The notes beneath the pieces were generated by a model that saw nothing but the letters and a program-made list of their open reading frames with translations, was not told the DNA's origin and searched no databases. Below are positions 1 to 64,000 of a stretch of 64,000 nt of DNA, in pieces. The stretch is taken from positions 21,528 to 85,527 of the forward strand of contig WHTQ01000003.1 in the NCBI GenBank assembly GCA_009377645.1, in the 5' to 3' direction. Position numbers and translations under genes: made by a program. Position 1 is the first letter of the stretch. The number at the start of each line of letters is the position of its first letter. The stretch comes from Micromonosporaceae bacterium. GTDB lineage: Bacteria; Actinomycetota; Actinomycetes; Mycobacteriales; Micromonosporaceae.

Positions 1-41
1 TAATCGATGTCTATCTGTCTCTCACGTCTTCGGCCGCGTGG

Positions 42-608
42 TCAGACGGCCGGTTGGGGCACCGCCGGCACCGGCGCTCCCCCGCCCCCACCACCGGGCG
101 GCTCGGCCGCGGCCCCACTCCCGCGGCCGCCGCCCCGGTCGCCGTCCCCGGCGCCCCCGCCCTCGCGCAGAGCGCGCAGCGCGGCGATCTCCTGCTCGAA
201 GTCGCCCAGCGACTCGAACGACCGGTAGACACTGGCGAACCGCAGGTACGCCACCTCGTCCAGCTCCTGCAACGGGCCGAGAATCGCCAGCCCGACCTCG
301 TGGCTGGGCACCTCGGCCGACCCGCGGGCCCGGATCGTCTCCTCCACCCGCTGGGCCAGCAGCGCGATCGCGTCCTCATCCACCGGCCGGCCCTGGCACG
401 CCTTGTGCACCCCGGCGATGATCTTCGCCCGACTGAACGGCTCGGTCACACCGCTGCGCTTGACGACGGCCACCACCGCCTCCTCCACGGTGGTGAACCG
501 CTTGCCGCACTCCGGGCACTGTCGGCGACGGCGGATCAACGCACCGTCGTCGGCCTCCCGGGAGTCGACCACCCGGGAGTCGGGATGGCGACAGTACGGA
601 CAACGCAT
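42..608 (-). CDS. nrdR: NrdR transcriptional repressor of ribonucleotide reductase genes
   Basis: ORF 42..629. It has a zinc ribbon (MRCPYCRH...[10 protein letters not shown]) followed by an ATP-cone (VVKRSG...[10 protein letters not shown]). I placed the start at the MRCPYC Met (in frame, 629-21). The C-terminal tail is Gly/Pro-rich. Confidence 0.9.
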
Positions 609-655
609 CATCGCACCTCCCAACCCCAAGTTGTGGACAACTTACACCAGTGTCA

Positions 656-671
656 CCACTACATGTAGGGG
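656..671. promoter_or_regulatory. Candidate NrdR-box-like 16-bp imperfect palindrome upstream of nrdR
   Basis: CCACTACATGTAGGGG contains the perfect 10-bp palindrome CTACATGTAG (659..668), about 50 bp upstream of the nrdR start in an unusually AT-rich patch. I found no clear second box. Confidence 0.3.
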
Positions 672-760
672 TTCGACAGTAGTCCGCCGACTGTGCGATT
701 GCAAGCGTCGACGCCCGGTGTCGTCCGGCCCGCATCGCCCGACCCGCTCCGACCGCCGGG

Positions 761-1150
761 TCACCGCCGGTCGGGCAGGCGCAGCTTCTGCCCGGGGTGG
801 ATGGTGTGCCCCGAGAGGTTGTTGAGGCGCCGGATCTCCTCGATCATGCCGTAGGCATCGCCGCTGGGCACGTGGCGCGAGGCCACCGACCAGAGCGTGT
901 CACCCGGCCGGACGACCGCCACCAACGGCTCGCCGCCGCCCGCCTCGGACGCGGCCGGGTCGGAGCTGGCCGGGTCGGCCGCCTGCGACGGCGGTGTCGC
1001 CACCACCAGCAGGAACCCCACCACCAGCAGGCCACCCAGCAGCAGCCCGAGGCCGACCACCACCCGCCCGCGCCGGGTGAGCCGGACCCGGCCCGGGTGC
1101 CGCACTCCTGACGACCCGTCCGGCCGCCGCCGCCGGTGGCTCCCCGACAT
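761..1150 (-). CDS. LysM-domain membrane protein, ChiZ/Rv2719c-like (positional analogue between nrdR and lexA)
   Basis: Arg-rich N-terminus, one TM segment (VVVGLGLLLGGLLVVGFLLVV), and a C-terminal LysM (VVRPGDTLWSVASRH...IHPGQKLRLP). It is divergent from lexA, as Rv2719c is in M. tuberculosis. Confidence 0.7.
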   Translation of the reverse strand: MSGSHRRRRPDGSSGVRHPGRVRLTRRGRVVVGLGLLLGGLLVVGFLLVVATPPSQAADPASSDPAASEAGGGEPLVAVVRPGDTLWSVASRHVPSGDAYGMIEEIRRLNNLSGHTIHPGQKLRLPDRR

Positions 1151-1255
1151 CCGCCCCTCCCCTTCCGCACAGCAGTTCGACGCACGCCTGTTCTATAGGC
1201 TTAGCAGATCGGACCGCCACCGTCGAGACCTGTCCGGCCGACACGCCGAAGATTC

Positions 1256-1271
1256 TCGTACGGTTGTTTGG
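1256..1271. promoter_or_regulatory. Candidate LexA (SOS) box in the chiZ-like/lexA divergent intergenic region
   Basis: TCGTACGGTTGTTTGG closely resembles the recA-upstream box TCGTACGCGCGTTCGG (minus strand, 19829..19844) and the actinobacterial consensus TCGAAC-N4-GTTCGA. Confidence 0.4.
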
Positions 1272-1320
1272 GAAAATGTCACACCCGTGCGATACGGTCA
1301 GGCGAAGCAGAGCCGAGATC

Positions 1321-1334
1321 TGAGCGCTGGAGCG
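1321..1334 (+). repeat. 14-nt motif TGAGCGCTGGAGCG in the lexA leader, identical to the core of the recA-upstream 26-bp repeat
   Basis: Exact match to the minus-strand reading of each of the three repeat units at 19883..19960. It has the same orientation relative to lexA as the repeats have relative to recA. Confidence 0.85.
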
Positions 1335-1360
1335 GCAACTACTAGGAGGACGGGACGGAC

Positions 1361-2107
1361 ATGGGCCGGCAACCGAAGAAGGAAGACCTGACCCGCGAGC
1401 GGCAGCGGGTCCGGCCGCGGGGCGGCGCGCCGGAGCTGCGGGCGGTCACTGCGGTGGTCAGCGCGATGCCGGAGATGTTCACCCCCGACCTGTCTCCCCG
1501 CCAGCGCCGGATCATGGAGTTCCTGCGCGACTGGGGCGAGCAGCATGGCTACCCCCCGAGCGTGCGGGAGATCGGCGAGGCGGTCGGCCTGGTGTCGCCG
1601 TCCAGCGTCGCCTACCAGCTCAAGGCGCTGGAGCGGAAGGGTTACCTGCGGCGCGACCCGAACCGTCCCCGGGCGGTCGACGTGCGCCCGGCCAGCGAGC
1701 TGGTCGAGGAGGAGGCCGACGTCCGCCGCCCCGCGCCGACCTACGTGCCGGTGCTGGGCAGCATCGCGGCCGGCGGGCCGATCCTCGCCGAGGAGATGAT
1801 CGAGGACGTCTTCCCGCTGCCCCGGGAGCTGGTCGGCGAAGGCACCCTGTTCCTGTTGCAGGTCAAGGGCGACTCGATGATCGACGCCGCGATCTGTGAC
1901 GGCGACTGGGTGGCGGTCCGGCAGCAGCCGGACGCGGAGAACGGCGAGATCGTGGCCGCGCTGATCGACGGCGAGGCGACCGTGAAGTCCTGCCAGCGCC
2001 GGGACGGGCACCTGTGGCTGCTCCCGCAGAACCCGGCGTTCGAGCCGATCCCCGGCGACCGGGCCACCATCATGGGCAAGGTGGTGGCGGTGATGCGCCG
2101 GGTCTGA
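1361..2107 (+). CDS. lexA: LexA SOS repressor
   Basis: Winged-helix N-terminus ([15 protein letters not shown]...[15 protein letters not shown]), then the Ala-Gly cleavage region ([10 protein letters not shown]) and an S24 peptidase domain (VKGDSM...ATVK). The start could be an internal Met. AGGAGGA lies 10 nt upstream of 1361. Confidence 0.9.
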
Positions 2108-2130
2108 GACCGGCTGCGGGGCCCCCGCGG

Positions 2131-3924
2131 TCAGCGGTCCCGCCCCCGAAACTCGTACGGGTAGTCCGGGTCGTCCGAGTAGTATCCCGGGTCGTTCGAG
2201 GAGTAATAGTCGGCCCCACCCGGCTGCTGTCCGGTGTGGCCGTTCGGCAAGTCCTGATGGTCGTAGCCGCCCTCCGGGCCGTACTGATGCCCTCCGGCGG
2301 ATCTGGTCTGGCCGTGGCCGGCCGGGCCATACTCGGCCGGGCCATACTCGGCCGGCCCGTACCCGGCCTGCCCGCCGCGCTCGACCGGCCCGTAGTCGGT
2401 GCCGCCGTATCCCGGGTCGCGGTAGTTCGCCCCGCCGTACCCGCCCTGGTCGTACCCGCCGGCCGGATACCCGGTGCCGTCTGGCTCCGGGCCGCCGTAA
2501 CCGTCCGGATAGCCGCCGCCCCCGCCGTACTCCGTCCCCCGGTACTCCCCGCCGGGTGCCCGGGCGGCGCTGGACGTGTACACCCCCGGCGGAGGGCTGG
2601 CCGGCTGGTCGGGTCCGGCCCCGGGCGGCCCGGGCGGTGGCCCCGGCGGGCCCGGCGGCCCCGGGTGCCCGGGCGGCGCGAACCCCGGCAGCCGGGCACG
2701 CCCGGTCACCGGGGCGTTCTCGGCGGCCGCGGCACCGGCACCGCCGGCCGGCCGGGGGGTGCCGCCCGGCCCGCCGCGACGGGCCCGGATGATCCCGAAC
2801 ACGCCGGCCCCCACCAGCACCAGCCCGATGACGCCGACCGCCGCGATCACGTTGATGAAGTCCTGCAAGTCGTTGAACAGCCCACCCCCGCCCCCACCGC
2901 CGGCGGCCGGCGGCGCCTCGGTAGCGGTGGGCTCCGGCTCCGGTGCCGCCACCGGGGCGTAGCTCAGCAGGAGCGGGGTGTAGCCGGTGTCGTCCTCCTC
3001 CGGCACCTCCGAGACGGTCAGGAACTGCTGCCCCTCCGGTAGGTACGTGATCGCCTCGCCCTGCGGCTCGTCCGGCAGCGGCGTGATCCGGGGCTCCGCG
3101 GTGGTGAGGGCCCCGACCACGTCGCCGTCGGCCACGTCGAACTCGAACGCGTCGGTGTAGCTGCGCAGCACCACCGCGCTGCCGTCCGGAGCGTTCGCCC
3201 CTCCGGTGATCAGCTGCCGGGCGACCGCCCCGAGCCGGTGCTGGACCTCGGTCTCCGGCTCCGGCAGGCTCACCTCGCCGACCGCCTCCAGCGGCACCGT
3301 GTCATCCGGTCCGCTACTTGGGCGCAGCTCACCCGGCACGAACAGTTCGGCGACGCCGATCGTCCTGGTGACGATGATCGGCGTGCCCTCGCCGTCGAGC
3401 AGCAGCGCCTCGGCGTCGCGAGGACCGTCCGGGTAGCTGAACCGGTGGATCACCGGGGTGCGGTCGCCATCCAGGTCGATCCGCCACAGCGCCGCGCTGG
3501 GCCGGGGCTCCTGGCCGGTGAGCTCGAAGTTGTCGCCGGTGTCGCCGACCCACAGCACGTTGCTCTCCCGGTCCCAGGCCAGGTCCTCCGGGTCCAGCGG
3601 CGGGCTGGGGTAGCCAATCTGGTCGGTCACCTGGCAGCCCTGGTCCAGCAGGAAGACCCCCACCCGGTCAGCGCTCAGGGAGCTGTCGTTGACGACCGCG
3701 TAGCCGTCCTCAAAGGCCACCAGGCCGGACAGCTCGACCAGCCGCGAGTCGGTGACCGCGCACACCTCTTCGCCCGGCACCGCCTCCGGCGGGGCCGCCT
3801 CCGGAGTGGGGCTGGGCTGGGCGGCGGCGGCGCTCCCGGCGCCGGCCGCCCCGACCGCCGGCACGGCGACCAGCCACGCCACGGCCACCGCCGCCACCGT
3901 GAACCGCGTACTCAACCGACGCAT
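2131..3924 (-). CDS. Hypothetical single-pass membrane protein: signal peptide, ~330-aa extracytoplasmic domain, TM helix, Pro/Gly/Tyr-rich cytoplasmic tail
   Basis: ORF 2131..3981, with the start placed at MRRLSTRFTVAAVAVAWLVAV. The TM segment is VIAAVGVIGLVLVGAGVFGII. The tail carries GYGG and EYGPA repeats, encoded by a 15-bp tandem repeat near 2300-2350. Confidence 0.6.
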   Translation of the reverse strand: MRRLSTRFTVAAVAVAWLVAVPAVGAAGAGSAAAAQPSPTPEAAPPEAVPGEEVCAVTDSRLVELSGLVAFEDGYAVVNDSSLSADRVGVFLLDQGCQVTDQIGYPSPPLDPEDLAWDRESNVLWVGDTGDNFELTGQEPRPSAALWRIDLDGDRTPVIHRFSYPDGPRDAEALLLDGEGTPIIVTRTIGVAELFVPGELRPSSGPDDTVPLEAVGEVSLPEPETEVQHRLGAVARQLITGGANAPDGSAVVLRSYTDAFEFDVADGDVVGALTTAEPRITPLPDEPQGEAITYLPEGQQFLTVSEVPEEDDTGYTPLLLSYAPVAAPEPEPTATEAPPAAGGGGGGGLFNDLQDFINVIAAVGVIGLVLVGAGVFGIIRARRGGPGGTPRPAGGAGAAAAENAPVTGRARLPGFAPPGHPGPPGPPGPPPGPPGAGPDQPASPPPGVYTSSAARAPGGEYRGTEYGGGGGYPDGYGGPEPDGTGYPAGGYDQGGYGGANYRDPGYGGTDYGPVERGGQAGYGPAEYGPAEYGPAGHGQTRSAGGHQYGPEGGYDHQDLPNGHTGQQPGGADYYSSNDPGYYSDDPDYPYEFRGRDR

Positions 3925-4061
3925 CGGGTCAGTTTCGCACGCCCGAAGTGGCCAGAGCCAGTACCGCTGCGTGGCTGGCACCGCCCCAACCAGCCCCGCG
4001 GCGGCCGGGCACGGCCCAATCAGGCAGCCGAGCCACCGGTCAGGGGCCGCCGGCCACCCGG

Positions 4062-5504
4062 TCAGACAGCCGAGCCACCGGCCACCCGGTACGGAGCGAG
4101 CGCCGCGGCCAGGGCGCCGTCGACCCGGGCCACCACCCGGGTACCGGCGGCGGTGTGGCCGACCTCGTGCACCTGCCCCCGCTCGTGGACCCGGGCCACC
4201 AGGTCACCCCGGTCGTAGGGCACCACCGCGTCGACCTCCACCTCCGGGCGGGGCAGCGCCGCTTCGACCACCGCCCGCAGCTCGTCGATGCCGGCCCCGC
4301 TGTGCGCGGAGACGAACACCGCGTCCGGCCAGTCCCGCTTCAGCCGCAGCAGCGTCTCCTCGTCCGCGGTGTCGGTCTTGTTCACCGCCAGCAGCTCCGG
4401 CACCCGGTCGGCGCCGATCTCCGCCAGCACCTCCCGGACCGCCCGGACCTGCGCCTCCGGGTCCGGATGGGCGCTGTCCACCACGTGCAGCACCAGGTCC
4501 GCGGCGGCGACCTCCTCCAGGGTGGAGCGGAACGCCTCCACCAACTCGTGCGGCAGGTGCCGCACGAAGCCGACCGTGTCAGACAGCGTGTACGTCCGGC
4601 CGTCGGCGGTCCGGGCCTGCCGGGTGGTCGGGTCGAGGGTGGCGAACAGCGCGTCCTCGACCAGCACCCCGGCCCCGGTGAGCTGGTTCAGCAGGCTGGA
4701 CTTGCCGGCGTTCGTGTAGCCGGCGATCGCCACGCTCGGCACCGCGTGCCGGCGCCGGGAGGCGCGCTGCACGTCCCGGGCGGTCCGCATCCCGCTGATC
4801 TCGCGCTTCAGCCGGGAGATCCGGGTCCGGATCCGCCGCCGGTCGGTCTCCAGCTTGGTCTCGCCAGGTCCGCGCAGCCCGACCCCGCCGCCGGTACCAC
4901 CGGCCCGGCCGCCGGCCTGCCGGGACAGCGCCTCGCCCCAGCCCCGCAGCCGGGGCACCAGATATTGCAGCTGGGCCAGCTCGACCTGCGCCTTGCCCTC
5001 CCGGCTGCGGGCGTGCTGGGCGAAGATGTCCAGGATCAGCGCGGTCCGGTCGATGACCTTGACCTTGACCTCCTGCTCCAGGTTGCGCAGCTGGCTCGGG
5101 GACAGCTCACCGTCGCAGATCACCGTGTCGGCACCGGTGGCGACCACCACCTCGCGGACCTCACCGACCTTGCCCCGCCCGACGTAGGTGGCCGGGTCCG
5201 GGCGCCCCCGCCGCTGGATCAGCCCCTCCAGGATGGCCGACCCGGCGGTGGTCGCCAGTGCCGCCAGCTCGGTCAGCGAGTTCTCCGCGTCGACCACGGT
5301 GCCGTCGGTCCACACCCCGACCAGCACCACCCGCTCCAGCCGGAGCTGCCGATACTCCACCTCGGTGATGTCGGCCAGCTCGGTGGACAACCCGGCGACC
5401 CGCCGTAGCGCCTGCCGGTCCGCCAGCTCCAGCTCTCCGGTCGACGGTTGCTCGTCGGCCACCATCCCCCGGGCCGCCCCGGCGCGCTCGTTCGGGTTCT
5501 GCAA
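4062..5504 (-). CDS. hflX: GTPase HflX
   Basis: G1 motif GYTNAGKSSLLN, plus DTVGF and NKTD motifs, and an HflX N-terminal domain. Start uncertain (Met14 is possible). Confidence 0.9.
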   Translation of the reverse strand: MQNPNERAGAARGMVADEQPSTGELELADRQALRRVAGLSTELADITEVEYRQLRLERVVLVGVWTDGTVVDAENSLTELAALATTAGSAILEGLIQRRGRPDPATYVGRGKVGEVREVVVATGADTVICDGELSPSQLRNLEQEVKVKVIDRTALILDIFAQHARSREGKAQVELAQLQYLVPRLRGWGEALSRQAGGRAGGTGGGVGLRGPGETKLETDRRRIRTRISRLKREISGMRTARDVQRASRRRHAVPSVAIAGYTNAGKSSLLNQLTGAGVLVEDALFATLDPTTRQARTADGRTYTLSDTVGFVRHLPHELVEAFRSTLEEVAAADLVLHVVDSAHPDPEAQVRAVREVLAEIGADRVPELLAVNKTDTADEETLLRLKRDWPDAVFVSAHSGAGIDELRAVVEAALPRPEVEVDAVVPYDRGDLVARVHERGQVHEVGHTAAGTRVVARVDGALAAALAPYRVAGGSAV

Positions 5505-5674
5505 GCTTGTTCACCTCGGGTCGCTCGTCGGCTCGTACCGGTCAATCCTGACACGATGGCTCGGCCAGCGCACCTTGGTTCCCCCGCCAACCGGCGAACC
5601 GGCACAAAGCGCCATGGTACGGGTGAGCCGATGCTCGCCGCCGGCGCTTGACACGATGCTGGAAAATACCTCCC

Positions 5675-7255
5675 ATGCACGCGCGTGATGCACGCCTGCT
5701 GGCTCGGCTGAGCCGATCTCCCCGGGAGATCGTGTTCCTCAACGACGACCATCTGCGGGTGCTCTCCGAAGCGGGCGAGCCGCCCAGGGAGGCATTACGT
5801 GTGGCTGCGCTCGACGGCGACGCCGAGGACCGGATCCCCGCCGTGGTCGCGCTCGCCCGCATGGGTGACGAACGGGCACGCGAGGCGCTTGCCGGGCTGC
5901 TTGCCGAAGCGGCTCTTGCCGGGCGGGTCGCCGCGGAGCTGGAAAGTCTCGGGCACGCCTACGGCGGACTCGCGGACCTCGCCGAGCCTTGGCTGATCGG
6001 TGCCCTGGCGTCGGATGATGAGCGGACCCGGAGGAGCGCGGCGCAGACCTGCGGCCGGCTTCGCGTGGCCGGCGCGGGCCCCGCGCTGGTGGCCCTGGCG
6101 GGTAGCGAGCCCTCGGACCGATTCGCCGCCAGATGCGCGCTGGCCGCCGCACGGGCGTCGCCGAGGCGCGAGGTGCTCGTCGAGGTGGACCGGCAATGGA
6201 AGTCCGGGCGCGAGCGGGGGAGCCTGAGCCTGGCGCTCGTGGAACTCGCCGCGCGCGGGCCGGCGGGCGTTTACGAGCAGTCCCTGCGCCGATGTGCGGA
6301 CCTGCTTGCAGAGCGTTCCCACGACGGGAGCCTCCCCCGGGCGCTGGTGGGCGTTCTGACGGCGCGGGGGGCCGAGAGCCAGCCACTGCTGGACAAGGTC
6401 GTCCGGCGGTCCCGGCACAGCGAGGCCGTGGCGCTCGCCCTCGAGGCACTCGTCGCGATCGATCCCGAACTCGCCGAGCGCCGGGCGCGGAAGGTGTGGC
6501 GCAAGTCCCCGCACGGAGCCATCGCGGTCTGGGCGAAACGATACGCAGGCACCGGCGACGCGGGCGCCATCGACTGGGTACGACGCGCGGGTGATCACCG
6601 CTCCGGATCGGTCCGGCGCGATGCCGTCGTGGCGCTCGTTGGCATCGGCGGGCAGGCGGCCGCGGAGGCGGCGGCCGAGCTGGCCGCAGGCACCGGCGAC
6701 GCGGACCTCGCCCGGCTGGCGCGGGAGGCAGTACGCCCGGATCTTCCGCGCGACGTCACTGCCGCGATGGTGCGCCTGGGGTTGGCGGACCGGGACGCCG
6801 CCGCAGCAGCGATCGCTGCCCTTGACCACCCGGCGACCGCCTCGCAGGTCGTCACGCGGGTCTTCGAGCACGCCGGACGGCTGCTGTGGTTCGACACCGA
6901 AGGCGGCCAGGTACCCCCGCCGTACGACCGGCTTATCACCGAGCTCACCGAGATCAGTGGGGCACCTGTCGCCGATGTCAGGCAGGTCGCCACGCCGGAG
7001 GGCGCGACGGTCTCCTGCACTGTTGACGGCAGTCGCTACGAGTGGACACCGCAGGACCAGGGCGACTGGTACGACATGGATGTCGTGTGCGACATCGCCG
7101 ACACCCTGTCGCCCGCCTCACCCGATCCGTGCTCCTTCATCGTGCTCGGCGACGACGGCGGCCAGGCCGTCGCCCTCGTGCTCGCCGATCCGGATGCGCT
7201 TGAGCGGCTCGCCGAGGAAACTGGCACCCGCCTGGGAGGGCGGCTGGGCGCGTAA
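5675..7255 (+). CDS. Hypothetical protein with HEAT/PBS-lyase-like Ala/Leu/Arg-rich repeats and a distinct acidic C-terminal domain
   Basis: ORF 5648..7255 (TTG); the Met at 5675 is preferred. Helical repeats recur (AVVALARMGDERAREALAGLL, RRSAAQTCGRLRVAGAGPALVAL). Third-position GC is consistent with coding. Confidence 0.5.
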   Translation: MHARDARLLARLSRSPREIVFLNDDHLRVLSEAGEPPREALRVAALDGDAEDRIPAVVALARMGDERAREALAGLLAEAALAGRVAAELESLGHAYGGLADLAEPWLIGALASDDERTRRSAAQTCGRLRVAGAGPALVALAGSEPSDRFAARCALAAARASPRREVLVEVDRQWKSGRERGSLSLALVELAARGPAGVYEQSLRRCADLLAERSHDGSLPRALVGVLTARGAESQPLLDKVVRRSRHSEAVALALEALVAIDPELAERRARKVWRKSPHGAIAVWAKRYAGTGDAGAIDWVRRAGDHRSGSVRRDAVVALVGIGGQAAAEAAAELAAGTGDADLARLAREAVRPDLPRDVTAAMVRLGLADRDAAAAAIAALDHPATASQVVTRVFEHAGRLLWFDTEGGQVPPPYDRLITELTEISGAPVADVRQVATPEGATVSCTVDGSRYEWTPQDQGDWYDMDVVCDIADTLSPASPDPCSFIVLGDDGGQAVALVLADPDALERLAEETGTRLGGRLGA

Positions 7256-7276
7256 CCGGACTGGGTTACCGTGCGG

Positions 7277-8404
7277 TCAGCGGACGTAGCGACGCGGCAC
7301 CCGCCCGCGGATGCCGGAGATCACGTCGTAGCTGTTGGTTCCCCAGCGCTCGGCCAGATCGTCGGCGGTCAGGACGGCGTCGCCGTCCTGACCCAGCAGC
7401 ACGGCCGGGTCTCCGACCTGAGCCGGCACCGACTCCGGAACCCGCACTAGGCACTGGTCCATGAAGACGCTCCCCACCACCGGGCAGCGGGCTCCGTGCA
7501 GCAGCACGACGTTGACCCCCAGGGGATGCCGATGGAAGCCATCGGCATAACCGATGGCGAGTGTCGCGACTCGCTGATGGGTGTCCGCGACGTATCGCCA
7601 GGCGTACCCGACACCGTGCCCTGGCGCGACCTCGGTGATGTTGGTGATGTGGGCCTTCCACTCCAGAACCGGCCGCACCCCGTCCGGCAGCGGCGTGTGC
7701 TCCGACGGCGGGATGCCGTAGGCGGCGATGCCGAGCCGCACCAGACCCAGGTGGCTGTCGGGAAGCCGGATCGTCCCGGGCGAATTGGCGATGTGCACGA
7801 TCGGGCGTAGGTCGTATTTGGCGGCAACCGTCACGGATTGCTGGAACGCGTCGAGCTGCTGGCGGGCCGACCCGGTCGTTTCCAGGTCAGCGCCGAAGAA
7901 ATGGCTGGCCAGGCCGACGATCGAGGCATGATCGTCGGTGGAAAGCGAATCGAGCAGGTGGGCGAGGTCGGCCGGCGCTACCCCGGATCGCGCCATGCCG
8001 GTGTCGATCTCGACGTGAATCCGAGGGCGGCGCCCGGTGCGTTCCGCGGCGTGCGCCGCCCACCCGAACTGCTCCGGCCGCCAGGCCAGGAAGTGGATCT
8101 CGTGTTCAACGGCAAGCTCGATCTCGCGCCGGTCCAGCGCGCACATGATCAGGATCGGGGTCGGTATCCGGGCTGCCAGCAGAGCGTCCGCCTCACCGAT
8201 GGTGGCGACACCGAGCATGTCGATGCCGGCGGCGGCAGCCTCCGCCGCGATCTGGGTCAGGCCGTGGCCGTAGGCGTTGGCCTTGACGACGAGCAGGGCC
8301 ATGGTCGGCGGACCGGGGCGCAGGCGGTCGAGATTTGTCCGGAACGCGGTCAGGTCGATGTCGCACCACGAAGACCGGTAGACGGGTTCCACGGGGCCCA
8401 TCAT
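7277..8404 (-). CDS. alr: PLP-dependent alanine racemase family protein
   Basis: VVKANAYGHG PLP-lysine motif, plus IDTGMARSG, GYADG and VSMD-like VFMDQ motifs. Start at MMGPVEP. Its ATG overlaps the miaA stop (ATGATGA at 8398..8404). The 92-codon upstream extension of ORF 7277..8680 overlaps miaA and was rejected. Confidence 0.85.
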   Translation of the reverse strand: MMGPVEPVYRSSWCDIDLTAFRTNLDRLRPGPPTMALLVVKANAYGHGLTQIAAEAAAAGIDMLGVATIGEADALLAARIPTPILIMCALDRREIELAVEHEIHFLAWRPEQFGWAAHAAERTGRRPRIHVEIDTGMARSGVAPADLAHLLDSLSTDDHASIVGLASHFFGADLETTGSARQQLDAFQQSVTVAAKYDLRPIVHIANSPGTIRLPDSHLGLVRLGIAAYGIPPSEHTPLPDGVRPVLEWKAHITNITEVAPGHGVGYAWRYVADTHQRVATLAIGYADGFHRHPLGVNVVLLHGARCPVVGSVFMDQCLVRVPESVPAQVGDPAVLLGQDGDAVLTADDLAERWGTNSYDVISGIRGRVPRRYVR

Positions 8405-9324
8405 CCCCCGGCGGCCACCGCGGCCAGCGCCGCCCCGACCAGGTCCGGGCGGGCCGCGTCCAGCCAGACCGGCCGCGGGTCGCGCCGGAACCAGGACCGC
8501 TGCCGGCGTACGAACCGGCGGGTGGCCCGCACCGTCGCCGCGTACGCCTCGGCCTCGGTGGTCTGCCCGGCCAGGTGCGCCAGCACCTGCTGGTAGCCGA
8601 GCGCGGCCCGGGCGGTCCGGCCTTCCCGCAGCCCCTGCCCGACCAGCCCCCGCACCTCGTCGACCAGCCCGGCGGCCCACATCCGCTGCACCCGGGCGGC
8701 CACCCGGGCGGAAAGCTCCGCCGGGTCCCGGTCCACCCCGAGCCAGACCGCCCGGTACGCCGGGCGGGGCGCGGCCGGCAGCCGGGCGGTGAACGGCGCC
8801 CCGGTGAGCGCGATCACCTCCAGCGCGCGGACGATCCGCCGGCCGTTGCCGGGCAGGATCGCGGCCGCCGCGGCCGGGTCGGCGGCCCGCAGCCGCTCGT
8901 ACAGCGGACCCGGGCCGGACCGGGCCAGCTCCGCCTCCAGCTCCCCCCGCACCGCCGGGTCGGTGCCCGGGAAGTCCAGCTGGTCCAGCACCGCCCGCAC
9001 GTACAGTCCGGACCCGCCAACCAGCAACGGCACCCGGCCGCGGGCCAGGATGCCGTCGACCGCGGCCCGGGCCAGCCGCTGGTACTCGGCGACGCTGGCG
9101 GTCCGGCTGACCTCCCAGATGTCGAGCAGGTGGTGCGGCACGCCCGCCCGCTGGGCCGGGGCAAGCTTGGCGGTGCCGATGTCCATCCCCCGGTAGAGCT
9201 GCATCGAGTCGGCATTGACCACCTCGGCGCCGCCATCGCCGGCGAGCCGGTGGGCCAGCGCCAGACTGAGCGCCGTCTTGCCCGCGGCGGTCGGCCCGAC
9301 GACCGCCACCACCAGCTCTTCCAC
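8401..9324 (-). CDS. miaA: tRNA dimethylallyltransferase MiaA
   Basis: P-loop VVGPTAAGKTALS, DSMQLYRGMDIGTAK, and IPT family features throughout. Confidence 0.9.
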   Translation of the reverse strand: MEELVVAVVGPTAAGKTALSLALAHRLAGDGGAEVVNADSMQLYRGMDIGTAKLAPAQRAGVPHHLLDIWEVSRTASVAEYQRLARAAVDGILARGRVPLLVGGSGLYVRAVLDQLDFPGTDPAVRGELEAELARSGPGPLYERLRAADPAAAAAILPGNGRRIVRALEVIALTGAPFTARLPAAPRPAYRAVWLGVDRDPAELSARVAARVQRMWAAGLVDEVRGLVGQGLREGRTARAALGYQQVLAHLAGQTTEAEAYAATVRATRRFVRRQRSWFRRDPRPVWLDAARPDLVGAALAAVAAGG

Positions 9325-9557
9325 CTGCCCGACCCTAGTCTCCGCGGCCGGGCCGGCCCCTCCGGTTGCCCGCCGGCCAAGGACACCGTATGGTCACGGT
9401 CTGCCACAGACTCTCGACTTCCCCCGGGGGGCACCTGTGAGAATGCCTGTGGGGGGCCGACGCATCGCGGGCGGGCGGCGGCTGGCCGGCCGTGGCTGGA
9501 TGGGCCGGCGGGACACTGAGGTGGGGCCGGCGACGCCGGGTAGGAACGGACGGACAG

Positions 9558-10766
9558 ATGAGCGACTGGACCAGCTACGGCCGGATCGACACCGACGGGA
9601 CGGTGTACGTCCAGACCGCCGAGGGCGAGCGGGCGGTCGGCTCCTGGCAGGCGGGCACACCGGACGAGGGCCTGGCCCACTTCGCCCGCCGGTTCGCCGA
9701 TCTGGTCACCGAGGTCGACCTGATCGAGGCCCGGTTGGCCACCGGTGCGGCCGACCCGTCCCAGGCGGTGTCGAGCATCCGGCGGCTGCGCGGCTCGCTG
9801 CCCGAGGCGCATGCGGTCGGCGACTTCGACGGCCTGGCCGCCCGGCTGGACAAGCTGGCCACGGTCGCCGACGAGCGCGCAGCCGCGGCCCGGGCTGCCC
9901 GGGTGGCCGCCCGGGAGGAGGCGGTGGCGCGCAAGACCGCGCTGGCCGAGGAGGCCGAGCAGATCGCCGCCGACCCGACCGGCTGGAAGGTCGCGGGCGA
10001 CCGGCTGCGGGAGATCGTGGACGAGTGGCGCACGATCCGGGGGATCGACAAGAAGACCGACGGGGAGCTGTGGAAGCGGTACGCGGCCGCCCGGGACTCG
10101 TTCGCCCGCCGCCGCGGCGCCCACTTCGCCTCGCTGGACGCGGCCCGCAAGGAGGCGCAGACGACCAAGGAGGAGCTGGTCACCGAGGCCGAGGCGCTGG
10201 CCGACTCGACCGACTGGACCGGCACCGCCAACCAGCTCAAGGACCTGATGGCGCGCTGGAAGGCGGCCCCGCGCGCCTCCAAGGAGGCCGAGCAGCGGCT
10301 GTGGACCCGGTTCCGGGCCGCCCAGGACGCCTTCTTCAGCCGGCGCAGCGAGGTCTACACCGCCCGCGACGCGGAGCAGAAGGAGGCCGCGGCCCGCCGG
10401 ACCGAGCTGGTGGCCGCCGCCGAAGCGCTCGACGTCGACACCGACCCGCGCGCCGCCCAGACCGCATTGCGGGACATCCAGGCGAAGTGGCAGGCCGCCG
10501 GCCGGCTCCGCCGGGAGTCCGCCACCTCCCTGGACCGCCGCCTGCGCGCCGTCGAGGACAAGGTACGCGCGGCGATGGAGACCGGCTGGCGGCGCACCGC
10601 GCCGTCCGCCAACCCGCTGCTGACCCAGATCCGGGAGCAGGTCGCCGAGGCCGAGGAGCGGCTGCAGCGGGCGCGCACGGCCGGGGACAGCAAGCGGATC
10701 GCCGAGGCCGAGCAGGCGCTGGCCAGCAAGCGCCAGGTGCTCGACCTAGCCGAACGCTCCAGCTGA
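9558..10766 (+). CDS. DUF349 domain-containing protein
   Basis: The MSDWTSYGRIDTDGTVYV N-terminus and repeated WK...R..F helical modules (ELWKRYAAARDSF, RLWTRFRAAQDAFF) are typical of DUF349. The Met at 9558 follows AGGAACGGA. Confidence 0.8.
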   Translation: MSDWTSYGRIDTDGTVYVQTAEGERAVGSWQAGTPDEGLAHFARRFADLVTEVDLIEARLATGAADPSQAVSSIRRLRGSLPEAHAVGDFDGLAARLDKLATVADERAAAARAARVAAREEAVARKTALAEEAEQIAADPTGWKVAGDRLREIVDEWRTIRGIDKKTDGELWKRYAAARDSFARRRGAHFASLDAARKEAQTTKEELVTEAEALADSTDWTGTANQLKDLMARWKAAPRASKEAEQRLWTRFRAAQDAFFSRRSEVYTARDAEQKEAAARRTELVAAAEALDVDTDPRAAQTALRDIQAKWQAAGRLRRESATSLDRRLRAVEDKVRAAMETGWRRTAPSANPLLTQIREQVAEAEERLQRARTAGDSKRIAEAEQALASKRQVLDLAERSS

Positions 10767-10824
10767 GCCGTCAGCTGAGGAGGGCGCCCCGGATCATGCT
10801 CAAGCCGGGTCAGGGGTCCCTTCC

Positions 10825-12255
10825 TCAGCCCGGCGCGCCGACCGCAGGCATCCCCAGGTTCACCCCGGCGGTACGCGGGGTGCGGCCGGCCTTGAACGCG
10901 TCGCCGGCCCGGGTGCGCCGGTGAGACAGCGGCGGCCGGTCGGCGACCAGGTGGTGCGGGGCGGCACCGGTGATGACGGTCTCTACCAGGTCGCCGGGCC
11001 GGACCCCGTCAGCCCGGAGGTGCACCAGCCGGCCGTCCCGGGCCCGGCCGGAGCGCCGGCCGGTGGCGTGGTCCTTGCGACCCTCCCCGACCGCGACCAG
11101 CACCTCCACCGGCCGCCCGACCAGGGCCGCGTTCCCGGCCAGCGTCACCTCCTCGACCAGCGCCACCAGCCGCTCGTACCGCTCCTGCACCACCGGCTTC
11201 GGCACCTGGCCGGGCAGGGCGGCGGCCGGGGTGCCGGGGCGGGGCGAGTACTGGAACGTGAAGGCGCCGGCGAACCGGGCCGCCCGTACCACCTCCAGGG
11301 TGGCCTGGAAGTCCGCCTCGGTCTCGCCCGGGAACCCGACGATGATGTCGGTGGTGACCGCCGCGTCCGGCATCGCCGCCCGCACCCGCTCCAGGATGCC
11401 CAGGTAGCGCTGCGCCCGGTAGGAGCGGCGCATCGCCTTCAGCACCCGGTCCGAGCCGGACTGCAGCGGCATGTGCAGCTGGTGGCAGACGTTCGGGGTC
11501 TGCGCCATCGCCTCGATCACGTCGTCGGTGAAGTCCTTCGGGTGCGGGCTGGTGAACCGGACCCGCTCCAGCCCGTCGACCCCGCCGCAGGCCCGCAACA
11601 GCTTCCCGAACGCGCCCCGGTCGCCGAACTCGACCCCGTAGGAGTTGACGTTCTGGCCGAGCAGGGTCACCTCCAGCACGCCCTCGGCGGCCAGCGCCGC
11701 CACCTCGGCCAGGATCTCGCCCGGCCGCCGGTCCCGCTCCTTGCCGCGCAGGCTGGGCACGATGCAGAAGGTGCAGGTGTTGTTGCAGCCAACCGAGATC
11801 GACACCCACCCCGCGTACCCGGACTCGCGGCGGGCCGGCAGCGTGGAGGGGAAGGTCTCCAGCGCCTCGAGGATCTCCACCTGGGCGGCCTGGTTGTGCC
11901 GGGCCCGGTCCAGCAGCGCCGGCAGCGAGCCCAGGTTGTGGGTGCCGAACACCACGTCCACCCACGGCGCCCGGGCGACGATCTCGCCCCGGTCCTTCTG
12001 GGCCAGGCAGCCGCCGACCGCGATCTGCATCTGCGGGCGGGCGGCCTTGACCGGGCGGAGCAGGCCGAGGTTGCCGTAGAGCCGGTTGTCGGCGTTCTCC
12101 CGGACCGCGCAGGTGTTGAACACCACCAGGTCCGGGTCGCCACCGCCCTCCGAACGGACGTAGCCGGCGGACTCCAGCAGCCCGGCCAGCCGCTCCGAGT
12201 CGTGCACGTTCATCTGGCAGCCGAAGGTGCGGATCTGGTACGTCGGAGCAGTCAT
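10825..12255 (-). CDS. miaB: tRNA-i6A37 methylthiotransferase MiaB (radical SAM)
   Basis: [12 protein letters not shown] (UPF0004 cluster), radical-SAM CNNTCTFC motif, and a TRAM C-terminus. Confidence 0.92.
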
Positions 12256-12256
12256 C

Positions 12257-12853
12257 TCAGCGCTCCAGGGTACGCGGCGGGCCGACGCCGTTCTCCAGGG
12301 TGTGGATGACGGCGGCGGTGGCGGCGTGCCGGTGCATCCGGCCGCTAGCCACCTCCTCGCAGCCGGTGTACACCAGCGCCCACAGCACGTGCCGGACCCA
12401 GCCCGGGCTGACCCGCGGGTCGAGCACGCCGGCGGCCTGCCCGCGCGCGATCAGGTCGAGCACCGCCGGGGAGGCGTCCGGCACCCGCCGGGCATCGAAC
12501 CCGTCCCGCACCCGCGGGTCGCCGAACAGGAACAGCAGCCGGTCCCCGGTGTCCATGGTCGCCGCCACCAGCCGGCGGACCGCGTCGGCCGGCGGGCCCC
12601 GGTCCAGCGCCGCTTGCTGCACCGACTCGGCGAGCACCTGGAACGAGTCGGCCACCACCGCGCGTACCAGCTCCTCCCGGTCCGGGAAGTAGCGGTGCAG
12701 GGTGCTGCGGCCGACCTCGGCCGCATCGGCGACCTCGGCCAGGGTGGCGGTGCGGTCGCGCGCCAGCACGGTCGCGGCCGCGGCCAGGATGGCGCGGCGG
12801 GTGCGGCTACGCGCCGGCGAGTCGATGGTACGCGACGGTATGACGCTGGTCAC
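12257..12853 (-). CDS. TetR family transcriptional regulator
   Basis: [42 protein letters not shown] prefer the GTG at 12853, because the ORF Met at 12961 lies inside a terminator-like hairpin. Confidence 0.8.
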
Positions 12854-12913
12854 AGCGCGGATCGTACCACTCGCGCCCCGGACTGGGACATCGACGTCCC
12901 ACGGGCGGACAGT

Positions 12914-12966
12914 GGGGGATGGGTTTGGTGGCTGGCGCCGGGCTGGCGCCACCAAACCCATCCCCC
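12914..12966 (-). terminator. Perfect 19-bp stem hairpin (15-nt loop) downstream of the 12985..13359 ORF
   Basis: GGGGGATGGGTTTGGTGGC (12914..12932) pairs with GCCACCAAACCCATCCCCC (12948..12966). There is no U-tract, as is usual for high-GC actinomycetes. Confidence 0.5.
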
Positions 12967-12984
12967 ACCTGTGCCGTCAAGCCG

Positions 12985-13359
12985 TCAGTGCGCCCCGCCG
13001 GGGGCGGTCACCGACCGGTCGCGCACCTCGAACGCGTCCCGGGTGACCTGCTCGATCCGGTTCCCGTCCACGTCCCACGCCTCGACCCTGAGGCTGACCT
13101 GATCGGAAGCGCGACGGCCCGCCAGCAGATGCACCAGCGTGGCCACGAACCGGCCCTCACCCACAGCGCGCACCGGCACCGGCTGCCACTGCTCGCCGTC
13201 ATAGCTCGCCCACAGCTTCCACCCGGCGATCTCCGGCATCGGCAACGGCGACGGGTGGTGGTAGGCGTGCACGTCGAACCGCTGCGCGCCCGGCGCCCGG
13301 ACCGTGTTGTCCATCGCCAGGCTGTCCCCCAGGTCATAGCTGACGAACACCACCGGCAC
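12985..13359 (-). CDS. Hypothetical 124-aa protein, possibly a C-terminal remnant of a larger gene
   Basis: GTG start 9 nt after the rny stop, with no RBS. The sequence begins mid-beta-strand-like (VPVVFVSYDLGD). I recognise no motif. Confidence 0.35.
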   Translation of the reverse strand: MPVVFVSYDLGDSLAMDNTVRAPGAQRFDVHAYHHPSPLPMPEIAGWKLWASYDGEQWQPVPVRAVGEGRFVATLVHLLAGRRASDQVSLRVEAWDVDGNRIEQVTRDAFEVRDRSVTAPGGAH

Positions 13360-13368
13360 CTGCCCGGG

Positions 13369-15228
13369 TCAGCGGGCGGTCTCGGTGGCCCGCAGCTCCC
13401 GGATCACCGTGACCCGGATCTGCCCCGGGTAGGTCAGCTCCTCCTCGACCTGCTTGGCCACGTCCCGGGCCAGCACCGCGGCGCCGATGTCGTCCACCTG
13501 GTCCGGGCACACCATCACCCGTACCTCCCGGCCGGCCTGCATCGCGTACGCCTTCTCCACCCCCGGCTTGCCGGCGGCGATCTGCTCGATCCGCTCCAGC
13601 CGCTTCACGTACGCCTCCAGCCCCTCCCGGCGGGCGCCCGGCCGGCCGCCGGAGCAGGCGTCCGCGGCCTGGGTGAGCACCGCCTCGATGGTCTGCGGCG
13701 TCACCTCGTGGTGGTGCGCCTCGATCGCGTGCACCACCTGGTCCGGCTCGCCGTACCGGCGGGCCACCTCCGCCCCGACCCGGGCGTGCGAACCCTCGGC
13801 CTCGTGGGTGAGCGCCTTGCCGATGTCGTGCAGGAACGCCCCGCGCTTGGTCACCCGCGCCTGCGCCGGGTCCAGCCGCAGCTCGCCGGCCATCAGCCCG
13901 GCCAGGTGCGCGCTCTCCACCAGGTGCCGCAGCACGTTCTGCCCGTAGCTGGTGCGGTAGCGCAGCCGGCCCAGCAGGGTCACCAGCTCCGGGTGCAGGT
14001 CGGTGATCCCGACCTGCACCAGCGCGTCCTCCGCCGCGCGCTGGCACAGCCCGGCCACCTCCTGCTGGGCGGACTCGAAGACCTCCTCGATCCGGTGCGG
14101 GTGGATCCGGCCGTCGGCGACCAGCCGCTCCAGCGTGACCCGGCCGGTCTCCCGGCGCACCGGGTCGAAACAGGACAGCAGCACCGCCTCCGGGGTGTCG
14201 TCGACGATCAGGTTGACGCCGGTCACCGACTCGAACGCCCGGATGTTGCGGCCCTCCCGGCCGATGATCCGGCCCTTCATCTCGTCCGAGGGCAGGTGCA
14301 GGACGCTGACCGCGCTCTCGGTGGTCTGCTCGCTCGCGACCCGCTGGATCGCGTCCACCACGATGTGCCGCGCCCGCTGCTCGCCGGTACGCCGGGCGTC
14401 GGCCTCCAGGTTCCGTACCAGCACCGCCGCTTCCCGTTTCGCCTGGTCCTCGATCGCCGCGACCAGCTCGGCCCGGGCCGCCTCGCCGCTCAACCCGGCC
14501 ACCCGTTCCAGCTCCCGGAGCCGGTGCCGCTCCGACTCGGCCAGCTCGGCCCGCTGCTCGGCGACCGTCGCCGCCTGCGCCGCCAGCTCGGTCTCGGCGG
14601 CGGCCAGCCGCCGCTCCCGTTCCGCCAGCCGCTCCACCTCCGCGGCGTGCCGCCGCTCCCGCTCGTCGTCCCACTTCTCGCGGCGGTCCAGCTCGTGCTC
14701 CCGGCGGTCCAGCTCGGCGGCGTGCTCCCGGGCTGCGGCGGTCAGCGTCGCCGCCTCCCGCTCGCCGGCGCGGTGGGCCGCCACCCGAGCCTGCTCCAGC
14801 TCCCCCTCGGCCTGCCGGTGGGCGCGCTCCAGCACCGTGTCGGCGTCCGCCCGGGCCACCGCCAGCACCCGGGTGGCCTCGGACCGGGCGGTGTCGAGGA
14901 CCCGGGACGCCTCGGCCCGGGCGGCGGCCGCCTCGGCCTGCGCGGCGGCGGCGTCGGTACGGGCGGCGGTGGCGGCCGTGCGGGTCTGCTCGACCGCCGC
15001 GGTCGCCTCGTCGGCGGCGGCCCGCAGCGCGGCGAGCGTCCGTTCCTGGTGCTCCTGCTCGGCGGTGATGGGGCGGTCGGGCTGGCCGGCGGTCCCGGTC
15101 CCGGTGGCCGGGCCGTTCAACCGCTCGGCCAGCCGCCGGATGGTCCGGGCACCCCAGACCACACCCACCGCGGTGACCGCGGTCAGTGCCGTCACGATTG
15201 CGATCAACGCCCACACCGGCCCGGTCAT
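13369..15228 (-). CDS. rny: Ribonuclease Y
   Basis: N-terminal TM (VWALIAIVTALTAVTAVGVVW), a long coiled coil, a KH domain (MKGRIIGREGRNIRAFE), and an HD domain (LHDIGKA...). Start at the Met at 15228, preceded by GGAGGGAG. Confidence 0.9.
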   Translation of the reverse strand: MTGPVWALIAIVTALTAVTAVGVVWGARTIRRLAERLNGPATGTGTAGQPDRPITAEQEHQERTLAALRAAADEATAAVEQTRTAATAARTDAAAAQAEAAAARAEASRVLDTARSEATRVLAVARADADTVLERAHRQAEGELEQARVAAHRAGEREAATLTAAAREHAAELDRREHELDRREKWDDERERRHAAEVERLAERERRLAAAETELAAQAATVAEQRAELAESERHRLRELERVAGLSGEAARAELVAAIEDQAKREAAVLVRNLEADARRTGEQRARHIVVDAIQRVASEQTTESAVSVLHLPSDEMKGRIIGREGRNIRAFESVTGVNLIVDDTPEAVLLSCFDPVRRETGRVTLERLVADGRIHPHRIEEVFESAQQEVAGLCQRAAEDALVQVGITDLHPELVTLLGRLRYRTSYGQNVLRHLVESAHLAGLMAGELRLDPAQARVTKRGAFLHDIGKALTHEAEGSHARVGAEVARRYGEPDQVVHAIEAHHHEVTPQTIEAVLTQAADACSGGRPGARREGLEAYVKRLERIEQIAAGKPGVEKAYAMQAGREVRVMVCPDQVDDIGAAVLARDVAKQVEEELTYPGQIRVTVIRELRATETAR

Positions 15229-15518
15229 GGCCGTCTCCCTCCACCCGTGGCGCGTGGTGACGCGCTGGTCAGTCGCGGGAGCCGCCGCCCGACCCGGACG
15301 GGCAACCGGGATAACGCCGCCCGGCCGGCGCACCGGCTGACCGGGCGTGGGTACACAACGCCGCCGTCGGCTGGGCTCAGCCGGCGACGGCTGTTCTGCC
15401 GCGGAGGATGTGTGCCGCGGCGCGCACTATCGGTAGCTAAGAAGTGTTGCCGTACTGTTACCTGTCTGATCTTGTGCGGTAAGCCCTGTTGTGGTCGGTC
15501 GTACTCCGTGTACTGGCG

Positions 15519-15547
15519 AGATTAAGCCGAGATAACGATTTGGTCAA
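15519..15547 (-). promoter_or_regulatory. Candidate sigma-70-type promoter for rny (TTGACC-N17-TAATCT)
   Basis: Minus strand: TTGACC (15547..15542), a 17-nt spacer, then TAATCT (15524..15519). It lies in a locally AT-rich tract just after the recX stop and implies a ~280-nt leader. Confidence 0.4.
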
Positions 15548-15552
15548 GAGGC

Positions 15553-16245
15553 CTATCGGCCGGCATCGGCTGGCTCGTCCGGACCGGTGGCGTCGGCCAA
15601 GGCGTCCGGACCGGTGGCGTCGGCCAGGGCGTCCGGGTCGAGCTGGTCGGCCACCGCGGCGGTGCGCTGGTCGGCGGCCAGCGCCTCCTTCACCACCCGG
15701 TAGGCCAGCCCGGCCGGGTAGCCCTTGCGCGCCAGCATCCCCACCAGCCGGCGCACGATCGCCTCGGGCGGGCCGGTGGCGGTACGCAGCCGCCGCTCGA
15801 CCAGCGCCCGGGCGGTCTCGGCCTCGGTCTCGTCGTCGAGCTGGCCGAGCGCCTCGCCGACCGCGTCCGCCGCCACACCGCGCTGGCGCAGCTCGCTGCC
15901 GAGCGCCCGGCGGGCCAGCCCGCGGCCCTGGTGCCGGCTGCTCACCCAGGCCCGCGCGAACGCCGCGTCGTCGATCAGGCCGACCTCGTCGTAGCGGTCG
16001 AGCACCTCAGCCGCTACCCGGTCGTCCACCCCCCGCCGGCGTAGCGCGGTGGCGAGGTCGGCCCGGGTGCGGGGCCGGACCGCGAGCTGCCGCAGGCAGA
16101 TCTCCCGGGCCAGCTCGGCCGGGTCGGGCGGGGGCGACTCGGCCGGGTTCGTGACTGGACCGGCCGGGCGGGCCGGGGCGCGCCGGGCCCGGGGCGGGGC
16201 GGCATCCCAGCCCCGCCCGGTGCGCCCGCGCCGCCGGCCCGCCAT
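15553..16245 (-). CDS. recX: RecA regulator RecX
   Basis: Three-helix repeat architecture (CLRQLAVRPRTRADLATALRRRGV..., AAFARAWVSSRH, LRQRGV...), immediately downstream of recA. Confidence 0.85.
   Translation of the reverse strand: MAGRRRGRTGRGWDAAPPRARRAPARPAGPVTNPAESPPPDPAELAREICLRQLAVRPRTRADLATALRRRGVDDRVAAEVLDRYDEVGLIDDAAFARAWVSSRHQGRGLARRALGSELRQRGVAADAVGEALGQLDDETEAETARALVERRLRTATGPPEAIVRRLVGMLARKGYPAGLAYRVVKEALAADQRTAAVADQLDPDALADATGPDALADATGPDEPADAGR
15577..15630. repeat. 27-bp in-frame tandem duplication in the recX 3' end
   Basis: GTCCGGACCGGTGGCGTCGGCCAAGGC x2 with one mismatch, plus a partial third copy. It encodes the repeated PDALADATG. Confidence 0.9.
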
Positions 16246-16263
16246 CGCCTCAGCCCGGCCCGG

Positions 16264-19200
16264 TCAGAAGTCCACCGGCGGGAGCTGCTGCCCGCCGGCC
16301 TCATCGCTGTTGGCCTGGCCCACGCCCAGCTTCTCCAGGATCTTCTTCTCGACCTCCGCGGCGACGTCCGGGTTGTCCCGCAGGAACGAGCGGACGTTCT
16401 CCTTGCCCTGCCCGAGCTGGTCCCCGTCGTAGGTGTACCAGGCGCCGGACTTGCGGACGATTCCCTGCTCGACCCCCACGTCGATGAGCGACCCCTCGCG
16501 CGAGATGCCCTTTCCGTAGAGAATGTCCATCTCGGCTTGCTTGAACGGGGCCGAAACCTTGTTCTTGACGACCTTCACCCTGGTCCGGTTGCCAACGACA
16601 TCCACCCCGTCCTTCAGGCCCTCGATCCGGCGGACATCCAGGCGGACCGACGAGTAGAACTTCAGCGCCCGCCCCCCACTGGTGGTCTCCGGGCTGTTAT
16701 GCACCATCACGCCGTCGACGAAGTAGCTGTGGTTGCCTTCGACCTCGATGTCGAACCGACGCATCGAGCGGGTCCTCGGCTTGACGTGGATGTCGAGAAT
16801 CTGTGCCGGCACTGGGCGCAGCTCCGTGTTCACGAACTCCGACTCCACGGCGCACCGGCCCCGGAACCCCGGCAGCAGCTTGTACTCCATGGCGGAGGGC
16901 ACATAGGGCGCCACGAGCTTCTGGAACCTGGTCGTAGCTGCGGTCGTGAACTGGAGGACCACCTTCTGCCTCTGCCCGCGCCGGGTCAGCTTGACATCGA
17001 GGTCGTGGGTGTCGCGCAGATACTGGACGAGGCGCTCGCGCGAGCCGGTGCTCATCGCTTCGACGCAGATATCGATCCGCCCGGTGCCGCCCCGGGTACG
17101 CTCCTGCACCCCCCTGGAGCGCACGGTGAAGCAGCCATCGTCCATATACCACACCGCGAGCGCCAGCGGCGTCAGTGCCTTGAGATAGTCCCAGCTGAGG
17201 TGCTTGCGCCCGTCGCCGAGGTAGACCGCCTGGCGCAGCTCGTTCAGCTCGGGCAGTGGCGTGAAGTCGGCGAAGGTCGCGCCCCTGGCGTTCGTGCTGA
17301 TGGTGTGGTCGATGTTTCCCAGCAGCGAGACTTTCCAGTCCAGATAGGGGACTTGCGCGGCACCGTGGCCCATCCGGAAGCGAACCCCGGACCGGCCATG
17401 GGGGTTGGGTGAGATGGCGCCGTCACCCATGAGCGAGCCGAGGATGACTTGCCACTGCTGGTCGCTGAGCCGTCGCGGCTCGGCCAGCATCACCCGATCG
17501 CCGGCGATCAGCTCCCCTGCCTCCCGCCAGCCTCCGGGCGTTCGGACGAGGTGGTTGGCGGTTGCGGCGAACTGTGCCCTGCCGTTGCCGCCGGCCTTCG
17601 CCACCGTGAACTGCAGGAACCGGTCGGCGTTGCCGTTGTCGAACCAGTTGACGATCGGCCGGGGCTCGATCCGGTCCGTCTCCGGGTTGTACGACAGGAC
17701 CTCGACCGCCATTCGCTGGTTGACGATCTTGCCAATCTTCTCCTGACTACCGTCTGCTAGTGTGACCCGCGTGCTGTAAGACATGCACCCGAACATCACA
17801 CCGATCTTCTCCCGGAGTTGGTTGATGAAGATCGCGGTGGTGCCTGAGTTGTTCAGGGCGCCGGTGATCTTCCGCAGCGCTTGGCTCATCAGCCGTGCCT
17901 GCAGGCCGACGTGGGCGTCCCCCATCTCGCCCTCGATCTCGGCGCGCGGCACCAGCGCGGCCACCGAGTCGATGACGATGACGTCCAGCGCACCGGACCG
18001 GACCAGCATGTCCGCGATCTCCAGCGCCTGCTCGCCGGTGTCCGGTTGCGAGACCAGCAGTGCGTCGGTGTCCACCCCGATCGCCTTCGCGTACTCCGGG
18101 TCCAGCGCGTGCTCGGCATCGATGAACGCCGCAATGCCGCCGCTCTTCTGAGCGCTGGCCACCGCGTGCAACGCCAGGGTGGTGTTGTGGGAGAGGATCC
18201 CGTTGGCCAGGAAGCTGTGGGTCTGCGGCACCATCACGTCGAAGGTGGGCTGCTTTCCCACGTCCTCGACGGCGACGACCTCTTCATACGTGTACTCCTG
18301 GGTGGCGAGTGACCGCAGGTGCATGAGGATGCACCGCCCAGAGACCGACAGCGCTCCTAGCCGCCTCTCCCCCCATTCCACGATCTTCGCGAGCCGGGCC
18401 CGGGAGCACGCCAGGTTGAGGTCGGAGCGGAAGAGGTCACCTGCGATCCGGTCGAACTCCCGATCTCCCCCGCAGTCGTCCCGCAGATCCCGGATCAGGT
18501 CCGCCAGGTGCGGGATGTTCTCGAACCGGGCATCGAACCGGCTGCGCCGGAAGTTTCGGTCGACCTGCGCCCGGCGGCGCGCCGACCGGAACCCGACCTC
18601 ATCCAGGAAGCGATGGGCGACGGCCTGGTTTATGGCGACGCTCCAGTAGTAGCGCTGGTAGTCCTCGTTCCACTTCGAAGCGACCGTTACCGGCAGGCCC
18701 AAGCCGTACAACATGAGCTGGACCTCGCGTGCAAGCTGCTCGGAGGCGGTGCCCAGACCGATCTTCGAGCTGGGGTCGATCCACCCGTCGCCCTCGAACA
18801 GTGCCGACAGGAACGCCCGCTGCGCCTTGTGCCCGGCCGTACGCACCCGATAGGGCACCGTCTTGCCGTGCGCGGTCACGTAGTCGAGCCCATACTCGGT
18901 CGCGAACCGCTCCCGGAGCCGCACGCTGTGAACGGCAAACTCCTTGTTGTCGTAGTTACGGACGTCCACCCCAAACAGCTGCTCCATCAAGCGGCAGTAC
19001 TCGCCGCTGACTTCCGGATCCCAGTTGGTGAAGCGGACGGCCGTCTTCGACGACAGCGAGCCCTCGGCGACGAGGTAACCCAGCAGCACCGCCTCGTCCT
19101 CGGAGAGGCCGTCGCCGGCCGCCGCTTCCACCGCACCGAACCGGGCGGAGACGACGAAGTCACCGGGTCGGATCTCACCCACCGTGCGCCAGGCGATGTG

Positions 19201-19692
19201 ACCGCGCTCGGTCATCACCCGCAGCGGGTGGTTGCTGGTCGCGGTGACCGTGCGTCCGGAGCGGAGCGTCAGCCTGGTCACGGGCTTGCGGTTGTTGTGG
19301 GTCAGCGCGGCGACCGGCTCCAGCTCTCCCCGCTCGTTCACCACCCGAACCCCGAGCTCAGAGACATCGGTGATCCGGCTGGTGCAACTCGCCGGCTGGC
19401 CGCACCGTGCGAACAGCTCCGCCACCGTCTCCAGACCACGATCTGTCCACAGATAGCTATCCGCTGTTAGGCACTTTCCCCCAGCCTCAGGTCCGTATAT
19501 CTCCACCACCCGGCCGCGCGGCAGGCCGCCCACCCCGAGGGCGATGTCGAGCGCGATCGAGCCGGTGGGGATCACCCGCATCTGCACCGCCGGCCGCTCG
19601 CCCAGCCGCATGATGGAGCCCTTGCCGTACTGCTTGTCGATCTGCGCCAGCGCGAGCTCTAGCGCCTTCTCCTTGTCGGGCACTGCTGCCAT
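16264..19692 (-). CDS. recA: RecA recombinase precursor interrupted by two inteins (spliced product ~348 aa from Met 19692, or 366 aa from GTG 19746)
   Basis: The exteins are colinear with RecA: [25 protein letters not shown]...GPEAGGK | [12 protein letters not shown]...[12 protein letters not shown] | [23 protein letters not shown].... The ATG at 19692 follows GGAGCAGGAGCGG and gives a canonical N-terminus. Confidence 0.95.
16696..17787 (-). mobile_element. Intein 2 (364 aa) with LAGLIDADG homing-endonuclease domain, at the GVMFG|SPETT (RecA-b type) site
   Basis: Cys1 ([14 protein letters not shown]), block [19 protein letters not shown] motifs [11 protein letters not shown] and [12 protein letters not shown]-terminal [10 protein letters not shown], and Ser at +1. 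As far as I remember it, it closely resembles the M. leprae RecA intein. Confidence 0.92.
18184..19473 (-). mobile_element. Intein 1 (430 aa) with LAGLIDADG homing-endonuclease domain, inserted in the RecA Walker A loop between Lys and Thr
   Basis: Cys1 (CLTADSYLW), block [19 protein letters not shown] motifs [11 protein letters not shown] and [13 protein letters not shown]-terminal [10 protein letters not shown], and Thr at +1. The codons were checked in the sequence (TGC at 19473..19471, AAC at 18186..18184). Confidence 0.9.
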
Positions 19693-19752
19693 GGTCGCCG
19701 CTCCTGCTCCTGCCGCACTCTTGGTCGTCGTCGGTTTCTTCGCCACGCGGAC

Positions 19753-19775
19753 ACGGTAGGCGCCCGGTCCGACAA
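19753..19775 (-). promoter_or_regulatory. Candidate RecA/LexA-independent DNA-damage promoter (RecA-NDp / PafBC-type) proximal to recA
   Basis: Minus strand TTGTCGGAC-N8-TACCGT fits tTGTCRgtg-N8-TAnnnT. Its position argues that the GTG at 19746 is not the start codon. Confidence 0.4.
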
Positions 19776-19828
19776 ACGACAGCCGGCGTGCCGCCGCCTG
19801 TGGATAAGCACCGCCCTGTGGACAATAG

Positions 19829-19844
19829 CCGAACGCGCGTACGA
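19829..19844 (-). promoter_or_regulatory. LexA (SOS) box upstream of recA, adjacent to a TATTGT -10 element
   Basis: Minus strand TCGTACGCGCGTTCGG, with TATTGT at 19827..19822. Compare the consensus TCGAAC-N4-GTTCGA. Confidence 0.6.
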
Positions 19845-19882
19845 GAAGGGGGCGACGCGCCGGAGACCTGAACCCGGCTCAG

Positions 19883-19960
19883 TGCCGCCGGTTCGCTCCA
19901 GCGCTCACTGCCGCCGGTTCGCTCCAGCGCTCACTGCCGCCGGTTCGCTCCAGCGCTCAC
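19883..19960. repeat. 26-bp perfect tandem repeat x3 spanning the DUF3046 stop codon, upstream of the recA promoters
   Basis: The unit TGCCGCCGGTTCGCTCCAGCGCTCAC starts at 19883, 19909 and 19935. A diverged partial copy follows inside the gene end. On the minus strand each unit starts with TGA. Confidence 0.95.
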
Positions 19961-20157
19961 TGCAGCCGGGCCGGCACCCGGTCCGGGTAGGCGGCGACCA
20001 CCGCCTGCCAGACCTTCCTGGTGGCTACCCCGGCGGCCAGCGCCTCGGTGATGGTCCGGCCGCCCAGCTGCGACAGGACCTGGTCCCGGGCCACGCTGGC
20101 GGCGTACCCCGGACCGAAGACCTGCTCCAGCCGGGCCCAGAAGTCGGTGCTCCTCAC
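19957..20157 (-). CDS. DUF3046 domain-containing protein (conserved recA-upstream gene, Rv2738c-like)
   Basis: 66 aa, TDFWARLEQVFGPGYAASVARDQVLSQLGGRT. The GTG start overlaps the MFS stop (GTGA). Confidence 0.8.
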   Translation of the reverse strand: MRSTDFWARLEQVFGPGYAASVARDQVLSQLGGRTITEALAAGVATRKVWQAVVAAYPDRVPARLQ

Positions 20158-21509
20158 GCGTACACCCTTTCACGCACCGGCCGGAGCGCCAGCGCCACCA
20201 GCGGCACGGTCGCGACCGCGGCCAGCAGGTTCAGCGTCGGGTAGCCGCTCCACGACACGACCAGCCCGGACACCGCCCCGGCCGACGCCCCGGCCAGGCC
20301 CATCACCAGGTCGGACAGGCCCTGCGCGGACGGGCGCACCGGCTCCGGCACCGACTCGCTCAGCAGCGTGGAGCCGGCCACCATGGTGGCCGACCAGCCC
20401 AGCCCGAGCAGGAACAGCCCGATCGAGAGCTGCCCCGAGTGGTGCCCGGCGGTGCCGGCGACCGCGCACGCCGCCAGCAGCAGCGCCACCCCTCCCAGGA
20501 TCACCGGACGCCGGCCGAGCCGGTCGGTGAGCCAGCCGGTGACCAGCGCGAACGCGAACATCCCGGCGATGTGGAGGCTGAGCACCACCCCCACGATCCG
20601 CAGGGTGTGCGCCGCGTCGTGCCCGGCACCGAGGATGTGCACTGGGGTCATCGCCATCACCCCGACCATCACCACGTGGCCGACCGCCATCGCGGCCACC
20701 CCGAGCCGGGCCGCCGGCCGGGCGGCCACCGCCGCCAGCCCCGCCCGCATCCCGAGCCGGCGCTGGTCGCCGGGCTCCGGTGCGCCCGCCCGCCCGCGCG
20801 CCACCAGCAGCGGGTCCGGCCGCAGCAGCAGCCCCAGCACCAGCGCCGCCGCCCCGAACAGCACGATCGAGAAAGCGAACGGCGCGGCCAGGGTCGGCAC
20901 GTCCCGGCCACCCAGCCGGATCCCGCCCAGCGCGGTGCCGGCCAGCGGCGCCAGGTTCGGCCCGGCGACCGCGCCGACCGTGGTCGCCCAGACCACCAGT
21001 GACAGGTGCTGTCCGCGCCGGGCCGCCGGGGCCAGGTCGACGGCGGCGTAGCGGGCCTGCATGTTGGCGGTGGTGCCGCCCCCGAACAGGAACAGCCCGG
21101 CGAACAGCAGCGGCACCGAGCCGAGCACCGCCGCGGCGACCACGCCGAGACCGCCCAGCGCGGCGGCCGCGTACGCGGCGAGCATGCCCGGCCGCCGCCC
21201 GTACTGCCGCATGATCCGCACCACCGGCACCGCCAGCAGCGCCGAGCCGACCACCGCCGCGCTCTGCGCCACTCCGGACAGGCTGACCCCGGCCATGTCG
21301 GCGGCCAGCAGTGCGCCCACCGCCAGCCCGATCGCCACCCCCACCCCGCCCACCACCTGGGTGGAGAACAGCAGCGCCAGGGTGCGCCGCTGCACCCTGG
21401 CCAGGTCGTACGCGGGCACGGTGGGCTCAGGCGGGGCGGGCGCCACGGTCGGCTCGACAGCCACCGGGCAGCTCCCTTCGATCCGGGGCACGGCAGTGCC
21501 TCCCATCAT
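20154..21509 (-). CDS. MFS transporter
   Basis: About 12 predicted TM helices and an MFS loop motif (DRLGRRP). The start was moved to the Met at 21509, because the ORF Met at 21614 would leave 5 bp to the divergent cellulase gene. Confidence 0.8.
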   Translation of the reverse strand: MMGGTAVPRIEGSCPVAVEPTVAPAPPEPTVPAYDLARVQRRTLALLFSTQVVGGVGVAIGLAVGALLAADMAGVSLSGVAQSAAVVGSALLAVPVVRIMRQYGRRPGMLAAYAAAALGGLGVVAAAVLGSVPLLFAGLFLFGGGTTANMQARYAAVDLAPAARRGQHLSLVVWATTVGAVAGPNLAPLAGTALGGIRLGGRDVPTLAAPFAFSIVLFGAAALVLGLLLRPDPLLVARGRAGAPEPGDQRRLGMRAGLAAVAARPAARLGVAAMAVGHVVMVGVMAMTPVHILGAGHDAAHTLRIVGVVLSLHIAGMFAFALVTGWLTDRLGRRPVILGGVALLLAACAVAGTAGHHSGQLSIGLFLLGLGWSATMVAGSTLLSESVPEPVRPSAQGLSDLVMGLAGASAGAVSGLVVSWSGYPTLNLLAAVATVPLVALALRPVRERVYA

Positions 21510-21619
21510 CGCCGATCGGGCCCGGTCCTGGCGATGTGATCTGACGCTCAGGAAGGGATTGACAAACTCCACCACCGGCGGCAGCAAGCACTCTCCCCCA
21601 CCCGAAGGAGCCACCCACC

Positions 21620-23233
21620 ATGTCCCCCACCCGATGGACCGCCGCCGGCGCGGCGCTGGCCGCCGGCCTGCTGGCGGCGGCCGCCAGCCTGACCGTCACC
21701 ACCCTGGCCGCGGCTCCGGCCAGCGCCCAGACCGCCGGTACGGGCACCGGCTACCTGCACACCGACGGCAACCGGATCGTCGACGTCACCGGCGCGACGG
21801 TGCGCCTGACCGGCCTCAACTGGTTCGGCATGGAGACCGACAACCACACCTTCCACGGCCTGTGGGCCAACCCGCCGGCCAGCTGGCGGGGGCAGGTCGA
21901 GCGAATGGCCGAGCTCGGCTTCAACACCATCCGGATCCCGTACACCGGCGACTCGCTGCGCCCGGACGCCGAGGCCACCAGCATCAACTCGTTCACCAAC
22001 CCGGATCTGGTCGGGCTGCACCCGCTGGAGATCCTGGACCGGGTGATCGGGCACGCCGGCAGCCTCGGGATGCGGGTGATCCTGGACCGGCACCGGCCGA
22101 CCGCGTCCGGCCAGAGCGCCCTGTGGTACACCCCGCAGGCCAGCGAGCAGAGCATGATCGACGACTGGCTGCTGCTGGCCCAGCGGTACGCGGGCAACCC
22201 GACCGTGGTCGGGGCGGACCTGTTCAACGAGCCGCACGCCGAGGGCACCCTGCCCAACGCCACCGGTGCCTGCTGGGGCTGCGGTGACCCGGCCCGGGAC
22301 TGGCGGCTGGCCGCCGAACGGATCGGCAACACGATCCAGGCCGTGCAGCCGGACTGGCTGATCATCGTGGAGGGAGTCAGCTGCCCCAGCGGCGGGCTGC
22401 CGAACCCGTCCGACGGTGACCCGGCCACCGACGACGACTGCACCTGGTGGGGCGGCAACCTGCTGGCCGCCGGCGCCTTCCCGGTCCGGCTGGACGTGCC
22501 GGACCGGCTGGTCTACTCGGCCCACGACTACGCGATCTCGGTCTTCGACCGGCAGCCGTGGTTCAACGACCCGAGCTTCCCGGCGAACCTACCGGGGGTG
22601 TGGGACCACTACTGGGGCTACCTGCACCACCAGCAGGTCGCGCCGGTGTTCGTGGGCGAGTTCGGCACCACCCTGCAGCACCCGTTGGACCAGCAGTGGC
22701 TGCCGGCGCTGATGAGCTACCTGAGCGGCAACCAGCTGTCGTTCACGTTCTGGTCCTGGAACCCGAACTCCGGTGACACCGGCGGGATCGTGCTGGACGA
22801 CTGGTGGACCGTCAACCAGCCCAAGTACGACATCCTGGCGCCGCACCTGGTACCGCCGACCGGCGGGGGCGGCCCAACCGACCCGCCGACCAGCCCGCCG
22901 CCCACCACGCCTCCGCCGGCCGGGGACTGCCAGGTCTCGTACGCGGTCACCAACAGCTGGCCCGGCAACTTCCAGGCCGACGTGACCGTCACCAACCCCG
23001 GCCCGGGCAGCCTCAGCGGCTGGGAGGTGAGCTGGACCTACGCCGGCAACCAGGCGCTGTTCCACTGGTGGGGCGCGCAGGTCGAACAGTCCGGGCCGCA
23101 GGTGAGCGCCGGCAACGTCGACTACAACGGCACCGTCGGCGCCGGGCAGAGCGTGACGTTCGGCACCCAGGGCACGGTCACCGGCGCCAACCCCGTACCG
23201 TCGCCGATCGCCTGCACCGCCACCACCGGATAG
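21620..23233 (+). CDS. Secreted endoglucanase, GH5 catalytic domain + Pro/Thr linker + CBM2
   Basis: Signal peptide ending APASAQT. GH5 acid/base LFNEPH and nucleophile VGEFG. Linker GGGGPTDPPTSPPPTTPPPAG. CBM2 CQVSYAVTNSWPGNFQADVTVTN...IACTAT. RBS GAAGGAG. Confidence 0.85.
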   Translation: MSPTRWTAAGAALAAGLLAAAASLTVTTLAAAPASAQTAGTGTGYLHTDGNRIVDVTGATVRLTGLNWFGMETDNHTFHGLWANPPASWRGQVERMAELGFNTIRIPYTGDSLRPDAEATSINSFTNPDLVGLHPLEILDRVIGHAGSLGMRVILDRHRPTASGQSALWYTPQASEQSMIDDWLLLAQRYAGNPTVVGADLFNEPHAEGTLPNATGACWGCGDPARDWRLAAERIGNTIQAVQPDWLIIVEGVSCPSGGLPNPSDGDPATDDDCTWWGGNLLAAGAFPVRLDVPDRLVYSAHDYAISVFDRQPWFNDPSFPANLPGVWDHYWGYLHHQQVAPVFVGEFGTTLQHPLDQQWLPALMSYLSGNQLSFTFWSWNPNSGDTGGIVLDDWWTVNQPKYDILAPHLVPPTGGGGPTDPPTSPPPTTPPPAGDCQVSYAVTNSWPGNFQADVTVTNPGPGSLSGWEVSWTYAGNQALFHWWGAQVEQSGPQVSAGNVDYNGTVGAGQSVTFGTQGTVTGANPVPSPIACTATTG

Positions 23234-23259
23234 AATCTGGAGCAGTTGCTCTAGATTCT
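23232..23259. promoter_or_regulatory. Candidate TetR operator: AT-rich 13-bp inverted repeat upstream of the SMR-TetR pair
   Basis: AGAATCTGGAGCA-GT-TGCTCTAGATTCT (one mismatch), 13 bp upstream of the SMR start. Confidence 0.45.
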
Positions 23260-23271
23260 GGGGAGGCTCCG

Positions 23272-23595
23272 ATGGCCTGGCTCCTGCTCGCCGCCGCGAT
23301 CGCCCTGGAGGTGCTCGCCACCACATTCCTGAAGTTCTCCGAGGGGTTCACCCGGCCGGCGCCGTCGGTCGTCGTGGTCGCCGGCTACGTCAGCGCCTTC
23401 TACCTGCTCTCCCGGGTGCTCGCCCGGGGAATGCCGATCGGCATCGCGTACGGCGTCTGGGCGGCGGTCGGGGTGGCGCTGGTGGCGATCGTCGGCGCGG
23501 TCTTCCTCCAGGAGGGAATGACCTGGCTGCAGGTCGGCGGGATCGGGCTGGTGATGGCCGGAGTGCTGGCGCTGGAGCTGGGCGGGCGGCACTGA
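23272..23595 (+). CDS. SMR family multidrug efflux protein (EmrE/QacE-like)
   Basis: 107 aa with four TM helices and the conserved membrane Glu (AIALEVLATTFLK). RBS GGGGAGG. Confidence 0.85.
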   Translation: MAWLLLAAAIALEVLATTFLKFSEGFTRPAPSVVVVAGYVSAFYLLSRVLARGMPIGIAYGVWAAVGVALVAIVGAVFLQEGMTWLQVGGIGLVMAGVLALELGGRH

Positions 23596-23596
23596 C

Positions 23597-24190
23597 ATGC
23601 CCATCGGGACGGCGCCGGAGCCGGTCCAGGACGGCCGGCGGCGCAAGGGCCTACGGCGCCGGCAGCAGCTGCTGGCGGCCACCATGCGGGTGATCGCGGC
23701 CGACGGCGTGGCCGCGGTATCCCAGCGAGCGGTCGCCCGGGCGGCCGGGCTGCCGCCGAGCGCGGTCACCTATTATTTCCCCACAGTGGACAGCTTGCTG
23801 GTGGCCACCCTGCGCGCCTGCAACGACAGCTACCTGCAGCGGCTGGCCGGGTTCGCCGACGACCACACCCGGGCGCTGGCCCAGCTGGCCGAGCTGATCG
23901 CCGGCAGCGCCGACCCGGACCGGGCCCGGGTGGCCGCCGAGTACGAGCTGTACCTACTGGCCGCCCGCCGGCCCGACCTGCGTGCCGAGCTGGACCGGTG
24001 GACCCGGGCGCTGGACGGTTTCGTGGCCCGGTTCGTCACCGACCCGGTGCGGCGGGCCGGGGTGACTGCCGCCGTCGACGGCCTGTTCCTGCGCTGCTTC
24101 TGCGCCGCCCGGCCGCCGGACGCCGCCGAGGTGCTCGGCATCCTCCGGGCCCTGACCGGGCTGGCCGTCGCCGATCGTGATCCTGGGTAG
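23597..24190 (+). CDS. TetR family transcriptional regulator
   Basis: HTH LLAATMRVIAADGVAAVSQRAVARAAGLPPSAVTYYF. It starts 1 nt after the SMR stop. Confidence 0.85.
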   Translation: MPIGTAPEPVQDGRRRKGLRRRQQLLAATMRVIAADGVAAVSQRAVARAAGLPPSAVTYYFPTVDSLLVATLRACNDSYLQRLAGFADDHTRALAQLAELIAGSADPDRARVAAEYELYLLAARRPDLRAELDRWTRALDGFVARFVTDPVRRAGVTAAVDGLFLRCFCAARPPDAAEVLGILRALTGLAVADRDPG

Positions 24191-24998
24191 GACTGGATAC
24201 GATCGGCCGGTAAACAGTGCCGCGGTAGCCGCGTACCTGGACCGGATCGGGGCGGCGCGGCCGGCCCACCCGGACGTCGATGCGCTGCGCGAGCTGCAGC
24301 TGCGTCACCTGCACACGGTGCCGTTCGAGAACCTCAGCATCCACCTCGGCGAGGAAATCGTGCTGGTGGAGAAGGCACTGCTGGAGAAGGTGGTCACGCG
24401 GCGGCGCGGCGGCTTCTGCTATGAGCTCAACGGCGCGTTCGCTGCCCTGCTGTCCGCCCTCGGGTACGAGGTCACGATGCTGGCCGCCCGGGTGTTCACG
24501 CCGAACGGGCTCGGGCCGCTGTTCGACCACCTGGTCCTGCGGGTCGACCTGGCGCAACCGTGGCTGGTCGACGTCGGCTTCGGCAGCTTCTGCCACCACC
24601 CGCTGCGGCTCGACCTCCACACCGACCAGCCGGACCCGGCCGGGGTGGCCCGGGTGGTGGCGCTGGACCACGGCGACCTCGACGTGCTGATCGACGGGCA
24701 GGGTGAGTACCGGATCGAGGCCCGCCCCCGGGTGCTGGCCGACTTCGAGCCGACCTGCTGGTGGCACCGCACCTCGCCGAAGTCCCACTTCACCCGGTCG
24801 CTGACCTGCTCCCGGCTCACCGACACCGGGCGGGTCACGCTCAGCGAGCGCCGGCTGATCCGGACCGGCGCCGGTGGCCGGGACGAGCAGGTGCTCGGCG
24901 ACGACGCCGCGGTGCTCTCCGCGTACCGCAGCGAGTTCGGGATCGTGCTCGACCGGGTGCCGACGCTGGCCCGGCCGGCTACCGCAGCTGCCGGCTGA
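24177..24998 (+). CDS. nat: Arylamine N-acetyltransferase
   Basis: YLDRIG...LRELQLRHLHTVPFENL and the catalytic Cys motif RGGFCYELN. GTG start. Confidence 0.85.
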   Translation: MILGRTGYDRPVNSAAVAAYLDRIGAARPAHPDVDALRELQLRHLHTVPFENLSIHLGEEIVLVEKALLEKVVTRRRGGFCYELNGAFAALLSALGYEVTMLAARVFTPNGLGPLFDHLVLRVDLAQPWLVDVGFGSFCHHPLRLDLHTDQPDPAGVARVVALDHGDLDVLIDGQGEYRIEARPRVLADFEPTCWWHRTSPKSHFTRSLTCSRLTDTGRVTLSERRLIRTGAGGRDEQVLGDDAAVLSAYRSEFGIVLDRVPTLARPATAAAG

Positions 24999-25060
24999 CC
25001 ACCGTCAACGCCCCGTCGTGCTCCGGGGAGTCGCCGGGCGGGTGGGCGCTGGCGGTGGTG

Positions 25061-25711
25061 CTACCGCGTGTCGAGCTCCCGCTTGACCACCCGCAGGTCG
25101 TCGACGAGCGCAGCGTAGGCGATCTCCCGGTTATCGGCGCGCAGCACCGCCGACGGGTGCGTGGTGGCGACCAGGAACGCGTGGTCGTGCTCCGGGAACT
25201 CTTCGGGCACCTCGGCGCTGGCTGGCCACGGAAAGACCTGCCCGCGCGACCGGGTGATCCGGAAGTCCGGGCCCAGCAGCGCCCTCGCCGCGGTGGCGCC
25301 GAGCACGACCACGCCCTTGGGCCGCAGCTGGGCGAACTCGGCGACCAGCCACGGCCGGCAGGCGACGACGTGCGACCGGTCTGGGGTCTGGTGCAGCCGT
25401 CGCTTGCCGGTGCGGGTGTGACGAAAGTGCTTCACCGCGTTGGTGATAAACAGGTCGGGCACGGCCAGGCCGGCCTCGTCGACCGCCCGCCGCAGCAGGT
25501 GTCCGGCCGGCCCCACGAACGGCAGCCCACGCTGGTCCTCCACATCGCCCGGCTGCTCCCCCACCAGCACCACCCGGGCACCGGCCGAGCCCCGACCGAA
25601 CACGGTCTGGGTAGCATCCCGGTACAGGTCGCAGCCGCGGCAGCCGGCCGCCGCCTCCCGCAGCCGGTCCATGCCGGCTCCGGCCGGCACGAACTCGCGC
25701 GCGCTGGTCAT
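25061..25711 (-). CDS. Family-4-like uracil-DNA glycosylase of the UdgX type
   Basis: CRGCDLY, GEQPGDVED, LPFVGPAG, and NAVKHFRHTRTGKRRLHQTPDRSHVVACRPW, which corresponds to the UdgX-specific KRRIH loop. Start at MTSAREFVP, colinear with M. smegmatis UdgX as I recall it. Confidence 0.8.
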   Translation of the reverse strand: MTSAREFVPAGAGMDRLREAAAGCRGCDLYRDATQTVFGRGSAGARVVLVGEQPGDVEDQRGLPFVGPAGHLLRRAVDEAGLAVPDLFITNAVKHFRHTRTGKRRLHQTPDRSHVVACRPWLVAEFAQLRPKGVVVLGATAARALLGPDFRITRSRGQVFPWPASAEVPEEFPEHDHAFLVATTHPSAVLRADNREIAYAALVDDLRVVKRELDTR

Positions 25712-25933
25712 AGTGATTAGTTCTACCCCGGCCAGCGGCAGCTCACCCACCCGGACCCCGGTCGCGGCAGCGACCGCGTTGGCCTCCGGTACGAGGCTGC
25801 TGGCTAGTCCGCCGCCGCTGGTAGCTGGTCGGCGCGGTAGACGTTCCACAGTAGTGTCGCGAGCAGGATCACCACCACGGCCGGGACCAACCAGCTGCGC
25901 ACGGCGGTGGCTGGCCACCGATCGAAGCCGAGG

Positions 25934-26830
25934 CTACCTCCCGCTGAGCCTCGTCCAGCCGGCGTAGTGCTGGGGCGTCACGGGAAAAGCACTTCGGCGG
26001 CGGGCGCGTACCGCCTTCCCTATGCCATCCGCGGCGTGCGCGACCGTGTCCAGGCGCAGACGCCGCAACCTCGGGGTGGTCATCGACACCGAGATCGCAG
26101 CGATGGCCGCGCCCGCCTCGTCGAGGATTGGGGCGGCGACACAGGCCACCCCCGGCACCGCCTCTTCCATGTCGTATGCCAGCTTGGTCTTGCGGATATT
26201 CCGGAGCTGACTGACCAGCATGCCCGGAGCTGTGACCGTACGTCGGGACAGCGGAGTCAGACCGCGCGAAACCACCGCGCGAAACGAGTCGGGGGACGAG
26301 AACGCCAGCATCGCCTTGCCGAGTGCGGTGCAGTAGGCGGGCATTCGGCCGCCTGGGAAAGTCGGGAGCACAATACCGTCGTGGCCGCGGACCCGATCGA
26401 TGTAGAGCACTTCCTCGGCATCAAACCAGGCGAGCTGAATGGTTTCCTTGGTAACGCTGTAGAGGTCTTGCATGTATGGCATGGCGAGGTCGCGAAGCAC
26501 CCGCTGCGCCCACACGGCGCCGGACAGCTCGAACAGGCACAGGCCCAACCGATAACGCTTGCCGCTGCGCTCGAGTGCCCCGACTGCCATCAGCTGGGCG
26601 GCGAGCCGGTGCACGGTGCCCTTCGGCAGTCCGGTCCGCTTGACTAGATCGGCGAGGGCGAGCTCTTCGGAGTCGCGGATGAAGCAAGCTAGGAGCACGA
26701 AGGCGCGGGCGATGACCGAGGTCTCCACCTCAACCATGGATTGCCCCGCCTGTGAATCGAGGTCGGGTGCGGGCCGGACATTGGCACTTGACGTCCGGAC
26801 AGACATCGCGCCACCCCCTACGGTGAGCAA
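25934..26830 (-). CDS. IclR family transcriptional regulator
   Basis: wHTH (LALADLVKRTGLPKGTVHRLAAQLMAVGALER) plus an IclR effector domain. Start uncertain (Met9 or Met32 possible). Confidence 0.85.
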   Translation of the reverse strand: MLTVGGGAMSVRTSSANVRPAPDLDSQAGQSMVEVETSVIARAFVLLACFIRDSEELALADLVKRTGLPKGTVHRLAAQLMAVGALERSGKRYRLGLCLFELSGAVWAQRVLRDLAMPYMQDLYSVTKETIQLAWFDAEEVLYIDRVRGHDGIVLPTFPGGRMPAYCTALGKAMLAFSSPDSFRAVVSRGLTPLSRRTVTAPGMLVSQLRNIRKTKLAYDMEEAVPGVACVAAPILDEAGAAIAAISVSMTTPRLRRLRLDTVAHAADGIGKAVRARRRSAFPVTPQHYAGWTRLSGR

Positions 26831-26998
26831 CTAGCCCAGTACTCGACGTCCGATGACGACACCGTTGATCTGTGATCTTAGCTTGGCGGAGCCAATCACA
26901 CTAGCCACCCGAATGGCTGGATCGGATGACTCAGACGTCTTGAGCCGGTCAGGCGGGCACCCACATGGCGAAAAGGTCGCGGATCAGATCGTCGCGGA

Positions 26999-27994
26999 TC
27001 AGATCAAGGCGGTTACCGCGGGGTTGCGTACCGGTTCGGCGTAGAGATCCTCGAAGATCCCGGCGTTGTCGAGCTCTCGTAGCAGGCTGAGGTCCCACGG
27101 CTCCAGCGGATCGATCCGGCTCGCCTCCGGGTCCTTCGCCACGTCGAGGCGGTAGACGTTCCAGATCGCGAGCGGGTGCGGATATGGCTTGACGTTCAGC
27201 AGCCCGGCCCAGGCGCTCTGTAGATAGGCGATGTCCTCGTCCTGGGTGATCCCTATGGCCGGCGCGACATTGGCGGCCAAGATCTCGCGGACCCGCTCCG
27301 GCTGGGTCTTGAAGAAGTGGACCGCTTCCACCATCGACCACAGGAACGAGCGTGTCAGTTCGCGGTTCTCGTCGACCCAGTCGATCCGGGAGCAGATCGT
27401 CACGTTGTGGATAACAGGAACCGGGGGAAGCTCCAGGACGGACAGCCCTCGGCGACGTGCGACGTTATCGAACGGCAGGTCCACTGCGGCGCCAACCGCC
27501 GCACCGCTCTCGACTGCATCGATCGCCCAGCCGAACGACTCGGAGCGGGGACGGTCGCCGCCGGAGAAGTCGATAGCCTCAACGCGGGCGCCCGCAATCC
27601 GCAGCGCCTCGCGGAGGTTTCCGACCACGCACGGCGCCTGGCTCGACACCACGACCTTTCCGCCCTCCAGCTGGCGCGGGTCGGTGATCCCGGCGGCCAC
27701 GACAAGCCGGTCGTCCCAGTCGTTCTGCGCCTGGGCGAGGTAGACAAAGCCCTTGTCCCCGCTGGCACGCGACGTATAGGGCTCGTGGTGTAGTCCGCTG
27801 AGAAAGGCGTAGGCGCCGCTGCGCAGTAGTTCGGCGCGGTCCTGCATACGCCGCGCCTCGCGTCCGTTCAGCGTCCACTCCGCGACGTCGATGTCCAGCT
27901 TGATGCCGTGCCGCTCGGCGGCACCAGAGTCTCGCCACACCGACCACAACGGCATGTGCGACATTGCGCTGACCAGGACTCTCACAGTCTCCAT
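26999..27994 (-). CDS. NMT1/THI5-like (SsuA/TauA-fold) protein without signal peptide
   Basis: 331 aa, periplasmic-binding-protein type 2 fold-like, with no leader or lipobox. This contrasts with the paralogous lipoprotein at 49999..51003. Confidence 0.6.
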   Translation of the reverse strand: METVRVLVSAMSHMPLWSVWRDSGAAERHGIKLDIDVAEWTLNGREARRMQDRAELLRSGAYAFLSGLHHEPYTSRASGDKGFVYLAQAQNDWDDRLVVAAGITDPRQLEGGKVVVSSQAPCVVGNLREALRIAGARVEAIDFSGGDRPRSESFGWAIDAVESGAAVGAAVDLPFDNVARRRGLSVLELPPVPVIHNVTICSRIDWVDENRELTRSFLWSMVEAVHFFKTQPERVREILAANVAPAIGITQDEDIAYLQSAWAGLLNVKPYPHPLAIWNVYRLDVAKDPEASRIDPLEPWDLSLLRELDNAGIFEDLYAEPVRNPAVTALI

Positions 27995-28012
27995 CGGATC
28001 TCCTATACGTCG

Positions 28013-28966
28013 TCACTCGAAGGAGGGCAGCTTCTTGCCGTCCAGGTGCTGTTCGATCAGGTTGGCCGCAGCCGTTGCGAACGCCTCATATGACCGGTCA
28101 GTGATCCAGCCGATGTGCGGAGTGAGCACTACGTTCGCCCGACGCAGTGGATGCGACCGGGGAAGCGGCTCTCGATCGAACACGTCCAGCCCAGCACCAG
28201 CAAGCTGCCCGGACGTGAGCGCTGCCAGCAGCGCATCCTCGTCAACGACCGGGCCGCGGGCGCTGTTGAGCAGGTACGACCCTCGTGGCATCGCCGCGAT
28301 AAGGTCACGATCGACTAGACCTCGAGTCTCGTCCGTCAGCGCGCAATGCACCGAGAGCACATCGGAGCTGGCCGCCAGCTCGGGCAGGGGCAGGACCTTC
28401 ACTCCCTCGGCGGCGCGGCGGCCGGCGAGCAGCGACGGGCTCCATGCGGCGACCGACATGCCGAACGCTGTCGCGAGCCTGCCGACCTCCCGGGCGACCG
28501 CTCCGAAGCCGACCAGGCCCAACCGCATCCCGGATAGCGTGCGCCCCATCGGCTTGGGCCAGTTGCCGGCGCGGATGTCGGCGTCCAGCCGTGTGATCAA
28601 GCGGGTGGCCGCGATCAGCAGCCCGATGGTTAGCTCCGCGGTGCTCTGTGCCGAGGCTCCCTCGGCCCGGGCTACTGTGATCCCGAGGTCCCGGGCGGCC
28701 GCGAGGTCGACGTGGTATGCCTTGCTGCCGGTCTGCACGATCAGCTTCACCCGGTCGAGCCGGCGCAGGAAGTCGGCGGGGAACTGGGTCCGCTCCCGGG
28801 TCGCGACCAGCACGTCGAAGCCGGCCAGCCGCTCGGGGTCCTCGACGTGCCGGTCGAGCACCGTCACCGACTCGACCCCGGCCAGGCCCCGCAGCGCAGC
28901 CACCCCGGCCGACCGCTCGTACACGCGGTGAACGTCGTCGAGGAACGCGATCCGCAGGCCGCTCAC
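28013..28966 (-). CDS. D-isomer-specific 2-hydroxyacid dehydrogenase (NAD-binding)
   Basis: GLVGFGAVAREVG dinucleotide fold, NSARGPVVDE, and TPHIGW. The GTG at 28966 overlaps the amidase stop (GTGA). Confidence 0.85.
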   Translation of the reverse strand: MSGLRIAFLDDVHRVYERSAGVAALRGLAGVESVTVLDRHVEDPERLAGFDVLVATRERTQFPADFLRRLDRVKLIVQTGSKAYHVDLAAARDLGITVARAEGASAQSTAELTIGLLIAATRLITRLDADIRAGNWPKPMGRTLSGMRLGLVGFGAVAREVGRLATAFGMSVAAWSPSLLAGRRAAEGVKVLPLPELAASSDVLSVHCALTDETRGLVDRDLIAAMPRGSYLLNSARGPVVDEDALLAALTSGQLAGAGLDVFDREPLPRSHPLRRANVVLTPHIGWITDRSYEAFATAAANLIEQHLDGKKLPSFE

Positions 28967-30354
28967 GACGCGACCCCCGAAACCGGCGAGGACAACCGGC
29001 CGGCCCAATCGTCCGCACGGGTCACCCGCGCCGCGACCGCGAGAGTCAGCTCGTCGCACCTGGGCGCAGCGACCAGCTGTGCGCCGATCGGGAGCCCCAC
29101 AACCGACCGGCCGGACGGAATGCTGACCGCGGGCAGGCCGAGCAGGCTGGCCGGAATTTGCAGGCTGCGATCACCGGTTGTCTCCCGCGTCGGGGCGACG
29201 CCAGCGACGCTGGGCAGCAACCAGACGTCCACTTCGGAGAATGCGGCGAGCACCTCGGCAGCCAGCCGCCGCCGCAGGCGCTGCGCGTCCAGGTAGTCGC
29301 GACCGCGCACTTCCCGCCCCGCTAACACCGCCTGGGCGATCTTTGTGCGGTAGTGAGTGGGGTGTTCCGCATACCCGCGGGCGTGCACCGCGCTGATCTC
29401 GGCGCTCATCGTGACCTGGTGCACGGCCGCGATGTCCGCCAGCCGGCCCAGCCGGACGGAGACCAGCTCGGCGCCGCCGGCCGCCAGGATCCGCCCCAGG
29501 CCGGCGACGCTGTCGGCGACCTCATCGGTGGCCAGTTCGAACGCGTCTTCCACCAGACCGACCCGGATCCGCGCATCCCGGGTGGCTGCCGCTACCGCGC
29601 CGCCCGCAGCGACCTGGAAGACGTCGACGCAGGTTTCGACCGTGTCCGCGAGGATGCCCACTTCATCGATCGACCAGGCGAGCGGGAAGACTCCGCCCAG
29701 CGGCAGTCGGCCACGGCTCGGCTTGAAACCCACGATCCCGGTGTACGCGGCCGGCCGGATCGTCGATCCAGAGGTCTGGGTGCCTAGCGCGGCCGGGACA
29801 TGGCCGACGGCGACGGCGACCGCCGAGCCGCTGCTGGAGCCGCCGGGGGTGCACTCGACGTTCCAAGGGTTGACCGATGCGGCCGGGTCAGAGAACGCGA
29901 ACTGCGTGGTGACGGTCTTGCCGACCACGATCGCACCGGCCGTGACCAGCCGGTCCACCACCGGGGCGTGTCCGGTCGGCACCTGGTTGGCGAACGGCGC
30001 GAAGCCGGCCGTGCATGGCATCCCGGCGACGTCGATGACATCCTTCACCCCGATCGGCAGCCCCTCCAGCCGACCCGCCGGTCGCCCCCCGGCCAGCTCC
30101 GTCTCCGCCACCTCGGCCCGCGCCAACGCGCCCGCCCGGTCCACATAGGTCCAGGCACGCCACCGCTGATCGGACTTCTCGATCGCGGCCAACGCTCGCG
30201 CGACCGCCCCGGGTCCTGGACTCGCGTTGCCGCCGGAGCGGGTAGGCGCCGCCACGATCTCGAGACAGTCCGATGCCGCGGGGTCGGGCGTGGGTCGGTC
30301 AGACGGTCCAAGCCTAGCGGTGCGGACCAGGCGGACCGCCTCGGCGAGCGACAT
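28963..30354 (-). CDS. Amidase-signature (AS) family amidase
   Basis: GGSSSGSAVAVA...GTQTSGSTIRPAAYTGIVGFKPS signature. Start uncertain (Met at 30354, or a codon up to 30405). Confidence 0.85.
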   Translation of the reverse strand: MSLAEAVRLVRTARLGPSDRPTPDPAASDCLEIVAAPTRSGGNASPGPGAVARALAAIEKSDQRWRAWTYVDRAGALARAEVAETELAGGRPAGRLEGLPIGVKDVIDVAGMPCTAGFAPFANQVPTGHAPVVDRLVTAGAIVVGKTVTTQFAFSDPAASVNPWNVECTPGGSSSGSAVAVAVGHVPAALGTQTSGSTIRPAAYTGIVGFKPSRGRLPLGGVFPLAWSIDEVGILADTVETCVDVFQVAAGGAVAAATRDARIRVGLVEDAFELATDEVADSVAGLGRILAAGGAELVSVRLGRLADIAAVHQVTMSAEISAVHARGYAEHPTHYRTKIAQAVLAGREVRGRDYLDAQRLRRRLAAEVLAAFSEVDVWLLPSVAGVAPTRETTGDRSLQIPASLLGLPAVSIPSGRSVVGLPIGAQLVAAPRCDELTLAVAARVTRADDWAGRLSSPVSGVAS

Positions 30355-30421
30355 CGCCCCCGGCGAGAGCGGGTCGCCGGGTCGCGCCTCGGTCGGCCCG
30401 CTCACGAGGCCGACTTTCGCA

Positions 30422-31807
30422 CTAGGCTGCACCCCCGGGGAGCAGGCGCCACAAGTCCCGCACATCGGCCAGGTCTTCCAGCGAGCGGACCGTGGCGATC
30501 ACCCGCTGGGCAGTGTCCGAGTCGACCGGGACCGCGCCCTGCCGGAGCGCGTCGAGGAACTTGTCCTCGACATCACCGGTAGGTAGCGGCTGCCCGGGCG
30601 ACCCGCGCGGCTTGGCCGGGCGCAGCAGCCGCTCGGTGCCGTCGGCCAACCGCACGGCGATCTCCTCGACTCCGTCTCCGGCGTCGTCCACCTCATCGAA
30701 GTCGATGCGGTCGGCCAGCTCCCGGGCCACCGGGTCCGCGATCCCCGTCGGAGTAAGGTCGCTGAGCCGTACCGTACCGGCGGTGAAAGCCTTGGCGAGA
30801 GCGTATTGCAGGCTGTTGCTCGCGGCGGCGCCGTTCGCCGGGCGGCGGCGGGCCTCCTGCGGTGTGGCCCACGGGCGCAGCCACTCCGGGCCGCGCACTG
30901 TCACTCGCGCGATCTCGGCGGCCGGAGAACCCGCCCGCCATTGCACGACCGCCTCTATGAACGGATGCAGCAGGCCGCTGGTTGGCCACAACTTGAACCG
31001 TGACTCCAGCAGGCGGTACTCCGTGCCCAGCCCGTTGACCAGAGCAGAGTTGTCGGTCAGCGAGCCCCCGTAGTAGTACGGGTAGACGCCCGCCTTCCCG
31101 CCGAAGACGTCCATGTTGGCCCGCAGCCCGGCCCTGGCCAGCGAGGCGGCGAGCAGACCCCCGTGGTTCGCAAAGCCACCGTATGCCGCCTTTGCGGGGA
31201 CGTCGCCACCGAGCACCACCTCCATGGTCCCGGCGGCCTGCATGAGTGCAAGCCCGATGGCGTCGTGTACGCCGTCGGCGTCCAGGCCCAGCACCGCCGC
31301 ACTGGCCGCCGCCGCGCCGAAGTACCCGAGCAGCTGCCCTTCCAGCAGCCGCGGGTGAACGCCGCCGACCCCACTGGCCGCGTCCCGGGCCGCGGCAGCC
31401 ATCCGGCTCATCAGCTCAGCACCGGCGGTGACCGCCGCGATGTACTCCTCGCCGCTGACCTTGCCGCGTAACTCGGCCGCCGCCGACGGGGCGGCGAAGG
31501 TGACCACGCCGAGGTGTGCCCCGAACGGGCCTACCATGTCGAAGTTGAGCGCGTGGCTGGTGGCGCCGTTGACCAGCGCCGCGCCGAGTGGGCTCAGCCC
31601 CACCCCGAATCCGGCAGCTGGCATGCTCCCTGCGCCCCCGGCCTCCCTGCCCGCGCGCAGCACGGCGGCTGCCCCATCGCCGAGGCTGCTACCCGCCACA
31701 GCCGTGCAGAGGGAGTCCAGGATGGATAGCTTGACTCGCTCCCGAGCCTCGATCGGGATGTCCGGATAGGAGAGGTCGGCGACGAACTCGTACAGCGGGT
31801 GGCTCAT
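30422..31807 (-). CDS. MmgE/PrpD family protein (paralog 1)
   Basis: 461 aa with the typical N-terminus (FVADLSYPDIPIEARERVKLSILDSLCTAVAGS). Its ATG overlaps the stop of the upstream paralog (ATGA). Confidence 0.85.
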   Translation of the reverse strand: MSHPLYEFVADLSYPDIPIEARERVKLSILDSLCTAVAGSSLGDGAAAVLRAGREAGGAGSMPAAGFGVGLSPLGAALVNGATSHALNFDMVGPFGAHLGVVTFAAPSAAAELRGKVSGEEYIAAVTAGAELMSRMAAAARDAASGVGGVHPRLLEGQLLGYFGAAAASAAVLGLDADGVHDAIGLALMQAAGTMEVVLGGDVPAKAAYGGFANHGGLLAASLARAGLRANMDVFGGKAGVYPYYYGGSLTDNSALVNGLGTEYRLLESRFKLWPTSGLLHPFIEAVVQWRAGSPAAEIARVTVRGPEWLRPWATPQEARRRPANGAAASNSLQYALAKAFTAGTVRLSDLTPTGIADPVARELADRIDFDEVDDAGDGVEEIAVRLADGTERLLRPAKPRGSPGQPLPTGDVEDKFLDALRQGAVPVDSDTAQRVIATVRSLEDLADVRDLWRLLPGGAA

Positions 31808-33162
31808 TGCGCGAACACCCTGGTTCCAGTGAATACGGAGACATCGGGGAGGGTCTCGACGTCCCGGAGCCGGCCGAAGGCCAGGGCGGCCTGCTCGGGA
31901 CTGATGCCCCGGGCGGCTATCAGGCGGGTGAACTTGTCCCGCAGAACCTCCCAGCTGATCGGGTCGGCTGGGCTGCCGGGCGTGGTCTCGACCTTCTCCA
32001 CCGCCCGGGTGCCGTCCTTGCGGGTGATCGTGACGACAGCCTGGTCGGTGCCGAGCCGGTCGCTGGCCGTGACGCTGATCCGCCCGAACAGCTCCCGTAC
32101 CTCCGGTCTGGACCTGACGAACTCAGCCGAGTAGGCGGTCACGTCGCGGCCGTGGCCCTGGCAGGTAAGGGCGACAAGCGTACGGATGCTGAACTTTACG
32201 TCGTGGTCGGAGTGCAAGCTGTCCTTACCGGTCAGCTCGACCACCAGCGGATGCACCAGCAGCTCAACACTGTCGATATCGGACGCCAGCGTGCCGTTTC
32301 CAAGCAGCCGCTCGGTGCCGGCGAGCGCAGGGTGCGACACGACCCCGCACGGGTACGGCTTGATCCCGTTGCCCAGCATCTCCCAGGTCGAGCCCAGCCC
32401 GTCGACCAGCGCCCCGGGCTCGGGAACATCACACATGACCCGCCAGAACCCGACCCGGCCCTCGATTCCGGCTGGGTCCGCGTCGAAGCCCTGCTGGGCG
32501 AGGAGCGCGGCGACCAGGCCGTTGCGACCGGCGTTGCCGGAGTTGACCGGCTTGGCGTTCGAGCCGAAGTGCTGCCGGTGCCCGCTGCCGGTGTTCGCGG
32601 CATGTGCCACGGCCATCGTCAGCGTGGGAGCGTCGGACTCGAGCAGCCGGGACGCCGCGACCGCAGCGCCGATCCCGCCGGTCGAGCCGGTGATGTGCCA
32701 GCCCCGGCTGTAGTGTTCGGTCGGCATCGATCTGGCGACCCGGGCGGCCACCTCGAAGCCGGCCAGGTACGCGGTCAGCAGCTTCTCACCCGTGACCGCA
32801 CCTGAGCCGTCCGCGACCGCGAGCGCCGCCGCGAGGGTCGGGTTGGAACCGTGCAGAATCGTCACCCAGTGGGTGTCGTCGTAGTCGAGCGCGTGCCCGG
32901 AGATGCCGGACAGCCACGCTGCCGACGCCCACGAGACCGCCCGGTCGATGCCGACCGGCCGCACGACGCCGGTGCCCTCGGTACGGGCCACCACCGCCTG
33001 CGCCCGGACCGACGGGTCGGAGTCGACCCCGCCAAGCATCACCCCGACGGTGTCCACCACGCCCTGGATGGTGCGTTCGCGCACCGGCGTCGGCACGTCA
33101 GACCAACGCAGCTCCCGCGCGAACCGCAGCAGCCCCGCCACCGCGCCACGTTCATCTAACAC
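31804..33162 (-). CDS. MmgE/PrpD family protein (paralog 2)
   Basis: GLLRFARELRWSDVPTPVRERTIQGVVDTVGVMLGG. I chose the GTG at 33162 (RBS GGGGAA), because the longer ORF overlaps the LigB gene. Confidence 0.8.
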   Translation of the reverse strand: MLDERGAVAGLLRFARELRWSDVPTPVRERTIQGVVDTVGVMLGGVDSDPSVRAQAVVARTEGTGVVRPVGIDRAVSWASAAWLSGISGHALDYDDTHWVTILHGSNPTLAAALAVADGSGAVTGEKLLTAYLAGFEVAARVARSMPTEHYSRGWHITGSTGGIGAAVAASRLLESDAPTLTMAVAHAANTGSGHRQHFGSNAKPVNSGNAGRNGLVAALLAQQGFDADPAGIEGRVGFWRVMCDVPEPGALVDGLGSTWEMLGNGIKPYPCGVVSHPALAGTERLLGNGTLASDIDSVELLVHPLVVELTGKDSLHSDHDVKFSIRTLVALTCQGHGRDVTAYSAEFVRSRPEVRELFGRISVTASDRLGTDQAVVTITRKDGTRAVEKVETTPGSPADPISWEVLRDKFTRLIAARGISPEQAALAFGRLRDVETLPDVSVFTGTRVFAQ

Positions 33163-33181
33163 GATGTGTTCCCCAATCCAC

Positions 33182-34066
33182 TTAGGTAAACGAGACGATC
33201 GCCGAGCCGGTAAGCCACTGCCCGACCTGCTCGTAGGAGAGGACCTGTGCCCGCCACCGCGGGACGGCCGCCGCGACCAGCAACCAGTTGCGGATCTCCT
33301 GGGCGCCGTTGCCAGCCTCCGCCTCGATCCGTTCCTCGGGCCAGTCGGCGGCGAACTGGGCGGCTCGCCCGTCGCGCAGCGCCGAGAGGAGCTCGTTGTC
33401 GAACTCGCCGTTGATCGGGCCGGTGTCCGGCAGGACCATCGCGTGCTTGTCGGCGTCCCGCCAGCGGGTGCCGGCCGGCCGGCGAAGGAACTCCCGCCGA
33501 GCCGGGTCACCCACCCAGTGCGACAGCCCGCCCGTGCCGATCAGGACCACCCGTTGCGGCAGCGCCTCCAGCGTCTCCCCGATCACCTGGCCGATCCGCA
33601 AGTAGCGGACCGGGCTCGGGATTGGCGGCGCGTTGCAGTTGCTCATCAGCGGGACGATCGGTATCGACTTGTCGAGGCCCATCAGCAGCATCGGGGTGAC
33701 GAACGAGTGGTCGATCCGCATGACCTCGGAATAGGACATGTCGATGTTCTGGGTCAGCGCGCCCGTGAGCACTGCCCGGGCCACGTCGCCATGCATCGGC
33801 CAGGTCACCTCGGGAGTGCCGGCCTCGCCGATCCCCTGGGCCTGGTCGCCGACGCCGAGCACGAACGACGGGACGAGGTCCCACGTGTAGATCCGCCCGT
33901 GGTCGGTGCCGATGATCAACACGGCATCCGGCTCCAGCGCGGCGATCTCGGCACCGACTCGGGCGAACGCGCTGTAGATCGAGTCGCGCTGGCGCCGTGG
34001 CGCGTCGGCTTCGCGGGTCATCATTATCGCGCCGTGCGAGCCGCAGTAGGCACCGACCACAGTCAT
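33182..34066 (-). CDS. Class III extradiol ring-cleavage dioxygenase (LigB family)
   Basis: GSHG..., IIGTDHG, IDHSF, and GTGGLSHW motifs typical of LigB/MhpB-type enzymes. Confidence 0.8.
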   Translation of the reverse strand: MTVVGAYCGSHGAIMMTREADAPRRQRDSIYSAFARVGAEIAALEPDAVLIIGTDHGRIYTWDLVPSFVLGVGDQAQGIGEAGTPEVTWPMHGDVARAVLTGALTQNIDMSYSEVMRIDHSFVTPMLLMGLDKSIPIVPLMSNCNAPPIPSPVRYLRIGQVIGETLEALPQRVVLIGTGGLSHWVGDPARREFLRRPAGTRWRDADKHAMVLPDTGPINGEFDNELLSALRDGRAAQFAADWPEERIEAEAGNGAQEIRNWLLVAAAVPRWRAQVLSYEQVGQWLTGSAIVSFT

Positions 34067-34078
34067 CTGGACACCCCC

Positions 34079-34903
34079 TTAGGACTCCTTGCGGGAGAAG
34101 AACTCCCCCACCACGCGGTTGAACTCGTAGGCCCGTTCCACCTGGGCCCAGTGGCCGGTCTTGCCGAAGATGTGCAGCTCGGCGTTGGCGAAGGCGCGGG
34201 CCATCTGCAGCCCGACATCGAGTGGTCCGGCCCGGTCGTCCAACCCCCAGATGATCAGGGTCGGTGCCTTCACGCGGTCGAGCTCAGCCGACAGGTCTTG
34301 GCGGTGGGGAGCGGGATGCTTCTTCAGCTGCAGCAGGTCGGGCTCGATGCTGGCTTGGTAGCGGCTATCGACGACCTCGTCGGTGACGTAGTCGGGGTCG
34401 TAGACCAGCGTCTGGAGGATGGTGCGCATCTTCTCCCGGGTCGGCCCCTCCCCCTTGTAGTACTCGGCGATCCGCTTGACCCCCTCGACTGGCATCGGGC
34501 TGAAGATGCTCCGCGCCACCGGGTTGCTGCCGATCACTACCAGCCGGTCGATCGAATCCGGATAGTCGATCGCGAACTTGATCGCCGTCTGCCCACCGAA
34601 CGAGTTGCCGATGAACGACGCCCTGGGTATCCCCAGCTCGTTCAGCGCCGCGTGCAGGTGCGTGGCGTTGCGGGAAAGCACGTTGTCCACGATCACCGGC
34701 TTGTCAGACTTGCCGAACTGCGGCAGGTCGACCAGCAACGTCCGGTGTCGCTCGGCCAAGGCGCCGACGTTAGAGCGGAAGTTGCTGCGGCTGTCAGCAC
34801 CGGGCCCGCCGCCGTGCAGGCAGACGACCGGCGGGCCCTCGCCGTACTCCTCGTAGTACAGCTTCAGATCGCCGACCTGGACATACCCACCAACTGCGGT
34901 CAC
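34079..34903 (-). CDS. Alpha/beta hydrolase, meta-cleavage-product C-C hydrolase type (BphD/MhpC-like)
   Basis: HGGGPG oxyanion region, nucleophile elbow GNSFGG, and C-terminal GHWAQVERAYEFN. Confidence 0.85.
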   Translation of the reverse strand: MTAVGGYVQVGDLKLYYEEYGEGPPVVCLHGGGPGADSRSNFRSNVGALAERHRTLLVDLPQFGKSDKPVIVDNVLSRNATHLHAALNELGIPRASFIGNSFGGQTAIKFAIDYPDSIDRLVVIGSNPVARSIFSPMPVEGVKRIAEYYKGEGPTREKMRTILQTLVYDPDYVTDEVVDSRYQASIEPDLLQLKKHPAPHRQDLSAELDRVKAPTLIIWGLDDRAGPLDVGLQMARAFANAELHIFGKTGHWAQVERAYEFNRVVGEFFSRKES

Positions 34904-35148
34904 GAACTGCCTCCCTCTCCGCCGCCTAGCTCCGCAGGGGCGTCTATCCGGATGTGATTGAGGATTTCTTCCAGGGTCGACTCGGGGAGCCGGGCCAGGG
35001 CCTCGACCTGCAGCGGGTCGAGGAACAGCTCCAAACCCGCCGGCTCGCAGAACAGCCGCAGCCGGTCGCCGTTGCCGTCGCTATCCACGCTGGCCCTGAT
35101 CACCGCGAACTCGCCGCGTAGGTGGAGCACTGGCTGATAGGTACTCAT
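34900..35148 (-). CDS. Hypothetical 82-aa protein
   Basis: It lies between the dioxygenase beta subunit and the hydrolase, with a 4-nt overlap with the hydrolase start. I recognise no family. Confidence 0.5.
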   Translation of the reverse strand: MSTYQPVLHLRGEFAVIRASVDSDGNGDRLRLFCEPAGLELFLDPLQVEALARLPESTLEEILNHIRIDAPAELGGGEGGSS

Positions 35149-35154
35149 AGGTCC

Positions 35155-35664
35155 TCAGAAGATGAAGGAGAGGTTCCGGACCGGCAGGTCGTGGGTGAGG
35201 AGCTCGACCGTCTTCTTTGCGATCAACCAGCTGTCACTGGCGCGAACCAGGTCGTACCGAGCCCGCCCCTCGATCGTGCGGACCTGGCCGATGCTGACCT
35301 GGCCCGGGTCGCCCGGTCGTACCTCGTGGACTACGGTCACCGCGTATGCCGCGACGGTCTCGTCGGCGTTCTGCCACACCTCGATGTTGGTCACCTGGTG
35401 CAGCGTGCGGGAGGCGGGAATCTGCGCGTAGTGGGGCGTGTGCAGCAGCTGGTAGACCCGCTGCGCCCGGGTGCCGGCAGTGTCGAACAGCACCGACGGC
35501 TCGCGAACCGGGTCGCTGCTGCCGAACATCGGCATGAAGTAGATGCCGTCGGGCGTAAACAGCGTCAGCCACTCCTCCAACGCGCGCTCGTCGAGCAGCC
35601 GCGCCTCGCGGTACAGGAACTGCTCGACGGAGTGCGTCAGGGTCTCCGTCGGGTGGGTCATCAC
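35155..35664 (-). CDS. Aromatic ring-hydroxylating dioxygenase beta subunit
   Basis: NTF2-like, with FLYREARLLDERALEEWLTLFTPDGIYFMP. Confidence 0.85.
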   Translation of the reverse strand: MMTHPTETLTHSVEQFLYREARLLDERALEEWLTLFTPDGIYFMPMFGSSDPVREPSVLFDTAGTRAQRVYQLLHTPHYAQIPASRTLHQVTNIEVWQNADETVAAYAVTVVHEVRPGDPGQVSIGQVRTIEGRARYDLVRASDSWLIAKKTVELLTHDLPVRNLSFIF

Positions 35665-36917
35665 AAGCTCCTATCGGATGGATAGGCGAGGACCCGACGG
35701 GCCCACTCGCGGTAGATGGCCCGCTGTGGCGTCTCGTCGGAGGGCAGCGCCATCAGCTCGCCGTCGCCGAGGTCCTCCTCGCGGCCGAGCCCGCGGGACA
35801 TCACCATCCAGCGCAGCGAGCGGGAGCGCGAGCCGGTCTGGACCGCCGCGAACGTCTCCAAGTCGTCCGGTCCGATGAAGCCGGTGGTGCCGAGCCGCCG
35901 CTGCAGGTCGGACAGCCGCTCCTCGTTGATCGCCGGGTCGACCCCTCGCAGCTCCATGAAGTAGGACCGTACCTCGGTGCGGTCCACCGACCGGGGCAGG
36001 ATGGTGCGGATGTTGCCATCCATCAGATAGACGTTCGGGAAGATAAAGATATGCCGGCGTAGCAATATCTGCTGGACTCGTTCCTCGTCGTGCCGCTCGC
36101 GCAGCGCCCGCTGGTAGGAGGCCAGCAGCTTCGGGTTGAGCCGGGCGACCGGCCCGCCCTCCAGGATCGCGTGCCCCTCCTTGAACCCACGTACTTTGCC
36201 GACCTTCAGCATTTCGTTGCTCAGCGCGCGGGAGCGGACGCCGAAGTGGTCGAGGGTCTCAAACGCCGACTGGTGCAGTACCGCCGGATGGTAGCCGTCC
36301 GCCCCGTTCTCGGCCTGCATCTTCCAGTTGCCGCCGTACTCGAAGCGGTGCGGTGGGAGCAGCCGGCCCTCGGGCTCCGGGGACATGTCGGCCCACAGGT
36401 CGACGTATCTACGCACGGTGCCGAGGTGCTCGATCAGAGTCGGCGCCTGGGGATCGAACGTGCAGAAGATCAAACCGCGGTACGACTCGACCTTCGCGGC
36501 CCGGAGCAGGCCGTCGACGTTGCGCAGCGCGCCGTCGAGGTATGCGCCGACCCGCTGGGCGACGCCGATCAGGTCGCCGTTGTTGCGGTAGGCCCAACCG
36601 TGGTACGGACAGCGAAACGCCTTCGAGTTGCCCCGTTCCTCGCGGCAGACCACCGCGGCTCGATGTCGGCACGCGTTGACCAGCACGTTGATCTTGCCCG
36701 TGTCGTCGCGAGAGACGATCACTGGCTCCTCGCCGACATGCGTGGTGAGGTAGTCGCCCGGCTTGGTCAGCTCGGACTCATGTGCGACGTACACCCAGGA
36801 GGTCCGGAAGACTTGCTCCATCTCTCGGCGGTACAGCTCCTGGTCCGTGTAGACCCGGGGGCTGATCCAGAAGTCGGTGCCGTTGTCGACGACGAAGTCG
36901 GTGACATTCATGAGCAC
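35661..36917 (-). CDS. Rieske aromatic ring-hydroxylating dioxygenase alpha subunit
   Basis: Rieske motif CRHRAAVVC...CPYHGW and mononuclear iron motif ENGADGYHPAVLH. Confidence 0.9.
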   Translation of the reverse strand: MLMNVTDFVVDNGTDFWISPRVYTDQELYRREMEQVFRTSWVYVAHESELTKPGDYLTTHVGEEPVIVSRDDTGKINVLVNACRHRAAVVCREERGNSKAFRCPYHGWAYRNNGDLIGVAQRVGAYLDGALRNVDGLLRAAKVESYRGLIFCTFDPQAPTLIEHLGTVRRYVDLWADMSPEPEGRLLPPHRFEYGGNWKMQAENGADGYHPAVLHQSAFETLDHFGVRSRALSNEMLKVGKVRGFKEGHAILEGGPVARLNPKLLASYQRALRERHDEERVQQILLRRHIFIFPNVYLMDGNIRTILPRSVDRTEVRSYFMELRGVDPAINEERLSDLQRRLGTTGFIGPDDLETFAAVQTGSRSRSLRWMVMSRGLGREEDLGDGELMALPSDETPQRAIYREWARRVLAYPSDRSL

Positions 36918-37031
36918 AGAACCTCTCCACTAGCCAGCCGTACGGCCGCCTACCGCTGACCTCATCATCGCGACTGGCGCGGTTCGAGATCCATGAAAAG
37001 TCCCGGCCACCGGAACGTTGTGCTGCCGATT

Positions 37032-38231
37032 TCAGTCGCCGTCCGCCGGCGGCAGCATCCCGGCTGCCCAGACTTTGGCGGCTTCGAAGCTGCTGCCCTG
37101 GGTGAGCAGCCGGCGGCCCATGGCCAGCACCCGCGGCGCCGAGATCGACAGCACGCCCTCCAGCTCGTCGTGGCCGAAGATCACCACCGCGCGCCGGCCG
37201 CGTTCCACGATATGGTGCCGGGCACGCGGGTCGCAGTGCCCCACGAACTGCACCTTCGCATCGAACAGATCCGACCAGAAGTACGGCGGCGTCGCCCACC
37301 CCGCGTCTGAGCCTCCGAGCATCGCATCGGCCACGACCGTGCCCTGGTCGCGGGCCGCCTGCCACTGCTCGACGCGGTCATGCCGCCCGGTTACCGCGTT
37401 GGGCCAGCGGGCGACGTCGCCGACCGCCCAAACCCCCGGCAGCGAGGCCCGGCCGGCCGCGTCACAGACCACGCCGTTGTCGACCATCACTCCGGACCCG
37501 CGCAACCACTCGGTGTTCGGGGCCGCACCGATACCCACCACCACCGCGTCCGCCGGGATGTCGGTGCCGTCGTCGAGCCGTACCCCCTCGACTGTCGTGT
37601 CACCGGTCAGCGACGTGACACTGGCCCCGCACCGCAGCTCGACTCCTTCCCGCAGGTGGGACCGCACGCAGAGCCGGCCCACGTCGGCGCCGAGCACCCG
37701 GGCCAGCGGCGACTCCGCACGCTCCAGGACGATCACCTGCCAGCCCCGGCGGGCCGCCGCAGCGGACACCTCCAGGCCGATGAAGCCGGCACCCAGCACG
37801 ACCATCCGCCCCGGTGAGCCGAGCGCCGCCGCCAGCCGGACCGCGTCGTCAAGCTCACGGAGCTGGTACAGGCCCGGCCGGCCGACGACCCCGGGCAGCG
37901 TCCGGGCCCGGGCGCCGGTGGCGATCACCACCTGGTCGGCCTCGACCCGTTCGCCGCCGGCCACGACGGCGAACGGGTCGGTCCTCAGCTCGGTGGCGGC
38001 CACGCCGAGGCGAAGTTCCACTTCTTGCTCCGCGTACCACTCGGCCGGCTTGAGCAGGGTGGGGGTCGCGTCGGCCAGAAACTGCTTGGACAGCGGCGGC
38101 CGGTCGTAGGGCAGGTGGATCTCCGCCCCGATCAGCGTGATCCGCTGCCGGCCGCCGCGTCGGCGCAGCCGGTCGATGAATGACACTGCGCCCAGTGAGG
38201 CCCCGACCACCACGATCCGTTCGGGGCTCAC
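37032..38231 (-). CDS. FAD-dependent ferredoxin-NAD(P)+ reductase (glutathione-reductase type)
   Basis: IVVVGASLGA (FAD), VVLGAGFIGLEV (NAD), and VWAVGDV. Confidence 0.85.
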   Translation of the reverse strand: MSPERIVVVGASLGAVSFIDRLRRRGGRQRITLIGAEIHLPYDRPPLSKQFLADATPTLLKPAEWYAEQEVELRLGVAATELRTDPFAVVAGGERVEADQVVIATGARARTLPGVVGRPGLYQLRELDDAVRLAAALGSPGRMVVLGAGFIGLEVSAAAARRGWQVIVLERAESPLARVLGADVGRLCVRSHLREGVELRCGASVTSLTGDTTVEGVRLDDGTDIPADAVVVGIGAAPNTEWLRGSGVMVDNGVVCDAAGRASLPGVWAVGDVARWPNAVTGRHDRVEQWQAARDQGTVVADAMLGGSDAGWATPPYFWSDLFDAKVQFVGHCDPRARHHIVERGRRAVVIFGHDELEGVLSISAPRVLAMGRRLLTQGSSFEAAKVWAAGMLPPADGD

Positions 38232-38234
38232 GGG

Positions 38235-38462
38235 CTAGCCGTCGCGCTGGACGAGCCCATCGGCTCCGGCCCCGTCGACAATCACGGCTTCGACCGGGCA
38301 GGAGCGCGCGGCCTCCTCCACCGCCGACTCATATTCGGGGCCCGGGTTCTCGAGGACCACGAACGCCTTGCCGGTCACCTCGTCGACGTCCAGCACCTCG
38401 GGCGCGGCGACCACGCAGTTGGCGTAGCCGGTACACTTCCCGACGTCGATCGACACCCTCAT
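38235..38462 (-). CDS. Small single-cluster ferredoxin (CxxYxxC...CP, 3Fe-4S/4Fe-4S type)
   Basis: 75 aa, MRVSIDVGKCTGYANCVVAAP...SCPVEAV. Its ATG overlaps the UbiD stop (ATGA). The rest of ORF 38235..39395 is an artefact. Confidence 0.8.
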   Translation of the reverse strand: MRVSIDVGKCTGYANCVVAAPEVLDVDEVTGKAFVVLENPGPEYESAVEEAARSCPVEAVIVDGAGADGLVQRDG

Positions 38463-39958
38463 TTCGTCTTGACCCCCTCCGACTCGTGCAGCACGGCGCC
38501 GCCAGCCGCCTGGCCGTCTTCGAAGGCGTAGACCTGGGGGACGGGGCCGTCGAAGCCGAGAGTGGACCAGCGGGCGCTGACCTTGTCGTACATCTCTCGG
38601 GTCATCCGCGTGCGCTTGGAGAAGACCGGCAGGTGCCGGTGCTCCATGCATGCGTTGATGAGCGCTTTCGACCCGTACGGCCGCTCCTCGGGCGGGTTCT
38701 GCGTCGGGTCGAGCCAGCTCGACCAGGTCTGGCGCAGGATGTCGATGTCCTCGACCGGGTTGCAGCGGGTGCCCATCGCCCATTGGACCTGGACATTGTC
38801 GGTGGGGTCCACGTCGTGGTCGACCACCACGAACCACTTGGCGAAGTACGCCCCGCTGGCCGACTGAGCGGCCAGTGCCAGCACCTGTGCGGCGTGACCG
38901 GCGTACTGCTGTTCGATGCTGACTACGACCAGGCCGCGGGATGGGCTGGGGTGCCAGACGCCCTTGACTCCGGGGACGCCCATGGTTTCCAGATCGTTCC
39001 AGACGCCGGCCGACCGGGCGATCGCGCTGTAGGTGAGCGGGTTGTCCGACATCAGCGCGTTCATGATGATCGGCCGGGTCCGGCGCATGATCGAGGTCAC
39101 CTCGATCACCGGACAGGTCGCCTCGGGGCGCCCGTAGTAGCCGGTGAACTCGCCGAACGGGCCCTCCATCTCGGTGGCGTCCGGGTGGATCACGCCCTCG
39201 ACGACCAGCTCGGCGTGTGCCGGGATCAGCAGCTCGGTGGTGGCGCCTTCGACCAGCTCGACCGGACGCCCGCGCAGGCCGCCCATGTACTCGTACTCGG
39301 AGACGTCGTGCGGCAGGGCTAGCGTGCTCAGCATGAAGATGCTTGGCTCGGCGCCCATCACGGCGGCCACCTGCAGCGACTCGCCGCGCTTCCAAGCCCG
39401 GGCGATGTGCAGCCGGGCGTCCTTGCCGGGCGAGAGATACAGCCCGATCCGCTTGGAGTCGTGCACCATCATTCGGTACGTGCCGCAGTTGAGGTAGCCG
39501 GAGTCGGGGTCGCGGGTGATCACCGCGTCGGCCGTGCCGAGGTAGCGCCCGCCGTCCAACGGCCAGTGCTTGGGTGCCGGCAGCTCCAGGAGGTTGATGT
39601 CATCGCCGGTGAGCACGTTGGCATAGATGGGCGCGGCGGTGGGCTCGATGGTGACCGGGGGGATCCGGTTGCGTAGCCGGTTCTTCACCTCGCGGATGAT
39701 GTCGAGCACCGACCCGGCCGGGTCTGCCCCGGCGGTGAGCGCCACCCGCGACGGGCTCTCCAGCGCGTTCCACAACAGCTGTCCCGCCTCGGCCGGGTAG
39801 CCCTTGACGTTCTCGAACAGGACGGCCGGGTTTCCCTTGGTTTTGCCGGCCAGGTAGCTGATCGCGCCTGCCTCCTGGTCCCAGTCGACCGGCTCGCTCA
39901 CCCGCACGAGCTCGCCCATGGCCTCGACCTTGTCGAGCCAATCACGAAGGCTGTCCAT
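38459..39958 (-). CDS. UbiD family (prFMN-dependent) decarboxylase, copy 1
   Basis: 499 aa of UbiD fold, with MDSLRDWLDKVEAMGELVRV... and the central FGEFTGYY-type motif. Confidence 0.9.
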   Translation of the reverse strand: MDSLRDWLDKVEAMGELVRVSEPVDWDQEAGAISYLAGKTKGNPAVLFENVKGYPAEAGQLLWNALESPSRVALTAGADPAGSVLDIIREVKNRLRNRIPPVTIEPTAAPIYANVLTGDDINLLELPAPKHWPLDGGRYLGTADAVITRDPDSGYLNCGTYRMMVHDSKRIGLYLSPGKDARLHIARAWKRGESLQVAAVMGAEPSIFMLSTLALPHDVSEYEYMGGLRGRPVELVEGATTELLIPAHAELVVEGVIHPDATEMEGPFGEFTGYYGRPEATCPVIEVTSIMRRTRPIIMNALMSDNPLTYSAIARSAGVWNDLETMGVPGVKGVWHPSPSRGLVVVSIEQQYAGHAAQVLALAAQSASGAYFAKWFVVVDHDVDPTDNVQVQWAMGTRCNPVEDIDILRQTWSSWLDPTQNPPEERPYGSKALINACMEHRHLPVFSKRTRMTREMYDKVSARWSTLGFDGPVPQVYAFEDGQAAGGAVLHESEGVKTK

Positions 39959-39981
39959 TGTGCCGTCCTCTCGTGAAGGGG

Positions 39982-40584
39982 TCAGTAGCCGAGCGGGCCG
40001 AGGACCCTGATGCCGTGTTCGTTCTGCAGGTACCGGGCGAACCGGTACTTGATCTCGGGACCTTCATACCTTGCGAGCGGCTTCGGACCACCGGGTCCCT
40101 TCCGCTCGACCTCCATCACAGTGAACGCGAAGCCGGGTGTGGCGATGAGCTCCTTAGCCGCCTCGAGCTCGTCCAGTGAGGACACGTTGACGGCGCGCTC
40201 GACGCCTGCCGCCTTCGCCACCGCGGCGTAGTCGGTCGCGGCGGCGTTTGGCAGGTTGGGGCCGTCGATGGTGCCATAGACCCGGTTGGAGGTGAGGAAG
40301 TACTTCAGGTTGGGCCGGCTTAGTTCGGCCATCGTGAGGATCGAGCCAAAGCTCAGGGTCAGTGAGCCGTCCCCGTCGATCACCCACACAGTGTGCTGCG
40401 GGCACGCCACCGCCAGACCCAGGCCGAACGAGGCGGCCAGCCCCATCGTGTGCATATGGAACGACTGGTCGTCGGCTGGTCCCCAGATCCGGTGCCATTC
40501 CTGGGTGGACGTGCCCAGGCCGAGCACCACCAGCTCGTCACTGTGTTGTCGGCTGAGCCACCCGAGCGCCGCGTCGGCTCTCAC
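39982..40584 (-). CDS. TPP-dependent decarboxylase, beta subunit (sulfopyruvate/phosphonopyruvate decarboxylase-like, PP-binding domain)
   Basis: TPP motif VIDGDGSLTLSFGSILTMAE...NRVYG. The GTG overlaps the alpha-subunit stop (GTGA). Confidence 0.8.
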   Translation of the reverse strand: MRADAALGWLSRQHSDELVVLGLGTSTQEWHRIWGPADDQSFHMHTMGLAASFGLGLAVACPQHTVWVIDGDGSLTLSFGSILTMAELSRPNLKYFLTSNRVYGTIDGPNLPNAAATDYAAVAKAAGVERAVNVSSLDELEAAKELIATPGFAFTVMEVERKGPGGPKPLARYEGPEIKYRFARYLQNEHGIRVLGPLGY

Positions 40585-41090
40585 GTCGGGCCTCCCTTGG
40601 TGATGAGCAGGTGCTTGGCGAGGAAGGTGACGAACGGGCGCTTCAGCAGCAGCGCGCGGGTGTAGGCGGCCGGCAGCTGGTCCAGCTGCGCGGGGTCGCT
40701 GATGGTGATGTGCGGGATGCCCAGCGCATCCAGGTACGGCTTGCCGACCAGCCCTTGCCCTACCTGGTACGTCAGCTGGTCGTCGATGCCACCCCGCAGG
40801 CTGGCCACGACCAGCAGCGGGATCTGATGGGCGAGGTTCAGCGTCACGAGCTCGTGCGCGCTGGCCAGCAGCCCGGCAATGCCCATCGCCGCGGCGGCCC
40901 GGGCACCGCCGAACCAGGCACCGGCACAGACCCCGATCGCCTCGCTCTCCCTGGCGACGGGGATGTAGGTGATCTCGGAGTCGTTGTCAATCAGCGTGAG
41001 CAGCGGGACAATCCAGTCGTCGGGCAAACCTGACACCACGGTGATGCCGGCCGCCTTGAGCTGCTCGTACACCCGGACCGAATCCTCCAC
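40581..41090 (-). CDS. TPP-dependent decarboxylase, alpha subunit (PYR domain)
   Basis: ITVVSGLPDDW...ITYIPVARESEAIGVCAGAWFGG, with the catalytic Glu context. I chose the GTG at 41090 with RBS GAAAGGA. Confidence 0.75.
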   Translation of the reverse strand: MEDSVRVYEQLKAAGITVVSGLPDDWIVPLLTLIDNDSEITYIPVARESEAIGVCAGAWFGGARAAAAMGIAGLLASAHELVTLNLAHQIPLLVVASLRGGIDDQLTYQVGQGLVGKPYLDALGIPHITISDPAQLDQLPAAYTRALLLKRPFVTFLAKHLLITKGGPT

Positions 41091-41110
41091 GGCCCATCCT
41101 TTCCGGTTGT

Positions 41111-41710
41111 TCACAGCTGTCCCCAGAGCAGCCCGTCGGCGACCCGCAGGCCGGCGTAGGTCTGGAGAACCCAGACGACCAGTCCGACGCCCGCCGCCAT
41201 GAGAGCGGCTGGCCGCCACCCCTCCCGCCGACCCAACGTCATGTAGGCGAACGTCAGCACGACACCCGCTACCAGGAAACCGAGGAGGTAGAGGGCGCCC
41301 GTGTAGGCCGCCAGCCAGACGACCATGATCAAGGTCGCCTTGAGGTCGAAGCTGGGCTCGTTACCCAGGCCGGTGGCCCGTGCCTGGGCCTGGGTCACCA
41401 CCACGGGCGCCGGCGCGGTCGTCTCACCCCCTTCGGGCGACTTCTCTGGGGTCGGGTTCTCTGGGATCGGGCCAGGTGCCGCCGTTGTCGCGGACGGCGG
41501 CCCGGGCTCAGGCGCGGGGTCGAGTGCCGGCCTTGGCCGCCGGACCAGAACGTTGACTATCTCCGCCGCCGCAAAGGTAGCCAGCGCGAGGGTGGCGATC
41601 ATCGGGAAGAGCCGGGTGCGGAACCCCCAGTCCATGCTCATGTTGAGGCCGATCAGGGCCAGCGCGAGCAGGAAACCTGGGAAGACTAGGTCTCGGAGTC
41701 GCTCCTTCAC
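41111..41710 (-). CDS. tctB: TctB-like small permease of a tripartite tricarboxylate transporter, with a Pro-rich loop insertion
   Basis: Four TM segments flank ~70 aa of PALDPAPEPGPPSATTAAPGPIPENPTPEKSPEGGETTAPAP. The GTG at 41710 overlaps the tctA stop. Confidence 0.6.
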   Translation of the reverse strand: MKERLRDLVFPGFLLALALIGLNMSMDWGFRTRLFPMIATLALATFAAAEIVNVLVRRPRPALDPAPEPGPPSATTAAPGPIPENPTPEKSPEGGETTAPAPVVVTQAQARATGLGNEPSFDLKATLIMVVWLAAYTGALYLLGFLVAGVVLTFAYMTLGRREGWRPAALMAAGVGLVVWVLQTYAGLRVADGLLWGQL

Positions 41711-43230
41711 ACATGCTCCTTTCCGGAGGACACTGCTGCGGCAACCGGGCGGCGGGCCGACCGGCGGCGGTGCCAGAGGCCCCGCAGGGGAGGGACAGTG
41801 GCCGAAAGCACCGACACCGCGATGATCACCAAGACGAGCGGGTGGGTCAGCCAGGACATGTCGTAGCGGGACACCGAGAGGAACAGGTAGTTCTCGGCGA
41901 GCCCACCCAGCACCAAGCCGAGCACGAGCGGCGCCCGGGGCCAGTCCAGCTTGACCATCGCCAGGCCGAGCAGGCCGAAGGCCAGCATCACGAAGACGCT
42001 GGACATCGAGGTTCGCTCCGAGTAGGCGCCGATGAAGATGAGCAGCAGCAGCGGTGGCAGGATCAGGCCACTGCGCACGGTGGTGATCTTGGCAATCGGC
42101 TTGACCGCAGCGAGCGCCACCGGGACTGCGATCACGTTGGCGATCACGATCATCCAGACGAACGACATCGTCAGGTCGAGATGGGTGGTGAGCATCTCCG
42201 CACCCGGCTGGATGCCCTGGATGAGGAAGGCGCCGAGCAGGATCGCCATCGTAAGGCTGCCCGGGATGCCAAAGGCGACCGTCGGAACGAGCCCACCGCC
42301 CTCCTTGGAGTTGTTCACCGTGGCTGGGGCGATCACGCCCTCGATCGCGCCCTTGCCGAACCGCGACGGGTCCTTCGACGTCTGCGCGGCGTGCCCATAC
42401 GCCACCCACTGCGCAACCGAGCCGCCCAGGCCGGGTAGGACTCCGACGAAGACGCCGATGAGGCTGGCCCTGATCAGCAACCAGCGGTGGCGGATGACGT
42501 CAAGAATGCCCTCCTTGACTCCGGAGACCTTGTCCGTGGCCTGGCTAGCGATGCCGCCTCGGCGCCTGGCAAGGTCGATCACCTCGGGCAAGCCGAACAG
42601 GCCGATCGCGACTGCGACCAGACCGACTCCGTCCCACAGCTGCAGGCTGCCGAACGTGAACCGCGGGATGCCCGACTGCGGATCCAAACCCACGGTAGAC
42701 AGAAGAAGGCCAAATGCCGCGGCGGCAAGGCTCCGCAGCATCTTGCCGCGGCCGAGCGTGGCGATGAAGGTCAGCCCCAGAATTATCAGCGCGAAGAACT
42801 CAGGTGACCCGAACGACAACACCAATGGACGGACCACCGGGATCGCCGCCACCAGAGCGACGGCGCCGATCACCGCACCGAGCAGGGATGCGAACAGGGC
42901 GGCGCCGAGCGCCCGCCCGGCCTGACCCTGCTTACTAAGGGCATGGCCATCCAGCACCAGCGCGGCCGATGTGGACTCGCCTGGTATTCCGAACAGGATC
43001 GACGTCATGTCACCCGTGGTAGCGGTGACCGAGAGCATGCCAAGCAGGAACGCGAACGCGTGGGTCGGTTCCATGTCGAACGTGAACGGGAGCATGAGCG
43101 CCAGGGTTACGGCGCCGCCGAGGCCCGGCAGGATGCCCACGGTGAACCCGACCGCCATCCCGACAAGCAGGAAGCCGAAAGCCGGCCAGCCAAGTGTCGC
43201 TACCAGCCCGTCAAGGAGTGACTGCAGCAT
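41707..43230 (-). CDS. tctA: TctA family large permease
   Basis: 507 aa, polytopic, with GILPGLGGAVTLALMLPFTF and VLPGLGGSVAQW repeats. Confidence 0.9.
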   Translation of the reverse strand: MLQSLLDGLVATLGWPAFGFLLVGMAVGFTVGILPGLGGAVTLALMLPFTFDMEPTHAFAFLLGMLSVTATTGDMTSILFGIPGESTSAALVLDGHALSKQGQAGRALGAALFASLLGAVIGAVALVAAIPVVRPLVLSFGSPEFFALIILGLTFIATLGRGKMLRSLAAAAFGLLLSTVGLDPQSGIPRFTFGSLQLWDGVGLVAVAIGLFGLPEVIDLARRRGGIASQATDKVSGVKEGILDVIRHRWLLIRASLIGVFVGVLPGLGGSVAQWVAYGHAAQTSKDPSRFGKGAIEGVIAPATVNNSKEGGGLVPTVAFGIPGSLTMAILLGAFLIQGIQPGAEMLTTHLDLTMSFVWMIVIANVIAVPVALAAVKPIAKITTVRSGLILPPLLLLIFIGAYSERTSMSSVFVMLAFGLLGLAMVKLDWPRAPLVLGLVLGGLAENYLFLSVSRYDMSWLTHPLVLVIIAVSVLSATVPPLRGLWHRRRSARRPVAAAVSSGKEHV

Positions 43231-43311
43231 GGAGAACGTTCCGTCCTTTCAGGTCGGGCGAGCGGGGTGGCACCGGGCGGCGGTCCGGTGCCCACCCACT
43301 CATCCAGCCGG

Positions 43312-44394
43312 CTAGCTCTCCCCGCCGATCAGAGTCTTGAGCTGGTCGCTGACGTCTGTCGGCATACTGAACAGATCGTCGAAGCCCTCCTTCACCTGCG
43401 CCCCGGTGAGCGGGTCGATGAGCAGACTGGCCTGCTCGCTCTCGGCGAGGAAGTCCGGGTCCTGCATCGTGTCGTCGAACGCTTGCTGCATCGCCGCGAC
43501 CCGTTCCTCCGGCACGTCCGGCGGCAAGAAGTAGATCCGGGTCAGACCACGCGGTGTGCCGGTGCCAAAGAACATCAGGTCCTCTTGCACCTTGTCCTGG
43601 GTGAACTCGTAGACTGTCGGCACATCCGGGATGATCTCCTCGATGGTCGGATCTGGCTCGCGGTCGCTCTGGACGAGAGTCGTCCACTCACCGGACTCGA
43701 ACTTGTCGCGGGTCGTGGCAAGCTCGGTGTGCCAGCTGGTCACGAAGCCGTCGATCTCGCCGGACTCGATAGCGAGCTGGATCGCTGAGCTGCCGTCGTA
43801 CCCCGGGACGATCCTGATGTTGGCCCCGAGGACCTCCTTCATCAGGACGGCCGGGTCGGTCTGCATCGAACCGGGCGACTGCACGCCAACAACCAGTTCC
43901 GGACCGCCCGGGGTCAGCAGTTCCTGGAAGCTCTTCGCCGCGGCGTCGGTGCGCGCGACCAGCACTGTGTTGCCTGGCGGGTCAGGCTGGCCGAGGTAGT
44001 TGTACTTGGTCATGTCGAACTGCACCCGTTCCGAGCCGAACAGCTGCTGGATTGCGAGCCCGCCGGTCGCGTTCCCGATGACCGTGCCGTCCTTCGGCGC
44101 CTGGTTGTAGACGTAGTTCATGGCGACCATGTGACCGGCACCCGGCATGTTCTCGACGATGACGTTCGGCTGGCCGGGGATGTGCTCACGGATGTGCTTG
44201 GCAATCATTCGGGCATAGGTGTCGAAGCCACCGCCGGGGGCGGACGCCACGATCAGCCGCACGGTGTTGCCTTCGTAGAATTCCTCCGCGGAGCCCGAGC
44301 TGTCGCCGCCTCCGTCCTCGGAGCTGTTGCCACACGCCGCGACGGCCAGCAATGCGAGCACTCCCGCGAAGGCGCCTAGTTTGCGTACGATCAT
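43312..44394 (-). CDS. tctC: TctC/Bug family extracytoplasmic solute receptor (lipoprotein)
   Basis: Lipobox LLAVAAC and the Bug motif IVASAPGGGFDTYARMIAKHI. Confidence 0.9.
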   Translation of the reverse strand: MIVRKLGAFAGVLALLAVAACGNSSEDGGGDSSGSAEEFYEGNTVRLIVASAPGGGFDTYARMIAKHIREHIPGQPNVIVENMPGAGHMVAMNYVYNQAPKDGTVIGNATGGLAIQQLFGSERVQFDMTKYNYLGQPDPPGNTVLVARTDAAAKSFQELLTPGGPELVVGVQSPGSMQTDPAVLMKEVLGANIRIVPGYDGSSAIQLAIESGEIDGFVTSWHTELATTRDKFESGEWTTLVQSDREPDPTIEEIIPDVPTVYEFTQDKVQEDLMFFGTGTPRGLTRIYFLPPDVPEERVAAMQQAFDDTMQDPDFLAESEQASLLIDPLTGAQVKEGFDDLFSMPTDVSDQLKTLIGGES

Positions 44395-44812
44395 CTGAGT
44401 TCCTCGTTCTATCGCTCTTCAATGGAACATCTGGGCTTGGACCCGTAGGCTCCGGCGCCCTCCACCAACCGGCTGCCGAGAGATTGGCAACGACACCGCT
44501 CCCATGGCGTCGACTCCGGCGTCGGGCCATGCACAAGGGTCCCGACCTGTCCGATCGGTATTCGTCTCTAGGTACGGGGCCCATAGGGCATACTCCGCTT
44601 TGACGGGCCGCCTGGACGGGCGGGCCGCAGCGTCGCATATGCTGCCATCAGGCTAGGACCGCGCTTCGCTATACATGAAGAGCGGCGTACCGATCAGTGG
44701 AACTAAAAGCAGCCCGCCTGCGCCGGCCGGATCCCGCTAACTGAGAATGCCCGGTGATCGACCAGGCTGTGACCAACAGCGCCCGCAGGACCGGTAGGAG
44801 ACACGCAAGAGC

Positions 44813-45451
44813 TCACTCCTGCGGTGTCCCGATCTCTTGTGCGCCGTCCTGACGGAGGCCTCCCCACTGCCTGACCGGAACGTCGGCCCGCAGGCCGAGC
44901 ATCGCGAGCGCCCTGGCCACGGTGTGCCGGACGATGTCGTCGAGCGTCTCGGGCTTGGTGTAGAAAGCCGGCACCGGCGGCGCGATCACCGCGCCAGCCT
45001 CCGCGGCCGAAGCCATCAGCCGCAGATGGCCAAGGTGCAGCGGGGTCTCTCGGACCAGGAGCACCAGCGGACGGCGTTCCTTGAGGGTCACGTCGGCGGC
45101 CCGGCTGATCAGGTTGTCCGAGTACGAGTGGGCGATCGCTGAGAGTGTCTTGATCGAGCAGGGCGCGACCAGCATTCCCCGGACCGGGAAGGAGCCTGAG
45201 GCGATCGATGCGCCGATATTGTTGACGCTGTGCACGACATCCGCGTGCGCGGCCACCACCCGCCGGTCCAGGCCGGTCTCGTGTTTGAGCGTAACCAGGG
45301 CCGACGCCGAAGCCACCAGGTGCACCTCGATCCGGTCCAGCTCGCGTAGCAGCTGCAGCGCCCGCAGCCCATAGATCGCCCCGCTGGCACCGGTTATCGC
45401 CACGATAACCCGCTCCGGCGCGGGCCGTCCGTTGCTGGGCACCGCGCTCAT
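44813..45451 (-). CDS. ubiX: Flavin prenyltransferase UbiX (prFMN synthase)
   Basis: VAITGASGAIYGLRAL..., PCSIKTLSAIAHSYSDNLISRAADV. Its ATG overlaps the UbiD copy-2 stop (ATGA). Confidence 0.9.
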   Translation of the reverse strand: MSAVPSNGRPAPERVIVAITGASGAIYGLRALQLLRELDRIEVHLVASASALVTLKHETGLDRRVVAAHADVVHSVNNIGASIASGSFPVRGMLVAPCSIKTLSAIAHSYSDNLISRAADVTLKERRPLVLLVRETPLHLGHLRLMASAAEAGAVIAPPVPAFYTKPETLDDIVRHTVARALAMLGLRADVPVRQWGGLRQDGAQEIGTPQE

Positions 45452-46941
45452 CGGGACGCATTCTCTGCGCCCGGGTGGCCTCCGCCTGGCCCGACCTGCC
45501 GTTGGCCGGTACCGAAGCCCCGCAACAGCTCATCCCACCGCTGTGCCACCCGCAGCCGCGCCTGCGGGGGGAACACGTTGCTGTGCGGAAAGTCCTCCCG
45601 CCAGTGGAATGGCCGGCACGCATCCACCAGCAGCCGCCCCATCGTATGGTCGCCGGCCGCCAGCTGCTGCGGCGACAGCCGCGGGTCGAGGGTGGTGGTC
45701 CATGCGCCCCGAATCACGTCGATCGACGTGGCCGGGTCAGCGCGGGTACACATCGCCCAGACCACCTGCTCCAAACTGGTCACGTCGATGTCGTCGTCGA
45801 CCGCCACGTAGTAGCGGTACATGCTGGCGCCACTGCGAAAACCTGACGCGGCGAGCAGGGCCTGCTTGGCATGGCCGGCGTACCGCTGCTTGACGCTGAC
45901 CACGATCATCAGCGTCTTGCAGAACCCCCACACCCCGGTCACGTCGGTGATCCCGGAGCGGTCCAGGTGGTCCCAGAGCTCAAGCGTGAACGACGGGATC
46001 GCCACACTGTCGCTGTCGCCGAGCGGGCGCAGCGGCGGCGTGCCGAGCAAGATCGGCCGTTCCCGGTGATAGATCGTGTCCACGGTCATCACCGGCTCGT
46101 TCCCTTCATGCGAGTAGTAGCCGGGCCACTCGCCGAACGGCCCCTCGTACGCGGTGTCCAGCTCCGGCGACGGGATTCGCCCCTCCAGCACGATCTCGGC
46201 GTGCGCGGGCACCGGAAGGCCACTCGCCGGCAGGTTCACCACCTCTAGCGGGCTGCCCCGGAAGGCGCCGGCCAGCTCGTACTCGGAGGTGCCGAAGGGG
46301 GCTGCCATCGCGGCCGTCATCCAGGTCGCCGGGTCGCAGCCCAGTACCACCGCGATCGGGGCTTCCCGGCCGGCGGCCCAATGCTTCTCCAGGATCATCC
46401 GGCCGTGCTTGGCGGCCAGGATCCACAGGCTCATCCGGTTGCGCCCTTGGATCATGCCTCGGTAGACGCCGACATTGACCCAGCCCCGATCCGGATCCCG
46501 CAGCACGACCATGTCGGCGGTGCCGATGTACCGGCCGCCGTCCCGCTCATGCCACTTTGGCGTCGGAAACGCGTCCAGGTCGACCTCGTCGCCTACCTGC
46601 CGGCTAGCGAGGACGGGACCGTCGGAGGCCACCGCGGGAGGCAGCGGCCCGCTGAGCTGCCGACGCCGTACTCGCCACTGGGCCAGCATGTCCAGCGGGT
46701 GGGCGTCGAGCGGCAGATCGAAGGCAACGCCGAACCGCCGGGTAGTGCGCAGCGGGTTGGCCGCGACCCGGTGCCCCTCCGGGAGGCCATCGAACCGGTC
46801 GAATACCAGCATCGGGCCGCGCGCCTCGGCGGCCAGCTCGGTCAGCACGCCGACCTCCTCGTCCAGCGAGGCGCCGTCGACGAACGCCGCCTCACCGACC
46901 TCGGCGCAGGCGCCGATGAACGCTTCAAGCGAGTCCTGCAT
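45448..46941 (-). CDS. UbiD family (prFMN-dependent) decarboxylase, copy 2
   Basis: UbiD fold, with FGEWPGYY. I prefer the start at MQDSLEAF (46941, RBS GGGGGAGA). The Met at 46974, which overlaps the MFS stop, is the alternative. Confidence 0.85.
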   Translation of the reverse strand: MQDSLEAFIGACAEVGEAAFVDGASLDEEVGVLTELAAEARGPMLVFDRFDGLPEGHRVAANPLRTTRRFGVAFDLPLDAHPLDMLAQWRVRRRQLSGPLPPAVASDGPVLASRQVGDEVDLDAFPTPKWHERDGGRYIGTADMVVLRDPDRGWVNVGVYRGMIQGRNRMSLWILAAKHGRMILEKHWAAGREAPIAVVLGCDPATWMTAAMAAPFGTSEYELAGAFRGSPLEVVNLPASGLPVPAHAEIVLEGRIPSPELDTAYEGPFGEWPGYYSHEGNEPVMTVDTIYHRERPILLGTPPLRPLGDSDSVAIPSFTLELWDHLDRSGITDVTGVWGFCKTLMIVVSVKQRYAGHAKQALLAASGFRSGASMYRYYVAVDDDIDVTSLEQVVWAMCTRADPATSIDVIRGAWTTTLDPRLSPQQLAAGDHTMGRLLVDACRPFHWREDFPHSNVFPPQARLRVAQRWDELLRGFGTGQRQVGPGGGHPGAENASR

Positions 46942-46970
46942 GGTCTCCCCCAGTAGTTGCACCCGAGACT

Positions 46971-48299
46971 TCATGATCGCTTTCCGGTCCGCGGATCGGC
47001 TCGGACCCGGCGGCCGGACCGCTCGCGGGTGGCTCTCGCCACCGCCAAGGCCGCCGCTGCCACGACCACCCCTGTGCCGACCAGCGCCCAGGTAAGCGTG
47101 GTGACGCTGGCCAACGTGGAGTCGACCAGGGCGGCCAGCGGACGGGAGCCGAGGAAGAAGACGCCCCACAGTGCCATCACCCGCCCGCGCAGGTGCTCCG
47201 GCACATCGAGCTGCATCGAGGTGGTCAGCGCGGTGATCGCGAAGAAGTAGCCGACACCACCGACGGCCAGAGCGGCGCTGCCGGTCAGCAGCTCCGGCGC
47301 AACGCCGAGCACACCGATCATCAGTGCAAGCGTGGTCAGGCCAAGCACGCCAGTAGCGCGGTAGCCGATCCGGACGTTGACCCGGCGGACGAACAGCATC
47401 GCCAGCACCGCCCCGCCGCCGTACGCGCCGGCGAGGATGCCGACCGCGAGCTCAACGTTGTCGACCTTGAGCGGACCGCCGCCGGCCATCAGATCGTGGG
47501 CGAGCAGTGGCACCAGCGTGATCACCGGGTCACTGCCGTACCCGGCGGCGGCGATGCCGACCAGCATCGCGAGCATCCGCTTGTGCGCCCAGACGTAGCG
47601 GATGCCGGCGGTGAAGCCGCGGTGGGCGACCCCCGCCCTGGCACCGGCGCCATGCGGCCCGCTGTCCGGCTCGGCCCGGAGCGGCTTGATCACCGCCAGC
47701 GCGGCGACGAACAGCAGGTAGGAGGCGGCGACTGCCACGAAGACAGCGATCGGCCCCAGCGAAAGCAGGAGCAGGCCGCTCAGTGCGGGTCCGAGGGTCC
47801 GCCCGAGGTTGAACGTCACCGTGTTGAGCGCCACGGCCTGACCCAGGTCGGCGGTGGGCACCAGGGCGGCGACCAACGCGTGCCGGGCCGGGTCGGTGAC
47901 CGCCAGCGCTATGCCGAAGCCGAGCGACATCAGCAGTACCGGCCATGGGTTGGTGATCCGGTCCTGGCCGACCAGTGCTCCCCATGCCGCCAACCCCGAA
48001 ACCGCCACCCCAGCGCAGGCCAGCGCAACCATCATCAGCTTACGTCGATCGAACCGGTCGGCCAGCGCGCCCCCCACGGGGGCGAGCACGACCGGGGCGG
48101 TGAACTGCATGATGGTGACCAGCCCGACGTAGAAGGCGGATCCGGTGATCTGGAAGATCAGCACGACTGCGCCGACGTTGTAGGCCCAGACGCCGGTGTT
48201 CGAGACGACGTTGCCCCAGAAGTACGGCCCGAAGTTCCGGTCAAGCAGCAGCGCCCAGGAGCTACGCGACCCGCTGACCGTGCCCACCAACCGACCCAC
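46971..48299 (-). CDS. MFS transporter (MFS_3/EntS-like)
   Basis: About 12 TM helices, with LLDRNFGPYFWGNVVSNTGVW typical of this subfamily. Start uncertain (GTG 48299, TTG 48290 or GTG 48287). Confidence 0.75.
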   Translation of the reverse strand: MGRLVGTVSGSRSSWALLLDRNFGPYFWGNVVSNTGVWAYNVGAVVLIFQITGSAFYVGLVTIMQFTAPVVLAPVGGALADRFDRRKLMMVALACAGVAVSGLAAWGALVGQDRITNPWPVLLMSLGFGIALAVTDPARHALVAALVPTADLGQAVALNTVTFNLGRTLGPALSGLLLLSLGPIAVFVAVAASYLLFVAALAVIKPLRAEPDSGPHGAGARAGVAHRGFTAGIRYVWAHKRMLAMLVGIAAAGYGSDPVITLVPLLAHDLMAGGGPLKVDNVELAVGILAGAYGGGAVLAMLFVRRVNVRIGYRATGVLGLTTLALMIGVLGVAPELLTGSAALAVGGVGYFFAITALTTSMQLDVPEHLRGRVMALWGVFFLGSRPLAALVDSTLASVTTLTWALVGTGVVVAAAALAVARATRERSGRRVRADPRTGKRS

Positions 48300-48304
48300 C
48301 CACC

Positions 48305-49093
48305 CTAGGTGAGATAGCCACGAGCCTGGAACAGCCCGTGAATCTGCGAAACGTACGCGTTGAACTCGGGGGTCACCTGCAGTCCCGGCGATCTTGGGTG
48401 GGGCAGGTCGATGTCGACGATCCGCTCGATTCGTCCCGGCCGCGGGGTCATCACCGCCACCCGGTCGCTGAGGAACACCGCCTCGGCGATCGAGTGTGTG
48501 ATGAACAGGACCGACTTGCGCTGCTCGTACCACAGCCGGTGCAGATCCAGCATGAGCTGCTCGCGCGTCATCGTGTCGAGCGCCCCAAACGGCTCGTCCA
48601 GCAACAGGATGCTCGGATCGTGTACGAGCGCCCGGCAGATCGAGACCCGTTGCTTCATGCCACCGCTGAGCTGGCGAGGATAGGCGTTCTCGAAGCCGGT
48701 CAGCCCCACCCGGCGGAGCAGATCCCCGGCCCGCGCCCGATGCGCGTCGTCGAGCAGCTTGCGCCCCTCAAGCTGGATCAGCACGTTGCCCATCACCGTG
48801 CGCCAGTCGAGCAGCAGCGCGTCTTGGAACGCGACGCCGGGGAGGGTCTGCGGTCCCCGGACCGGCGTACCCTCGACCAGCACCTCGCCGCCGGTGCTCG
48901 TCAGCAGCCCGGAGGCGATCATCAACATTGTGGACTTACCGCAGCCGGAGGGGCCGACAAGCGAGACGAACTCCCCGTCCCGGATGTCCAATGACACGCC
49001 GCAGAGCGCCTCGACTATCCGCTCGGGGGACCGGTAGACCTGCGAGACGTCCCGGAACGAGATGGCGTCGGGCGTTTCCGATGCAGTAGTCAC
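48305..49093 (-). CDS. ABC transporter ATP-binding protein (NitT/TauT family)
   Basis: Walker A GPSGCGKST, signature LSGGMKQR, Walker B LLLDEPFGALD. The GTG at 49093 overlaps the permease stop (GTGA). Confidence 0.9.
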   Translation of the reverse strand: MTTASETPDAISFRDVSQVYRSPERIVEALCGVSLDIRDGEFVSLVGPSGCGKSTMLMIASGLLTSTGGEVLVEGTPVRGPQTLPGVAFQDALLLDWRTVMGNVLIQLEGRKLLDDAHRARAGDLLRRVGLTGFENAYPRQLSGGMKQRVSICRALVHDPSILLLDEPFGALDTMTREQLMLDLHRLWYEQRKSVLFITHSIAEAVFLSDRVAVMTPRPGRIERIVDIDLPHPRSPGLQVTPEFNAYVSQIHGLFQARGYLT

Positions 49094-49929
49094 AGCAACT
49101 TCTCCCGTTCCCGCGCCTGGGTCTCGTGCCACGGAATGGAGAACCGCTCGACCACCTCGATGAGCCAGAAGAGCAGGACGCCGATCAGGGCGATGATGAT
49201 GATCGCGCTGAACGTGGTCGGGGTGTTCAGCGCGCTCGTGCTGATCAGGATCAGTGCGCCGAGGCCGGCTTCGGCACCGATGAACTCGCCCACGACCGCG
49301 CCGATCACGGCGAGCGTCATACCGACCTTGAGCCCGCCGAACACCGACGGCAGCGAGCTCGGAAATCGGATCTTGATGAACAGCTGGACCCAGGACAGGC
49401 CCATCACCCGACCAAGGTTGATCATGTTCTGCCCGATCCCCTGCAGCCCCACGATCGTGGCGACGGTGATCGGAAAGAACGCGATCAGCGCGGTGGTCGC
49501 GATGATCGGGGCGACCCCGAAGCCGAGCCAGACCACCAGCAGCGGGGCGATCGCCACCTTCGGGATTGCCTGCAGCATGACGATGATCGGATAGATCGCC
49601 CGCTCGATCGCCCGGCTGGAGACCATCGCGACGGCCAGCGTCAAGCCGAACCCGACGGCGATCGAATAGCCCACCGCCACCTCCGTCACGGTGGCCCGAG
49701 CATGCACCAGCAAGTCACGCCAGTCTTCGACCAGCGTCTCGGCGACCGCCCCGGGGCCGGGAAGGAGGAACTCTTCGATGTCGAGAACCGTCACGACGGA
49801 GTGCCAGATCAAGACCAACCCGGCGAACTCGAGCAGGATGAACAGGCTCCGGCGCAGCCGGGCGCCCCGGAACCGAACCTTGGTCGACCGGGCCAGAGAT
49901 GACGGAGCCTCTGCCACGTCGGTCGTCAC
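49090..49929 (-). CDS. ABC transporter permease (NitT/TauT family)
   Basis: Six TM helices and an EAA-like loop, adjacent to the cognate ATPase and SBP. Confidence 0.85.
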   Translation of the reverse strand: MTTDVAEAPSSLARSTKVRFRGARLRRSLFILLEFAGLVLIWHSVVTVLDIEEFLLPGPGAVAETLVEDWRDLLVHARATVTEVAVGYSIAVGFGLTLAVAMVSSRAIERAIYPIIVMLQAIPKVAIAPLLVVWLGFGVAPIIATTALIAFFPITVATIVGLQGIGQNMINLGRVMGLSWVQLFIKIRFPSSLPSVFGGLKVGMTLAVIGAVVGEFIGAEAGLGALILISTSALNTPTTFSAIIIIALIGVLLFWLIEVVERFSIPWHETQAREREKLL

Positions 49930-49998
49930 GGCTTCCTCCCGAAGCGTTGAAGGGTCGAGCGTCCGCCGGGCTGGCCGCGCCGGACGGGCGGCGCGGAC

Positions 49999-51003
49999 TC
50001 AGTCAACCGGTTCGATGAACTCGTTGGTGTAGTAAACGTCGAGCGGCTGCGGAGACTCGAGGTCGCCGGACTGCACCAGCACGTCGACCGTGGCCTGCCA
50101 GACCTCATCGGACATCTGGCCGAGCGGTTTCCCCACCATCTCGTTGACCGTGGTGATCACCTTGATGGGATCCTGGTAGGCGGATATACCGTCGGGGAAG
50201 TACTTCTCTACCGAGTCGACCGCGAACTGGTGCTCGGTCAGCGAGTCGTTGAGCCCGCGCAGGAAGGCGCGGACGATGCCCCGCACCTCGTCGGGGCTCT
50301 CCTCGATCTTGCTCTCCGTGGTGACCAGACCGGAGCCGATGGTTCCTACGCCGTAGTCGGCGTAGGCCAGCCAACCCGCGTCGGGCATGTCCTCGCGGAC
50401 CCGCACCAGGTTGGTGTAGGACGCTCCGGAGGCCGCGTCCACGTCGCCGCTGAGCAACGCGGTCACAGTCGCCCGGCCAGACACTGACACTATCTCCACC
50501 TTGGACTCATCGATGCCGTTGAGGCTTACGAATGGGCTCCAGAGCAGGCGCGACGCGCCGGCCGACGGCAGGGCAAGCTGCTTGCCCTCCAGGTCCTTCG
50601 GCGTGCTTATACCGCTGTCCGGGGCAGTCATGATCCCGAACGCGTTGACCTGCCGGTTCGCCGCGACCGCGCGCAGCCCCAGGCCCTCCTGCGCCGCCAG
50701 CGGCACGTCGTCCATGGATCCGAACAGATAGTCGTTCTGGCCAGTGGCCACAAGTACAGTGGGTTCGACGTTGCCGCCCTGGACGATCTCCACGTCGTAC
50801 CCCTCGTCGCGGAAGTAGCCCTTCTCCAAAGCCACGAAGGCCGGGGAGTACTCAGGGCTGGCGGTAAAGCCGAGCACGATGCTGACCTTCGTCAGCTCCC
50901 CGCTCGCCGGATCGTTCTCCGCGTCACCCCCGCCACCGCACGCGGCGGCGAGGAGGGAAGCAGCTGCCATACTCGCAGCGAAGCGCAATGGACGTTTCCT
51001 CAT
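49999..51003 (-). CDS. ABC substrate-binding lipoprotein (NMT1/SsuA/TauA-like)
   Basis: Lipobox LLAAAC and an NMT1-like fold. Confidence 0.85.
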   Translation of the reverse strand: MRKRPLRFAASMAAASLLAAACGGGGDAENDPASGELTKVSIVLGFTASPEYSPAFVALEKGYFRDEGYDVEIVQGGNVEPTVLVATGQNDYLFGSMDDVPLAAQEGLGLRAVAANRQVNAFGIMTAPDSGISTPKDLEGKQLALPSAGASRLLWSPFVSLNGIDESKVEIVSVSGRATVTALLSGDVDAASGASYTNLVRVREDMPDAGWLAYADYGVGTIGSGLVTTESKIEESPDEVRGIVRAFLRGLNDSLTEHQFAVDSVEKYFPDGISAYQDPIKVITTVNEMVGKPLGQMSDEVWQATVDVLVQSGDLESPQPLDVYYTNEFIEPVD

Positions 51004-51012
51004 ACCGGACTC

Positions 51013-52104
51013 CTATGTCTGACCCGGTCGACGGGCATCCCCACGGACGCCCGTTTCTTGTTCCTCTAGCAGCTCCAGGGCCACGGAGACGATCATGTCC
51101 TCCTGCCCACCGACGTATCCCTCCTCGCCGACCCGGGTGAGGATCTTGTGCGCCGGCACGCCGTACCGCTCGGCGGCGCGTTCGGCGTGCAGCAGGAACG
51201 AGGAGTAGACCCCGGCGTAGCCCTGCACGATCGAGGGCCGATCCATGACCGGCATCCGGGGAATGTACGGACGTACGACCTCCTCGGCGGCGGCGAGGGT
51301 ACGTTGCACATCGACACCGGTTGGCACACCGAGCCGGTCGAACACCGCGGCCAGTACCTCGGTGGGCGAGTTGCCCGCGCCCGCGCCCAGCGCGCAGAGT
51401 GCTCCGTCGAGTTGGCGCGCTCCCGCCTCGTAGGCGAGCACGGAGTTGGCCACCCCGAGCGACATGTTCTGGTGGCCATGGAAGCCAACCTCAGCGTCCC
51501 GGCCGACTTCGGCGACCAGCGCCTGCACCCGCTCTTGGGTGTCTGAAAGCATCAGCGCACCGGCCGAGTCCACAACGTAGACACATTGGGCGCCGGCGTC
51601 CACCATGATCCGGGCCTGCTTGGCCAGAGTCGACGGGCTCGCCCGGTGACTCAACATCAGGAAACCCACCGTCTCCAGACCCAGGTCCCGCGCCACCCCG
51701 AAGTGCTGGACCGAGATGTCCGCCTCAGTGCAATGGGTCGCGATACGCACCACCGACATCCCGGCATCGGCCGCGCCGCGCATGTCCTCGACCGTGCCGA
51801 CACCTGGAAGCAGCAGGCATGCGATCCGAGCCGAGTGCGCCTCCTCCCGGGCGGCGCTAATCAACAGCAGCTCGTCCTGCCGGGAGAAGCCATAGTTGAA
51901 ACTTGACCCACCCAACCCGTCGCCGTGGGTCACTTCGACCAGCTCCACGCCGGCCGCGTCCAGCGCGTGCACCGTCGAGCGGACCTGCTCCTCAGTGAAC
52001 TGGTGCGCCATCGCGTGGCTGCCGTCACGCAGGGTCGAGTCGGTGATTCGCAGCGACGGACGGGAAGGCCCGGAACCGACGTCGCCCGTCACATCCCCAC
52101 TCAT
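51013..52104 (-). CDS. 4-hydroxy-2-oxovalerate aldolase (DmpG/MhpE/BphI type)
   Basis: [17 protein letters not shown] and [13 protein letters not shown]. It overlaps the upstream gene stop by 4 nt. Confidence 0.9.
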
Positions 52105-53003
52105 CCCACCGTCCCCCGCTTCCGTTTCGCGAGCATGTCACCCACCCGAGCTGCCGCCGCGGTCATGATGTCAAGATTGCCGGCATAGGTCGGCAGGTGG
52201 TCCCCATTGCCACGGACCTCGAGAAACACCGCCACCCGGGCATCGCCGTTCCATCGTGGATCCGGATCGTCGAACTGCGGCTCAGCCCGCAGCATGTAGC
52301 CCGGGACATACTCCCGCACTGCCTCCACCATGGCCAGGACGCTCTTCGCGATAGCCTCCCGGTCGTGCTCTGCGGGCAAAGAACAGTAAACCGTGTCACG
52401 CATGATGACCGGCGGCTCCGCCGGGTTCAGTATGATCACCGCCTTGCCCCAACGAGCACCGCCCACCACTTCGATCCCCCGCGCGGTGGTCGCCGTGAAC
52501 TCATCGATGTTCGCCCGCGTACCGGGACCCGCCGAACGGGAAGCGATCGACGCGACGATCTCGGCATACTTGACCTCAGCCACGCGGCTGACCGCCGCCA
52601 CAACTGGAATGGTCGCCTGACCCCCGCAGGTGATCATATTTAGGTTCGGCTGGTCCTGGTACTCATCCAGGTTCACCACCGGCACTACAAACGGGCCCAC
52701 CGCCGCAGGAGTCAGGTCAACCACCTGGATACCCGCCCGCCGGTAGCGAGGCGCGTTCGCCGCATGCGCCTGCGCACTCGTCGCCTCAAACACCAACTCG
52801 GGCAGCTCATCCTGACCCAACAGCCAGTCCAACCCGCCCGCGGACGCCTCGACACCGAGTGCGGCAGCCCTACGCAGGCCGTCGGAATCCGGATCGACTC
52901 CCACCATCCACCGAGGCTCGACCCACTCGCTGCGCCGCAGCTTTACCAGCAGGTCCGTACCTATGTTGCCGGGGCCGACAATCGCGGCCCTCACTTTCCC
53001 CAT
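52101..53003 (-). CDS. Acetaldehyde dehydrogenase (acetylating) (DmpF/MhpF/BphJ type)
   Basis: [17 protein letters not shown] and the catalytic [11 protein letters not shown]. Start at the Met at 53003 after GGGAG. Confidence 0.9.
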
Positions 53004-53252
53004 CCCGAGGCTCCCGCAAATCAATGCAAACACGACGATACGAGACGACCCGTCCGCGGGAGCCGCCTGACCGAGAGACCGACTCGATACCCGCAGATTC
53101 TGCAAAAGGCCACGTACCGACGACAAGGGCTTGGTTCCGGTGACCGAGACGCGCCTCGCAGCTAGCGGGTGTAGTGGTCACCCGGCTGGAAGCCCGTCGT
53201 TGTTACGGGACTCGCCGGCGATCCGTCCCGCGCCGGGCCTAGCCTGGCAAGC

Positions 53253-53420
53253 ATGCGGTTCGAGCAGCGGTTGCGGGACGGGATCGCGGACGGGTCGGTG
53301 ACGGTCATGTTCCGCCGGTGGCGGCGCACCCAGGCGGTGGCCGGGCACCGGTACCGGACCGGCCGCTCGATGATCGAGGTCCGGGCGGTCGTCGGCGCCG
53401 GCCACGAAGCCATCCAGTGA
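53253..53420 (+). pseudogene. N-terminal stub of an ASCH-like gene (55 codons)
   Basis: MRFEQRLRDGIADGSVTVMFRRWRRTQAVAGHRYRTG... resembles the N-termini of small actinobacterial ASCH-domain proteins as I recall them. It is truncated where it runs into the antisense stub. Confidence 0.35.
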
Positions 53421-53450
53421 CATCGACATTGCCGTGAGGATTCTGGTCAT
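53380..53450 (-). pseudogene. N-terminal stub of a RibD_C/dihydrofolate-reductase-family gene (~23 codons)
   Basis: GGGAGTGGGACGA then ATG, reading MTRILTAMSMSLDGFVAGADDRP, the characteristic N-terminus of this family. Similarity is lost beyond that. The rest of ORF 53178..54536 is an artefact. Confidence 0.35.
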
Positions 53451-53579
53451 TCGTCCCACTCCCTGATCGGGGTGCCCCGGTGGGCACCGCTGGGACGATG
53501 ACGAAGCCGCCGGCCGGAACTCGACCCAACCGCGTACTGTCGCAGTCGGCAGATGTCGCCGGCACCAGGGAGCCCGTCG

Positions 53580-54239
53580 ATGACCGACACCTACCAACCG
53601 ACCGAGCGGACCACCGCCAGCCGGGAGCGGCAGCGGATGTCCTACGACAGCGCGGCGGTGCACGCGGTGCTGGACGAGGCGTACCACTGCCACCTGTCGT
53701 TCGTGGTCGACGGCCAGCCGCGCGTACTGCCCACCCTGCAGGTGCGGATCGGGGAGACGGTGTTCGTGCACGGCTCCACCGGCAGCCGGCCGCTGCTGGC
53801 CGCCAGCGGCCCCGCCGGCTTGCCGGTGTGCCTGGCGGTGACCCTGCTGGACGGGCTGGTCTTCGCCCGCTCGCAGTTCCACCACTCGGCCAACTACCGG
53901 TCGGTGGTGGTGCACGGCACCGCCCGGCTGGTCGAGGGCGACGACACCAAGCGGGAGGTGCTGGCCGCGCTGCTGGACAAGTTCGCCCCCGGCAGGTCCA
54001 CCGACACCCGCCCGCCGACCCGCAAGGAGCTGGCCGAGACCGCGCTGCTGGCGGTGCCGCTGGCCGAGGCGTCGCTGCGGTCCCGGACCGGTGGGGTGGT
54101 GGAGGAACCGGAGGACCTGACCCTGCCGCACTGGGCCGGAGTGGTGCCGCTGCGGCTGACCCCGGGCGCCCCGCAGCCGGAGCCGGATGTGGCCACCCCC
54201 ACCCCGGCGTATCTGCCAGGAGCGCCGGCCCGCCGCTAG
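53580..54239 (+). CDS. Pyridoxamine 5'-phosphate oxidase-like FMN-binding protein
   Basis: SYDSAAVHAVLDEAYHCHLSFVVDGQPRVLPTL...VHGSTGSR. I prefer the Met at 53580 (RBS AGGGAG). Confidence 0.8.
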   Translation: MTDTYQPTERTTASRERQRMSYDSAAVHAVLDEAYHCHLSFVVDGQPRVLPTLQVRIGETVFVHGSTGSRPLLAASGPAGLPVCLAVTLLDGLVFARSQFHHSANYRSVVVHGTARLVEGDDTKREVLAALLDKFAPGRSTDTRPPTRKELAETALLAVPLAEASLRSRTGGVVEEPEDLTLPHWAGVVPLRLTPGAPQPEPDVATPTPAYLPGAPARR

Positions 54240-54248
54240 GGTCGGGGG

Positions 54249-54671
54249 ATGGAGCCGTTTCGGGTACGGATCGGAGTACGCGGCTACGAGCTCGACCCGC
54301 AGGGGCACGTGAACCAGGCCGTCTACCTGCAGTACGCCGAGCACGCCCGGTGGGAGTTTCTGCGAGCCGCCGGGATCGGCCCGGACACGCTGCTGGCCGC
54401 CGGCGTCGGCCCGGCCGCGCTGGAGAACACCATCCGCTACCGGGCGGAGCTGCGCGGCGGGGACGAGGTGGACGTGAGCTGCGAGTTCACCTGGCCCACC
54501 AGCGGCCGGACGTTCCGGATCGCCCAGCAGTACCACCGGCCGGACGGCACCCTGGTGGCCGAGCTGACCGCGGTGGCGGGGATGCTGGATCTGGCCCAGC
54601 GCAAGCTGGTGGCCGACCCGGCCGAGCAGCTCCGGGCGCTGGCCGGCGCCCCAGAGGTGCTCGGGCTCTGA
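54249..54671 (+). CDS. Acyl-CoA thioesterase (hotdog, 4HBT/YbgC-like)
   Basis: RVRIGVRGYELDPQGHVNQAVYLQYAEHARWEFL. Confidence 0.8.
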   Translation: MEPFRVRIGVRGYELDPQGHVNQAVYLQYAEHARWEFLRAAGIGPDTLLAAGVGPAALENTIRYRAELRGGDEVDVSCEFTWPTSGRTFRIAQQYHRPDGTLVAELTAVAGMLDLAQRKLVADPAEQLRALAGAPEVLGL

Positions 54672-54746
54672 GCGCCGGCTACCGGGTGCGGCCGCTTACT
54701 TGACGCAGCCCCTGCCCGCCCCGGTCCGCCCCGGTCCGGCACCGGG

Positions 54747-57700
54747 ATGTCGTACCGGGTGGGCATGATGGGAGCCGTGGACACAACAGGCTTCGGGGCG
54801 GCGACGCGGGCGTGGTTCGATGCGGCGTTCGCCGAGCCCACGGCCGCCCAGACCGGGGCCTGGCGGGCGGTCAGCGCCGGGCGGCACGTGCTGGTGGTGG
54901 CGCCGACCGGCTCCGGCAAGACGCTGGCGGCGTTCCTCTGGTCGCTGGACCGGCTGGCCACCCATCCTGCGCCGGCTGAGCGGCTGCACCGGTGCCGGGT
55001 GCTCTACGTCAGCCCGCTCAAGGCGCTCGCCGTGGACGTGGAGCGCAACCTGCGGGCCCCGCTGACCGGGATCCGGCAGGCCGCCGCCCGGCTCGGCGAG
55101 CCGGTGCCGGAGATCTCGGTCGGGATGCGCACCGGCGACACCCCGACCGAGGCCCGCCGGGCGTTCGCCCGCCGGCCGCCGGACATCCTGATCACCACCC
55201 CCGAGTCGCTGTTCCTGCTGCTCACCTCGTCGGCCCGGGAGGCGCTGCGGGGGGTGGAGACGGTGATCGTCGACGAGGTGCACGCGGTCGCCGCCAGCAA
55301 GCGGGGCGCCCACCTGGCGCTGTCGCTGGAGCGGCTGGATGCGCTGCTGCCCCGGCCGGCGCAACGGGTCGGGCTGTCCGCGACGGTCCGCCCGGTCGAG
55401 GAGGTGGCCCGGTTCCTGGGTGGGGCGGCGCCGGTCGAGGTGGTGCTCCCGCCGTCGGCCAAGACCATCGACGTGAGCGTGCAGGTGCCGGTCGAGGACA
55501 TGACCGCCCCGGAGGTCCCGGCCGGCGACGGCGGCGGCAACGGCGGCGATCCGGGCGACGACGAGCAGCCCCGACGGCCGTCGATCTGGCCGGCGGTCGA
55601 GCAGCGGGTCTTCGAGCTGGTCCGGGCGCACCGGTCGACGATCGTGTTCACCAACGGCCGCCGGGCGGCCGAGCGGCTGTGCGCCCGGCTGAACGAGATC
55701 GCGGCCGGCAGCCCGCCGCCGGAGACCGTGCCGGCCGAGATCATGGCGCAGTCCGGGGCCGCGGCCGGCTCACCGCCGGTGATCGCCCGGGCCCACCACG
55801 GCAGCGTGTCCAAGGAGGAGCGCAAGCAGATCGAGGAGGCGCTCAAGTCCGGCACCCTGCCGGCGGTGGTCGCCACCAGCTCGCTGGAGCTGGGCATCGA
55901 CATGGGCGCGGTCGACCTGGTGGTGCAGGTGGAGGCGCCGCCGTCGGTGGCCGCCGGGCTGCAGCGGATCGGCCGGGCCGGGCACCAGGTGGGTGCGGTC
56001 TCCTCCGGGGTGGTCTTCCCGAAGCACCGCGGCGACCTGCTCTCGTGCGCGGTGGTGGCGCAGCGGATGACCGACGGCCAGATCGAGGAGCTGCGCTATC
56101 CGCGCAACCCGCTGGACGTGCTGGCCCAGCAGGTGGTGGCGATGGTCGCGCTCGACTCGTGGCCGGTGGCCGACCTCGCGGCCCTGCTGCGCCGGGCGGC
56201 GCCGTTTGCGGAGCTGCCCGACTCGGCGCTGTACGCGGTGCTGGACATGCTCTCCGGCCGCTACCCGTCCACCGCGTTCGCGGAGCTGCGGCCCCGGCTG
56301 GTGTGGGACCGCGACACCGACCTGCTCACCGGTCGCCGCGGGGCCCAGCACCTGGCGGTCACCAGCGGCGGCACGATCCCGGACCGCGGGTTGTTCGGGG
56401 TCTTCCTGGCCGGCGCGGACAAACCTGTCCGGGTCGGCGAGCTGGATGAGGAGATGGTCTACGAGTCGCGGGTCGGCGACGTGTTCCTGCTCGGCTCCAC
56501 CTCCTGGCGGATCGAGGACATCACCCCCGACCGGGTGCTGGTCACCCCGGCTCCCGGCCAGCCGGCCCGGATGCCGTTCTGGAAGGGGGACGCCCCCGGC
56601 CGGCCGCTGGAGCTGGGCCGCGCGCTCGGCGCCCGGCTGCGGGAGCTGTCCACGCTGGACCGCGAGTCCGCCGCCGCACAGCTGCGGGCCGGCGGGCTGG
56701 ACGGCTGGGCCACCGGCAACCTGCTGACCTACCTGGCCGACCAGCGGGAAGCGGTCCGGGCACTGCCGGACGACCGCACCGTGGTGGTGGAGCGATTCCG
56801 GGACGAGCTGGGCGACTGGCGGATGGCCGTCCACTGTGTGCTCGGTGCGAAGGTGAACGGGCCGTGGGCACTGGCGGTGGGGCAGCGCCTGCAGGAGCGG
56901 TACGGGGTGGACGCGCAGGTGGTGCCGTCCGACGACGGGATCGTGGTGCGGCTGCCGGACCTGCTCGACGAGCCGCCCAGCGCCGACCTGGTCGCCTTCG
57001 ACCCGGACGAGATCGGCCCGGTGGTGGAGGCGGCGGTGGGCGGCTCGGCGCTGTTCGCGTCCCGGTTCCGGGAGTGCGCGGCCCGGGCGCTGCTGCTGCC
57101 CCGCCGCGACCCGCGCCGCCGGCAGCCGCTGTGGCAGCAGCGCCAGCGGGCCGCCCAGCTGCTGGACGTGGCCCGGGAGTTCGCCGACTTCCCGATCACC
57201 CTGGAGGCGGCCCGGGAGTGCCTGCGGGACGTGTTCGACCTGCCCGGGCTGGTCACCCTGATGCGGGAGCTGGCCGGCCGGAAGGTCCGGCTGGTGGAGG
57301 TGGAGACCCCGAAGCCGTCGCCGTTCGCGCGCTCGCTGCTGTTCGGCTATGTGGGAGCCTTCCTGTACGAGGGGGACGCGCCGCTGGCCGAGCGGCGGGC
57401 GGCCGCACTGGCGCTGGACTCGACCCTGCTCGGCGAGCTGCTCGGCCGGGTGGACCTGCGGGAGCTGCTGGATCCGGCGGTGGTCGCCGAGACCGAGCGG
57501 CAGCTGCAGTGGTTGCACGAGACCCGGCGGGTGCGGGACGCCGAGGACGCGGCCGAGCTGCTGCGGGTGCTCGGCGACCTGTCCACCGCCGAGTGCGCGC
57601 AGCGGGGCGCGGAACCGGGCTGGCTGGACGAGCTAGCCGCGGCCCGGCGGGCGATCCCGGTGCGGATCGCCGGTCAGGAGCGCTGGATGGGGGTGGAGGA

Positions 57701-59375
57701 CGCCGGGCGTTATGCCCAGGCGCTGGGGGTGGCGCTGCCGGTCGGGGTGCCGGAGGCGCACCTGGCCCCGGTCGCCGACCCGCTCGGCGACCTGGTTGCC
57801 CGGTTCGCGCGTACCCATGGCCCGTTCGAGACCGCCACCGTCGCGGCCCGATTCGGCCTCGGCGTGGCGGTGGTCGACCATGCGCTGCACCGGCTGGCCG
57901 CCGCCGGCCGGCTGGTGGCCGGCGAGCTGTCCCCGGAGGCGGCCGGGGTGCAGTGGTGCGACGCCGAGGTGCTGCGGATGCTGCGGCGGCGGTCGCTGGC
58001 CGCGCTACGTCGCGAGATCGAGCCGGTGCCGCCGCAGACGCTCGCCCGCCTCCTGCCGCAGTGGCAGCAGGTCGGCGGGGCGGCCGCCGGGGCGGCGGCG
58101 GTAGCCGCGGCGGTCGAGCAGCTGCAGGGGGTGCCGCTGCCCGGCTCGGCGCTGGAGCGGCTGGTGCTTCCGGCGCGGGTCGCCGACTACTCCCCGGCGT
58201 TCCTAGACGAGCTGTGCGCCAGCGGGGAGGTCACCTGGACCGGGGCCGGTGCGGTCGGGACCGGCGACGGGTGGGTGGTGCTCGCCTACGCCGACACCGC
58301 CGGGCTGCTGCTGCCGCCGCCGGACCAGGCGTTACGCCTGACCCCGCTGCACGCCGCCGTGCTGGCGGCGCTGGCGGACGGGCAGGCGTTGTTCTTCCGG
58401 GGGCTGGCCGACCGGGTGTCGGCGGCCGCCGCCCCGGAGCCGGTGGACGACCCGGCGCTGGTGGCGGCGATCTGGGATCTGGTGTGGGCCGGACACCTGT
58501 CCAACGACACGCTGGCCCCGCTGCGGGCGCTGCTGTCCGGCGGCGGCGGCGCGCACCGGCGGCGGCCGGCACCGGCCCGGTCCCGCTACGTCTCCGGCGA
58601 CCGCCCGGGGCTGGGCGGCAGGTCCGGGCGGGCCGGGCTGGGCCGGTCCGGCCGGGTGGCGCTGCCCTCGCGGACCGGCCCGCCGACGGTGGCCGGCCGG
58701 TGGCACCGGCTGCCGGACCGCGACCCGGACCCGACCCGGCGGGCAGCGGCGCTGGTCGATGTCCTGCTGGAACGGCACGGGGTGCTTACCCGCGGGGCGG
58801 TGGCGGCGGAGGGGCCGACCGGCGGGTTCGCCGGGGTCTATCCGGTGCTGGCGGCGCTGGAGGAGCGCGGGACGGCCCGGCGAGGTTACTTCGTGGAGGG
58901 GCTGGGTGCCGCCCAGTTCGCGGTGCCCGGGGCGGTCGACCGGCTGCGGGCGCTGGCCGAGCCGGACCGGCACCGGCACCGTCCGGCGGCGCCGCTGGTG
59001 CTGGCCGCGACCGACCCGGCCAACCCGTACGGTGCCGCCCTGCCCTGGCCGGAGCGGCCGGTCGACGCCGGCGACGACGCCCGCCCGACCGGACACCGGG
59101 CCGGCCGCAAGGCTGGCGCGCTGGTCGTGATCGTCGCCGGCGAGCTGGCCCTCTACGTGGAGCGGGGCGGCCGGACCGTGCTGTCCTACACCGAGGACCC
59201 GGACGGGTTGGCGGCCGCCGCGAAGGCGCTCGCCGGCGCGGTGCACGCCGGTGCGCTGGGCGCGATCTCGGTGGAGCGCGCCGACGGCGGTGCGGTGCAC
59301 GCCTCCCCGCTGCGGGACGCGCTGACCGCCGCCGGGTTCCGGGTCACCCCCCGCGGCCTGCGGTTGCGCGCCTGA
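54747..59375 (+). CDS. lhr: ATP-dependent helicase Lhr (large helicase-related)
   Basis: 1542 aa. Motif I APTGSGKT, DEVH box, SAT, and helicase C (ARAHHGSVSKEER...ATSSLELGID), plus the long Lhr-specific C-terminal extension. The exact start is uncertain. Confidence 0.9.
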   Translation: MSYRVGMMGAVDTTGFGAATRAWFDAAFAEPTAAQTGAWRAVSAGRHVLVVAPTGSGKTLAAFLWSLDRLATHPAPAERLHRCRVLYVSPLKALAVDVERNLRAPLTGIRQAAARLGEPVPEISVGMRTGDTPTEARRAFARRPPDILITTPESLFLLLTSSAREALRGVETVIVDEVHAVAASKRGAHLALSLERLDALLPRPAQRVGLSATVRPVEEVARFLGGAAPVEVVLPPSAKTIDVSVQVPVEDMTAPEVPAGDGGGNGGDPGDDEQPRRPSIWPAVEQRVFELVRAHRSTIVFTNGRRAAERLCARLNEIAAGSPPPETVPAEIMAQSGAAAGSPPVIARAHHGSVSKEERKQIEEALKSGTLPAVVATSSLELGIDMGAVDLVVQVEAPPSVAAGLQRIGRAGHQVGAVSSGVVFPKHRGDLLSCAVVAQRMTDGQIEELRYPRNPLDVLAQQVVAMVALDSWPVADLAALLRRAAPFAELPDSALYAVLDMLSGRYPSTAFAELRPRLVWDRDTDLLTGRRGAQHLAVTSGGTIPDRGLFGVFLAGADKPVRVGELDEEMVYESRVGDVFLLGSTSWRIEDITPDRVLVTPAPGQPARMPFWKGDAPGRPLELGRALGARLRELSTLDRESAAAQLRAGGLDGWATGNLLTYLADQREAVRALPDDRTVVVERFRDELGDWRMAVHCVLGAKVNGPWALAVGQRLQERYGVDAQVVPSDDGIVVRLPDLLDEPPSADLVAFDPDEIGPVVEAAVGGSALFASRFRECAARALLLPRRDPRRRQPLWQQRQRAAQLLDVAREFADFPITLEAARECLRDVFDLPGLVTLMRELAGRKVRLVEVETPKPSPFARSLLFGYVGAFLYEGDAPLAERRAAALALDSTLLGELLGRVDLRELLDPAVVAETERQLQWLHETRRVRDAEDAAELLRVLGDLSTAECAQRGAEPGWLDELAAARRAIPVRIAGQERWMGVEDAGRYAQALGVALPVGVPEAHLAPVADPLGDLVARFARTHGPFETATVAARFGLGVAVVDHALHRLAAAGRLVAGELSPEAAGVQWCDAEVLRMLRRRSLAALRREIEPVPPQTLARLLPQWQQVGGAAAGAAAVAAAVEQLQGVPLPGSALERLVLPARVADYSPAFLDELCASGEVTWTGAGAVGTGDGWVVLAYADTAGLLLPPPDQALRLTPLHAAVLAALADGQALFFRGLADRVSAAAAPEPVDDPALVAAIWDLVWAGHLSNDTLAPLRALLSGGGGAHRRRPAPARSRYVSGDRPGLGGRSGRAGLGRSGRVALPSRTGPPTVAGRWHRLPDRDPDPTRRAAALVDVLLERHGVLTRGAVAAEGPTGGFAGVYPVLAALEERGTARRGYFVEGLGAAQFAVPGAVDRLRALAEPDRHRHRPAAPLVLAATDPANPYGAALPWPERPVDAGDDARPTGHRAGRKAGALVVIVAGELALYVERGGRTVLSYTEDPDGLAAAAKALAGAVHAGALGAISVERADGGAVHASPLRDALTAAGFRVTPRGLRLRA

Positions 59376-59455
59376 GTGCCATCCACACCGGACTGGCCGG
59401 GCACGCCACCGAGCTGACCCGTTCGCGCTGCGCACCGGCCCGGTCAACTGACCGG

Positions 59456-59902
59456 TCAGCCGCCAGCCATGCCGTCGACCCGGCGCTGGACCTCGGCTGC
59501 GGTAAGGTCCTCGATCTGCTGGGAGATCATCCACTGGTGTCCGAACGGGTCGGCGAGCCGCCCACCCCGCTCCCCGTGCGGCTGGTCGGCCACCGGATAG
59601 ATCACCGTCGCCCCGGCGGCGAGCATGGCGCCGGCTACCGCGTCGGCGTCGTCGACCTGCAGTGCGATGATCACCGGTGTGCCGCCGAGCGTGGCCGGCG
59701 CCAGGTCGCCGTCGCCCTCATCCTTGAGCGCGATCGTGGTGCCGGCGACGTCGAGCTCAGCGTGCACGATCTTCCCGGCCGGGTTGGTGTAGCGGGCCAC
59801 CTCCGTGGCCCCGAGCGCCGCCCGGTAGAAGTCGATCGCCGCCGCGCCTTCCGAGACCACCAGCCGGGCGTAGACCCCGACGATGTGGGAGTTCATTGTC
59901 AT
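59456..59902 (-). CDS. VOC/glyoxalase family protein (PhnB-like)
   Basis: 148 aa, AIDFYRAALGATEVARY...GKIVHAELDV...RLADPFGHQWMI. Confidence 0.8.
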   Translation of the reverse strand: MTMNSHIVGVYARLVVSEGAAAIDFYRAALGATEVARYTNPAGKIVHAELDVAGTTIALKDEGDGDLAPATLGGTPVIIALQVDDADAVAGAMLAAGATVIYPVADQPHGERGGRLADPFGHQWMISQQIEDLTAAEVQRRVDGMAGG

Positions 59903-59971
59903 ACCCTATGGTCCCCCGGACGCCGGCGCCCGGATTGTAGAAATCCCCCCTACAGCGGAGTGTGGTTCTGC

Positions 59972-60154
59972 TCACCGGCCGACCGGGGCGCGTGCCCAGT
60001 CGCGCTCACTGTTCACCAGCAGCTGGGAGTGGCCGGTGGGCAGCGCCCGCTCCCGCGCGTGCGGTAGCCGGGCGCGGTAGTAGCCGATCGCGGAGATCAG
60101 CGGCGCCAGCGCCGACTCCGGCCGGCGTACCACCACCTGTCCCAGAACATCCAT
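59972..60154 (-). pseudogene. Possible N-terminal stub of an AraC-family regulator
   Basis: 60-aa ORF. ...ALAPLISAIGYY...RALPTGHSQLLVN resembles the N-terminal sensor region of AraC-type regulators. No HTH follows. Confidence 0.3.
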
Positions 60155-60446
60155 GTCACCGCCCAGGCTAGCGCGACCCGCCCGCTCACAACCGGGGCGG
60201 AAACTGGTCCCCTATCGGGAGGAGATAGGGGGAAGGACACGCGATGTGACCTGCGAAAACCACTCACCTATCCGGTACTACGATCACCGGAACGACGGAC
60301 GGTTCGGGCGCTCCACGCGCGGGAAGCACACCCGGGGGCGTTCAGCGCGCCCGCATCCACCGGGCCGGGAACATCCCGACCCCCGAACGGGTTCTTGCTT
60401 GAGCAAGTATCTTGGAGAACGACGTCGAGAGAAGAGAGGCACCGCC

Positions 60447-61439
60447 ATGCCGGCCGTAACCGTGGACGACGTTCTCGTCCTCCCTCGGGTCCCCGCGCCC
60501 GACCCCGCCACCACCGCGTACCGGGATGTGCGCCGGATCATCACCGCGCCGGCCGGGTACGAGGGCGAGGGGTTCCCGGTACGGCGGGCGTTCGCCGGCG
60601 TACCGGTGGACGAGCTGGACCCGTTCATCCACCTGGACCAGATGGGTGAGGTGGAGTACGCGCCGGGCGAGCCGAAGGGCACCGCCTGGCACCCGCACCG
60701 GGGGTTCGAGACCGTGACCTACATGATCGACGGGATCTTCGACCACCAGGACTCGAACGGCGGCGGCGGCACGATCACCAACGGCGACACCCAGTGGATG
60801 ACCGCCGGGGCGGGGATCCTGCACATCGAGGCACCGCCGGAGCACCTGGTGGCCAGCGGCGGCCTGTTCCACGGGCTGCAGCTGTGGGTGAACCTGCCCC
60901 GGGCGAAGAAGCTCTCACCGCCGCGGTACCAGGACATCCGGGGCAGCGCCGCCACCCTGCTCACCAACCCGGACGGGGGCGCCCTGATCCGGCTGATCGC
61001 CGGCGAGCTGGCCGGCCACGAAGGCCCCGGCTCGACCCATACCCCGATCACGATCGCGCACGTCACGCTCGAGCCGGGCGGCCGGCTCGACCTGCCCTGG
61101 CGGGCCGACTACAACGCCCTGGTGTACGTGCTCGCCGGCACGGGCACCGTCGGCGCCCGCCGGCACCGGCTGCACACCGGGCAGCTGGCGGTGCACGGAC
61201 CCGGTGCCGCGCTGCGGATCGAGGCCGACCCAACGCAGGACTCGCGTACCCCGAAGTTGGAGCTCTACCTGATGGGCGGTGAGCCGATCCGTGAGCCGGT
61301 CGCCCACTATGGCCCGTTCGTGATGAACACCCGGGCCGAGCTGCTCCAGGCGTTCGAGGACTACCAGGCCGGCCGGCTCGGGACCGTCCCGGCCGAGCGG
61401 GTCCCGCACACCGGCGGCTCGGACGACCCGCCGCGGTAG
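60447..61439 (+). CDS. Pirin family protein
   Basis: GFPVRRAF..., the HPHRGFETVTYMIDG cupin metal motif, and WMTAGAGILHIE. The Met at 60447 follows GAAGAGAGG. Confidence 0.9.
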   Translation: MPAVTVDDVLVLPRVPAPDPATTAYRDVRRIITAPAGYEGEGFPVRRAFAGVPVDELDPFIHLDQMGEVEYAPGEPKGTAWHPHRGFETVTYMIDGIFDHQDSNGGGGTITNGDTQWMTAGAGILHIEAPPEHLVASGGLFHGLQLWVNLPRAKKLSPPRYQDIRGSAATLLTNPDGGALIRLIAGELAGHEGPGSTHTPITIAHVTLEPGGRLDLPWRADYNALVYVLAGTGTVGARRHRLHTGQLAVHGPGAALRIEADPTQDSRTPKLELYLMGGEPIREPVAHYGPFVMNTRAELLQAFEDYQAGRLGTVPAERVPHTGGSDDPPR

Positions 61440-61503
61440 GCGCGCAGGGGCGGCGTCCGATCTGTTCAAGACACCGGCCACCGCCCCGCTTAGTATCAGG
61501 CTC

Positions 61504-61899
61504 ATGAAGCCTCAACTTGACCTCATCGGCATCGTGGTCGCTGACATGGCGGCGTCGCTGGCCTTCTACCGGCGGCTCGGGCTGGACGTTCCCGCGAGCG
61601 CGGACAGCGAGCCACACGTGGAGGCGACCCTGCCCGTCGGGCTCCGGCTGGCCTGGGACACCGAGGAGACCATCCGCTCGTTCGACTCCAGCTGGCAGCC
61701 GCCGGCCGGCGGGCACCGGATCGGCCTGGCGTTCCGGTGCGACGATCCGGCCGCGGTCGACCAGGCGTACGCGGAGCTGGTGGCCGCCGGTTACCAGGGC
61801 GCGCTAGAGCCGTGGGACGCGTTCTGGGGCCAGCGGTACGCCTCCGTGCACGACCCGGACGGCAACGCGGTAGACCTGTTCGCCCCGCTCAGCCAGTGA
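61504..61899 (+). CDS. VOC/glyoxalase family protein
   Basis: 131 aa, LIGIVVADMAASLAFYRRLG...YASVHDPDGNAVDLF. Confidence 0.8.
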   Translation: MKPQLDLIGIVVADMAASLAFYRRLGLDVPASADSEPHVEATLPVGLRLAWDTEETIRSFDSSWQPPAGGHRIGLAFRCDDPAAVDQAYAELVAAGYQGALEPWDAFWGQRYASVHDPDGNAVDLFAPLSQ

Positions 61900-61924
61900 C
61901 TCCGGCTCGGCCGACGGCATCGGC

Positions 61925-62662
61925 TCAGCCGGCGGCATCGGCGCCGGTGAGCACCCGGAGCGGCACGCCGGACAGCGCCCGCACCTCGCGCGCCAGATGC
62001 GCCTGGTCGGCGTAACCGGCCGCGACCGCCACCTCGGCGAACCGGACACCGGCGCGGGCCAGCCCGGCGGCCCGGCGGAACCGGAGGATCCGGGCGAGCA
62101 GCTTCGGGCCGTACCCGAACGCGGCCAGGCAGCGCCGGTGCAGCTGCCGCTCGCTGAGCCCGAGCGCGGCGGCGGTCGCGGCCACCAGGTCACCGGCCCA
62201 CTGCTGGCTCGCGACCGCAGCGACCACCGGGTCGGGCGGGCCGGTGACGGCGAGCCGGTCCCGCACCACCGCCTGGATCGCGGCCGCCCGGTCAGCCGCG
62301 CCGCTGAGCTGCCCAGCCAGCCGCCGGACCTGGCCGGCCGGCCATAGCGCGTCCAGCGGGACCCGCTGGTCCCGCAGCTCTTGGCCGGGCACCCCGAGCA
62401 CGGCCGGGCCGGCGCCGGGCGCGAACCGCACCGCCGCGTACGGCGTGCCGGGCGCGATGGTGGTCAGGTGTGCCCGGGTGTCCGGTCCGGCCACCAGCAG
62501 CCCGCCGGCCGCCCAGATCAGGTCGGTACAGCCGTCCGGGAGGATCCGGTGCACGGCCGCCGGGTGGCCCGACGGCGGGTCGCGGACCCAGACCGCATCC
62601 ACCACCCCGGCCAGCTCCGGTGCCACCGCCAGCTCCCGGTACACCCTTCGAGGGTGGCACAT
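61925..62662 (-). CDS. AraC family transcriptional regulator
   Basis: C-terminal HTH pair (LSERQLHRRCLAAFGYGPKLLARILRF...AGYADQAHLAREVRALSG) and N-terminal ILPDGCTDLIW. Confidence 0.85.
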   Translation of the reverse strand: MCHPRRVYRELAVAPELAGVVDAVWVRDPPSGHPAAVHRILPDGCTDLIWAAGGLLVAGPDTRAHLTTIAPGTPYAAVRFAPGAGPAVLGVPGQELRDQRVPLDALWPAGQVRRLAGQLSGAADRAAAIQAVVRDRLAVTGPPDPVVAAVASQQWAGDLVAATAAALGLSERQLHRRCLAAFGYGPKLLARILRFRRAAGLARAGVRFAEVAVAAGYADQAHLAREVRALSGVPLRVLTGADAAG

Positions 62663-62689
62663 CCGCCCGGCCGGGACGACCCCGGCGGG

Positions 62690-63631
62690 TCAGATCGCCG
62701 GGATTACCTCGGCGGCCAGCAGGTCCAGGTGGTCCAGGTCGGCCAGGTCCAGCACCTGCAGGTAGGCGCGGGAGGCGCCGACCGCCCGGTAGGCGGCGAG
62801 CTGCTCGACCACCTGCTCCGGCGTGCCGGCGAACCCGCCGGCCCCGCGGACCGCGTCCACCGACCGGCCGATCGCCTCCGCCCGGCGCTTCACCTCGGCG
62901 TCGGTGCGGCCGCAGCAGACCGGTCCGGCCATCGAGCACACCAGCGGTGCCCGTCCCGCCCCCGCCCGGTCCAGCTCCTGGCTGGACCGGGCCGCGGCGG
63001 CGAACCGGGCGCCGGCCACCTCCACCGTGGAGAAACCGACGTTGAGCTCGTCGGCGAACCGGGCGGCCAGCCGCGGGGTGCGCCGCGGGCCGGTCCCGCC
63101 GACGATCACCGGTGGGTGCGGTGACTGCACGGGCTTCGGCAGCGCCGGCGAGTCCACCAGCTGGTAGTGCTCACCGCCGAACGAGAAGGTCTCCCCGACC
63201 GGTGTGGTCCACAGTCCAGTGACGATCTGCAGCTGCTCGGTCAGCCGCGCGAACCGCTCGCCGCGCGGCGGGAACGGGATCCCGTACGCGGTGTGCTCCG
63301 CCTCGAACCAGCCGGTGCCCAGCCCCAGCTCGACCCGACCGCCGCTCATCGCGTCGACCTGGGCGACCGAGATCGCCAGCGGTCCAGGCAGCCGGAACGT
63401 GGCCGAGCTGACCAGCGTGCCGAGCCGGATCCGGGACGTCTCCCGGGCCAGCCCGGCCAGGGTCGCCCAGGAGTCAGTCGGCCCGGGCAGCCCGCTGGCC
63501 GAGCCCATCTTCAGGTAGTGGTCGGAGCGGAAGAACCCGTCGAAGCCGGCCTCCTCGGCCCGGCGGGCGACCCGCAGCTGGTCGTCGTAGCCGGCCCCCT
63601 GCTGGGGCTCGATGAACACGCAAAGACGCAT
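62690..63631 (-). CDS. LLM-class (luciferase-like) F420-dependent oxidoreductase
   Basis: MRLCVFIEPQQGAGYDDQLRVARRAEEAGFDGFFRSDHY, typical of the Rv1855c-like subfamily. Confidence 0.85.
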   Translation of the reverse strand: MRLCVFIEPQQGAGYDDQLRVARRAEEAGFDGFFRSDHYLKMGSASGLPGPTDSWATLAGLARETSRIRLGTLVSSATFRLPGPLAISVAQVDAMSGGRVELGLGTGWFEAEHTAYGIPFPPRGERFARLTEQLQIVTGLWTTPVGETFSFGGEHYQLVDSPALPKPVQSPHPPVIVGGTGPRRTPRLAARFADELNVGFSTVEVAGARFAAAARSSQELDRAGAGRAPLVCSMAGPVCCGRTDAEVKRRAEAIGRSVDAVRGAGGFAGTPEQVVEQLAAYRAVGASRAYLQVLDLADLDHLDLLAAEVIPAI

Positions 63632-63679
63632 CCGCCAAGCCTGCCATGGCCCGGCACCGGGCGGGCCGGCGGCGGCGGC

Positions 63680-64000
63680 TCAACCGGAGCTGATCCGTAG
63701 CACCTCCCCGGGTGCCACCCCGAGCACCACCGCCGCCCGGCCACCGTGGACCGCGACCGCCACCCGGTCGGTGGAGTCCACCAGCACCACCAGCCCACCC
63801 GCCGGCGCGTCGGCGAAGGTAGCCCCCCGGACCGCCGGCACGCCACCGACGCTGACCGCGTCCCCCAGCCCGCCCACCCCGGCCAGTGCGGCGCCGGGGG
63901 CCGCGAGCTGCACGTTGCCGAACCGGTCGACGGTCACCACCTCGGCCTCCAGCCACCCTGGTCCGGTGGTCACCACCGGGTCGGGCAGCCGGACCAGCTG
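63680..64000 (-). CDS. SAM hydrolase / SAM-dependent halogenase family protein (DUF62), C-terminal part; gene continues beyond the window
   Basis: EAEVVTVDRFGNVQL...GGLVVLVDSTDRVAVAVHGG. The reading frame stays open to position 64000. Confidence 0.7.
   Translation of the reverse strand, partial: QLVRLPDPVVTTGPGWLEAEVVTVDRFGNVQLAAPGAALAGVGGLGDAVSVGGVPAVRGATFADAPAGGLVVLVDSTDRVAVAVHGGRAAVVLGVAPGEVLRISSG

Follow-up and report, generated by a model that had tools for sequence, protein, structure and literature searches.

Two inteins at known insertion sites in the recA gene of a Micromonosporaceae bacterium

The recA locus

The window (the whole 64-kb stretch of DNA that was analysed, to which all coordinates refer) carries recA on its minus strand, flanked by recX and a DUF3046 gene, and also contains lexA. 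The main features are as follows.

1448..2107, plus strand: lexA (Pfam LexA_DNA_bind and Peptidase_S24); the start codon is not fixed and the ORF is open from 1346
15553..16245, minus strand: recX, immediately 3' of recA (Pfam RecX_HTH1/2/3)
16264..19746, minus strand: recA precursor ORF in its longest reading, from a GTG, 1160 codons plus stop
16264-19692, minus strand: probable recA coding sequence from the ATG at 19692, 1142 aa
19753..19775, minus strand: putative promoter motif TTGTCGGAC-N8-TACCGT, a reading of the sequence
19829..19844, minus strand: SOS-box-like palindrome TCGTACGCGCGTTCGG upstream of recA, with 2 mismatches to TCGAAC-N4-GTTCGA
19957..20157, minus strand: DUF3046 gene, directly 5' of recA (Pfam PF11248, E 2e-25)

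The recA precursor is probably 1142 rather than 1160 residues long and starts at the ATG at 19692, since an AGGAG lies 8 nt upstream of this codon, the N-termini of other RecA proteins align with this start, and the corresponding NCBI product (entry P0001, 100% identity) has 1142 aa. Residue numbers given below are those of the 1160-codon reading unless stated otherwise.

The sequence-only reading of this DNA had placed lexA, recX and SOS boxes in the window. Both genes are present, as is an SOS-box-like site upstream of recA, but the perfect box GAAC-N4-GTTC has zero matches in the 64-kb window. The palindrome is kept in a close relative, L081, as TCGTACGGGCGTTCGG, and the DUF3046-recA synteny is shared with the same genome. 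When up to three mismatches to TCGAAC-N4-GTTCGA are allowed, 57 matches are found in the window against 21.6 expected, and about 13 matches have two mismatches, the recA-proximal site among them; the credibility of this site as a putative LexA-binding site therefore derives from its position and its conservation in L081, and not from statistics. The putative promoter motif TTGTCGGAC-N8-TACCGT is also conserved in L081, and we take it to resemble the actinobacterial RecA-NDp motif (tTGTCRgtg-N8-TAnnnT), which is associated with LexA-independent induction by DNA damage. A scan of positions 15400-20200 returned no sigma-70 promoter, and the sole terminator-like match in the same interval was no better than shuffled sequences.

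Architecture of the precursor

The precursor consists of three exteins separated by two inserts (a slash marks each insertion point).

19474..19746, minus strand: N-extein, aa 1-91, whose last residues are the Walker A sequence GPEAGGK
18184-19473, minus strand: intein 1, site c2 (GPEAGGK/T), aa 92-521, 430 aa, reading CLTADS...ILSHN and followed by TT
17788..18183, minus strand: middle extein, aa 522-653, the RecA ATPase core from TTLALHAV to REKIGVMFG
16696-17787, minus strand: intein 2, site b (GVMFG/SPET), aa 654-1017, 364 aa, reading CMSYST...VMVHN and followed by SPET
16264..16695, minus strand: C-extein, aa 1018-1160 plus stop, SPETTSGG... and the RecA C-terminal domain

The list of open reading frames and the coordinates of the parts bear out the earlier description of a single 1160-codon ORF in which inserts of 430 and 364 aa interrupt RecA, about two thirds of it being intein; the inteins account for 794 of the 1160 codons (68%). 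A third site, site a (VKVVKNK/VSAPFKQ, 16537-16578), is empty in the C-extein. Neither a second recA nor a further related intein was found in the 64-kb window.

Excision of both inserts leaves 366 aa, or 348 aa counted from the ATG at 19692, and the restored Walker A reads GPEAGGKTT. That this product would be a colinear RecA of 348-366 aa, as had been proposed, is confirmed by the alignment of the spliced sequence to M. smegmatis RecA (1ubc), which runs as one colinear stretch (residues 22-366 against 5-349, E 5.4e-182). On the unspliced precursor, Pfam matches RecA in three stretches (E 1.5e-126), together with RecA_C, and the NCBIfam RecA profile TIGR02012 reaches 513.9 bits (cut-off 325.3). 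By this full-length match above a curated cut-off and by the restored Walker A, the sequence identifies the encoded protein as a RecA recombinase.

Profile searches for intein domains, which the earlier reading had suggested, matched intein splicing regions in both inserts. Pfam matches Intein_splicing (PF14890) in two stretches, as well as LAGLIDADG_3 and LAGLIDADG_2, and the NCBIfam profiles intein_Nterm (TIGR01445) and intein_Cterm (TIGR01443) are each matched twice.

The intein in the P-loop

Intein 1 splits the Walker A motif between Lys and Thr (GxxxxGK/T), which is the known RecA insertion point c2 as defined in PMC4513877. Its internal motifs are the following.

19225-19245, minus strand: block B, TSNH, aa 170-173
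19057-19086, minus strand: LAGLIDADG motif LLGYLVAEG
18781-18813, minus strand: second LAGLIDADG motif SALFEGDG

The intein begins with Cys1 and ends in SHN, with Thr at the +1 position. LAGLIDADG_3 (PF14528) matches aa 309-385 (E 3.9e-17), and sequence searches of the PDB match PI-PkoII and the Mxe GyrA and DnaB inteins. The AF2 model has a pLDDT of 87.7; in fold it comes closest to the TliVMA intein (7qss, TM 0.73), and it also matches 1dq3 and I-DmoI (TMt about 0.7). Among 111 homologues the motifs, the catalytic positions and the acidic residues of the LAGLIDADG motifs are at least 90% conserved, with Cys at position 1 in all 111 and an HN terminus in 110; Cys30 is conserved to the same degree (at least 90%). 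By these sequence characters intein 1 is a class 1 intein with a two-motif LAGLIDADG endonuclease domain, for which splicing and cleavage activity are predicted.

The intein at site b

Intein 2 interrupts the sequence between Gly205 and Ser206 of the spliced 348-aa RecA. It spans aa 636-999 of the 1142-aa protein, which becomes 206-569 when the 430 aa of intein 1 are subtracted, and in site and size it corresponds to the inteins of about 355-367 aa at the known insertion point b of the M. leprae type.

17545-17565, minus strand: block B, TANH, aa 729-732
17416-17445, minus strand: LAGLIDADG motif LGSLMGDG
17131-17160, minus strand: second LAGLIDADG motif AVWYMDDG

Here too the first residue is Cys1; the C-terminus is VHN and the +1 residue is Ser, so that every motif that had been listed for the two inserts (Cys1, TxxH, a terminal HN, a +1 Thr or Ser and two LAGLIDADG motifs in each) is present. 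LAGLIDADG_2 (PF03161) covers aa 765-941 over its entire profile (1-168/168, E 8.3e-39), the top stretch of TIGR01445 falls at aa 654-736, and PI-MtuI aligns with the N- and C-terminal splicing regions (E 2e-13). Conservation across 118 homologues is again at least 90% at the motifs, the catalytic positions and the LAGLIDADG acidic residues; position 1 is Cys in 117 of them and the terminus is HN in 116. Intein 2 is likewise a class 1 intein by sequence, its two-motif LAGLIDADG domain being a predicted endonuclease and its splicing a prediction from the same residues.

Distribution among relatives

The identical protein P0001 bears the NCBI name ‘intein-containing recombinase RecA’. Topilina et al. 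(2015, NAR; PMC4513877) describe five intein sites, a-e, in RadA/RecA, and their Table 1 lists Thermobifida fusca YX RecA (Q47RS6) with inteins b (650-1006) and c2 (96-517), as well as the b-only RecAs of M. leprae (206-570) and Verrucosispora maris (206-569). A RecA with both c2 and b inteins is thus already known, published since at least 2015 and correctly labelled by annotation.

Both inteins occur at the same sites in at least 110 of the best 120 protein clusters (90% identity), and about 38 of the best 80 species-representative genomes with the P-loop intein have the b intein also. Across bacteria the combination is uncommon, a relative of the P-loop intein being present in 151 of 185,579 species genomes. 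The earlier view that two full-size endonuclease inteins in one recA are rare is accordingly overstated in the light of T. fusca and of the best-matching clusters: b plus c2 RecAs form a populated, described class.

The site combinations seen among relatives are c, c+b, c+a and c+b+a, and many species carry one intein only or a different combination. In the triple-intein relatives site a is filled by an Mtu-like intein (CLAEGTR...VVVHN/CAPPF); our literature search found no paper describing a triple-intein RecA, although such a paper may exist. The modal lengths among homologues, 430 aa for intein 1 and 364 aa for intein 2, are exactly those of the window copies. Shortened inserts are also seen: the site b insert of Micromonospora sediminimaris (L002) has 154 aa, and site c has variants of 356-387 aa.

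Since the identical protein P0001 derives from a metagenome-assembled genome, the inserts might be suspected of being an artefact of assembly or binning. They are in frame with exact codon boundaries, and the same architecture is found in more than 100 independent assemblies and in isolates, among them Micromonospora lutea NBRC 106530, M. craniellae (on a 6.84-Mb contig), Nocardiopsis lucentensis DSM 44048, Fodinibacter luteus and Ornithinimicrobium cavernae. Together with the match in GC3 between inteins (0.87-0.88) and exteins (0.85-0.93), this effectively excludes an artefact.

Mobility and selection

In L081 and L082, whose exteins are 91% identical to those of the window at the nucleotide level, intein 1 is present and the b site is cleanly empty, 84 of the 90 flanking nucleotides in L081 being identical to the window. 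The comparison with relatives that had been proposed earlier thus yields an empty site for one intein while the other is retained. Because each intein occurs alone elsewhere (c only in L081; b only in the RecAs listed in PMC4513877), the two are best read as separate invasions. Identity to the window is weakly correlated between extein and intein c (r 0.36) and between intein c and intein b (r 0.33), as expected if the elements move separately.

The GC and GC3 of the inteins match those of the exteins, so nothing points to recent acquisition from a donor of different composition. Phages as a recent vector are also unsupported for these copies: all homologues that the phage search gave fall below 35% identity and lie in the RecA of T5-like coliphages, in helicases of Enterococcus phages or in RNA ligases of phages. 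Intein 1 has full-length homologues with 34% identity in the T5-like coliphage RecA genes.

In both inteins the splicing and endonuclease parts have dN/dS ratios of 0.09-0.26, compared with 0.12-0.13 in the exteins; these values are rough, as dS is near or above 1 and thus close to saturation. The extein ratio indicates strong constraint on RecA. For the endonuclease domains, purifying selection could also reflect a structural role in folding and not ongoing homing.

These ratios bear on the idea that one or both inteins have decayed and no longer splice, leaving recA non-functional or providing a trickle of RecA. The shortened inserts in relatives show that intein decay occurs in the family, although nothing in them is specific to the window. 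All catalytic residues are intact in both inteins, each has its full, modal length, the frame is open over 3.4 kb, the exteins are strongly constrained and the window has no second recA; decay is therefore very unlikely.

Splicing model and possible regulation

Anatomy, homology, motif conservation and the presence/absence polymorphism are all observed, and the explanation that we consider very probable is that a chromosomal recA has been invaded by two independent, mobile, canonical class 1 inteins, each a HINT splicing domain with a nested LAGLIDADG endonuclease, which are spliced out to give a normal RecA. The gene would be translated as a single precursor of about 125 kDa. Excision of each intein would begin with an N-S acyl shift at Cys1. 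Transesterification would follow, with the +1 Thr or Ser as acceptor; the terminal Asn would then cyclise with the help of the penultimate His, and an O-N shift would complete the reaction. Joining of the three exteins would yield a normal RecA of about 348 aa. The two freed endonucleases could cleave recA alleles that lack the inteins, which would then be copied into these alleles.

From the positions of the two insertion sites, both splicing events are likely to be needed for active RecA. As long as an intein remains, the P-loop or the DNA-binding loop region at GVMFG/SPET would be split, and neither the precursor nor either half-spliced form is expected to be active. That the inteins splice, that their endonucleases cut DNA and that the precursor is inactive are predictions from the conserved residues, from other inteins and from what is known of RecA. 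The two inteins are best seen as selfish elements held at sites that the host cannot change.

The sequence-only reading had raised a possible post-translational checkpoint on RecA. In its developed form, both inteins would have been co-opted as conditional splicing switches, each responding to a different signal (redox state, metals, ssDNA or DNA damage) and gating the path from RecA through LexA cleavage to the SOS response. The insertion sites are functionally critical, purifying selection keeps both inteins in many lineages, and the conserved Cys30 of intein 1 could in principle pair with Cys1. There are also precedents: temperature and ssDNA control the splicing of the Pho RadA intein, which shares the P-loop insertion point; in the native host, DNA damage stimulates splicing of the Mtb RecA intein, as does copper under hypoxic conditions; and the two M. 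smegmatis DnaB inteins differ in splicing rate and stress response (Kelley et al. 2018; PMC6195587). For the Pho RadA and Mtb RecA inteins, regulation by splicing is an existing proposal that has been put to the test. In the present case, however, conditionality is nowhere visible in the sequence, conserved sites and purifying selection are expected of any homing intein, and intein 2 is absent from the close relative L081; many species have one intein or other combinations. Such sporadic occupancy is more in keeping with selfish elements than with a fixed regulatory device, and we regard co-option as improbable.

A more elaborate form, which we consider slightly less probable still, holds that the P-loop and b inteins are differently tuned sensors that form an AND gate on RecA activation and LexA/SOS in many Actinomycetota. 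One possibility would be a redox or metal switch formed by Cys1 and Cys30 of intein 1, combined with ssDNA-stimulated splicing at the b intein. If such a gate existed, the combinations c, c+b, c+a and c+b+a would represent different regulatory settings.

As the c2 and b combination is already published and this protein already correctly annotated, the double-intein recA matters little as a discovery, being correct but ordinary. Together with the relative that has an empty b site, the locus offers a clean natural example for studying independent versus conditional splicing in the SOS master regulator. The census of c, c+b, c+a and c+b+a in Actinomycetota indicates that multi-intein recA is far commoner than the single published case suggests, and is relevant to the debate on inteins as selfish elements or regulators.

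Comparison with known systems

Among the closest known systems is T. fusca YX RecA, in which the same host protein carries inteins at the same two sites and in the same order; both organisms are Actinobacteria. Compared by site, size and the published table, the inteins are nearly equal in length, with 422 and 357 aa in T. fusca and 430 and 364 aa in the window. The hosts differ, being a member of the Micromonosporaceae in the window and of a Nocardiopsaceae-related family in T. fusca; a further point of contrast is the Walker A of the window, which reads GPEAGGKT. Site, length and the published table are the grounds for the probable homology of intein 1 with the T. fusca intein and of intein 2 with the M. 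leprae intein.

M. leprae and V. maris RecA have their b intein at residue 206, as does the spliced RecA described here, where the intein has a LAGLIDADG endonuclease, Cys1 and a +1 Ser. The V. maris intein, which is also from the Micromonosporaceae, has the same length as intein 2 (364 aa). These RecAs hold the b intein only, in contrast with the two inteins of the window. PI-MtuI of M. tuberculosis lies in the same host gene at site a (252-691), which is empty in the window, and its +1 residue is Cys, whereas that of intein 2 is Ser.

The insertion point of intein 1, GK/T, is identical to that of the Pyrococcus horikoshii RadA intein (c1) and of the enterobacterial RecA c2 inteins. The c1 and c2 inteins are regarded in the literature as independent invasions, and conditional splicing has been demonstrated for the Pho RadA intein and is not known for any c2 intein.

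M. smegmatis DnaB (Kelley et al. 2018; PMC6195587) resembles the window RecA in that two inteins, one of them in the P-loop, interrupt a RecA-fold ATPase of DNA metabolism. The host protein is different, and DnaBi1 is a class 3 mini-intein beside a full-length DnaBi2, whereas both inteins of the window are of class 1 with endonucleases; DnaB provides a model for the differential splicing of two inteins from one precursor.

Architecture of the recA gene

In the window, recA is one reading frame of 1160 codons on the minus strand (16264–19746), beginning with GTG. Its translation, cut at the motifs quoted in the sequence-only reading, gives the following parts (1160-aa numbering):

19474–19746, minus strand: N-extein, aa 1–91, GPEAGGK at its end
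18184–19473, minus strand: insert 1, aa 92–521 (430 aa), CLTADS...ILSHN
17788–18183, minus strand: middle extein, aa 522–653, TTLALHAV...REKIGVMFG
16696–17787, minus strand: insert 2, aa 654–1017 (364 aa), CMSYST...VMVHN
16264–16695 including the stop codon, minus strand: C-extein, aa 1018–1160, SPETTSGG...

The inteins make up 68% of the frame, and the earlier description of a two-insert RecA ORF, about two thirds intein, was exact. With both inserts removed, the joined exteins (366 aa) form a colinear RecA, as had been claimed: they match M. smegmatis RecA (PDB 1ubc) in one stretch (22–366 against 5–349, E 5.4e-182), and are equally colinear with the E. coli and M. tuberculosis proteins.

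Insert 1 lies between Lys and Thr of the Walker A P-loop (GPEAGGK/TT) and insert 2 within GVMFG/SPET, at residue 206 of the spliced 348-aa RecA. Five RadA/RecA insertion points, a–e, were defined by Topilina et al. 2015 (PMC4513877). Site a is that of M. tuberculosis RecA (252–691); site b is that of M. leprae (206–570) and of numerous actinobacteria, among them Verrucosispora maris (206–569) of the Micromonosporaceae; site c is the P-loop, divided into c1 (RadA of archaea) and c2 (RecA of bacteria); sites d and e complete the set. Here c2 and b are filled and a is empty (VKVVKNK/VSAPFKQ). The Walker A motif (19474–19494, aa 85–91) reads GPEAGGK(T) in place of the usual GPESSGK(T); the variant is common to the closest relative (protein P0118, locus L081), and GPESSGK is found in all other homologues whose sequence was read.

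The start codon is probably the conserved ATG at 19692, since AGGAG lies 8 nt upstream, the position aligns with other RecA N-termini and the NCBI product is 1142 aa long. GTG 19746 sits 7 nt after the end of the -10-like hexamer of a RecA-NDp-like motif (19753–19775), so a leaderless start there is also possible; this suggests an ambiguous start, either leaderless GTG or SD-led ATG.

Identity of the two inserts

A profile-HMM check, as proposed with the sequence-only reading, found intein models in both inserts. In Pfam, three stretches matched RecA, and there were hits to RecA_C, Intein_splicing, LAGLIDADG_3 (insert 1) and LAGLIDADG_2 (insert 2, over the full length of the model); the NCBIfam intein N-terminal and C-terminal splicing models were each matched twice, and RecA TIGR02012 above its cut-off. 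The PDB sequences matched by insert 1 are PI-PkoII, the Mxe GyrA intein and inteins of VMA and DnaB; insert 2 matches, at both of its ends, the splicing domain of PI-MtuI, the RecA intein of M. tuberculosis. The AlphaFold2 model of insert 1 (pLDDT 87.7, pTM 0.86) superposes on whole endonuclease-bearing inteins, namely TliVMA (7qss, TM 0.73), PI-PfuI, PI-TkoII and PI-SceI, and its central domain on I-DmoI.

Both inserts carry every motif originally reported, with the full canonical class-1 splicing residues (Cys1, TxxH in block B, block F, terminal His-Asn, +1 Thr or Ser) and two LAGLIDADG helices, each ending in an acidic residue then Gly. The earlier observation stands, and the gene was rightly identified as a double-intein recA. 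In the P-loop intein, Cys30 (19384–19386; motif asCTSR) is kept in at least 90% of 111 homologues, and may pair with the catalytic Cys1 through a disulfide or a metal.

Neighbourhood and upstream region

The genes near recA encode an MFS transporter, a DUF3046 protein, RecX and RNase Y. With lexA, the candidate regulatory elements are:

1448–2107, plus strand: lexA, in the same window as recA
19829–19844, minus strand: SOS-box-like palindrome TCGTACGCGCGTTCGG, upstream of recA, differing from the actinobacterial LexA box at 2 positions
19753–19775, minus strand: TTGTCGGAC-N8-TACCGT, upstream of recA, resembling the LexA-independent RecA-NDp promoter motif

Of the proposed SOS circuit, lexA, recX and an SOS-box-like site are in the window; perfect GAAC-N4-GTTC occurs nowhere in it. 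Both upstream elements are conserved in L081, and together these predicted elements suggest the two-promoter layout known from M. tuberculosis recA. A 26-bp unit repeated 3.6 times (19877–19969, 97% matches) separates the stop codon of DUF3046 from the recA promoter region; its absence from L081 marks it as a recent local expansion.

Predicted activity and mobility of the inteins

Each splicing residue, like each of the four acidic residues of the LAGLIDADG motifs, is kept in at least 90% of the homologues compared (111 for site c, 118 for site b). By the Nei-Gojobori method, with dS near saturation for more distant pairs, dN/dS against relatives is 0.09–0.26 for the splicing and endonuclease parts of both inteins and 0.12–0.13 for the exteins.

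The closest relative found comprises two JGI metagenome contigs, L081 (1618–4005) and L082 (791–3178), with the DUF3046-recA-recX synteny of the window and 91% extein nucleotide identity. The proposed search of sister alleles for empty sites succeeded here: this recA has the P-loop intein, its b site is cleanly empty, and 84 of the 90 nucleotides flanking that site agree with the window. This is the presence/absence polymorphism that would be expected of a homing element, and the allele offers a natural intein-minus target for homing or cleavage assays. Identities to the window show only a weak correlation, with r 0.36 for exteins against intein c and r 0.33 for one intein against the other, which is consistent with separate histories. 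With GC3 of 0.87–0.88 the inteins match the exteins, and neither looks like a recent arrival.

Splicing and RecA function

The best-supported reading is that one transcript would yield one RecA precursor, in which two independent autocatalytic splicing reactions rejoin the P-loop and the GVMFG-SPET loop, setting free two LAGLIDADG endonucleases able to home into empty alleles. Each intein should splice without the other, because each occurs alone in other genomes. Splitting Walker A or the DNA-binding loop region should inactivate RecA; the precursor and both half-spliced forms should therefore be inactive. In this narrow sense, given what is established about RecA structure and function, the sequence-only reading was right to make LexA cleavage dependent on both splicing reactions. 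The proposed regulatory checkpoint through splicing is plausible and not new; the patchy occurrence of the inteins in close relatives speaks for selfish elements as the default reading.

Distribution and comparison with known RecA inteins

The whole ORF was searched against a 5.8-billion-protein collection, and the 120 clusters listed were sorted according to the extein motifs on either side of each site. The match P0001 (1142 aa) is 100% identical and bears the name 'MAG: intein-containing recombinase RecA [Micromonosporaceae bacterium]'. Among the clusters listed, sites c and b are both filled in at least 110; five are filled at c, b and a, and one, P0118 (89% identical), at c alone. Both inteins are present in Micromonospora lutea, M. 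craniellae, Nocardiopsis lucentensis, Spiractinospora alimapuensis and in MAGs of Intrasporangium, Pseudonocardia and Euzebyales, among other named sources. A GTDB scan with the P-loop intein alignment (one genome per species) detected relatives in 151 of the 185,579 species covered. Of these 151, the top 80 are essentially all Actinomycetota, the exception being a 2-kb contig binned as Gemmatimonadales; about 38 have c+b (4 of them c+b+a), 2 have c+a and at least 27 have c alone.

Three-intein genes (P0012, P0023, P0036, P0075, P0066; loci L010, L038, L075, L002) occur in some Actinomycetota, with precursors of about 1500–1640 aa; the third intein is M. tuberculosis-like (CLAEGTR...VVVHN/CAPPF, after VKVVKNK). 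Our literature search found no description of a three-intein RecA. In Micromonospora sediminimaris NBRC 107745 (L002), c and a are filled and the insert at b is just 154 aa long; L009 and L020 have c+a without b. Full-length P-loop intein homologues (34% identical) occur in T5-like Escherichia and Klebsiella phages (OV696614.1, PV340561.1, PQ492289.1); the matching stretch is annotated as RecA only in OV696614.1 (Escherichia phage Cyrano), as a hypothetical protein in PV340561.1, and carries no annotation in PQ492289.1. The 'E. coli RecA c2 inteins' of the literature may thus be phage-related.

A c+b recA is infrequent across bacteria, yet belongs to a well-populated, already described class. 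The rarity suggested for two full-size inteins in one recA, with the novelty it implies, does not stand: the architecture is in print, NCBI already annotates the protein as intein-containing, and most clusters listed share the layout. Thermobifida fusca YX RecA, entered in Table 1 of PMC4513877 as 'b (650-1006), c2 (96-517)', has the same double architecture as the gene described here, with inteins of nearly equal size.

What the first reader, a model, noticed from the sequence alone, without database searches (positions are those of the whole stretch)
18184..19473. Intein 1 splits the RecA Walker A loop exactly between the catalytic Lys and Thr
Seen: the junction is GPEAGGK|CLTADS...SHN|TTLALH, so the ATP-binding P-loop does not exist until splicing occurs. 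The restored P-loop GPEAGGKTT also differs from the canonical bacterial GPESSGKTT at two positions.

Known: P-loops are recurrent intein insertion sites. As I recall it, archaeal RadA inteins (for example Pyrococcus horikoshii RadA) sit at the homologous GK|T position with Thr at +1.

Inference: this may be an independent or laterally acquired invasion of the same structural site in the bacterial orthologue. The SS-to-AG change might reflect co-adaptation of the extein to the intein or its homing site. I cannot tell whether this insertion allele has been catalogued.
Basis: partly seen in the sequence, partly recalled or inferred. Interest (0 to 1): 0.75.

Follow-up and report, generated by a model that had tools for sequence, protein, structure and literature searches.

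The report
Known P-loop intein in actinobacterial RecA
This is a real self-splicing protein insert that interrupts the ATP-binding loop of the DNA-repair protein RecA, but this insertion site, this intein family and even the two-intein arrangement were already described in 2015, so it is an ordinary further example.

Summary
recA (window 16264..19746, minus strand) carries a 430-aa intein at exactly 18184..19473. Its junction is GPEAGGK|CLTADS…LSHN|TTLALH, between the Walker A Lys and Thr. A second intein sits at the classic RecA-b site.

The intein looks intact. It keeps all splicing residues and both LAGLIDADG catalytic acids, and its AlphaFold2 model is confident (pLDDT 93.9).

It is not new. 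Topilina et al. 2015 (PMC4513877) catalogued this RadA/RecA insertion point as "c" (c1 in archaeal RadA, c2 in bacterial RecA). They list Thermobifida fusca RecA with both c2 and b inteins. I found the same-site intein in 80 actinobacterial species genomes, and at least 35 of them also carry the b intein.

The idea that the SS-to-AG change is co-adaptation to the intein is not supported. The closest intein-free RecAs (91–95% identical, Natronosporangium clade) already read GPEAGGKTT or GPEASGKT. Of 80 intein-bearing alleles, 68 keep GPESSGK and none has AGGK.

The nearest relatives outside Actinomycetota also sit at GK|T/S in Walker A loops: enterobacterial phage and phage-sized-plasmid RecA, Herelleviridae phage helicases, and unidentified RGxGK and DnaB-like proteins. 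Archaeal RadA inteins are not close. Interest is low.

The parts
16264..19746 (-). recA precursor ORF (1160 codons from GTG 19746). The real start is probably ATG 19692, giving 1142 aa. It contains two inteins, and the spliced product is a RecA of 348 to 366 aa depending on the start codon.
   Evidence: Homologues start at MAAVPDKEK. GGAG lies 9-12 nt upstream of ATG 19692.
19474..19746 (-). N-extein, ending in the first half of Walker A (…[10 protein letters not shown]). The Lys(-1) codon is 19474..19476.
18184..19473 (-). Intein 1 (430 aa) at RecA insertion point c2. Cys1 codon 19471..19473; Asn430 codon 18184..18186.
19114..19473 (-). Intein 1 HINT N-lobe (aa 1-120): block A Cys1 and block B T79-x-x-H82.
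   Evidence: Invariant columns; beta-strand region in the AF2 model; matches to the Mxe GyrA intein.
18583..19113 (-). Intein 1 LAGLIDADG homing-endonuclease core (aa 121-297). Motifs are LLGYLVAEG (E137) and LSALFEGDG (D229); K204/P207 are conserved.
   Evidence: Pfam LAGLIDADG_3 5.6e-18; alignment; Foldseek hits to the TliVMA intein, PI-PfuI and I-DmoI.
18298..18582 (-). Intein 1 helical domain (aa 298-392) between the endonuclease and the HINT C-lobe. Much of it (about aa 320-392) is missing from the 356-366-aa relatives shown.
18184..18297 (-). Intein 1 HINT C-lobe (aa 393-430): block F TFDV (D412) and block G SHN (H429, N430).
17788..18183 (-). Middle extein (RecA core). It starts with Thr(+1), codon 18181..18183, the second half of Walker A (TTLALH…), and ends with …KIGVMFG.
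16696..17787 (-). Intein 2 (364 aa) at the RecA-b site: GVMFG|CMSYST…VMVHN|SPETT, with a LAGLIDADG_2 endonuclease.
   Evidence: The same site is listed as 'b' in PMC4513877.
16264..16695 (-). C-extein (SPETTSGG… to the stop codon), including the RecA C-terminal domain.
15553..16245 (-). recX immediately downstream. This shows the locus is the normal chromosomal recA-recX-rny locus.
   Evidence: Pfam RecX_HTH1/2/3; synteny with Natronosporangium hydrolyticum CP070499.

Best explanation
Intein 1 is a canonical class 1 intein that carries a LAGLIDADG homing endonuclease. It belongs to the already described RecA 'c2' family, which sits between the Walker A Lys and Thr. The host is a Micromonosporaceae bacterium close to Natronosporangium.

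Inferred mechanism, from the established intein pathway:
1. The precursor has no functional P-loop.
2. Cys1 makes an N-S acyl shift at the Lys(-1)-Cys1 bond.
3. Thr(+1) attacks the thioester to form the branched intermediate.
4. Asn430, helped by His429, cyclises and releases the intein.
5. An O-N shift joins …GGK to TT…, creating GPEAGGKTT and an active RecA.

At the DNA level, the endonuclease would cut intein-free recA alleles at the Walker-A-coding sequence, and repair would copy the intein in (homing). That would explain why the intein is present here but absent from 95%-identical relatives.

The AG P-loop is an inherited trait of this RecA clade and is unrelated to the intein.

Shown here: the anatomy, the conservation of catalytic residues, family membership, distribution, and the intein-independence of AG. 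Inferred: actual splicing and endonuclease activity.
For: - Exact in-frame insertion whose removal restores RecA.
- Intein and LAGLIDADG profile hits.
- C1, T79, H82, D412, H429 and N430 are invariant or nearly invariant across the family. The LAGLIDADG catalytic positions E137 and D229 are acidic (D/E) in every sequence.
- AF2 model with pLDDT 93.9 and pTM 0.92 shows HINT, LAGLIDADG and helical domains. Its best PDB match is the TliVMA intein (TM 0.72), followed by PI-PfuI and PI-PkoII.
- About 100 homologous clusters, all in RecA, and every one whose junction could be read is at GK|C…HN|T.
- 80 species genomes carry the same junction, including Micromonospora lutea (80% identity) and Thermobifida fusca (50%).
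- Full-length 34% identity to the enterobacterial phage/plasmid RecA intein at residues 65-486. These are the coordinates published for the 'E. coli' c2 intein.
- Publication of site c2 and of the c2+b double intein (PMC4513877). The K|T position is called the 'classic' P-loop insertion in PMC5050341.
- Intein-free nearest relatives carry GPEAGGK or GPEASGK and have the same DNA at the site.
Against: - No experiment was done. Splicing competence and endonuclease activity are inferred from conserved residues only.
- GC3 of the intein (0.87) is only slightly below the extein (0.92), and there is no clear co-conversion tract. Recent homing cannot therefore be told apart from old vertical inheritance with precise losses in relatives.
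- Identity to M. lutea is similar for intein 1 (79.5%), intein 2 (78.3%) and the extein (86.5%), which is compatible with vertical descent.
- The exact precursor protein is not on record in the collection, so the source organism is inferred from RecA similarity and synteny only.
Confidence: 0.92

Rival explanations
1. The SS-to-AG change in the P-loop is a co-adaptation of the extein to the intein or to its homing site.
For: Residues -3 and -4 lie next to the splice junction, and flanking residues are known to influence splicing rates (general intein knowledge). Non-SS P-loops (EGSGK, EASGK, ESGGK) occur in 12 of 80 intein-bearing alleles.
Against: - 21 clusters of intein-free RecA from the nearest clade already have GPEAGGK (11) or GPEASGK (10).
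- The intein-free allele L084 has almost the same nucleotides at the site, GAGGCTGGGGGGAAG|ACG versus GAGGCTGGGGGAAAG|ACC.
- 68 of 80 intein-bearing alleles are GPESSGK and none is AGGK.
- The closest intein relatives (M. lutea, M. sediminimaris, P0002 and P0003) sit in SS P-loops.
Confidence: 0.04
2. The intein was acquired laterally from an archaeal RadA c1 intein, so the RadA and RecA P-loop inteins form one lineage.
For: Same structural site (PMC4513877). There is weak sequence similarity to the Pho RadA mini-intein (E=2e-5 over about 50 residues).
Against: - The Pho RadA match (26.6 bits) is weaker than the matches to PI-PkoII (51 bits) and Mxe GyrA (43 bits), which sit at unrelated sites.
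- None of the full-length hits whose junctions I parsed (84 of the best 150, out of 1.84 billion representatives) has a GEFGSGK|…|TQ RadA-type junction. They are bacterial or phage RecA, phage helicases, RGxGK proteins and a DnaB-like protein.
- Topilina et al. found 'little similarity' between c1 and c2 and concluded that the invasions were independent.
Confidence: 0.05
3. The intein has been retained as a conditional switch: splicing, and hence RecA ATPase activity, is gated by stress. This is not exclusive of the main explanation.
For: Conditional splicing is shown for the Pho RadA c1 intein at the same site and is proposed for P-loop inteins in general (PMC4513877, PMC4760082). The family persists widely in Actinomycetota, often together with the b intein.
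Against: - Nothing in the sequence tests it.
- Presence/absence polymorphism between 95%-identical RecAs, apparently intact endonuclease motifs and decayed or shortened copies in other lineages all fit a selfish homing cycle.
Confidence: 0.15
4. The interrupted recA is a decaying pseudogene or an assembly artefact, and the insert no longer splices.
For: Some family members in MAGs carry stops or frameshifts inside the intein (L065, L069, L070).
Against: - The window ORF is uninterrupted for 1160 codons.
- All catalytic intein residues are present.
- The extein is 95% identical to functional-looking RecAs.
- The locus is the syntenic recA-recX-rny locus.
- No second recA was seen in the part of the window examined.
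Confidence: 0.02

Closest known systems
Thermobifida fusca YX RecA inteins (Q47RS6: c2 at 96-517 plus b at 650-1006), Topilina et al. 2015, NAR 43:6631, Table 1
   Same: An actinobacterial chromosomal recA with one intein at the Walker A K|T site and a second at the GVMFG|SPETT site. The T. fusca locus (L068) has junctions EIYGPESSGK|CLTADT…LSHN|TTVALH plus a b intein. Its intein is homologous end to end with the window intein (50% identity).
   Different: - The window intein is 430 aa versus 422 aa.
- The host P-loop is GPEAGGK versus GPESSGK.
- The host is a Natronosporangium-like Micromonosporaceae.
- The closest relatives are the Micromonospora lutea, M. sediminimaris and Plantactinospora inteins (78-80%).
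Enterobacterial phage and phage-sized-plasmid RecA c2 intein ('E. coli RecA intein', residues 65-486 in PMC4513877; e.g. Escherichia phage Cyrano, Klebsiella phage vB_KpnS_p4727, ~110-kb Enterobacter/Klebsiella/E. coli plasmids)
   Same: Same K|T junction (GPPSAGK|CVTADT…ISHN|TFLAT). Full-length homology includes the endonuclease and helical domains (34% identity, E about 1e-62). The same catalytic residues are present.
   Different: The host gene is a divergent RecA carried by phage and ~110-kb plasmid records, not the chromosomal recA. The sequences are much more divergent and low in GC.
Pyrococcus horikoshii RadA intein (insertion point c1; PDB 4e2u, 2lqm)
   Same: Same structural site at the end of the P-loop of the archaeal RecA orthologue (literature). 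It is also a class 1 intein with Cys1.
   Different: It is a 172-aa mini-intein without an endonuclease. Similarity to the window intein is only marginal (26.6 bits over about 50 residues). The published and present evidence favour independent invasion.
Herelleviridae phage DNA-helicase inteins (Enterococcus phage 156 gp046, Bacillus phage BSP18 gp104)
   Same: Inserted at GK|T of the helicase Walker A loop (VSTGGGK|CLTADT…VNHN|TEIASG). Full-length 29-31% identity to the window intein.
   Different: The host protein is not orthologous (a phage helicase), and the hosts are Firmicutes phages.
Thermococcus litoralis VMA intein (PDB 7qss), PI-PfuI (1dq3) and PI-PkoII (2cw7)
   Same: Best structural matches to the AF2 model (TM 0.72, 0.63 and 0.66). 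All have the HINT plus LAGLIDADG two-domain architecture with an extra domain.
   Different: These are archaeal inteins in V-ATPase, RNR and DNA polymerase, with 15-20% sequence identity.

Membership tests
Class 1 (canonical) intein / HINT domain | Cys or Ser at intein position 1 | tested here: met
   Cys1 (codon 19471..19473). It is invariant in the alignment.
Class 1 (canonical) intein / HINT domain | Block B T-x-x-H | tested here: met
   T79-S-N-H82. Both residues are invariant.
Class 1 (canonical) intein / HINT domain | Block F Asp and block G penultimate His plus terminal Asn | tested here: met
   D412, H429, N430; NCBIfam intein_Cterm 3e-6.
Class 1 (canonical) intein / HINT domain | Cys, Ser or Thr as first C-extein residue | tested here: met
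   Thr(+1), which is the Walker A Thr.
Class 1 (canonical) intein / HINT domain | In-frame insertion whose removal restores a contiguous conserved host protein | tested here: met
   The spliced extein aligns without a gap at the junction to 347-aa intein-free RecAs (95% identity).
Class 1 (canonical) intein / HINT domain | Autocatalytic protein splicing | not testable with these tools
   Needs expression of the precursor and detection of ligated exteins.
LAGLIDADG homing endonuclease (intein-associated, two-motif) | Two LAGLIDADG motifs, each with a catalytic acidic residue | tested here: met
   LLGYLVAEG (E137) and LSALFEGDG (D229). Pfam LAGLIDADG_3 5.6e-18. Both positions are acidic (D/E) in every sequence.
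LAGLIDADG homing endonuclease (intein-associated, two-motif) | alpha-beta-beta-alpha-beta-beta-alpha pseudo-dimer fold | tested here: met
   AF2 model with pLDDT 93.9. Foldseek matches I-DmoI/I-Tsp061I over the endonuclease core and full-length intein endonucleases.
LAGLIDADG homing endonuclease (intein-associated, two-motif) | Site-specific cleavage of the intein-free allele | not testable with these tools
   Needs a cleavage assay on recA DNA of the L084/L085 type.
RadA/RecA insertion point c, bacterial subgroup c2 (Topilina et al. 2015) | Insertion in recA between the Walker A Lys and Thr | tested here: met
   GPEAGGK|C…N|TT. Same junction as T. fusca L068 and the phage Cyrano RecA 65-486.
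RadA/RecA insertion point c, bacterial subgroup c2 (Topilina et al. 2015) | Sequence homology to the published c2 inteins | tested here: met
   50% identity over 1-430 to the T. fusca intein. 34% identity over 1-430 to the enterobacterial phage/plasmid RecA intein.
Archaeal RadA c1 intein lineage | Closer sequence relationship to RadA c1 inteins than to inteins of other hosts or sites | tested here: not met
   Pho RadA mini-intein scores 26.6 bits, versus 51 (PI-PkoII) and 43 (Mxe GyrA). No RadA-type junction among the 84 parsed full-length hits of the best 150. Caveat: full-length RadA c1 inteins were not compared directly.

The most novel reading that the evidence does not exclude
The GPEAGGK and GPEASGK P-loops of the Natronosporangium-clade RecAs might have arisen as homing-site escape alleles under pressure from c2 inteins. 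The window intein's endonuclease would then have re-adapted to cut the AG allele, giving a host-parasite arms race played out inside a catalytic loop.

A weaker, more likely corollary: the c2 family is a single 'P-loop specialist' lineage that has hopped between non-orthologous ATPases (RecA, phage helicases, RGxGK proteins, a DnaB-like protein) at the GK|T position.
Probability: 0.07. Interest if true: 0.5.

Novelty: already known. Interest (0 to 1): 0.12.

Why it matters
It matters little beyond annotation.
- The gene should be annotated as an intein-containing recA with c2 and b inteins, probably starting at ATG 19692, and not as a fusion or a pseudogene.
- The window adds one more host lineage (Natronosporangium-like Micromonosporaceae) to a widespread, published intein family.
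- It provides a natural pair of intein-plus and intein-minus alleles at about 89% DNA identity. That pair could serve for homing or splicing experiments with a non-canonical AG P-loop.
- All close relatives, in RecA, in phage helicases and in unidentified RGxGK and DnaB-like proteins, sit at GK|T/S. This supports the published view of the P-loop as an intein hot spot and hints at transfer between non-orthologous hosts.

Tried and rejected
1. Co-adaptation of the AG P-loop to the intein. Rejected from intein-free relatives and from 80 intein-bearing alleles.
2. Co-conversion tract as evidence of recent homing. Sliding-window DNA identity to intein-free L084 dips only modestly 3' of junction 1 and 5' of junction 2. 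The same regions are also variable in L085. The odd codons 5' of junction 1 (ATA, GGA, GCT, GGG) are shared with the intein-free allele. No evidence.
3. Compositional signature of transfer. Intein GC3 is 0.87-0.88, extein 0.92, neighbouring genes 0.94-0.96. This is too small a difference to interpret.
4. Exact look-up of the precursor protein to name the source organism. Not on record. The organism is inferred from RecA similarity and synteny.
5. Canonical SOS box GAAC-N4-GTTC. None in the whole window.
6. Literature search for 'RecA-c' or 'Tfus RecA' names. Nothing useful beyond PMC4513877.
7. NJ tree of 85 family inteins. Helicase, RGxGK and DnaB-like inteins fall among the RecA inteins, but the tree is star-like, without support values and midpoint-rooted. 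I use it only as a hint.
8. Direct comparison with full-length archaeal RadA c1 inteins could not be done, because none was retrievable with the remaining tools.
Full report
**Observation.** The minus-strand ORF 16264..19746 encodes 1160 residues that match RecA in three separate pieces (Pfam RecA 1.5e-126; NCBIfam RecA equivalog 1.7e-154). Mapping the protein onto the DNA places a 430-residue insert at residues 92-521, which is window 18184..19473. The junctions are [10 protein letters not shown]|CLTADS and ANGILSHN|TTLALH. A second insert of 364 residues (16696..17787) lies at GVMFG|CMSYST…VMVHN|SPETT. Removing both leaves a RecA of 348-366 residues, depending on the start codon. It is 95% identical to intein-free 347-aa RecAs and aligns across junction 1 without a gap. 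The insertion point cannot be shifted: the insert begins with Cys and the following extein begins with Thr.

**What the insert is.** It matches Pfam Intein_splicing (3e-15) and LAGLIDADG_3 (5.6e-18), plus the NCBIfam intein N- and C-terminal models. In alignments with relatives, the splicing residues are invariant or nearly so: Cys1, Thr79/His82 (block B), Asp412 (block F) and His429-Asn430 (block G). The +1 residue is Thr. Both LAGLIDADG motifs keep their acidic residue (LLGYLVAEG with E137; LSALFEGDG with D229), and a conserved Lys204/Pro207 is present.

An AlphaFold2 model built on 32 sequences is confident (mean pLDDT 93.9, pTM 0.92). It shows a beta-rich HINT domain (residues 1-110 and 394-429), an alpha/beta endonuclease core (125-292) and a helical domain (298-391). 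Its best PDB matches are full-length intein endonucleases: the T. litoralis VMA intein (TM 0.72), PI-PfuI and PI-PkoII. PI-SceI and the free-standing I-DmoI follow. Everything fits a canonical, apparently intact class 1 intein with a homing endonuclease. Splicing and cleavage themselves are inferred, not shown.

**Locus and organism.** recX follows recA (15553..16245), then RNase Y (13369..15333). An MFS transporter gene and a short ORF precede recA. Natronosporangium hydrolyticum CP070499 has the same gene order: MFS, DUF3046, recA, recX, rny. The nearest exteins come from metagenomes (95%) and from Natronosporangium (91-92%), followed by other Micromonosporaceae (84-90%). The exact precursor is not on record. 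This is the ordinary chromosomal recA of a Natronosporangium-like actinomycete.

**Is it known?** Yes.
- Topilina et al. 2015 (PMC4513877) define five RadA/RecA insertion points. Point c lies in the P-loop and is occupied by archaeal RadA inteins (c1, including P. horikoshii) and bacterial RecA inteins (c2). [quoted passage not shown]
- Their Table 1 lists Thermobifida fusca YX RecA with b (650-1006) and c2 (96-517), which is the same two-intein layout as here. It also lists E. coli, Enterobacter and Salmonella RecA proteins with c2 at 65-486.
- Kelley et al. 2016 (PMC5050341) call insertion between the invariant Lys and the Thr the 'classic' P-loop intein insertion.
- Novikova et al. 2016 (PMC4760082) document the P-loop as a general intein hot spot.

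**Distribution found here.**
- A protein search with the intein returned about 100 clusters, all but the weakest in RecA. Wherever the junction could be read, it was GK|C…HN|T.
They include Micromonospora lutea (80%) and M. sediminimaris (78%); Nocardiopsis, Streptomonospora, Allonocardiopsis, Nostocoides, Intrasporangium, Pseudonocardia and Thermobifida fusca (50%); and MAGs labelled Streptosporangiaceae, Nitriliruptor, Euzebyaceae and Acidimicrobiia.
- All 80 have …GK|C at the N-junction. Every copy that reads through to its C-terminus has HN|T[TS]. At least 35 also carry the b-site intein and 17 clearly do not.
- Against M. lutea, the window shows 79.5% identity for intein 1, 78.3% for intein 2 and 86.5% for the extein, with identical intein lengths.

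**The AG P-loop.**
- Among the 120 closest RecAs, 99 have GPESSGK.
- The 21 exceptions are essentially the nearest relatives, the Natronosporangium clade. All are intein-free (347-392 aa) and read GPEAGGKT[TS] (11 clusters) or GPEASGKT[TS] (10 clusters).
- The DNA of the intein-free allele L084 at the site is TACGGACCGGAGGCTGGGGGGAAG|ACGACCCTGGCG. The window reads TACGGACCTGAGGCTGGGGGAAAG|ACCACCCTGGCG. The unusual codons are shared.
- Conversely, 68 of 80 intein-bearing species alleles are GPESSGK, 6 are EGSGK, 5 are EASGK, 1 is ESGGK and none is EAGGK.

The AG variant is therefore a clade trait that exists without the intein, and the intein family mostly lives in SS P-loops. The homing-site DNA varies considerably among occupied alleles, so the endonucleases are either tolerant or have co-diverged with their targets.

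**Relatives outside actinobacterial recA.**
- tblastn against phage and plasmid collections finds full-length matches (34% identity, E about 1e-62) in the RecA genes of ~108-111-kb Escherichia and Klebsiella phages and ~106-114-kb enterobacterial plasmids. The junction is GPPSAGK|CVTADT…ISHN|TFLAT at residues 65-486, which are the coordinates published for the 'E. coli' c2 intein.
- Next come inteins in Herelleviridae phage helicases (29-31% identity), at VSTGGGK|CLTADT…VNHN|TEIASG.
- An exhaustive HMMER search of 1.84 billion representatives gave 183 hits below 1e-30. I parsed 84 full-length hits among the best 150. Nearly all have a GK|C…HN|[TS] junction. Most are in RecAs of widely varying divergence. 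Others are in phage/plasmid-type RecAs, phage helicases, proteins with RGxGK|…|SF junctions, and one DnaB-like protein. One helicase intein sits two residues upstream (G|SGKS).
- No RadA-type junction appears among them. The Pho RadA mini-intein matches only weakly (26.6 bits), less than PI-PkoII or Mxe GyrA.

This agrees with the published conclusion that the archaeal and bacterial invasions of this site were independent. It also suggests, without proving, that one endonuclease-bearing lineage has moved among non-orthologous Walker A loops. A rough NJ tree places the helicase, RGxGK and DnaB-like inteins among the RecA inteins.

**How it got here.** Present here and absent from 95%-identical RecAs is what a homing cycle predicts. 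But I found no co-conversion tract and only a small GC3 difference (0.87 versus 0.92). The similar divergence of both inteins and the extein from M. lutea fits vertical descent with precise losses equally well. I leave this open.

**Verdict.** However, the insertion allele, its P-loop position, the independent-invasion inference and the double-intein architecture have all been in the literature since 2015, and the family is common in Actinomycetota. The one specific new idea, SS-to-AG co-adaptation, is contradicted by the comparative data. This is a further instance of a known family, of low interest.

Noticed in passing
window 16696..17787 (-): Second intein in the same recA (364 aa, LAGLIDADG_2 endonuclease) at the RecA-b site GVMFG|C…HN|SPETT, the site of the M. 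leprae-type intein. At least 35 of 80 species genomes with the c2 intein also carry a b intein, so the double arrangement is common.
   Followed up: partly
window 19877..19969: A 26-bp tandem repeat (3.6 copies, 97% matches; unit GTGAGCGCTGGAGCGAACCGGCGGCA on the minus strand) sits in the spacer upstream of recA. It starts at the stop codon of the short upstream ORF (19957..20157, -), so the 3' end of that ORF appears to have been duplicated. By synteny with N. hydrolyticum that ORF is DUF3046-like.
   Followed up: partly
window 19692..19774 (-): The upstream region has TGTCGGAC-N8-TACCGT (19774..19753). From memory, this resembles the actinobacterial RecA-NDp (PafBC-type) DNA-damage promoter. 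No GAAC-N4-GTTC SOS box occurs anywhere in the window. The listed GTG start (19746) lies about 7 nt after the -10-like hexamer. Homologues start at the ATG at 19692, which has GGAG 9-12 nt upstream, so the true start is probably 19692.
   Followed up: partly
relatives P0022, P0026, P0027, P0030, P0034, P0035, P0047 and others; window intein residues ~320-392 (18298..18516): Many c2 inteins are only 356-377 aa. In the two short variants aligned (366 and 356 aa), most of the helical domain between the endonuclease core and the HINT C-lobe is missing. These look like natural partial deletions on the way to mini-inteins. The window copy is the full 430-aa form.
   Followed up: partly
L065, L069, L070 (MAG contigs): These c2 inteins contain in-frame stops or frameshifts. 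They are either decaying copies or long-read assembly errors.
   Followed up: no
L008 (JBOHRZ010000447.1, 2-kb contig of a 'Gemmatimonadales' MAG): This contig carries a c2 intein 70% identical to the window's, with typical actinobacterial recA flanks (EIYGPESSGK…TTVALHAVAN). It is most likely a binning contaminant rather than a Gemmatimonadota host.
   Followed up: no
P0227 (representative library): A phage-helicase intein of the same family is inserted two residues upstream in the Walker A loop (LHLSTG|C…INHN|SGKSF), with Ser at +1. This looks like a site shift within the same P-loop.
   Followed up: no
P0145, P0169, P0186, P0217, P0120 (1500-1850 aa) and P0129: Large multi-intein proteins with RGxGK|C…SHN|SF junctions, and a GKPGVGK|C…NHN|TSLALN (DnaB-like) protein, carry full-length relatives of this intein. 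Their host proteins were not identified.
   Followed up: no
P0245 (Mycobacteroides abscessus 'recombinase A', 566 aa): The top-scoring extein hit contains an internal duplication of most of RecA (the sequence restarts at …GRVIEIYGPESSGKTT). It is probably an assembly or annotation artefact.
   Followed up: no
P0001 (Plantactinospora sp. ZYX-F-223 'recombinase RecA', 705 aa), also P0006, P0009 and P0016: Several database RecA entries appear to begin at or near the first residue of the c2 intein. The N-extein has probably been lost from the annotation because the gene start was called inside the intein. Such truncated calls would hide the P-loop junction in keyword surveys.
   Followed up: no

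Follow-up and report, generated by a model that had tools for sequence, protein, structure and literature searches.

A conserved 27-gene block from a Micromonosporaceae bacterium that may serve the catabolism of a carboxylated N-heteroaromatic compound

Gene content and layout of the block

The window analysed here, a stretch of 64,000 nt from contig WHTQ01000003.1, carries 27 genes between positions 25,934 and 53,003, all of them on the minus strand and all with the coding pattern GC3 > GC1 > GC2, in agreement with the original prediction of a co-directional block. Every gene function named in that prediction was matched by Pfam, the leaderless NMT1-like protein only through its relatives. 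In order of transcription, the features are as follows.

52101..53003, minus: acetaldehyde dehydrogenase (acylating), DmpF/MhpF type, 300 aa (AcetDehyd-dimer; TIGR03215)
51013..52104, minus: 4-hydroxy-2-oxovalerate aldolase, DmpG/MhpE type, 363 aa (HMGL-like and DmpG_comm; TIGR03217)
48305..51003, minus: NMT1/SsuA-type ABC transporter, made up of a lipoprotein SBP (49999-51003; NMT1), a permease (49090-49929; BPD_transp_1) and an ATPase (48305-49093; ABC_tran)
46971..48287, minus: MFS_3 (EntS-like) transporter, about 438 aa (PF05977 and PF07690)
45448..46941, minus: UbiD copy 2, PhdA-clade prFMN decarboxylase (by sequence), 497 aa (Pfam UbiD; PDB 7PDA)
44813..45451, minus: UbiX flavin prenyltransferase, 212 aa (Pfam Flavoprotein; NF004685)
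44395..44812, minus: UbiX/TctC intergenic gap, 418 nt, possible internal promoter region
41111..44394, minus: tripartite tricarboxylate transporter, in the order TctC (43312-44394; Pfam 50.6 bits), TctA (41707-43230; 440 bits) and TctB (41111-41710; 34.6 bits), all above Pfam gathering cut-offs
39982..41090, minus: two-subunit TPP-dependent decarboxylase, proposed to be LumK/LumL-like, with alpha (40581-41090; 169 aa; TPP_enzyme_N) and beta (39982-40584; 200 aa; TPP_enzyme_C) on separate genes
38459..39958, minus: UbiD copy 1, prFMN decarboxylase, 499 aa (all three UbiD domains)
37032..38456, minus: electron transfer pair (Pfam), a single-cluster [3Fe-4S]/[4Fe-4S]-type ferredoxin (38235-38456; Fer4_13/Fer4_15) and a glutathione-reductase-type ferredoxin reductase (37032-38231; Pyr_redox_2 and Reductase_C)
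35155..36917, minus: Rieske ring-hydroxylating dioxygenase (Pfam), alpha (35661-36917; Rieske and Ring_hydroxyl_A) and beta (35155-35664; Ring_hydroxyl_B)
34900..35148, minus: orf82, conserved 82-aa protein, at the same position in three sister loci
34079..34903, minus: C-C (meta-cleavage-product) hydrolase, HsaD/BphD/MhpC type, 274 aa (Abhydrolase_1)
33182..34066, minus: LigB-superfamily extradiol dioxygenase, MhpB-like, 294 aa (Pfam LigB)
30422..33162, minus: two MmgE/PrpD-family proteins (Pfam), PrpD_A (31804-33162) and PrpD_B (30422-31807)
28963..30432, minus: amidase-signature amidase, about 489 aa (Pfam Amidase)
28013..28966, minus: D-isomer-specific 2-hydroxyacid dehydrogenase, 317 aa (Pfam 2-Hacid_dh)
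26999..27994, minus: orf331, leaderless (cytoplasmic) NMT1/THI5-like protein, 331 aa (relatives, hhalign)
25934..26737, minus: IclR-family regulator, 267 aa from ATG 26737 (HTH_IclR and IclR_C)

The predicted start of the first gene, ATG 53,003, was confirmed (18 residues read), and two other starts, those of the MFS_3 transporter and of IclR, were set from ortholog length; the longest IclR ORF begins at TTG 26,830, and ATG 26,737 gives 267 aa, the length of the orthologs. Neighbouring genes overlap by 4 nt at ten of the 26 junctions, among them that of the aldolase gene with the acetaldehyde dehydrogenase gene upstream. The predicted gap between UbiX and TctC measures exactly 418 nt, but the maximum of about 170 bp proposed for all other gaps does not hold if IclR starts at ATG 26,737, which puts orf331 and IclR 261 nt apart; the rest are at most 114 nt. 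Internal promoters could lie in the 418-nt, 261-nt and 114-nt gaps. A consensus scan of the 418-nt gap returned no terminator or sigma-70 promoter and is uninformative at such GC content. Sister loci carry an additional ORF of 66 or 148 aa at this position, for which the window has no counterpart.

Third codon positions are more A/T-rich than in the surroundings, as had been judged by eye: GC3 is 0.867 ± 0.037 in the cluster and 0.922 ± 0.035 in 25 flanking ORFs (Mann–Whitney p = 6.6e-6), with an overall GC of 68.0% against 74.4% in the flanks. Lateral acquisition, as suggested earlier, is possible on the basis of this lower GC and GC3; marks of mobility (tRNA, integrase, IS element, flanking repeats) were looked for and none was found. 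At the right edge, where the original prediction places two truncated gene stubs, lies a single 55-aa ORF (53,253-53,420, plus strand) with no homolog in Pfam or the plasmid database.

Decarboxylases, ring dioxygenation and lower-pathway enzymes

UbiD copy 2 has as its best PDB match 7PDA (E = 2.5e-150, 505 bits, 48% identity over 454 aa), which is PhdA of M. fortuitum (PMC10850782), far ahead of the next-best characterised enzyme, HudA, at 173 bits. It retains the EGPFGE catalytic motif and, judged by sequence, belongs to the PhdA clade. PhdA acts on phenazine-1-carboxylate and 2,3-dimethylquinoxaline-5-carboxylate (PMC10850782; PMC7591250). More than 100 uncharacterised environmental UbiDs are nearer to copy 2 (56–63% identity) than PhdA is, so a PhdA-like substrate specificity is not assured. 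UbiD copy 1 exceeds the TIGR00148 cut-off (285 against 245 bits), has its EGPFGE motif at residues 265-270 and also matches PhdA best in the PDB (E = 1e-78), followed by HmfF and BsdC; it is 34% identical to the orthologues of copy 2. The single UbiX reaches 260 bits with NF004685, whose cut-off is 188.

The original prediction assigned carboxyl removal to two prFMN enzymes. Both UbiDs stand, and they are most likely joined by the split TPP enzyme as a third decarboxylase, one that works on a heterocycle. A ComDE-type sulfopyruvate decarboxylase was considered and rejected because the two genes miss both NCBIfam cut-offs (100 against 148 bits and 82 against 221 bits). The best PDB matches are the two-subunit enzymes 9U8Q and RhiEF 9IZ3. 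LumK/LumL, described in 2025 as a “heterocycle decarboxylase” of a quinoxaline-2-carboxylate, likewise has two subunits, of 20 and 23 kDa, and its chemistry was demonstrated on 3-oxo-quinoxaline-2-carboxylate, after which a Mo hydroxylase and a ring-opening Rieske dioxygenase act (PMC12746152). With subunits of 169 and 200 aa, the cluster enzyme shares this rare architecture; the likeness is one of architecture, and proteins of N. simplex are absent among the 38 word-index hits for the split TPP enzyme. Its relatives (39–53% identity) lie in heterocycle-type neighbourhoods: two loci (L021, L032) have a Mo hydroxylase with or without Rieske genes, an isochorismatase-type amidase, Amidohydro_2 and an OCD/mu-crystallin-family protein; five (L029-L031, L034, L035) adjoin NMT1-type ABC operons; two (L018, L033) have two or three UbiDs nearby; and one, in Cucumibacter marinus (L019), has TctCBA plus an amidohydrolase.

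The Rieske alpha subunit carries the motifs CxH..CxxH (residue 83) and ExxxDxxHxxxxH (residue 203) and weakly matches Hca, Bph, Nah and phthalate dioxygenases in the PDB (best E = 1.6e-56, 195 bits), while the Rieske genes miss every NCBIfam equivalog cut-off. No dihydrodiol dehydrogenase was found in the cluster or in any relative locus examined, from which we infer an angular or ipso attack beside a ring nitrogen. The enzymes that would follow resemble those of the Mhp, Bph and Dmp pathways in family models and the PDB. The LigB dioxygenase has 2,3-dihydroxyphenylpropionate/cinnamate 1,2-dioxygenase as its best match in both NCBIfam and the PDB. The C-C hydrolase has a GNSFG nucleophile elbow and scores 265 bits with the HsaD model and 209 bits with the BphD model, under the cut-offs of both. 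Aldolase (TIGR03217, 477 bits) and acetaldehyde dehydrogenase (TIGR03215, 448 bits) lie well above their equivalog cut-offs of 286 and 282 bits. A 2-oxopent-4-enoate hydratase gene is absent from the window and present in sister clusters, so this activity must come from elsewhere.

The amidase, identified correctly in the original prediction, has a GGSS motif and malonamidase E2 as its best PDB match (E = 2e-51), reaches no NCBIfam equivalog cut-off and, from its sequence, looks like a small carboxy-amide hydrolase. Because of this match and its position in the lower module, its target is more probably a ring-opening product than the amide substituent on the substrate that had been proposed. 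PrpD_B has IRG1/cis-aconitate decarboxylase and IDS epimerase, and not 2-methylcitrate dehydratase, as its best PDB matches. The 2-hydroxyacid dehydrogenase resembles PGDH, glyoxylate reductase and GhrB models, under their cut-offs.

Relatives of the cluster and exchange of its upper module

The cluster genes recur on JGI and Logan metagenome contigs (L006-L013) at 54–90% protein identity, and DNA of 97% identity is present in ERR14225084 and ERR14225085. On contigs of 31 kb the full gene set is present in rearranged form: its modules run D-E-A-B-C there and A-B-C-D-E in the window. The neighbourhood comparison suggested in the original prediction finds the genes together in other organisms in another order, and by sequence the set behaves as one pathway and one unit. 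PrpD_B orthologues are 65–67% identical, and PrpD_A shares only 37–42% identity with the PrpD that is transcribed divergently in sister loci.

Two loci (L012, L013) keep a core of ferredoxin, ferredoxin reductase, PrpD, Rieske alpha and beta (alpha 80% identical to that of the cluster), small ORF, hydrolase, LigB, PrpD, amidase and 2-hydroxyacid dehydrogenase, preceded by a Mo-hydroxylase large subunit and a Fer2_2 small subunit in place of the Tct, TPP and UbiD genes. This exchange suggests that both upper modules feed the same N-heterocyclic intermediate, although the Mo enzyme could be an aldehyde oxidoreductase and not an N-heterocycle hydroxylase. Deeper relatives of Rieske alpha (50–53% identity; L015-L017) have two UbiDs, a PrpD_B-like gene, amide hydrolases, and MFS_3 or a Mo hydroxylase nearby; in the distant L015 the PrpD_B-like gene again comes after the Rieske genes.

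Proposed pathway and accessory genes

The PhdA-clade UbiD copy 2, the LumKL-type TPP architecture and the Mo-hydroxylase exchange narrow the substrate class. We favour, at slightly better than even odds (about 0.55), a single catabolic cluster for a carboxylated benzo-fused N-heteroaromatic with up to three carboxyls, on a quinoxaline-, quinoline- or phenazine-like scaffold; of the aromatic or N-heteroaromatic polycarboxylate or amide first proposed, the N-heteroaromatic carboxylate is strengthened and the amide substituent becomes less probable. Most probably, the conserved block enables a soil bacterium of high GC content to take up such a compound, decarboxylate it and use what is left as fuel. 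As originally claimed, no described pathway with the same enzyme combination was found in the literature.

The polycarboxylate would enter through TctCAB, and the NMT1-type ABC system, whose SBP has a lipobox-like LLAAAC at its N-terminus and scores under sulfonate/taurine SBP cut-offs, may with the MFS transporter handle the same or related heterocycles. Three cofactor-distinct non-oxidative decarboxylations would follow: the split TPP enzyme would take off a carboxyl on the carbon alpha to a ring C=N, as LumK/LumL do, and both UbiDs, with prFMN from the single UbiX, would remove ring-carbon carboxyls, as PhdA does with phenazine-1-carboxylate and quinoxaline-5-carboxylates (PMC10850782). The four-component Rieske dioxygenase would then hydroxylate the carbocyclic ring with no need of a diol dehydrogenase: after an angular or ipso attack beside the ring nitrogen, C-N cleavage would re-aromatise the product to a 3-substituted catechol whose side chain carries an amide. 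From this, the MhpB-like dioxygenase and HsaD/BphD-like hydrolase would yield 2-hydroxypenta-2,4-dienoate, which, with a hydratase from elsewhere, the DmpG/DmpF-type pair would convert to pyruvate and acetyl-CoA. The malonamidase-like amidase would deamidate the leftover small carboxy-amide, the nitrogen-bearing fragment, which the two IRG1-like PrpD proteins and the D-2-hydroxyacid dehydrogenase would then process. The roles of the PrpD proteins and the dehydrogenase, like those of orf82 and orf331, are guesses that draw on the chemistry of their families.

IclR, PcaR/PobR- and BhcR-like with scores under those cut-offs, would regulate the cluster. The orf82 protein is 51–54% identical in L011, L012 and L013; Pfam gives nothing for it and its AF2 model (pLDDT 62) has no fold match. 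On its own, orf331 has no significant Pfam match (E = 0.17), but 37 of 40 relatives match PF09084, and hhalign aligns it with the cluster SBP family (probability 98.7%, E = 1.7e-16) from a point past the signal/linker region, bearing out its description as a leaderless NMT1-like protein. The family is rare (303 relatives among 1.84 billion representatives) and has an invariant G67-x-H69 motif.

The gene block and its genomic setting

Frame-specific GC analysis of the window delineated 27 minus-strand open reading frames with the coding signature GC3 > GC1 > GC2, and every gene function named in the original prediction was matched by Pfam, confirming the single-strand, 27-gene block that it had described. 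The aldolase, the acylating acetaldehyde dehydrogenase and UbiX also scored above curated NCBIfam cut-offs. The principal features, in window coordinates, are:

25934–53003, minus strand: block of 27 genes
26999–27994, minus strand: orf331, a leaderless NMT1/THI5-like protein
30422–31807, minus strand: PrpD_B, MmgE/PrpD family
31804–33162, minus strand: PrpD_A, MmgE/PrpD family
34900–35148, minus strand: orf82, an 82-aa protein
38459–39958, minus strand: UbiD copy 1
39982–40584, minus strand: split TPP enzyme, beta subunit
40581–41090, minus strand: split TPP enzyme, alpha subunit
41111–44394, minus strand: TctC, TctA and TctB
45448–46941, minus strand: UbiD copy 2
Left flank: intein-containing recA, RNase Y, MiaB-like gene, GH5 cellulase, TetR, arylamine N-acetyltransferase, UDG-family gene
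Right flank: pyridoxamine-oxidase-like gene, thioesterase, Lhr helicase, pirin

After gene starts had been refined against orthologues, 4-nt overlaps were found at 10 of the 26 junctions, and gaps exceeding 100 nt between UbiX and TctC (418 nt), between the ferredoxin reductase and Rieske genes (114 nt) and, provided that the IclR gene has the orthologous length, between orf331 and IclR (261 nt). The 418-nt gap had been thought the sole exception to a ceiling of about 170 nt; the exception stands, but on that length for IclR the 261-nt gap breaks the ceiling.

GC content is 72–78% in the flanks and 65–71% from ~26 to 53 kb (68.0% overall in the cluster versus 74.4% in the flanks), and GC3 is lower in cluster genes (0.867) than in 25 flanking ORFs (0.922; p = 6.6e-6), so that the by-eye impression of more A/T-rich third positions was borne out. 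Lateral acquisition of the cluster is thus plausible on composition, but the accompanying hallmarks of mobility were not found: the window contains no tRNA genes, no integrase or transposase genes and no significant flanking repeats. Two truncated stubs had been noted at the right edge; the single candidate ‘stub’ ORF located there had no homologue in Pfam or the plasmid database.

The flanks consist of ordinary chromosomal genes, housekeeping or accessory. On the left, intein sequence interrupts recA (16264–19878, minus strand, 1,204 aa), whose Intein_splicing, LAGLIDADG_3 and LAGLIDADG_2 domains point to two inteins or homing endonucleases; a local GC dip to 66–68% at 16–19 kb coincides with this ORF. 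Nearer the cluster (21620–23233 and 23597–24998, both plus strand) lie a secreted GH5 cellulase with CBM2 and the adjoining TetR and arylamine N-acetyltransferase genes, consistent with a soil actinomycete-like host.

An Rfam scan of the whole window matched no family and hence no riboswitch pointing to a ligand, and a promoter/terminator consensus scan gave results at chance level. A shared-operator search of the four larger intergenic regions returned only weak GGCTAGTG similarity upstream of the Rieske and IclR genes. There, on the minus strand, the weakly similar motif GG(C/G)TGGCTAGTG (~36929–36942 before Rieske alpha; ~26900–26913 before IclR) may serve as a −10-like promoter element or as an operator.

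Conservation of the gene set in relatives

Orthologues at 54–90% protein identity were recovered on metagenome contigs (L006–L013), and on two 31-kb JGI contigs the whole set is circularly permuted. The order there is TctCAB, TPP alpha/beta, UbiD, ferredoxin, ferredoxin reductase, PrpD (inverted), Rieske alpha/beta, small ORF, hydrolase, LigB, PrpD, amidase, D-2-hydroxyacid dehydrogenase, NMT1-like gene, IclR, 161-aa ORF, FAA-hydrolase, acetaldehyde dehydrogenase, aldolase, ABC transporter, MFS transporter, 4HBT_3C protein, UbiD and UbiX. Three members of this set were not found anywhere in the 64 kb of the window: the 161-aa ORF, the 4HBT_3C protein and the FAA_hydrolase-family hydratase, which L006 and L011 do encode. 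Co-localisation that outlasts rearrangement is good evidence that the modules are functionally coupled, and the proposal of a single pathway gains accordingly from a gene set that stays together in relatives despite its permuted order.

Independent, merely co-oriented operons for unrelated substrates—a meta-pathway tail, two or three transporters, UbiD/UbiX detoxification and a Rieske cluster—seem to us very improbable. Separate promoters could sit in the 418-, 261- and 114-nt gaps, modules do recombine in relatives (order permuted, one PrpD inverted, the upper module swapped), and Streptomyces plasmids carry stand-alone UbiD–UbiX pairs, the only context seen there for a relative of UbiD copy 2. 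However, five modules are kept together through rearrangement where proteins are 54–90% identical to those of the window, the ten 4-nt start/stop overlaps join genes both within and across functional classes, and the compositional shift is uniform over the whole 27 kb.

Some features vary among the relatives. Sequencing runs ERR14225084 and ERR14225085 contain DNA 97% identical to the window. In the closest relative (L007, 88–90% protein identity; positions 1381–4227), TctC directly follows UbiD copy 2 with no UbiX between them, so UbiX must be encoded elsewhere in that organism. TctC, TctA and TctB are encoded together, with PF03401, PF01970 and PF07331 above gathering cut-offs; their C-A-B order is atypical and is kept in L007, L008 and L011, whereas Cucumibacter marinus (L019) has C-B-A. 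PrpD_A is co-directional with its neighbours in the window, whereas its counterpart is divergently transcribed in all sister loci (e.g. L011, 8008–9408); the two are 37–42% identical, against 54–90% for every other gene, which suggests that PrpD_A alone has been replaced or has diverged rapidly.

Decarboxylases, ring cleavage and the probable substrate

We judge the substrate of the cluster to be an N-heteroaromatic (poly)carboxylate, with a probability of roughly 55%. The pathway had originally been assigned to an aromatic or N-heteroaromatic polycarboxylate or amide; its N-heteroaromatic side is sharpened by a PhdA-clade UbiD, a LumKL-type TPP architecture and a molybdenum (Mo)-hydroxylase swap, but the amidase would act rather on small carboxy-amides.

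Both UbiD copies have UbiD_N, UbiD and UbiD_C domains and the catalytic E-x4-E motif (EGPFGE), scoring 263 and 285 bits against TIGR00148 (cut-off 245); the UbiX prenyltransferase scores 260 bits against an NCBIfam cut-off of 188. The best PDB match of copy 2 is 7PDA (E = 2.5e-150, 48% identity over 454 residues), which is PhdA, the phenazine-1-carboxylic acid decarboxylase of Mycobacterium fortuitum, an enzyme that also turns over 2,3-dimethylquinoxaline-5-carboxylate (PMC10850782). Copy 1, 34% identical to copy 2 orthologues, likewise has PhdA as its best solved relative, and its relatives in the genome-contig scan reached 35–37% identity only. Membership of the PhdA clade does not fix the substrate, because more than 100 uncharacterised UbiD clusters are nearer to copy 2 (56–63%) than PhdA is (48%). 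Queried with copy 2, the plasmid database held nothing closer than 52%.

Taken literally, the PhdA relationship would make the substrate a phenazine: the two UbiDs would convert phenazine-1,6-dicarboxylate and phenazine-1-carboxylate (PCA) to phenazine, the amidase having first hydrolysed phenazine-1-carboxamide (PCN), and the Rieske enzyme would then attack, as in M. fortuitum. We think this unlikely, even though PhdA is the best characterised relative of both UbiDs, a dicarboxylated phenazine fits two carboxyl-removing prFMN enzymes, and GC content (72–78%) and flanking genes suggest an actinobacterial host. According to the main tables and text of Costa et al. (2015; PMC4626857), PCA is degraded by M. 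fortuitum and Rhodococcus and PCN also by M. fortuitum, whose inducible ~40-kb catabolic region (PhdA/PhdB) combines, like the window, a UbiD/UbiX pair, Rieske dioxygenases and an amidase (MFORT_30529). Those sections, however, describe a need for two Rieske enzymes and two ring-cleaving dioxygenases (annotated as 2,3-dihydroxybiphenyl 1,2-dioxygenases) and mention neither a split TPP decarboxylase nor a Tct transporter, PrpD or LigB gene, whereas the window has one Rieske enzyme, one LigB-type enzyme and a second, divergent UbiD. The second aromatic ring of a tricyclic substrate would be left without degrading enzymes, the TPP decarboxylase and TctCAB would stand idle, and the amidase resembles small carboxy-amide hydrolases; PhdA itself is only 48% identical, with more than 100 environmental homologues closer.

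The N-heteroaromatic reading draws further on the split TPP enzyme, whose subunits of 169 aa (TPP_enzyme_N) and 200 aa (TPP_enzyme_C) overlap by 4 nt. LumK/LumL, a two-subunit TPP enzyme of 20 and 23 kDa, decarboxylates a 3-oxo-quinoxaline-2-carboxylate (Sinha et al. 2025, PMC12746152), and the window pair shares its architecture of separate PYR and PP domains. With just 38 word-index hits the family is rare, and the window pair is only weakly similar to RhiEF and to the uncharacterised two-subunit enzyme 9U8Q. ComDE-type sulfonate metabolism was rejected: the subunits fall below the sulfopyruvate decarboxylase models (TIGR03845, alpha, 100.3 versus 147.95 bits; TIGR03846, beta, 81.9 versus 221.5 bits) and the ABC substrate-binding protein (SBP) below the sulfonate/taurine models. 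The sulfopyruvate decarboxylase ComDE and phosphonopyruvate decarboxylase RhiEF share the split alpha/beta architecture and weak sequence similarity with the window pair, which differs in lacking a coenzyme M or phosphonate context and in its catabolic setting.

Relatives of the split TPP enzyme at 39–53% identity adjoin Mo hydroxylases (L021). Others lie near a Mo hydroxylase together with a Rieske alpha subunit, an isochorismatase-type amidase, Amidohydro_2 and an OCD/mu-crystallin-family protein (L032), within NMT1-type ABC operons (L029–L031, L034, L035), beside two or three UbiDs and NMT1-like genes (L018, L033) or, in C. marinus, between TctC-TctB-TctA and an amidohydrolase. These neighbourhoods are of N-heterocycle type, and the window's own pair sits with a Rieske enzyme and an amidase. 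L033 also encodes a TenA/THI-4/PqqC-family protein and a bicupin (12464–13597), and the three UbiDs of L018 accompany an OYE-type reductase, hydantoinase A and an ADP-forming CoA ligase (1955–3883, 12040–16367); both loci may represent separate heterocycle pathways.

The Rieske enzyme is four-component, with an alpha subunit carrying the Rieske centre and the 2-His-1-carboxylate iron site, a beta subunit, a ferredoxin and a reductase, and its metal sites are intact. Its alpha subunit belongs to the Hca/Bph/Nah alpha3-beta3 lineage, is weakly related to solved members (best PDB match 195 bits) and found nothing closer than 38% in the plasmid database. Around its relatives at 50–53% identity two UbiDs are found again, accompanied by a PrpD_B-like gene, amide hydrolases from different families, MFS_3 or a three-subunit Mo hydroxylase.

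In L012 and L013, where Rieske alpha is 80% identical to that of the window, the core of ferredoxin, reductase, PrpD, Rieske alpha/beta, small ORF, hydrolase, LigB, PrpD, amidase and D-2-hydroxyacid dehydrogenase is intact, and a Mo hydroxylase replaces TctCAB, TPP alpha/beta and UbiD ahead of it (L012, 1–5000; L013, 2630–6347). The replacing genes encode an 800-aa Mo-hydroxylase large subunit, a 157-aa Fer2_2 [2Fe-2S] small subunit and a 124-aa orphan. Two different upper modules on one conserved core suggest a common intermediate, which could be reached by decarboxylation or by Mo-dependent hydroxylation, as is typical of N-heteroaromatics.

Downstream, LigB is MhpB-like and the hydrolase HsaD/BphD-like, both as family members below NCBIfam equivalog cut-offs; the DmpFG pair is canonical, its aldolase and dehydrogenase being NCBIfam equivalogs. 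No cis-dihydrodiol dehydrogenase of SDR or BenD type was found in the window or in L011–L013, L015 or L017. Together these features point to a 3-substituted catechol yielding 2-hydroxypentadienoate. We infer that dioxygenation would target a nitrogen-bearing ring-fusion carbon or the position next to it, the diol re-aromatising through C–N cleavage. Carbazole dioxygenase behaves likewise, by angular attack and re-aromatisation through C–N cleavage. Ring-opening, C–N-cleaving behaviour has been shown for LumABCD (PMC12746152). The side chain would then bear an amide, and C–C hydrolysis would release a small carboxy-amide, for example maleamate from 2-quinolone or malonamate from oxindole. The best solved relative of the amidase is malonamidase E2, and the PrpD-family proteins are closest to IRG1/cis-aconitate decarboxylase and IDS epimerase; the scheme fits putative roles for this amidase, the IRG1-like PrpD pair and the D-2-hydroxyacid dehydrogenase.

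A carbocyclic aromatic polycarboxylate (for example a benzene tricarboxylate or tetracarboxylate, or a carboxylated biphenyl or PAH metabolite) has, in our estimate, a small chance of being the substrate; in that case the amidase, PrpD, D-2-hydroxyacid dehydrogenase and NMT1-like genes would play accessory parts or have no connection with the pathway. Phthalate isomers are imported by TctC-type receptors working with TctBA-type permeases (TphC/TpiBA), many aromatic acids are UbiD substrates, the best NCBIfam models for Rieske alpha are benzoate and anthranilate 1,2-dioxygenases, and PcaR/PobR-type IclR regulators are typical of aromatic acid catabolism. Yet all close variants retain the amidase as part of the core, and distant ones have isochorismatase- or asparaginase-type amide hydrolases in its place; the split TPP family occurs in neighbourhoods of N-heterocycle type, and the Mo-hydroxylase swap argues for an N-heterocycle. 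Moreover, a TPP aryl-glyoxylate decarboxylase would give an aldehyde, for which the cluster has no aldehyde dehydrogenase.

Within the N-heteroaromatic reading, we advance only tentatively, as something that could well prove wrong, the idea of a hitherto undescribed pathway for a quinoxaline- or quinoline-type heterocycle with three carboxyl groups. Here one TPP and two prFMN decarboxylases would act serially on one scaffold, a Rieske enzyme of Hca/Bph lineage would be angular and C–N-cleaving, and the IRG1-like PrpD pair, the leaderless NMT1/THI5-like protein and the 82-aa protein, which is conserved, would be newly catabolic. Quinoxaline-2,x,y-tricarboxylates, for example, could arise when other microbes exhaustively oxidise flavin/lumichrome or phenazine rings. 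PQQ, whose three carboxyls are of suitable types, was considered as a substrate but rejected because its fully substituted central ring would give no 2-hydroxypentadienoate for the DmpFG tail.

Described pathways and the accessory proteins

Among described systems, the lum cluster and the M. fortuitum phenazine region come closest: with each, the window has one hallmark enzyme type in common, and with both a Rieske enzyme and amidase, but most other genes differ. The lum cluster (lumA–Y) of Nocardioides simplex, for lumichrome/riboflavin (PMC12746152), resembles the window in its two-subunit TPP decarboxylase (a likeness of architecture), a four-component Rieske dioxygenase that opens an N-heterocycle, the ~50 kDa amidase LumM and transport genes, as well as in a fumarylacetoacetate-hydrolase-family gene present on the window side only in the cluster's relatives. 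For either pathway a quinoxaline-type intermediate is plausible. However, the window lacks a P450, the pyrimidine-ring hydrolases LumH/I, the xanthine-oxidase-like LumJ (a Mo hydroxylase occurs only in L012/L013) and the LumE, LumW, LumX and LumY pyrone route, and it has, unlike lum, two UbiDs with UbiX, TctCAB, a LigB/MCP-hydrolase/DmpFG route, two PrpD-family proteins and a D-2-hydroxyacid dehydrogenase.

With the Hca/Mhp (3-phenylpropionate/cinnamate) and Bph/Dmp pathways the cluster shares an MhpB-like LigB, an MhpC/BphD/HsaD-like hydrolase, a DmpG/MhpE aldolase and a DmpF/MhpF dehydrogenase, but it has neither an HcaB-type dihydrodiol dehydrogenase nor an MhpD hydratase, its dioxygenase and hydrolase fall below equivalog cut-offs, and the upstream chemistry is entirely different. 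In angular-dioxygenase pathways (carbazole car; Terrabacter dbf-fln) a LigB-type extradiol dioxygenase and a C–C hydrolase take over directly from the Rieske enzyme, no dihydrodiol dehydrogenase intervening; the LigB gene has a small ORF beside it and, in Gram-positive systems, the ferredoxin is of [3Fe-4S] type. The window appears to share these features, but its Rieske alpha is of the alpha3-beta3 Hca/Bph/Nah lineage, and CarAa is absent among its PDB matches.

A full-text literature search combining UbiD, Rieske, PrpD, amidase and meta-cleavage returned nothing, and related-theme searches gave no matching cluster, in keeping with the earlier view that this enzyme combination has no described pathway. 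We rate the cluster as probably belonging to aerobic N-heteroaromatic acid catabolism, with several components lacking an assigned role, and not as categorically new. Catabolism of such carboxylates (phenazines, quinoxalines, flavin breakdown products, quinoline acids) is poorly mapped; PhdA was reportedly first described in 2018. The first TPP-dependent heterocycle decarboxylase dates from late 2025 (PMC12746152). The cluster joins both chemistries and adds a Tct transporter and a further UbiD, a combination not found in the literature searched. It is of interest for biocatalysis through two predicted new prFMN (de)carboxylases and a predicted new split-TPP decarboxylase, and for ecology in that such clusters would clear redox-active antibiotics or signalling heterocycles from soil. 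It also points to as yet unassigned functions for IRG1/PrpD-like proteins and for the rare cytoplasmic NMT1/THI5-like family.

Among the small proteins, the AF2 model of orf82 (pLDDT 62) gave no Foldseek match in the PDB with E < 0.4, and similarity to LigA/CarBa was not detectable. A single-sequence AF2 model of orf331 was unusable (pLDDT 37) and its single-sequence Pfam match insignificant (E = 0.17), but profile evidence vindicated the leaderless NMT1-like call: PF09084 is matched by 37 of 40 relatives, hhalign of its family against that of the cluster's own SBP gave 98.7% probability, and orf331 begins at the start of the mature SBP domain. The family is rare (303 relatives among 1.84 billion representatives), and its G67 and H69 are invariant inside a ‘GNH..PY’ consensus, a pattern more to be expected of an enzyme than of a binding protein.
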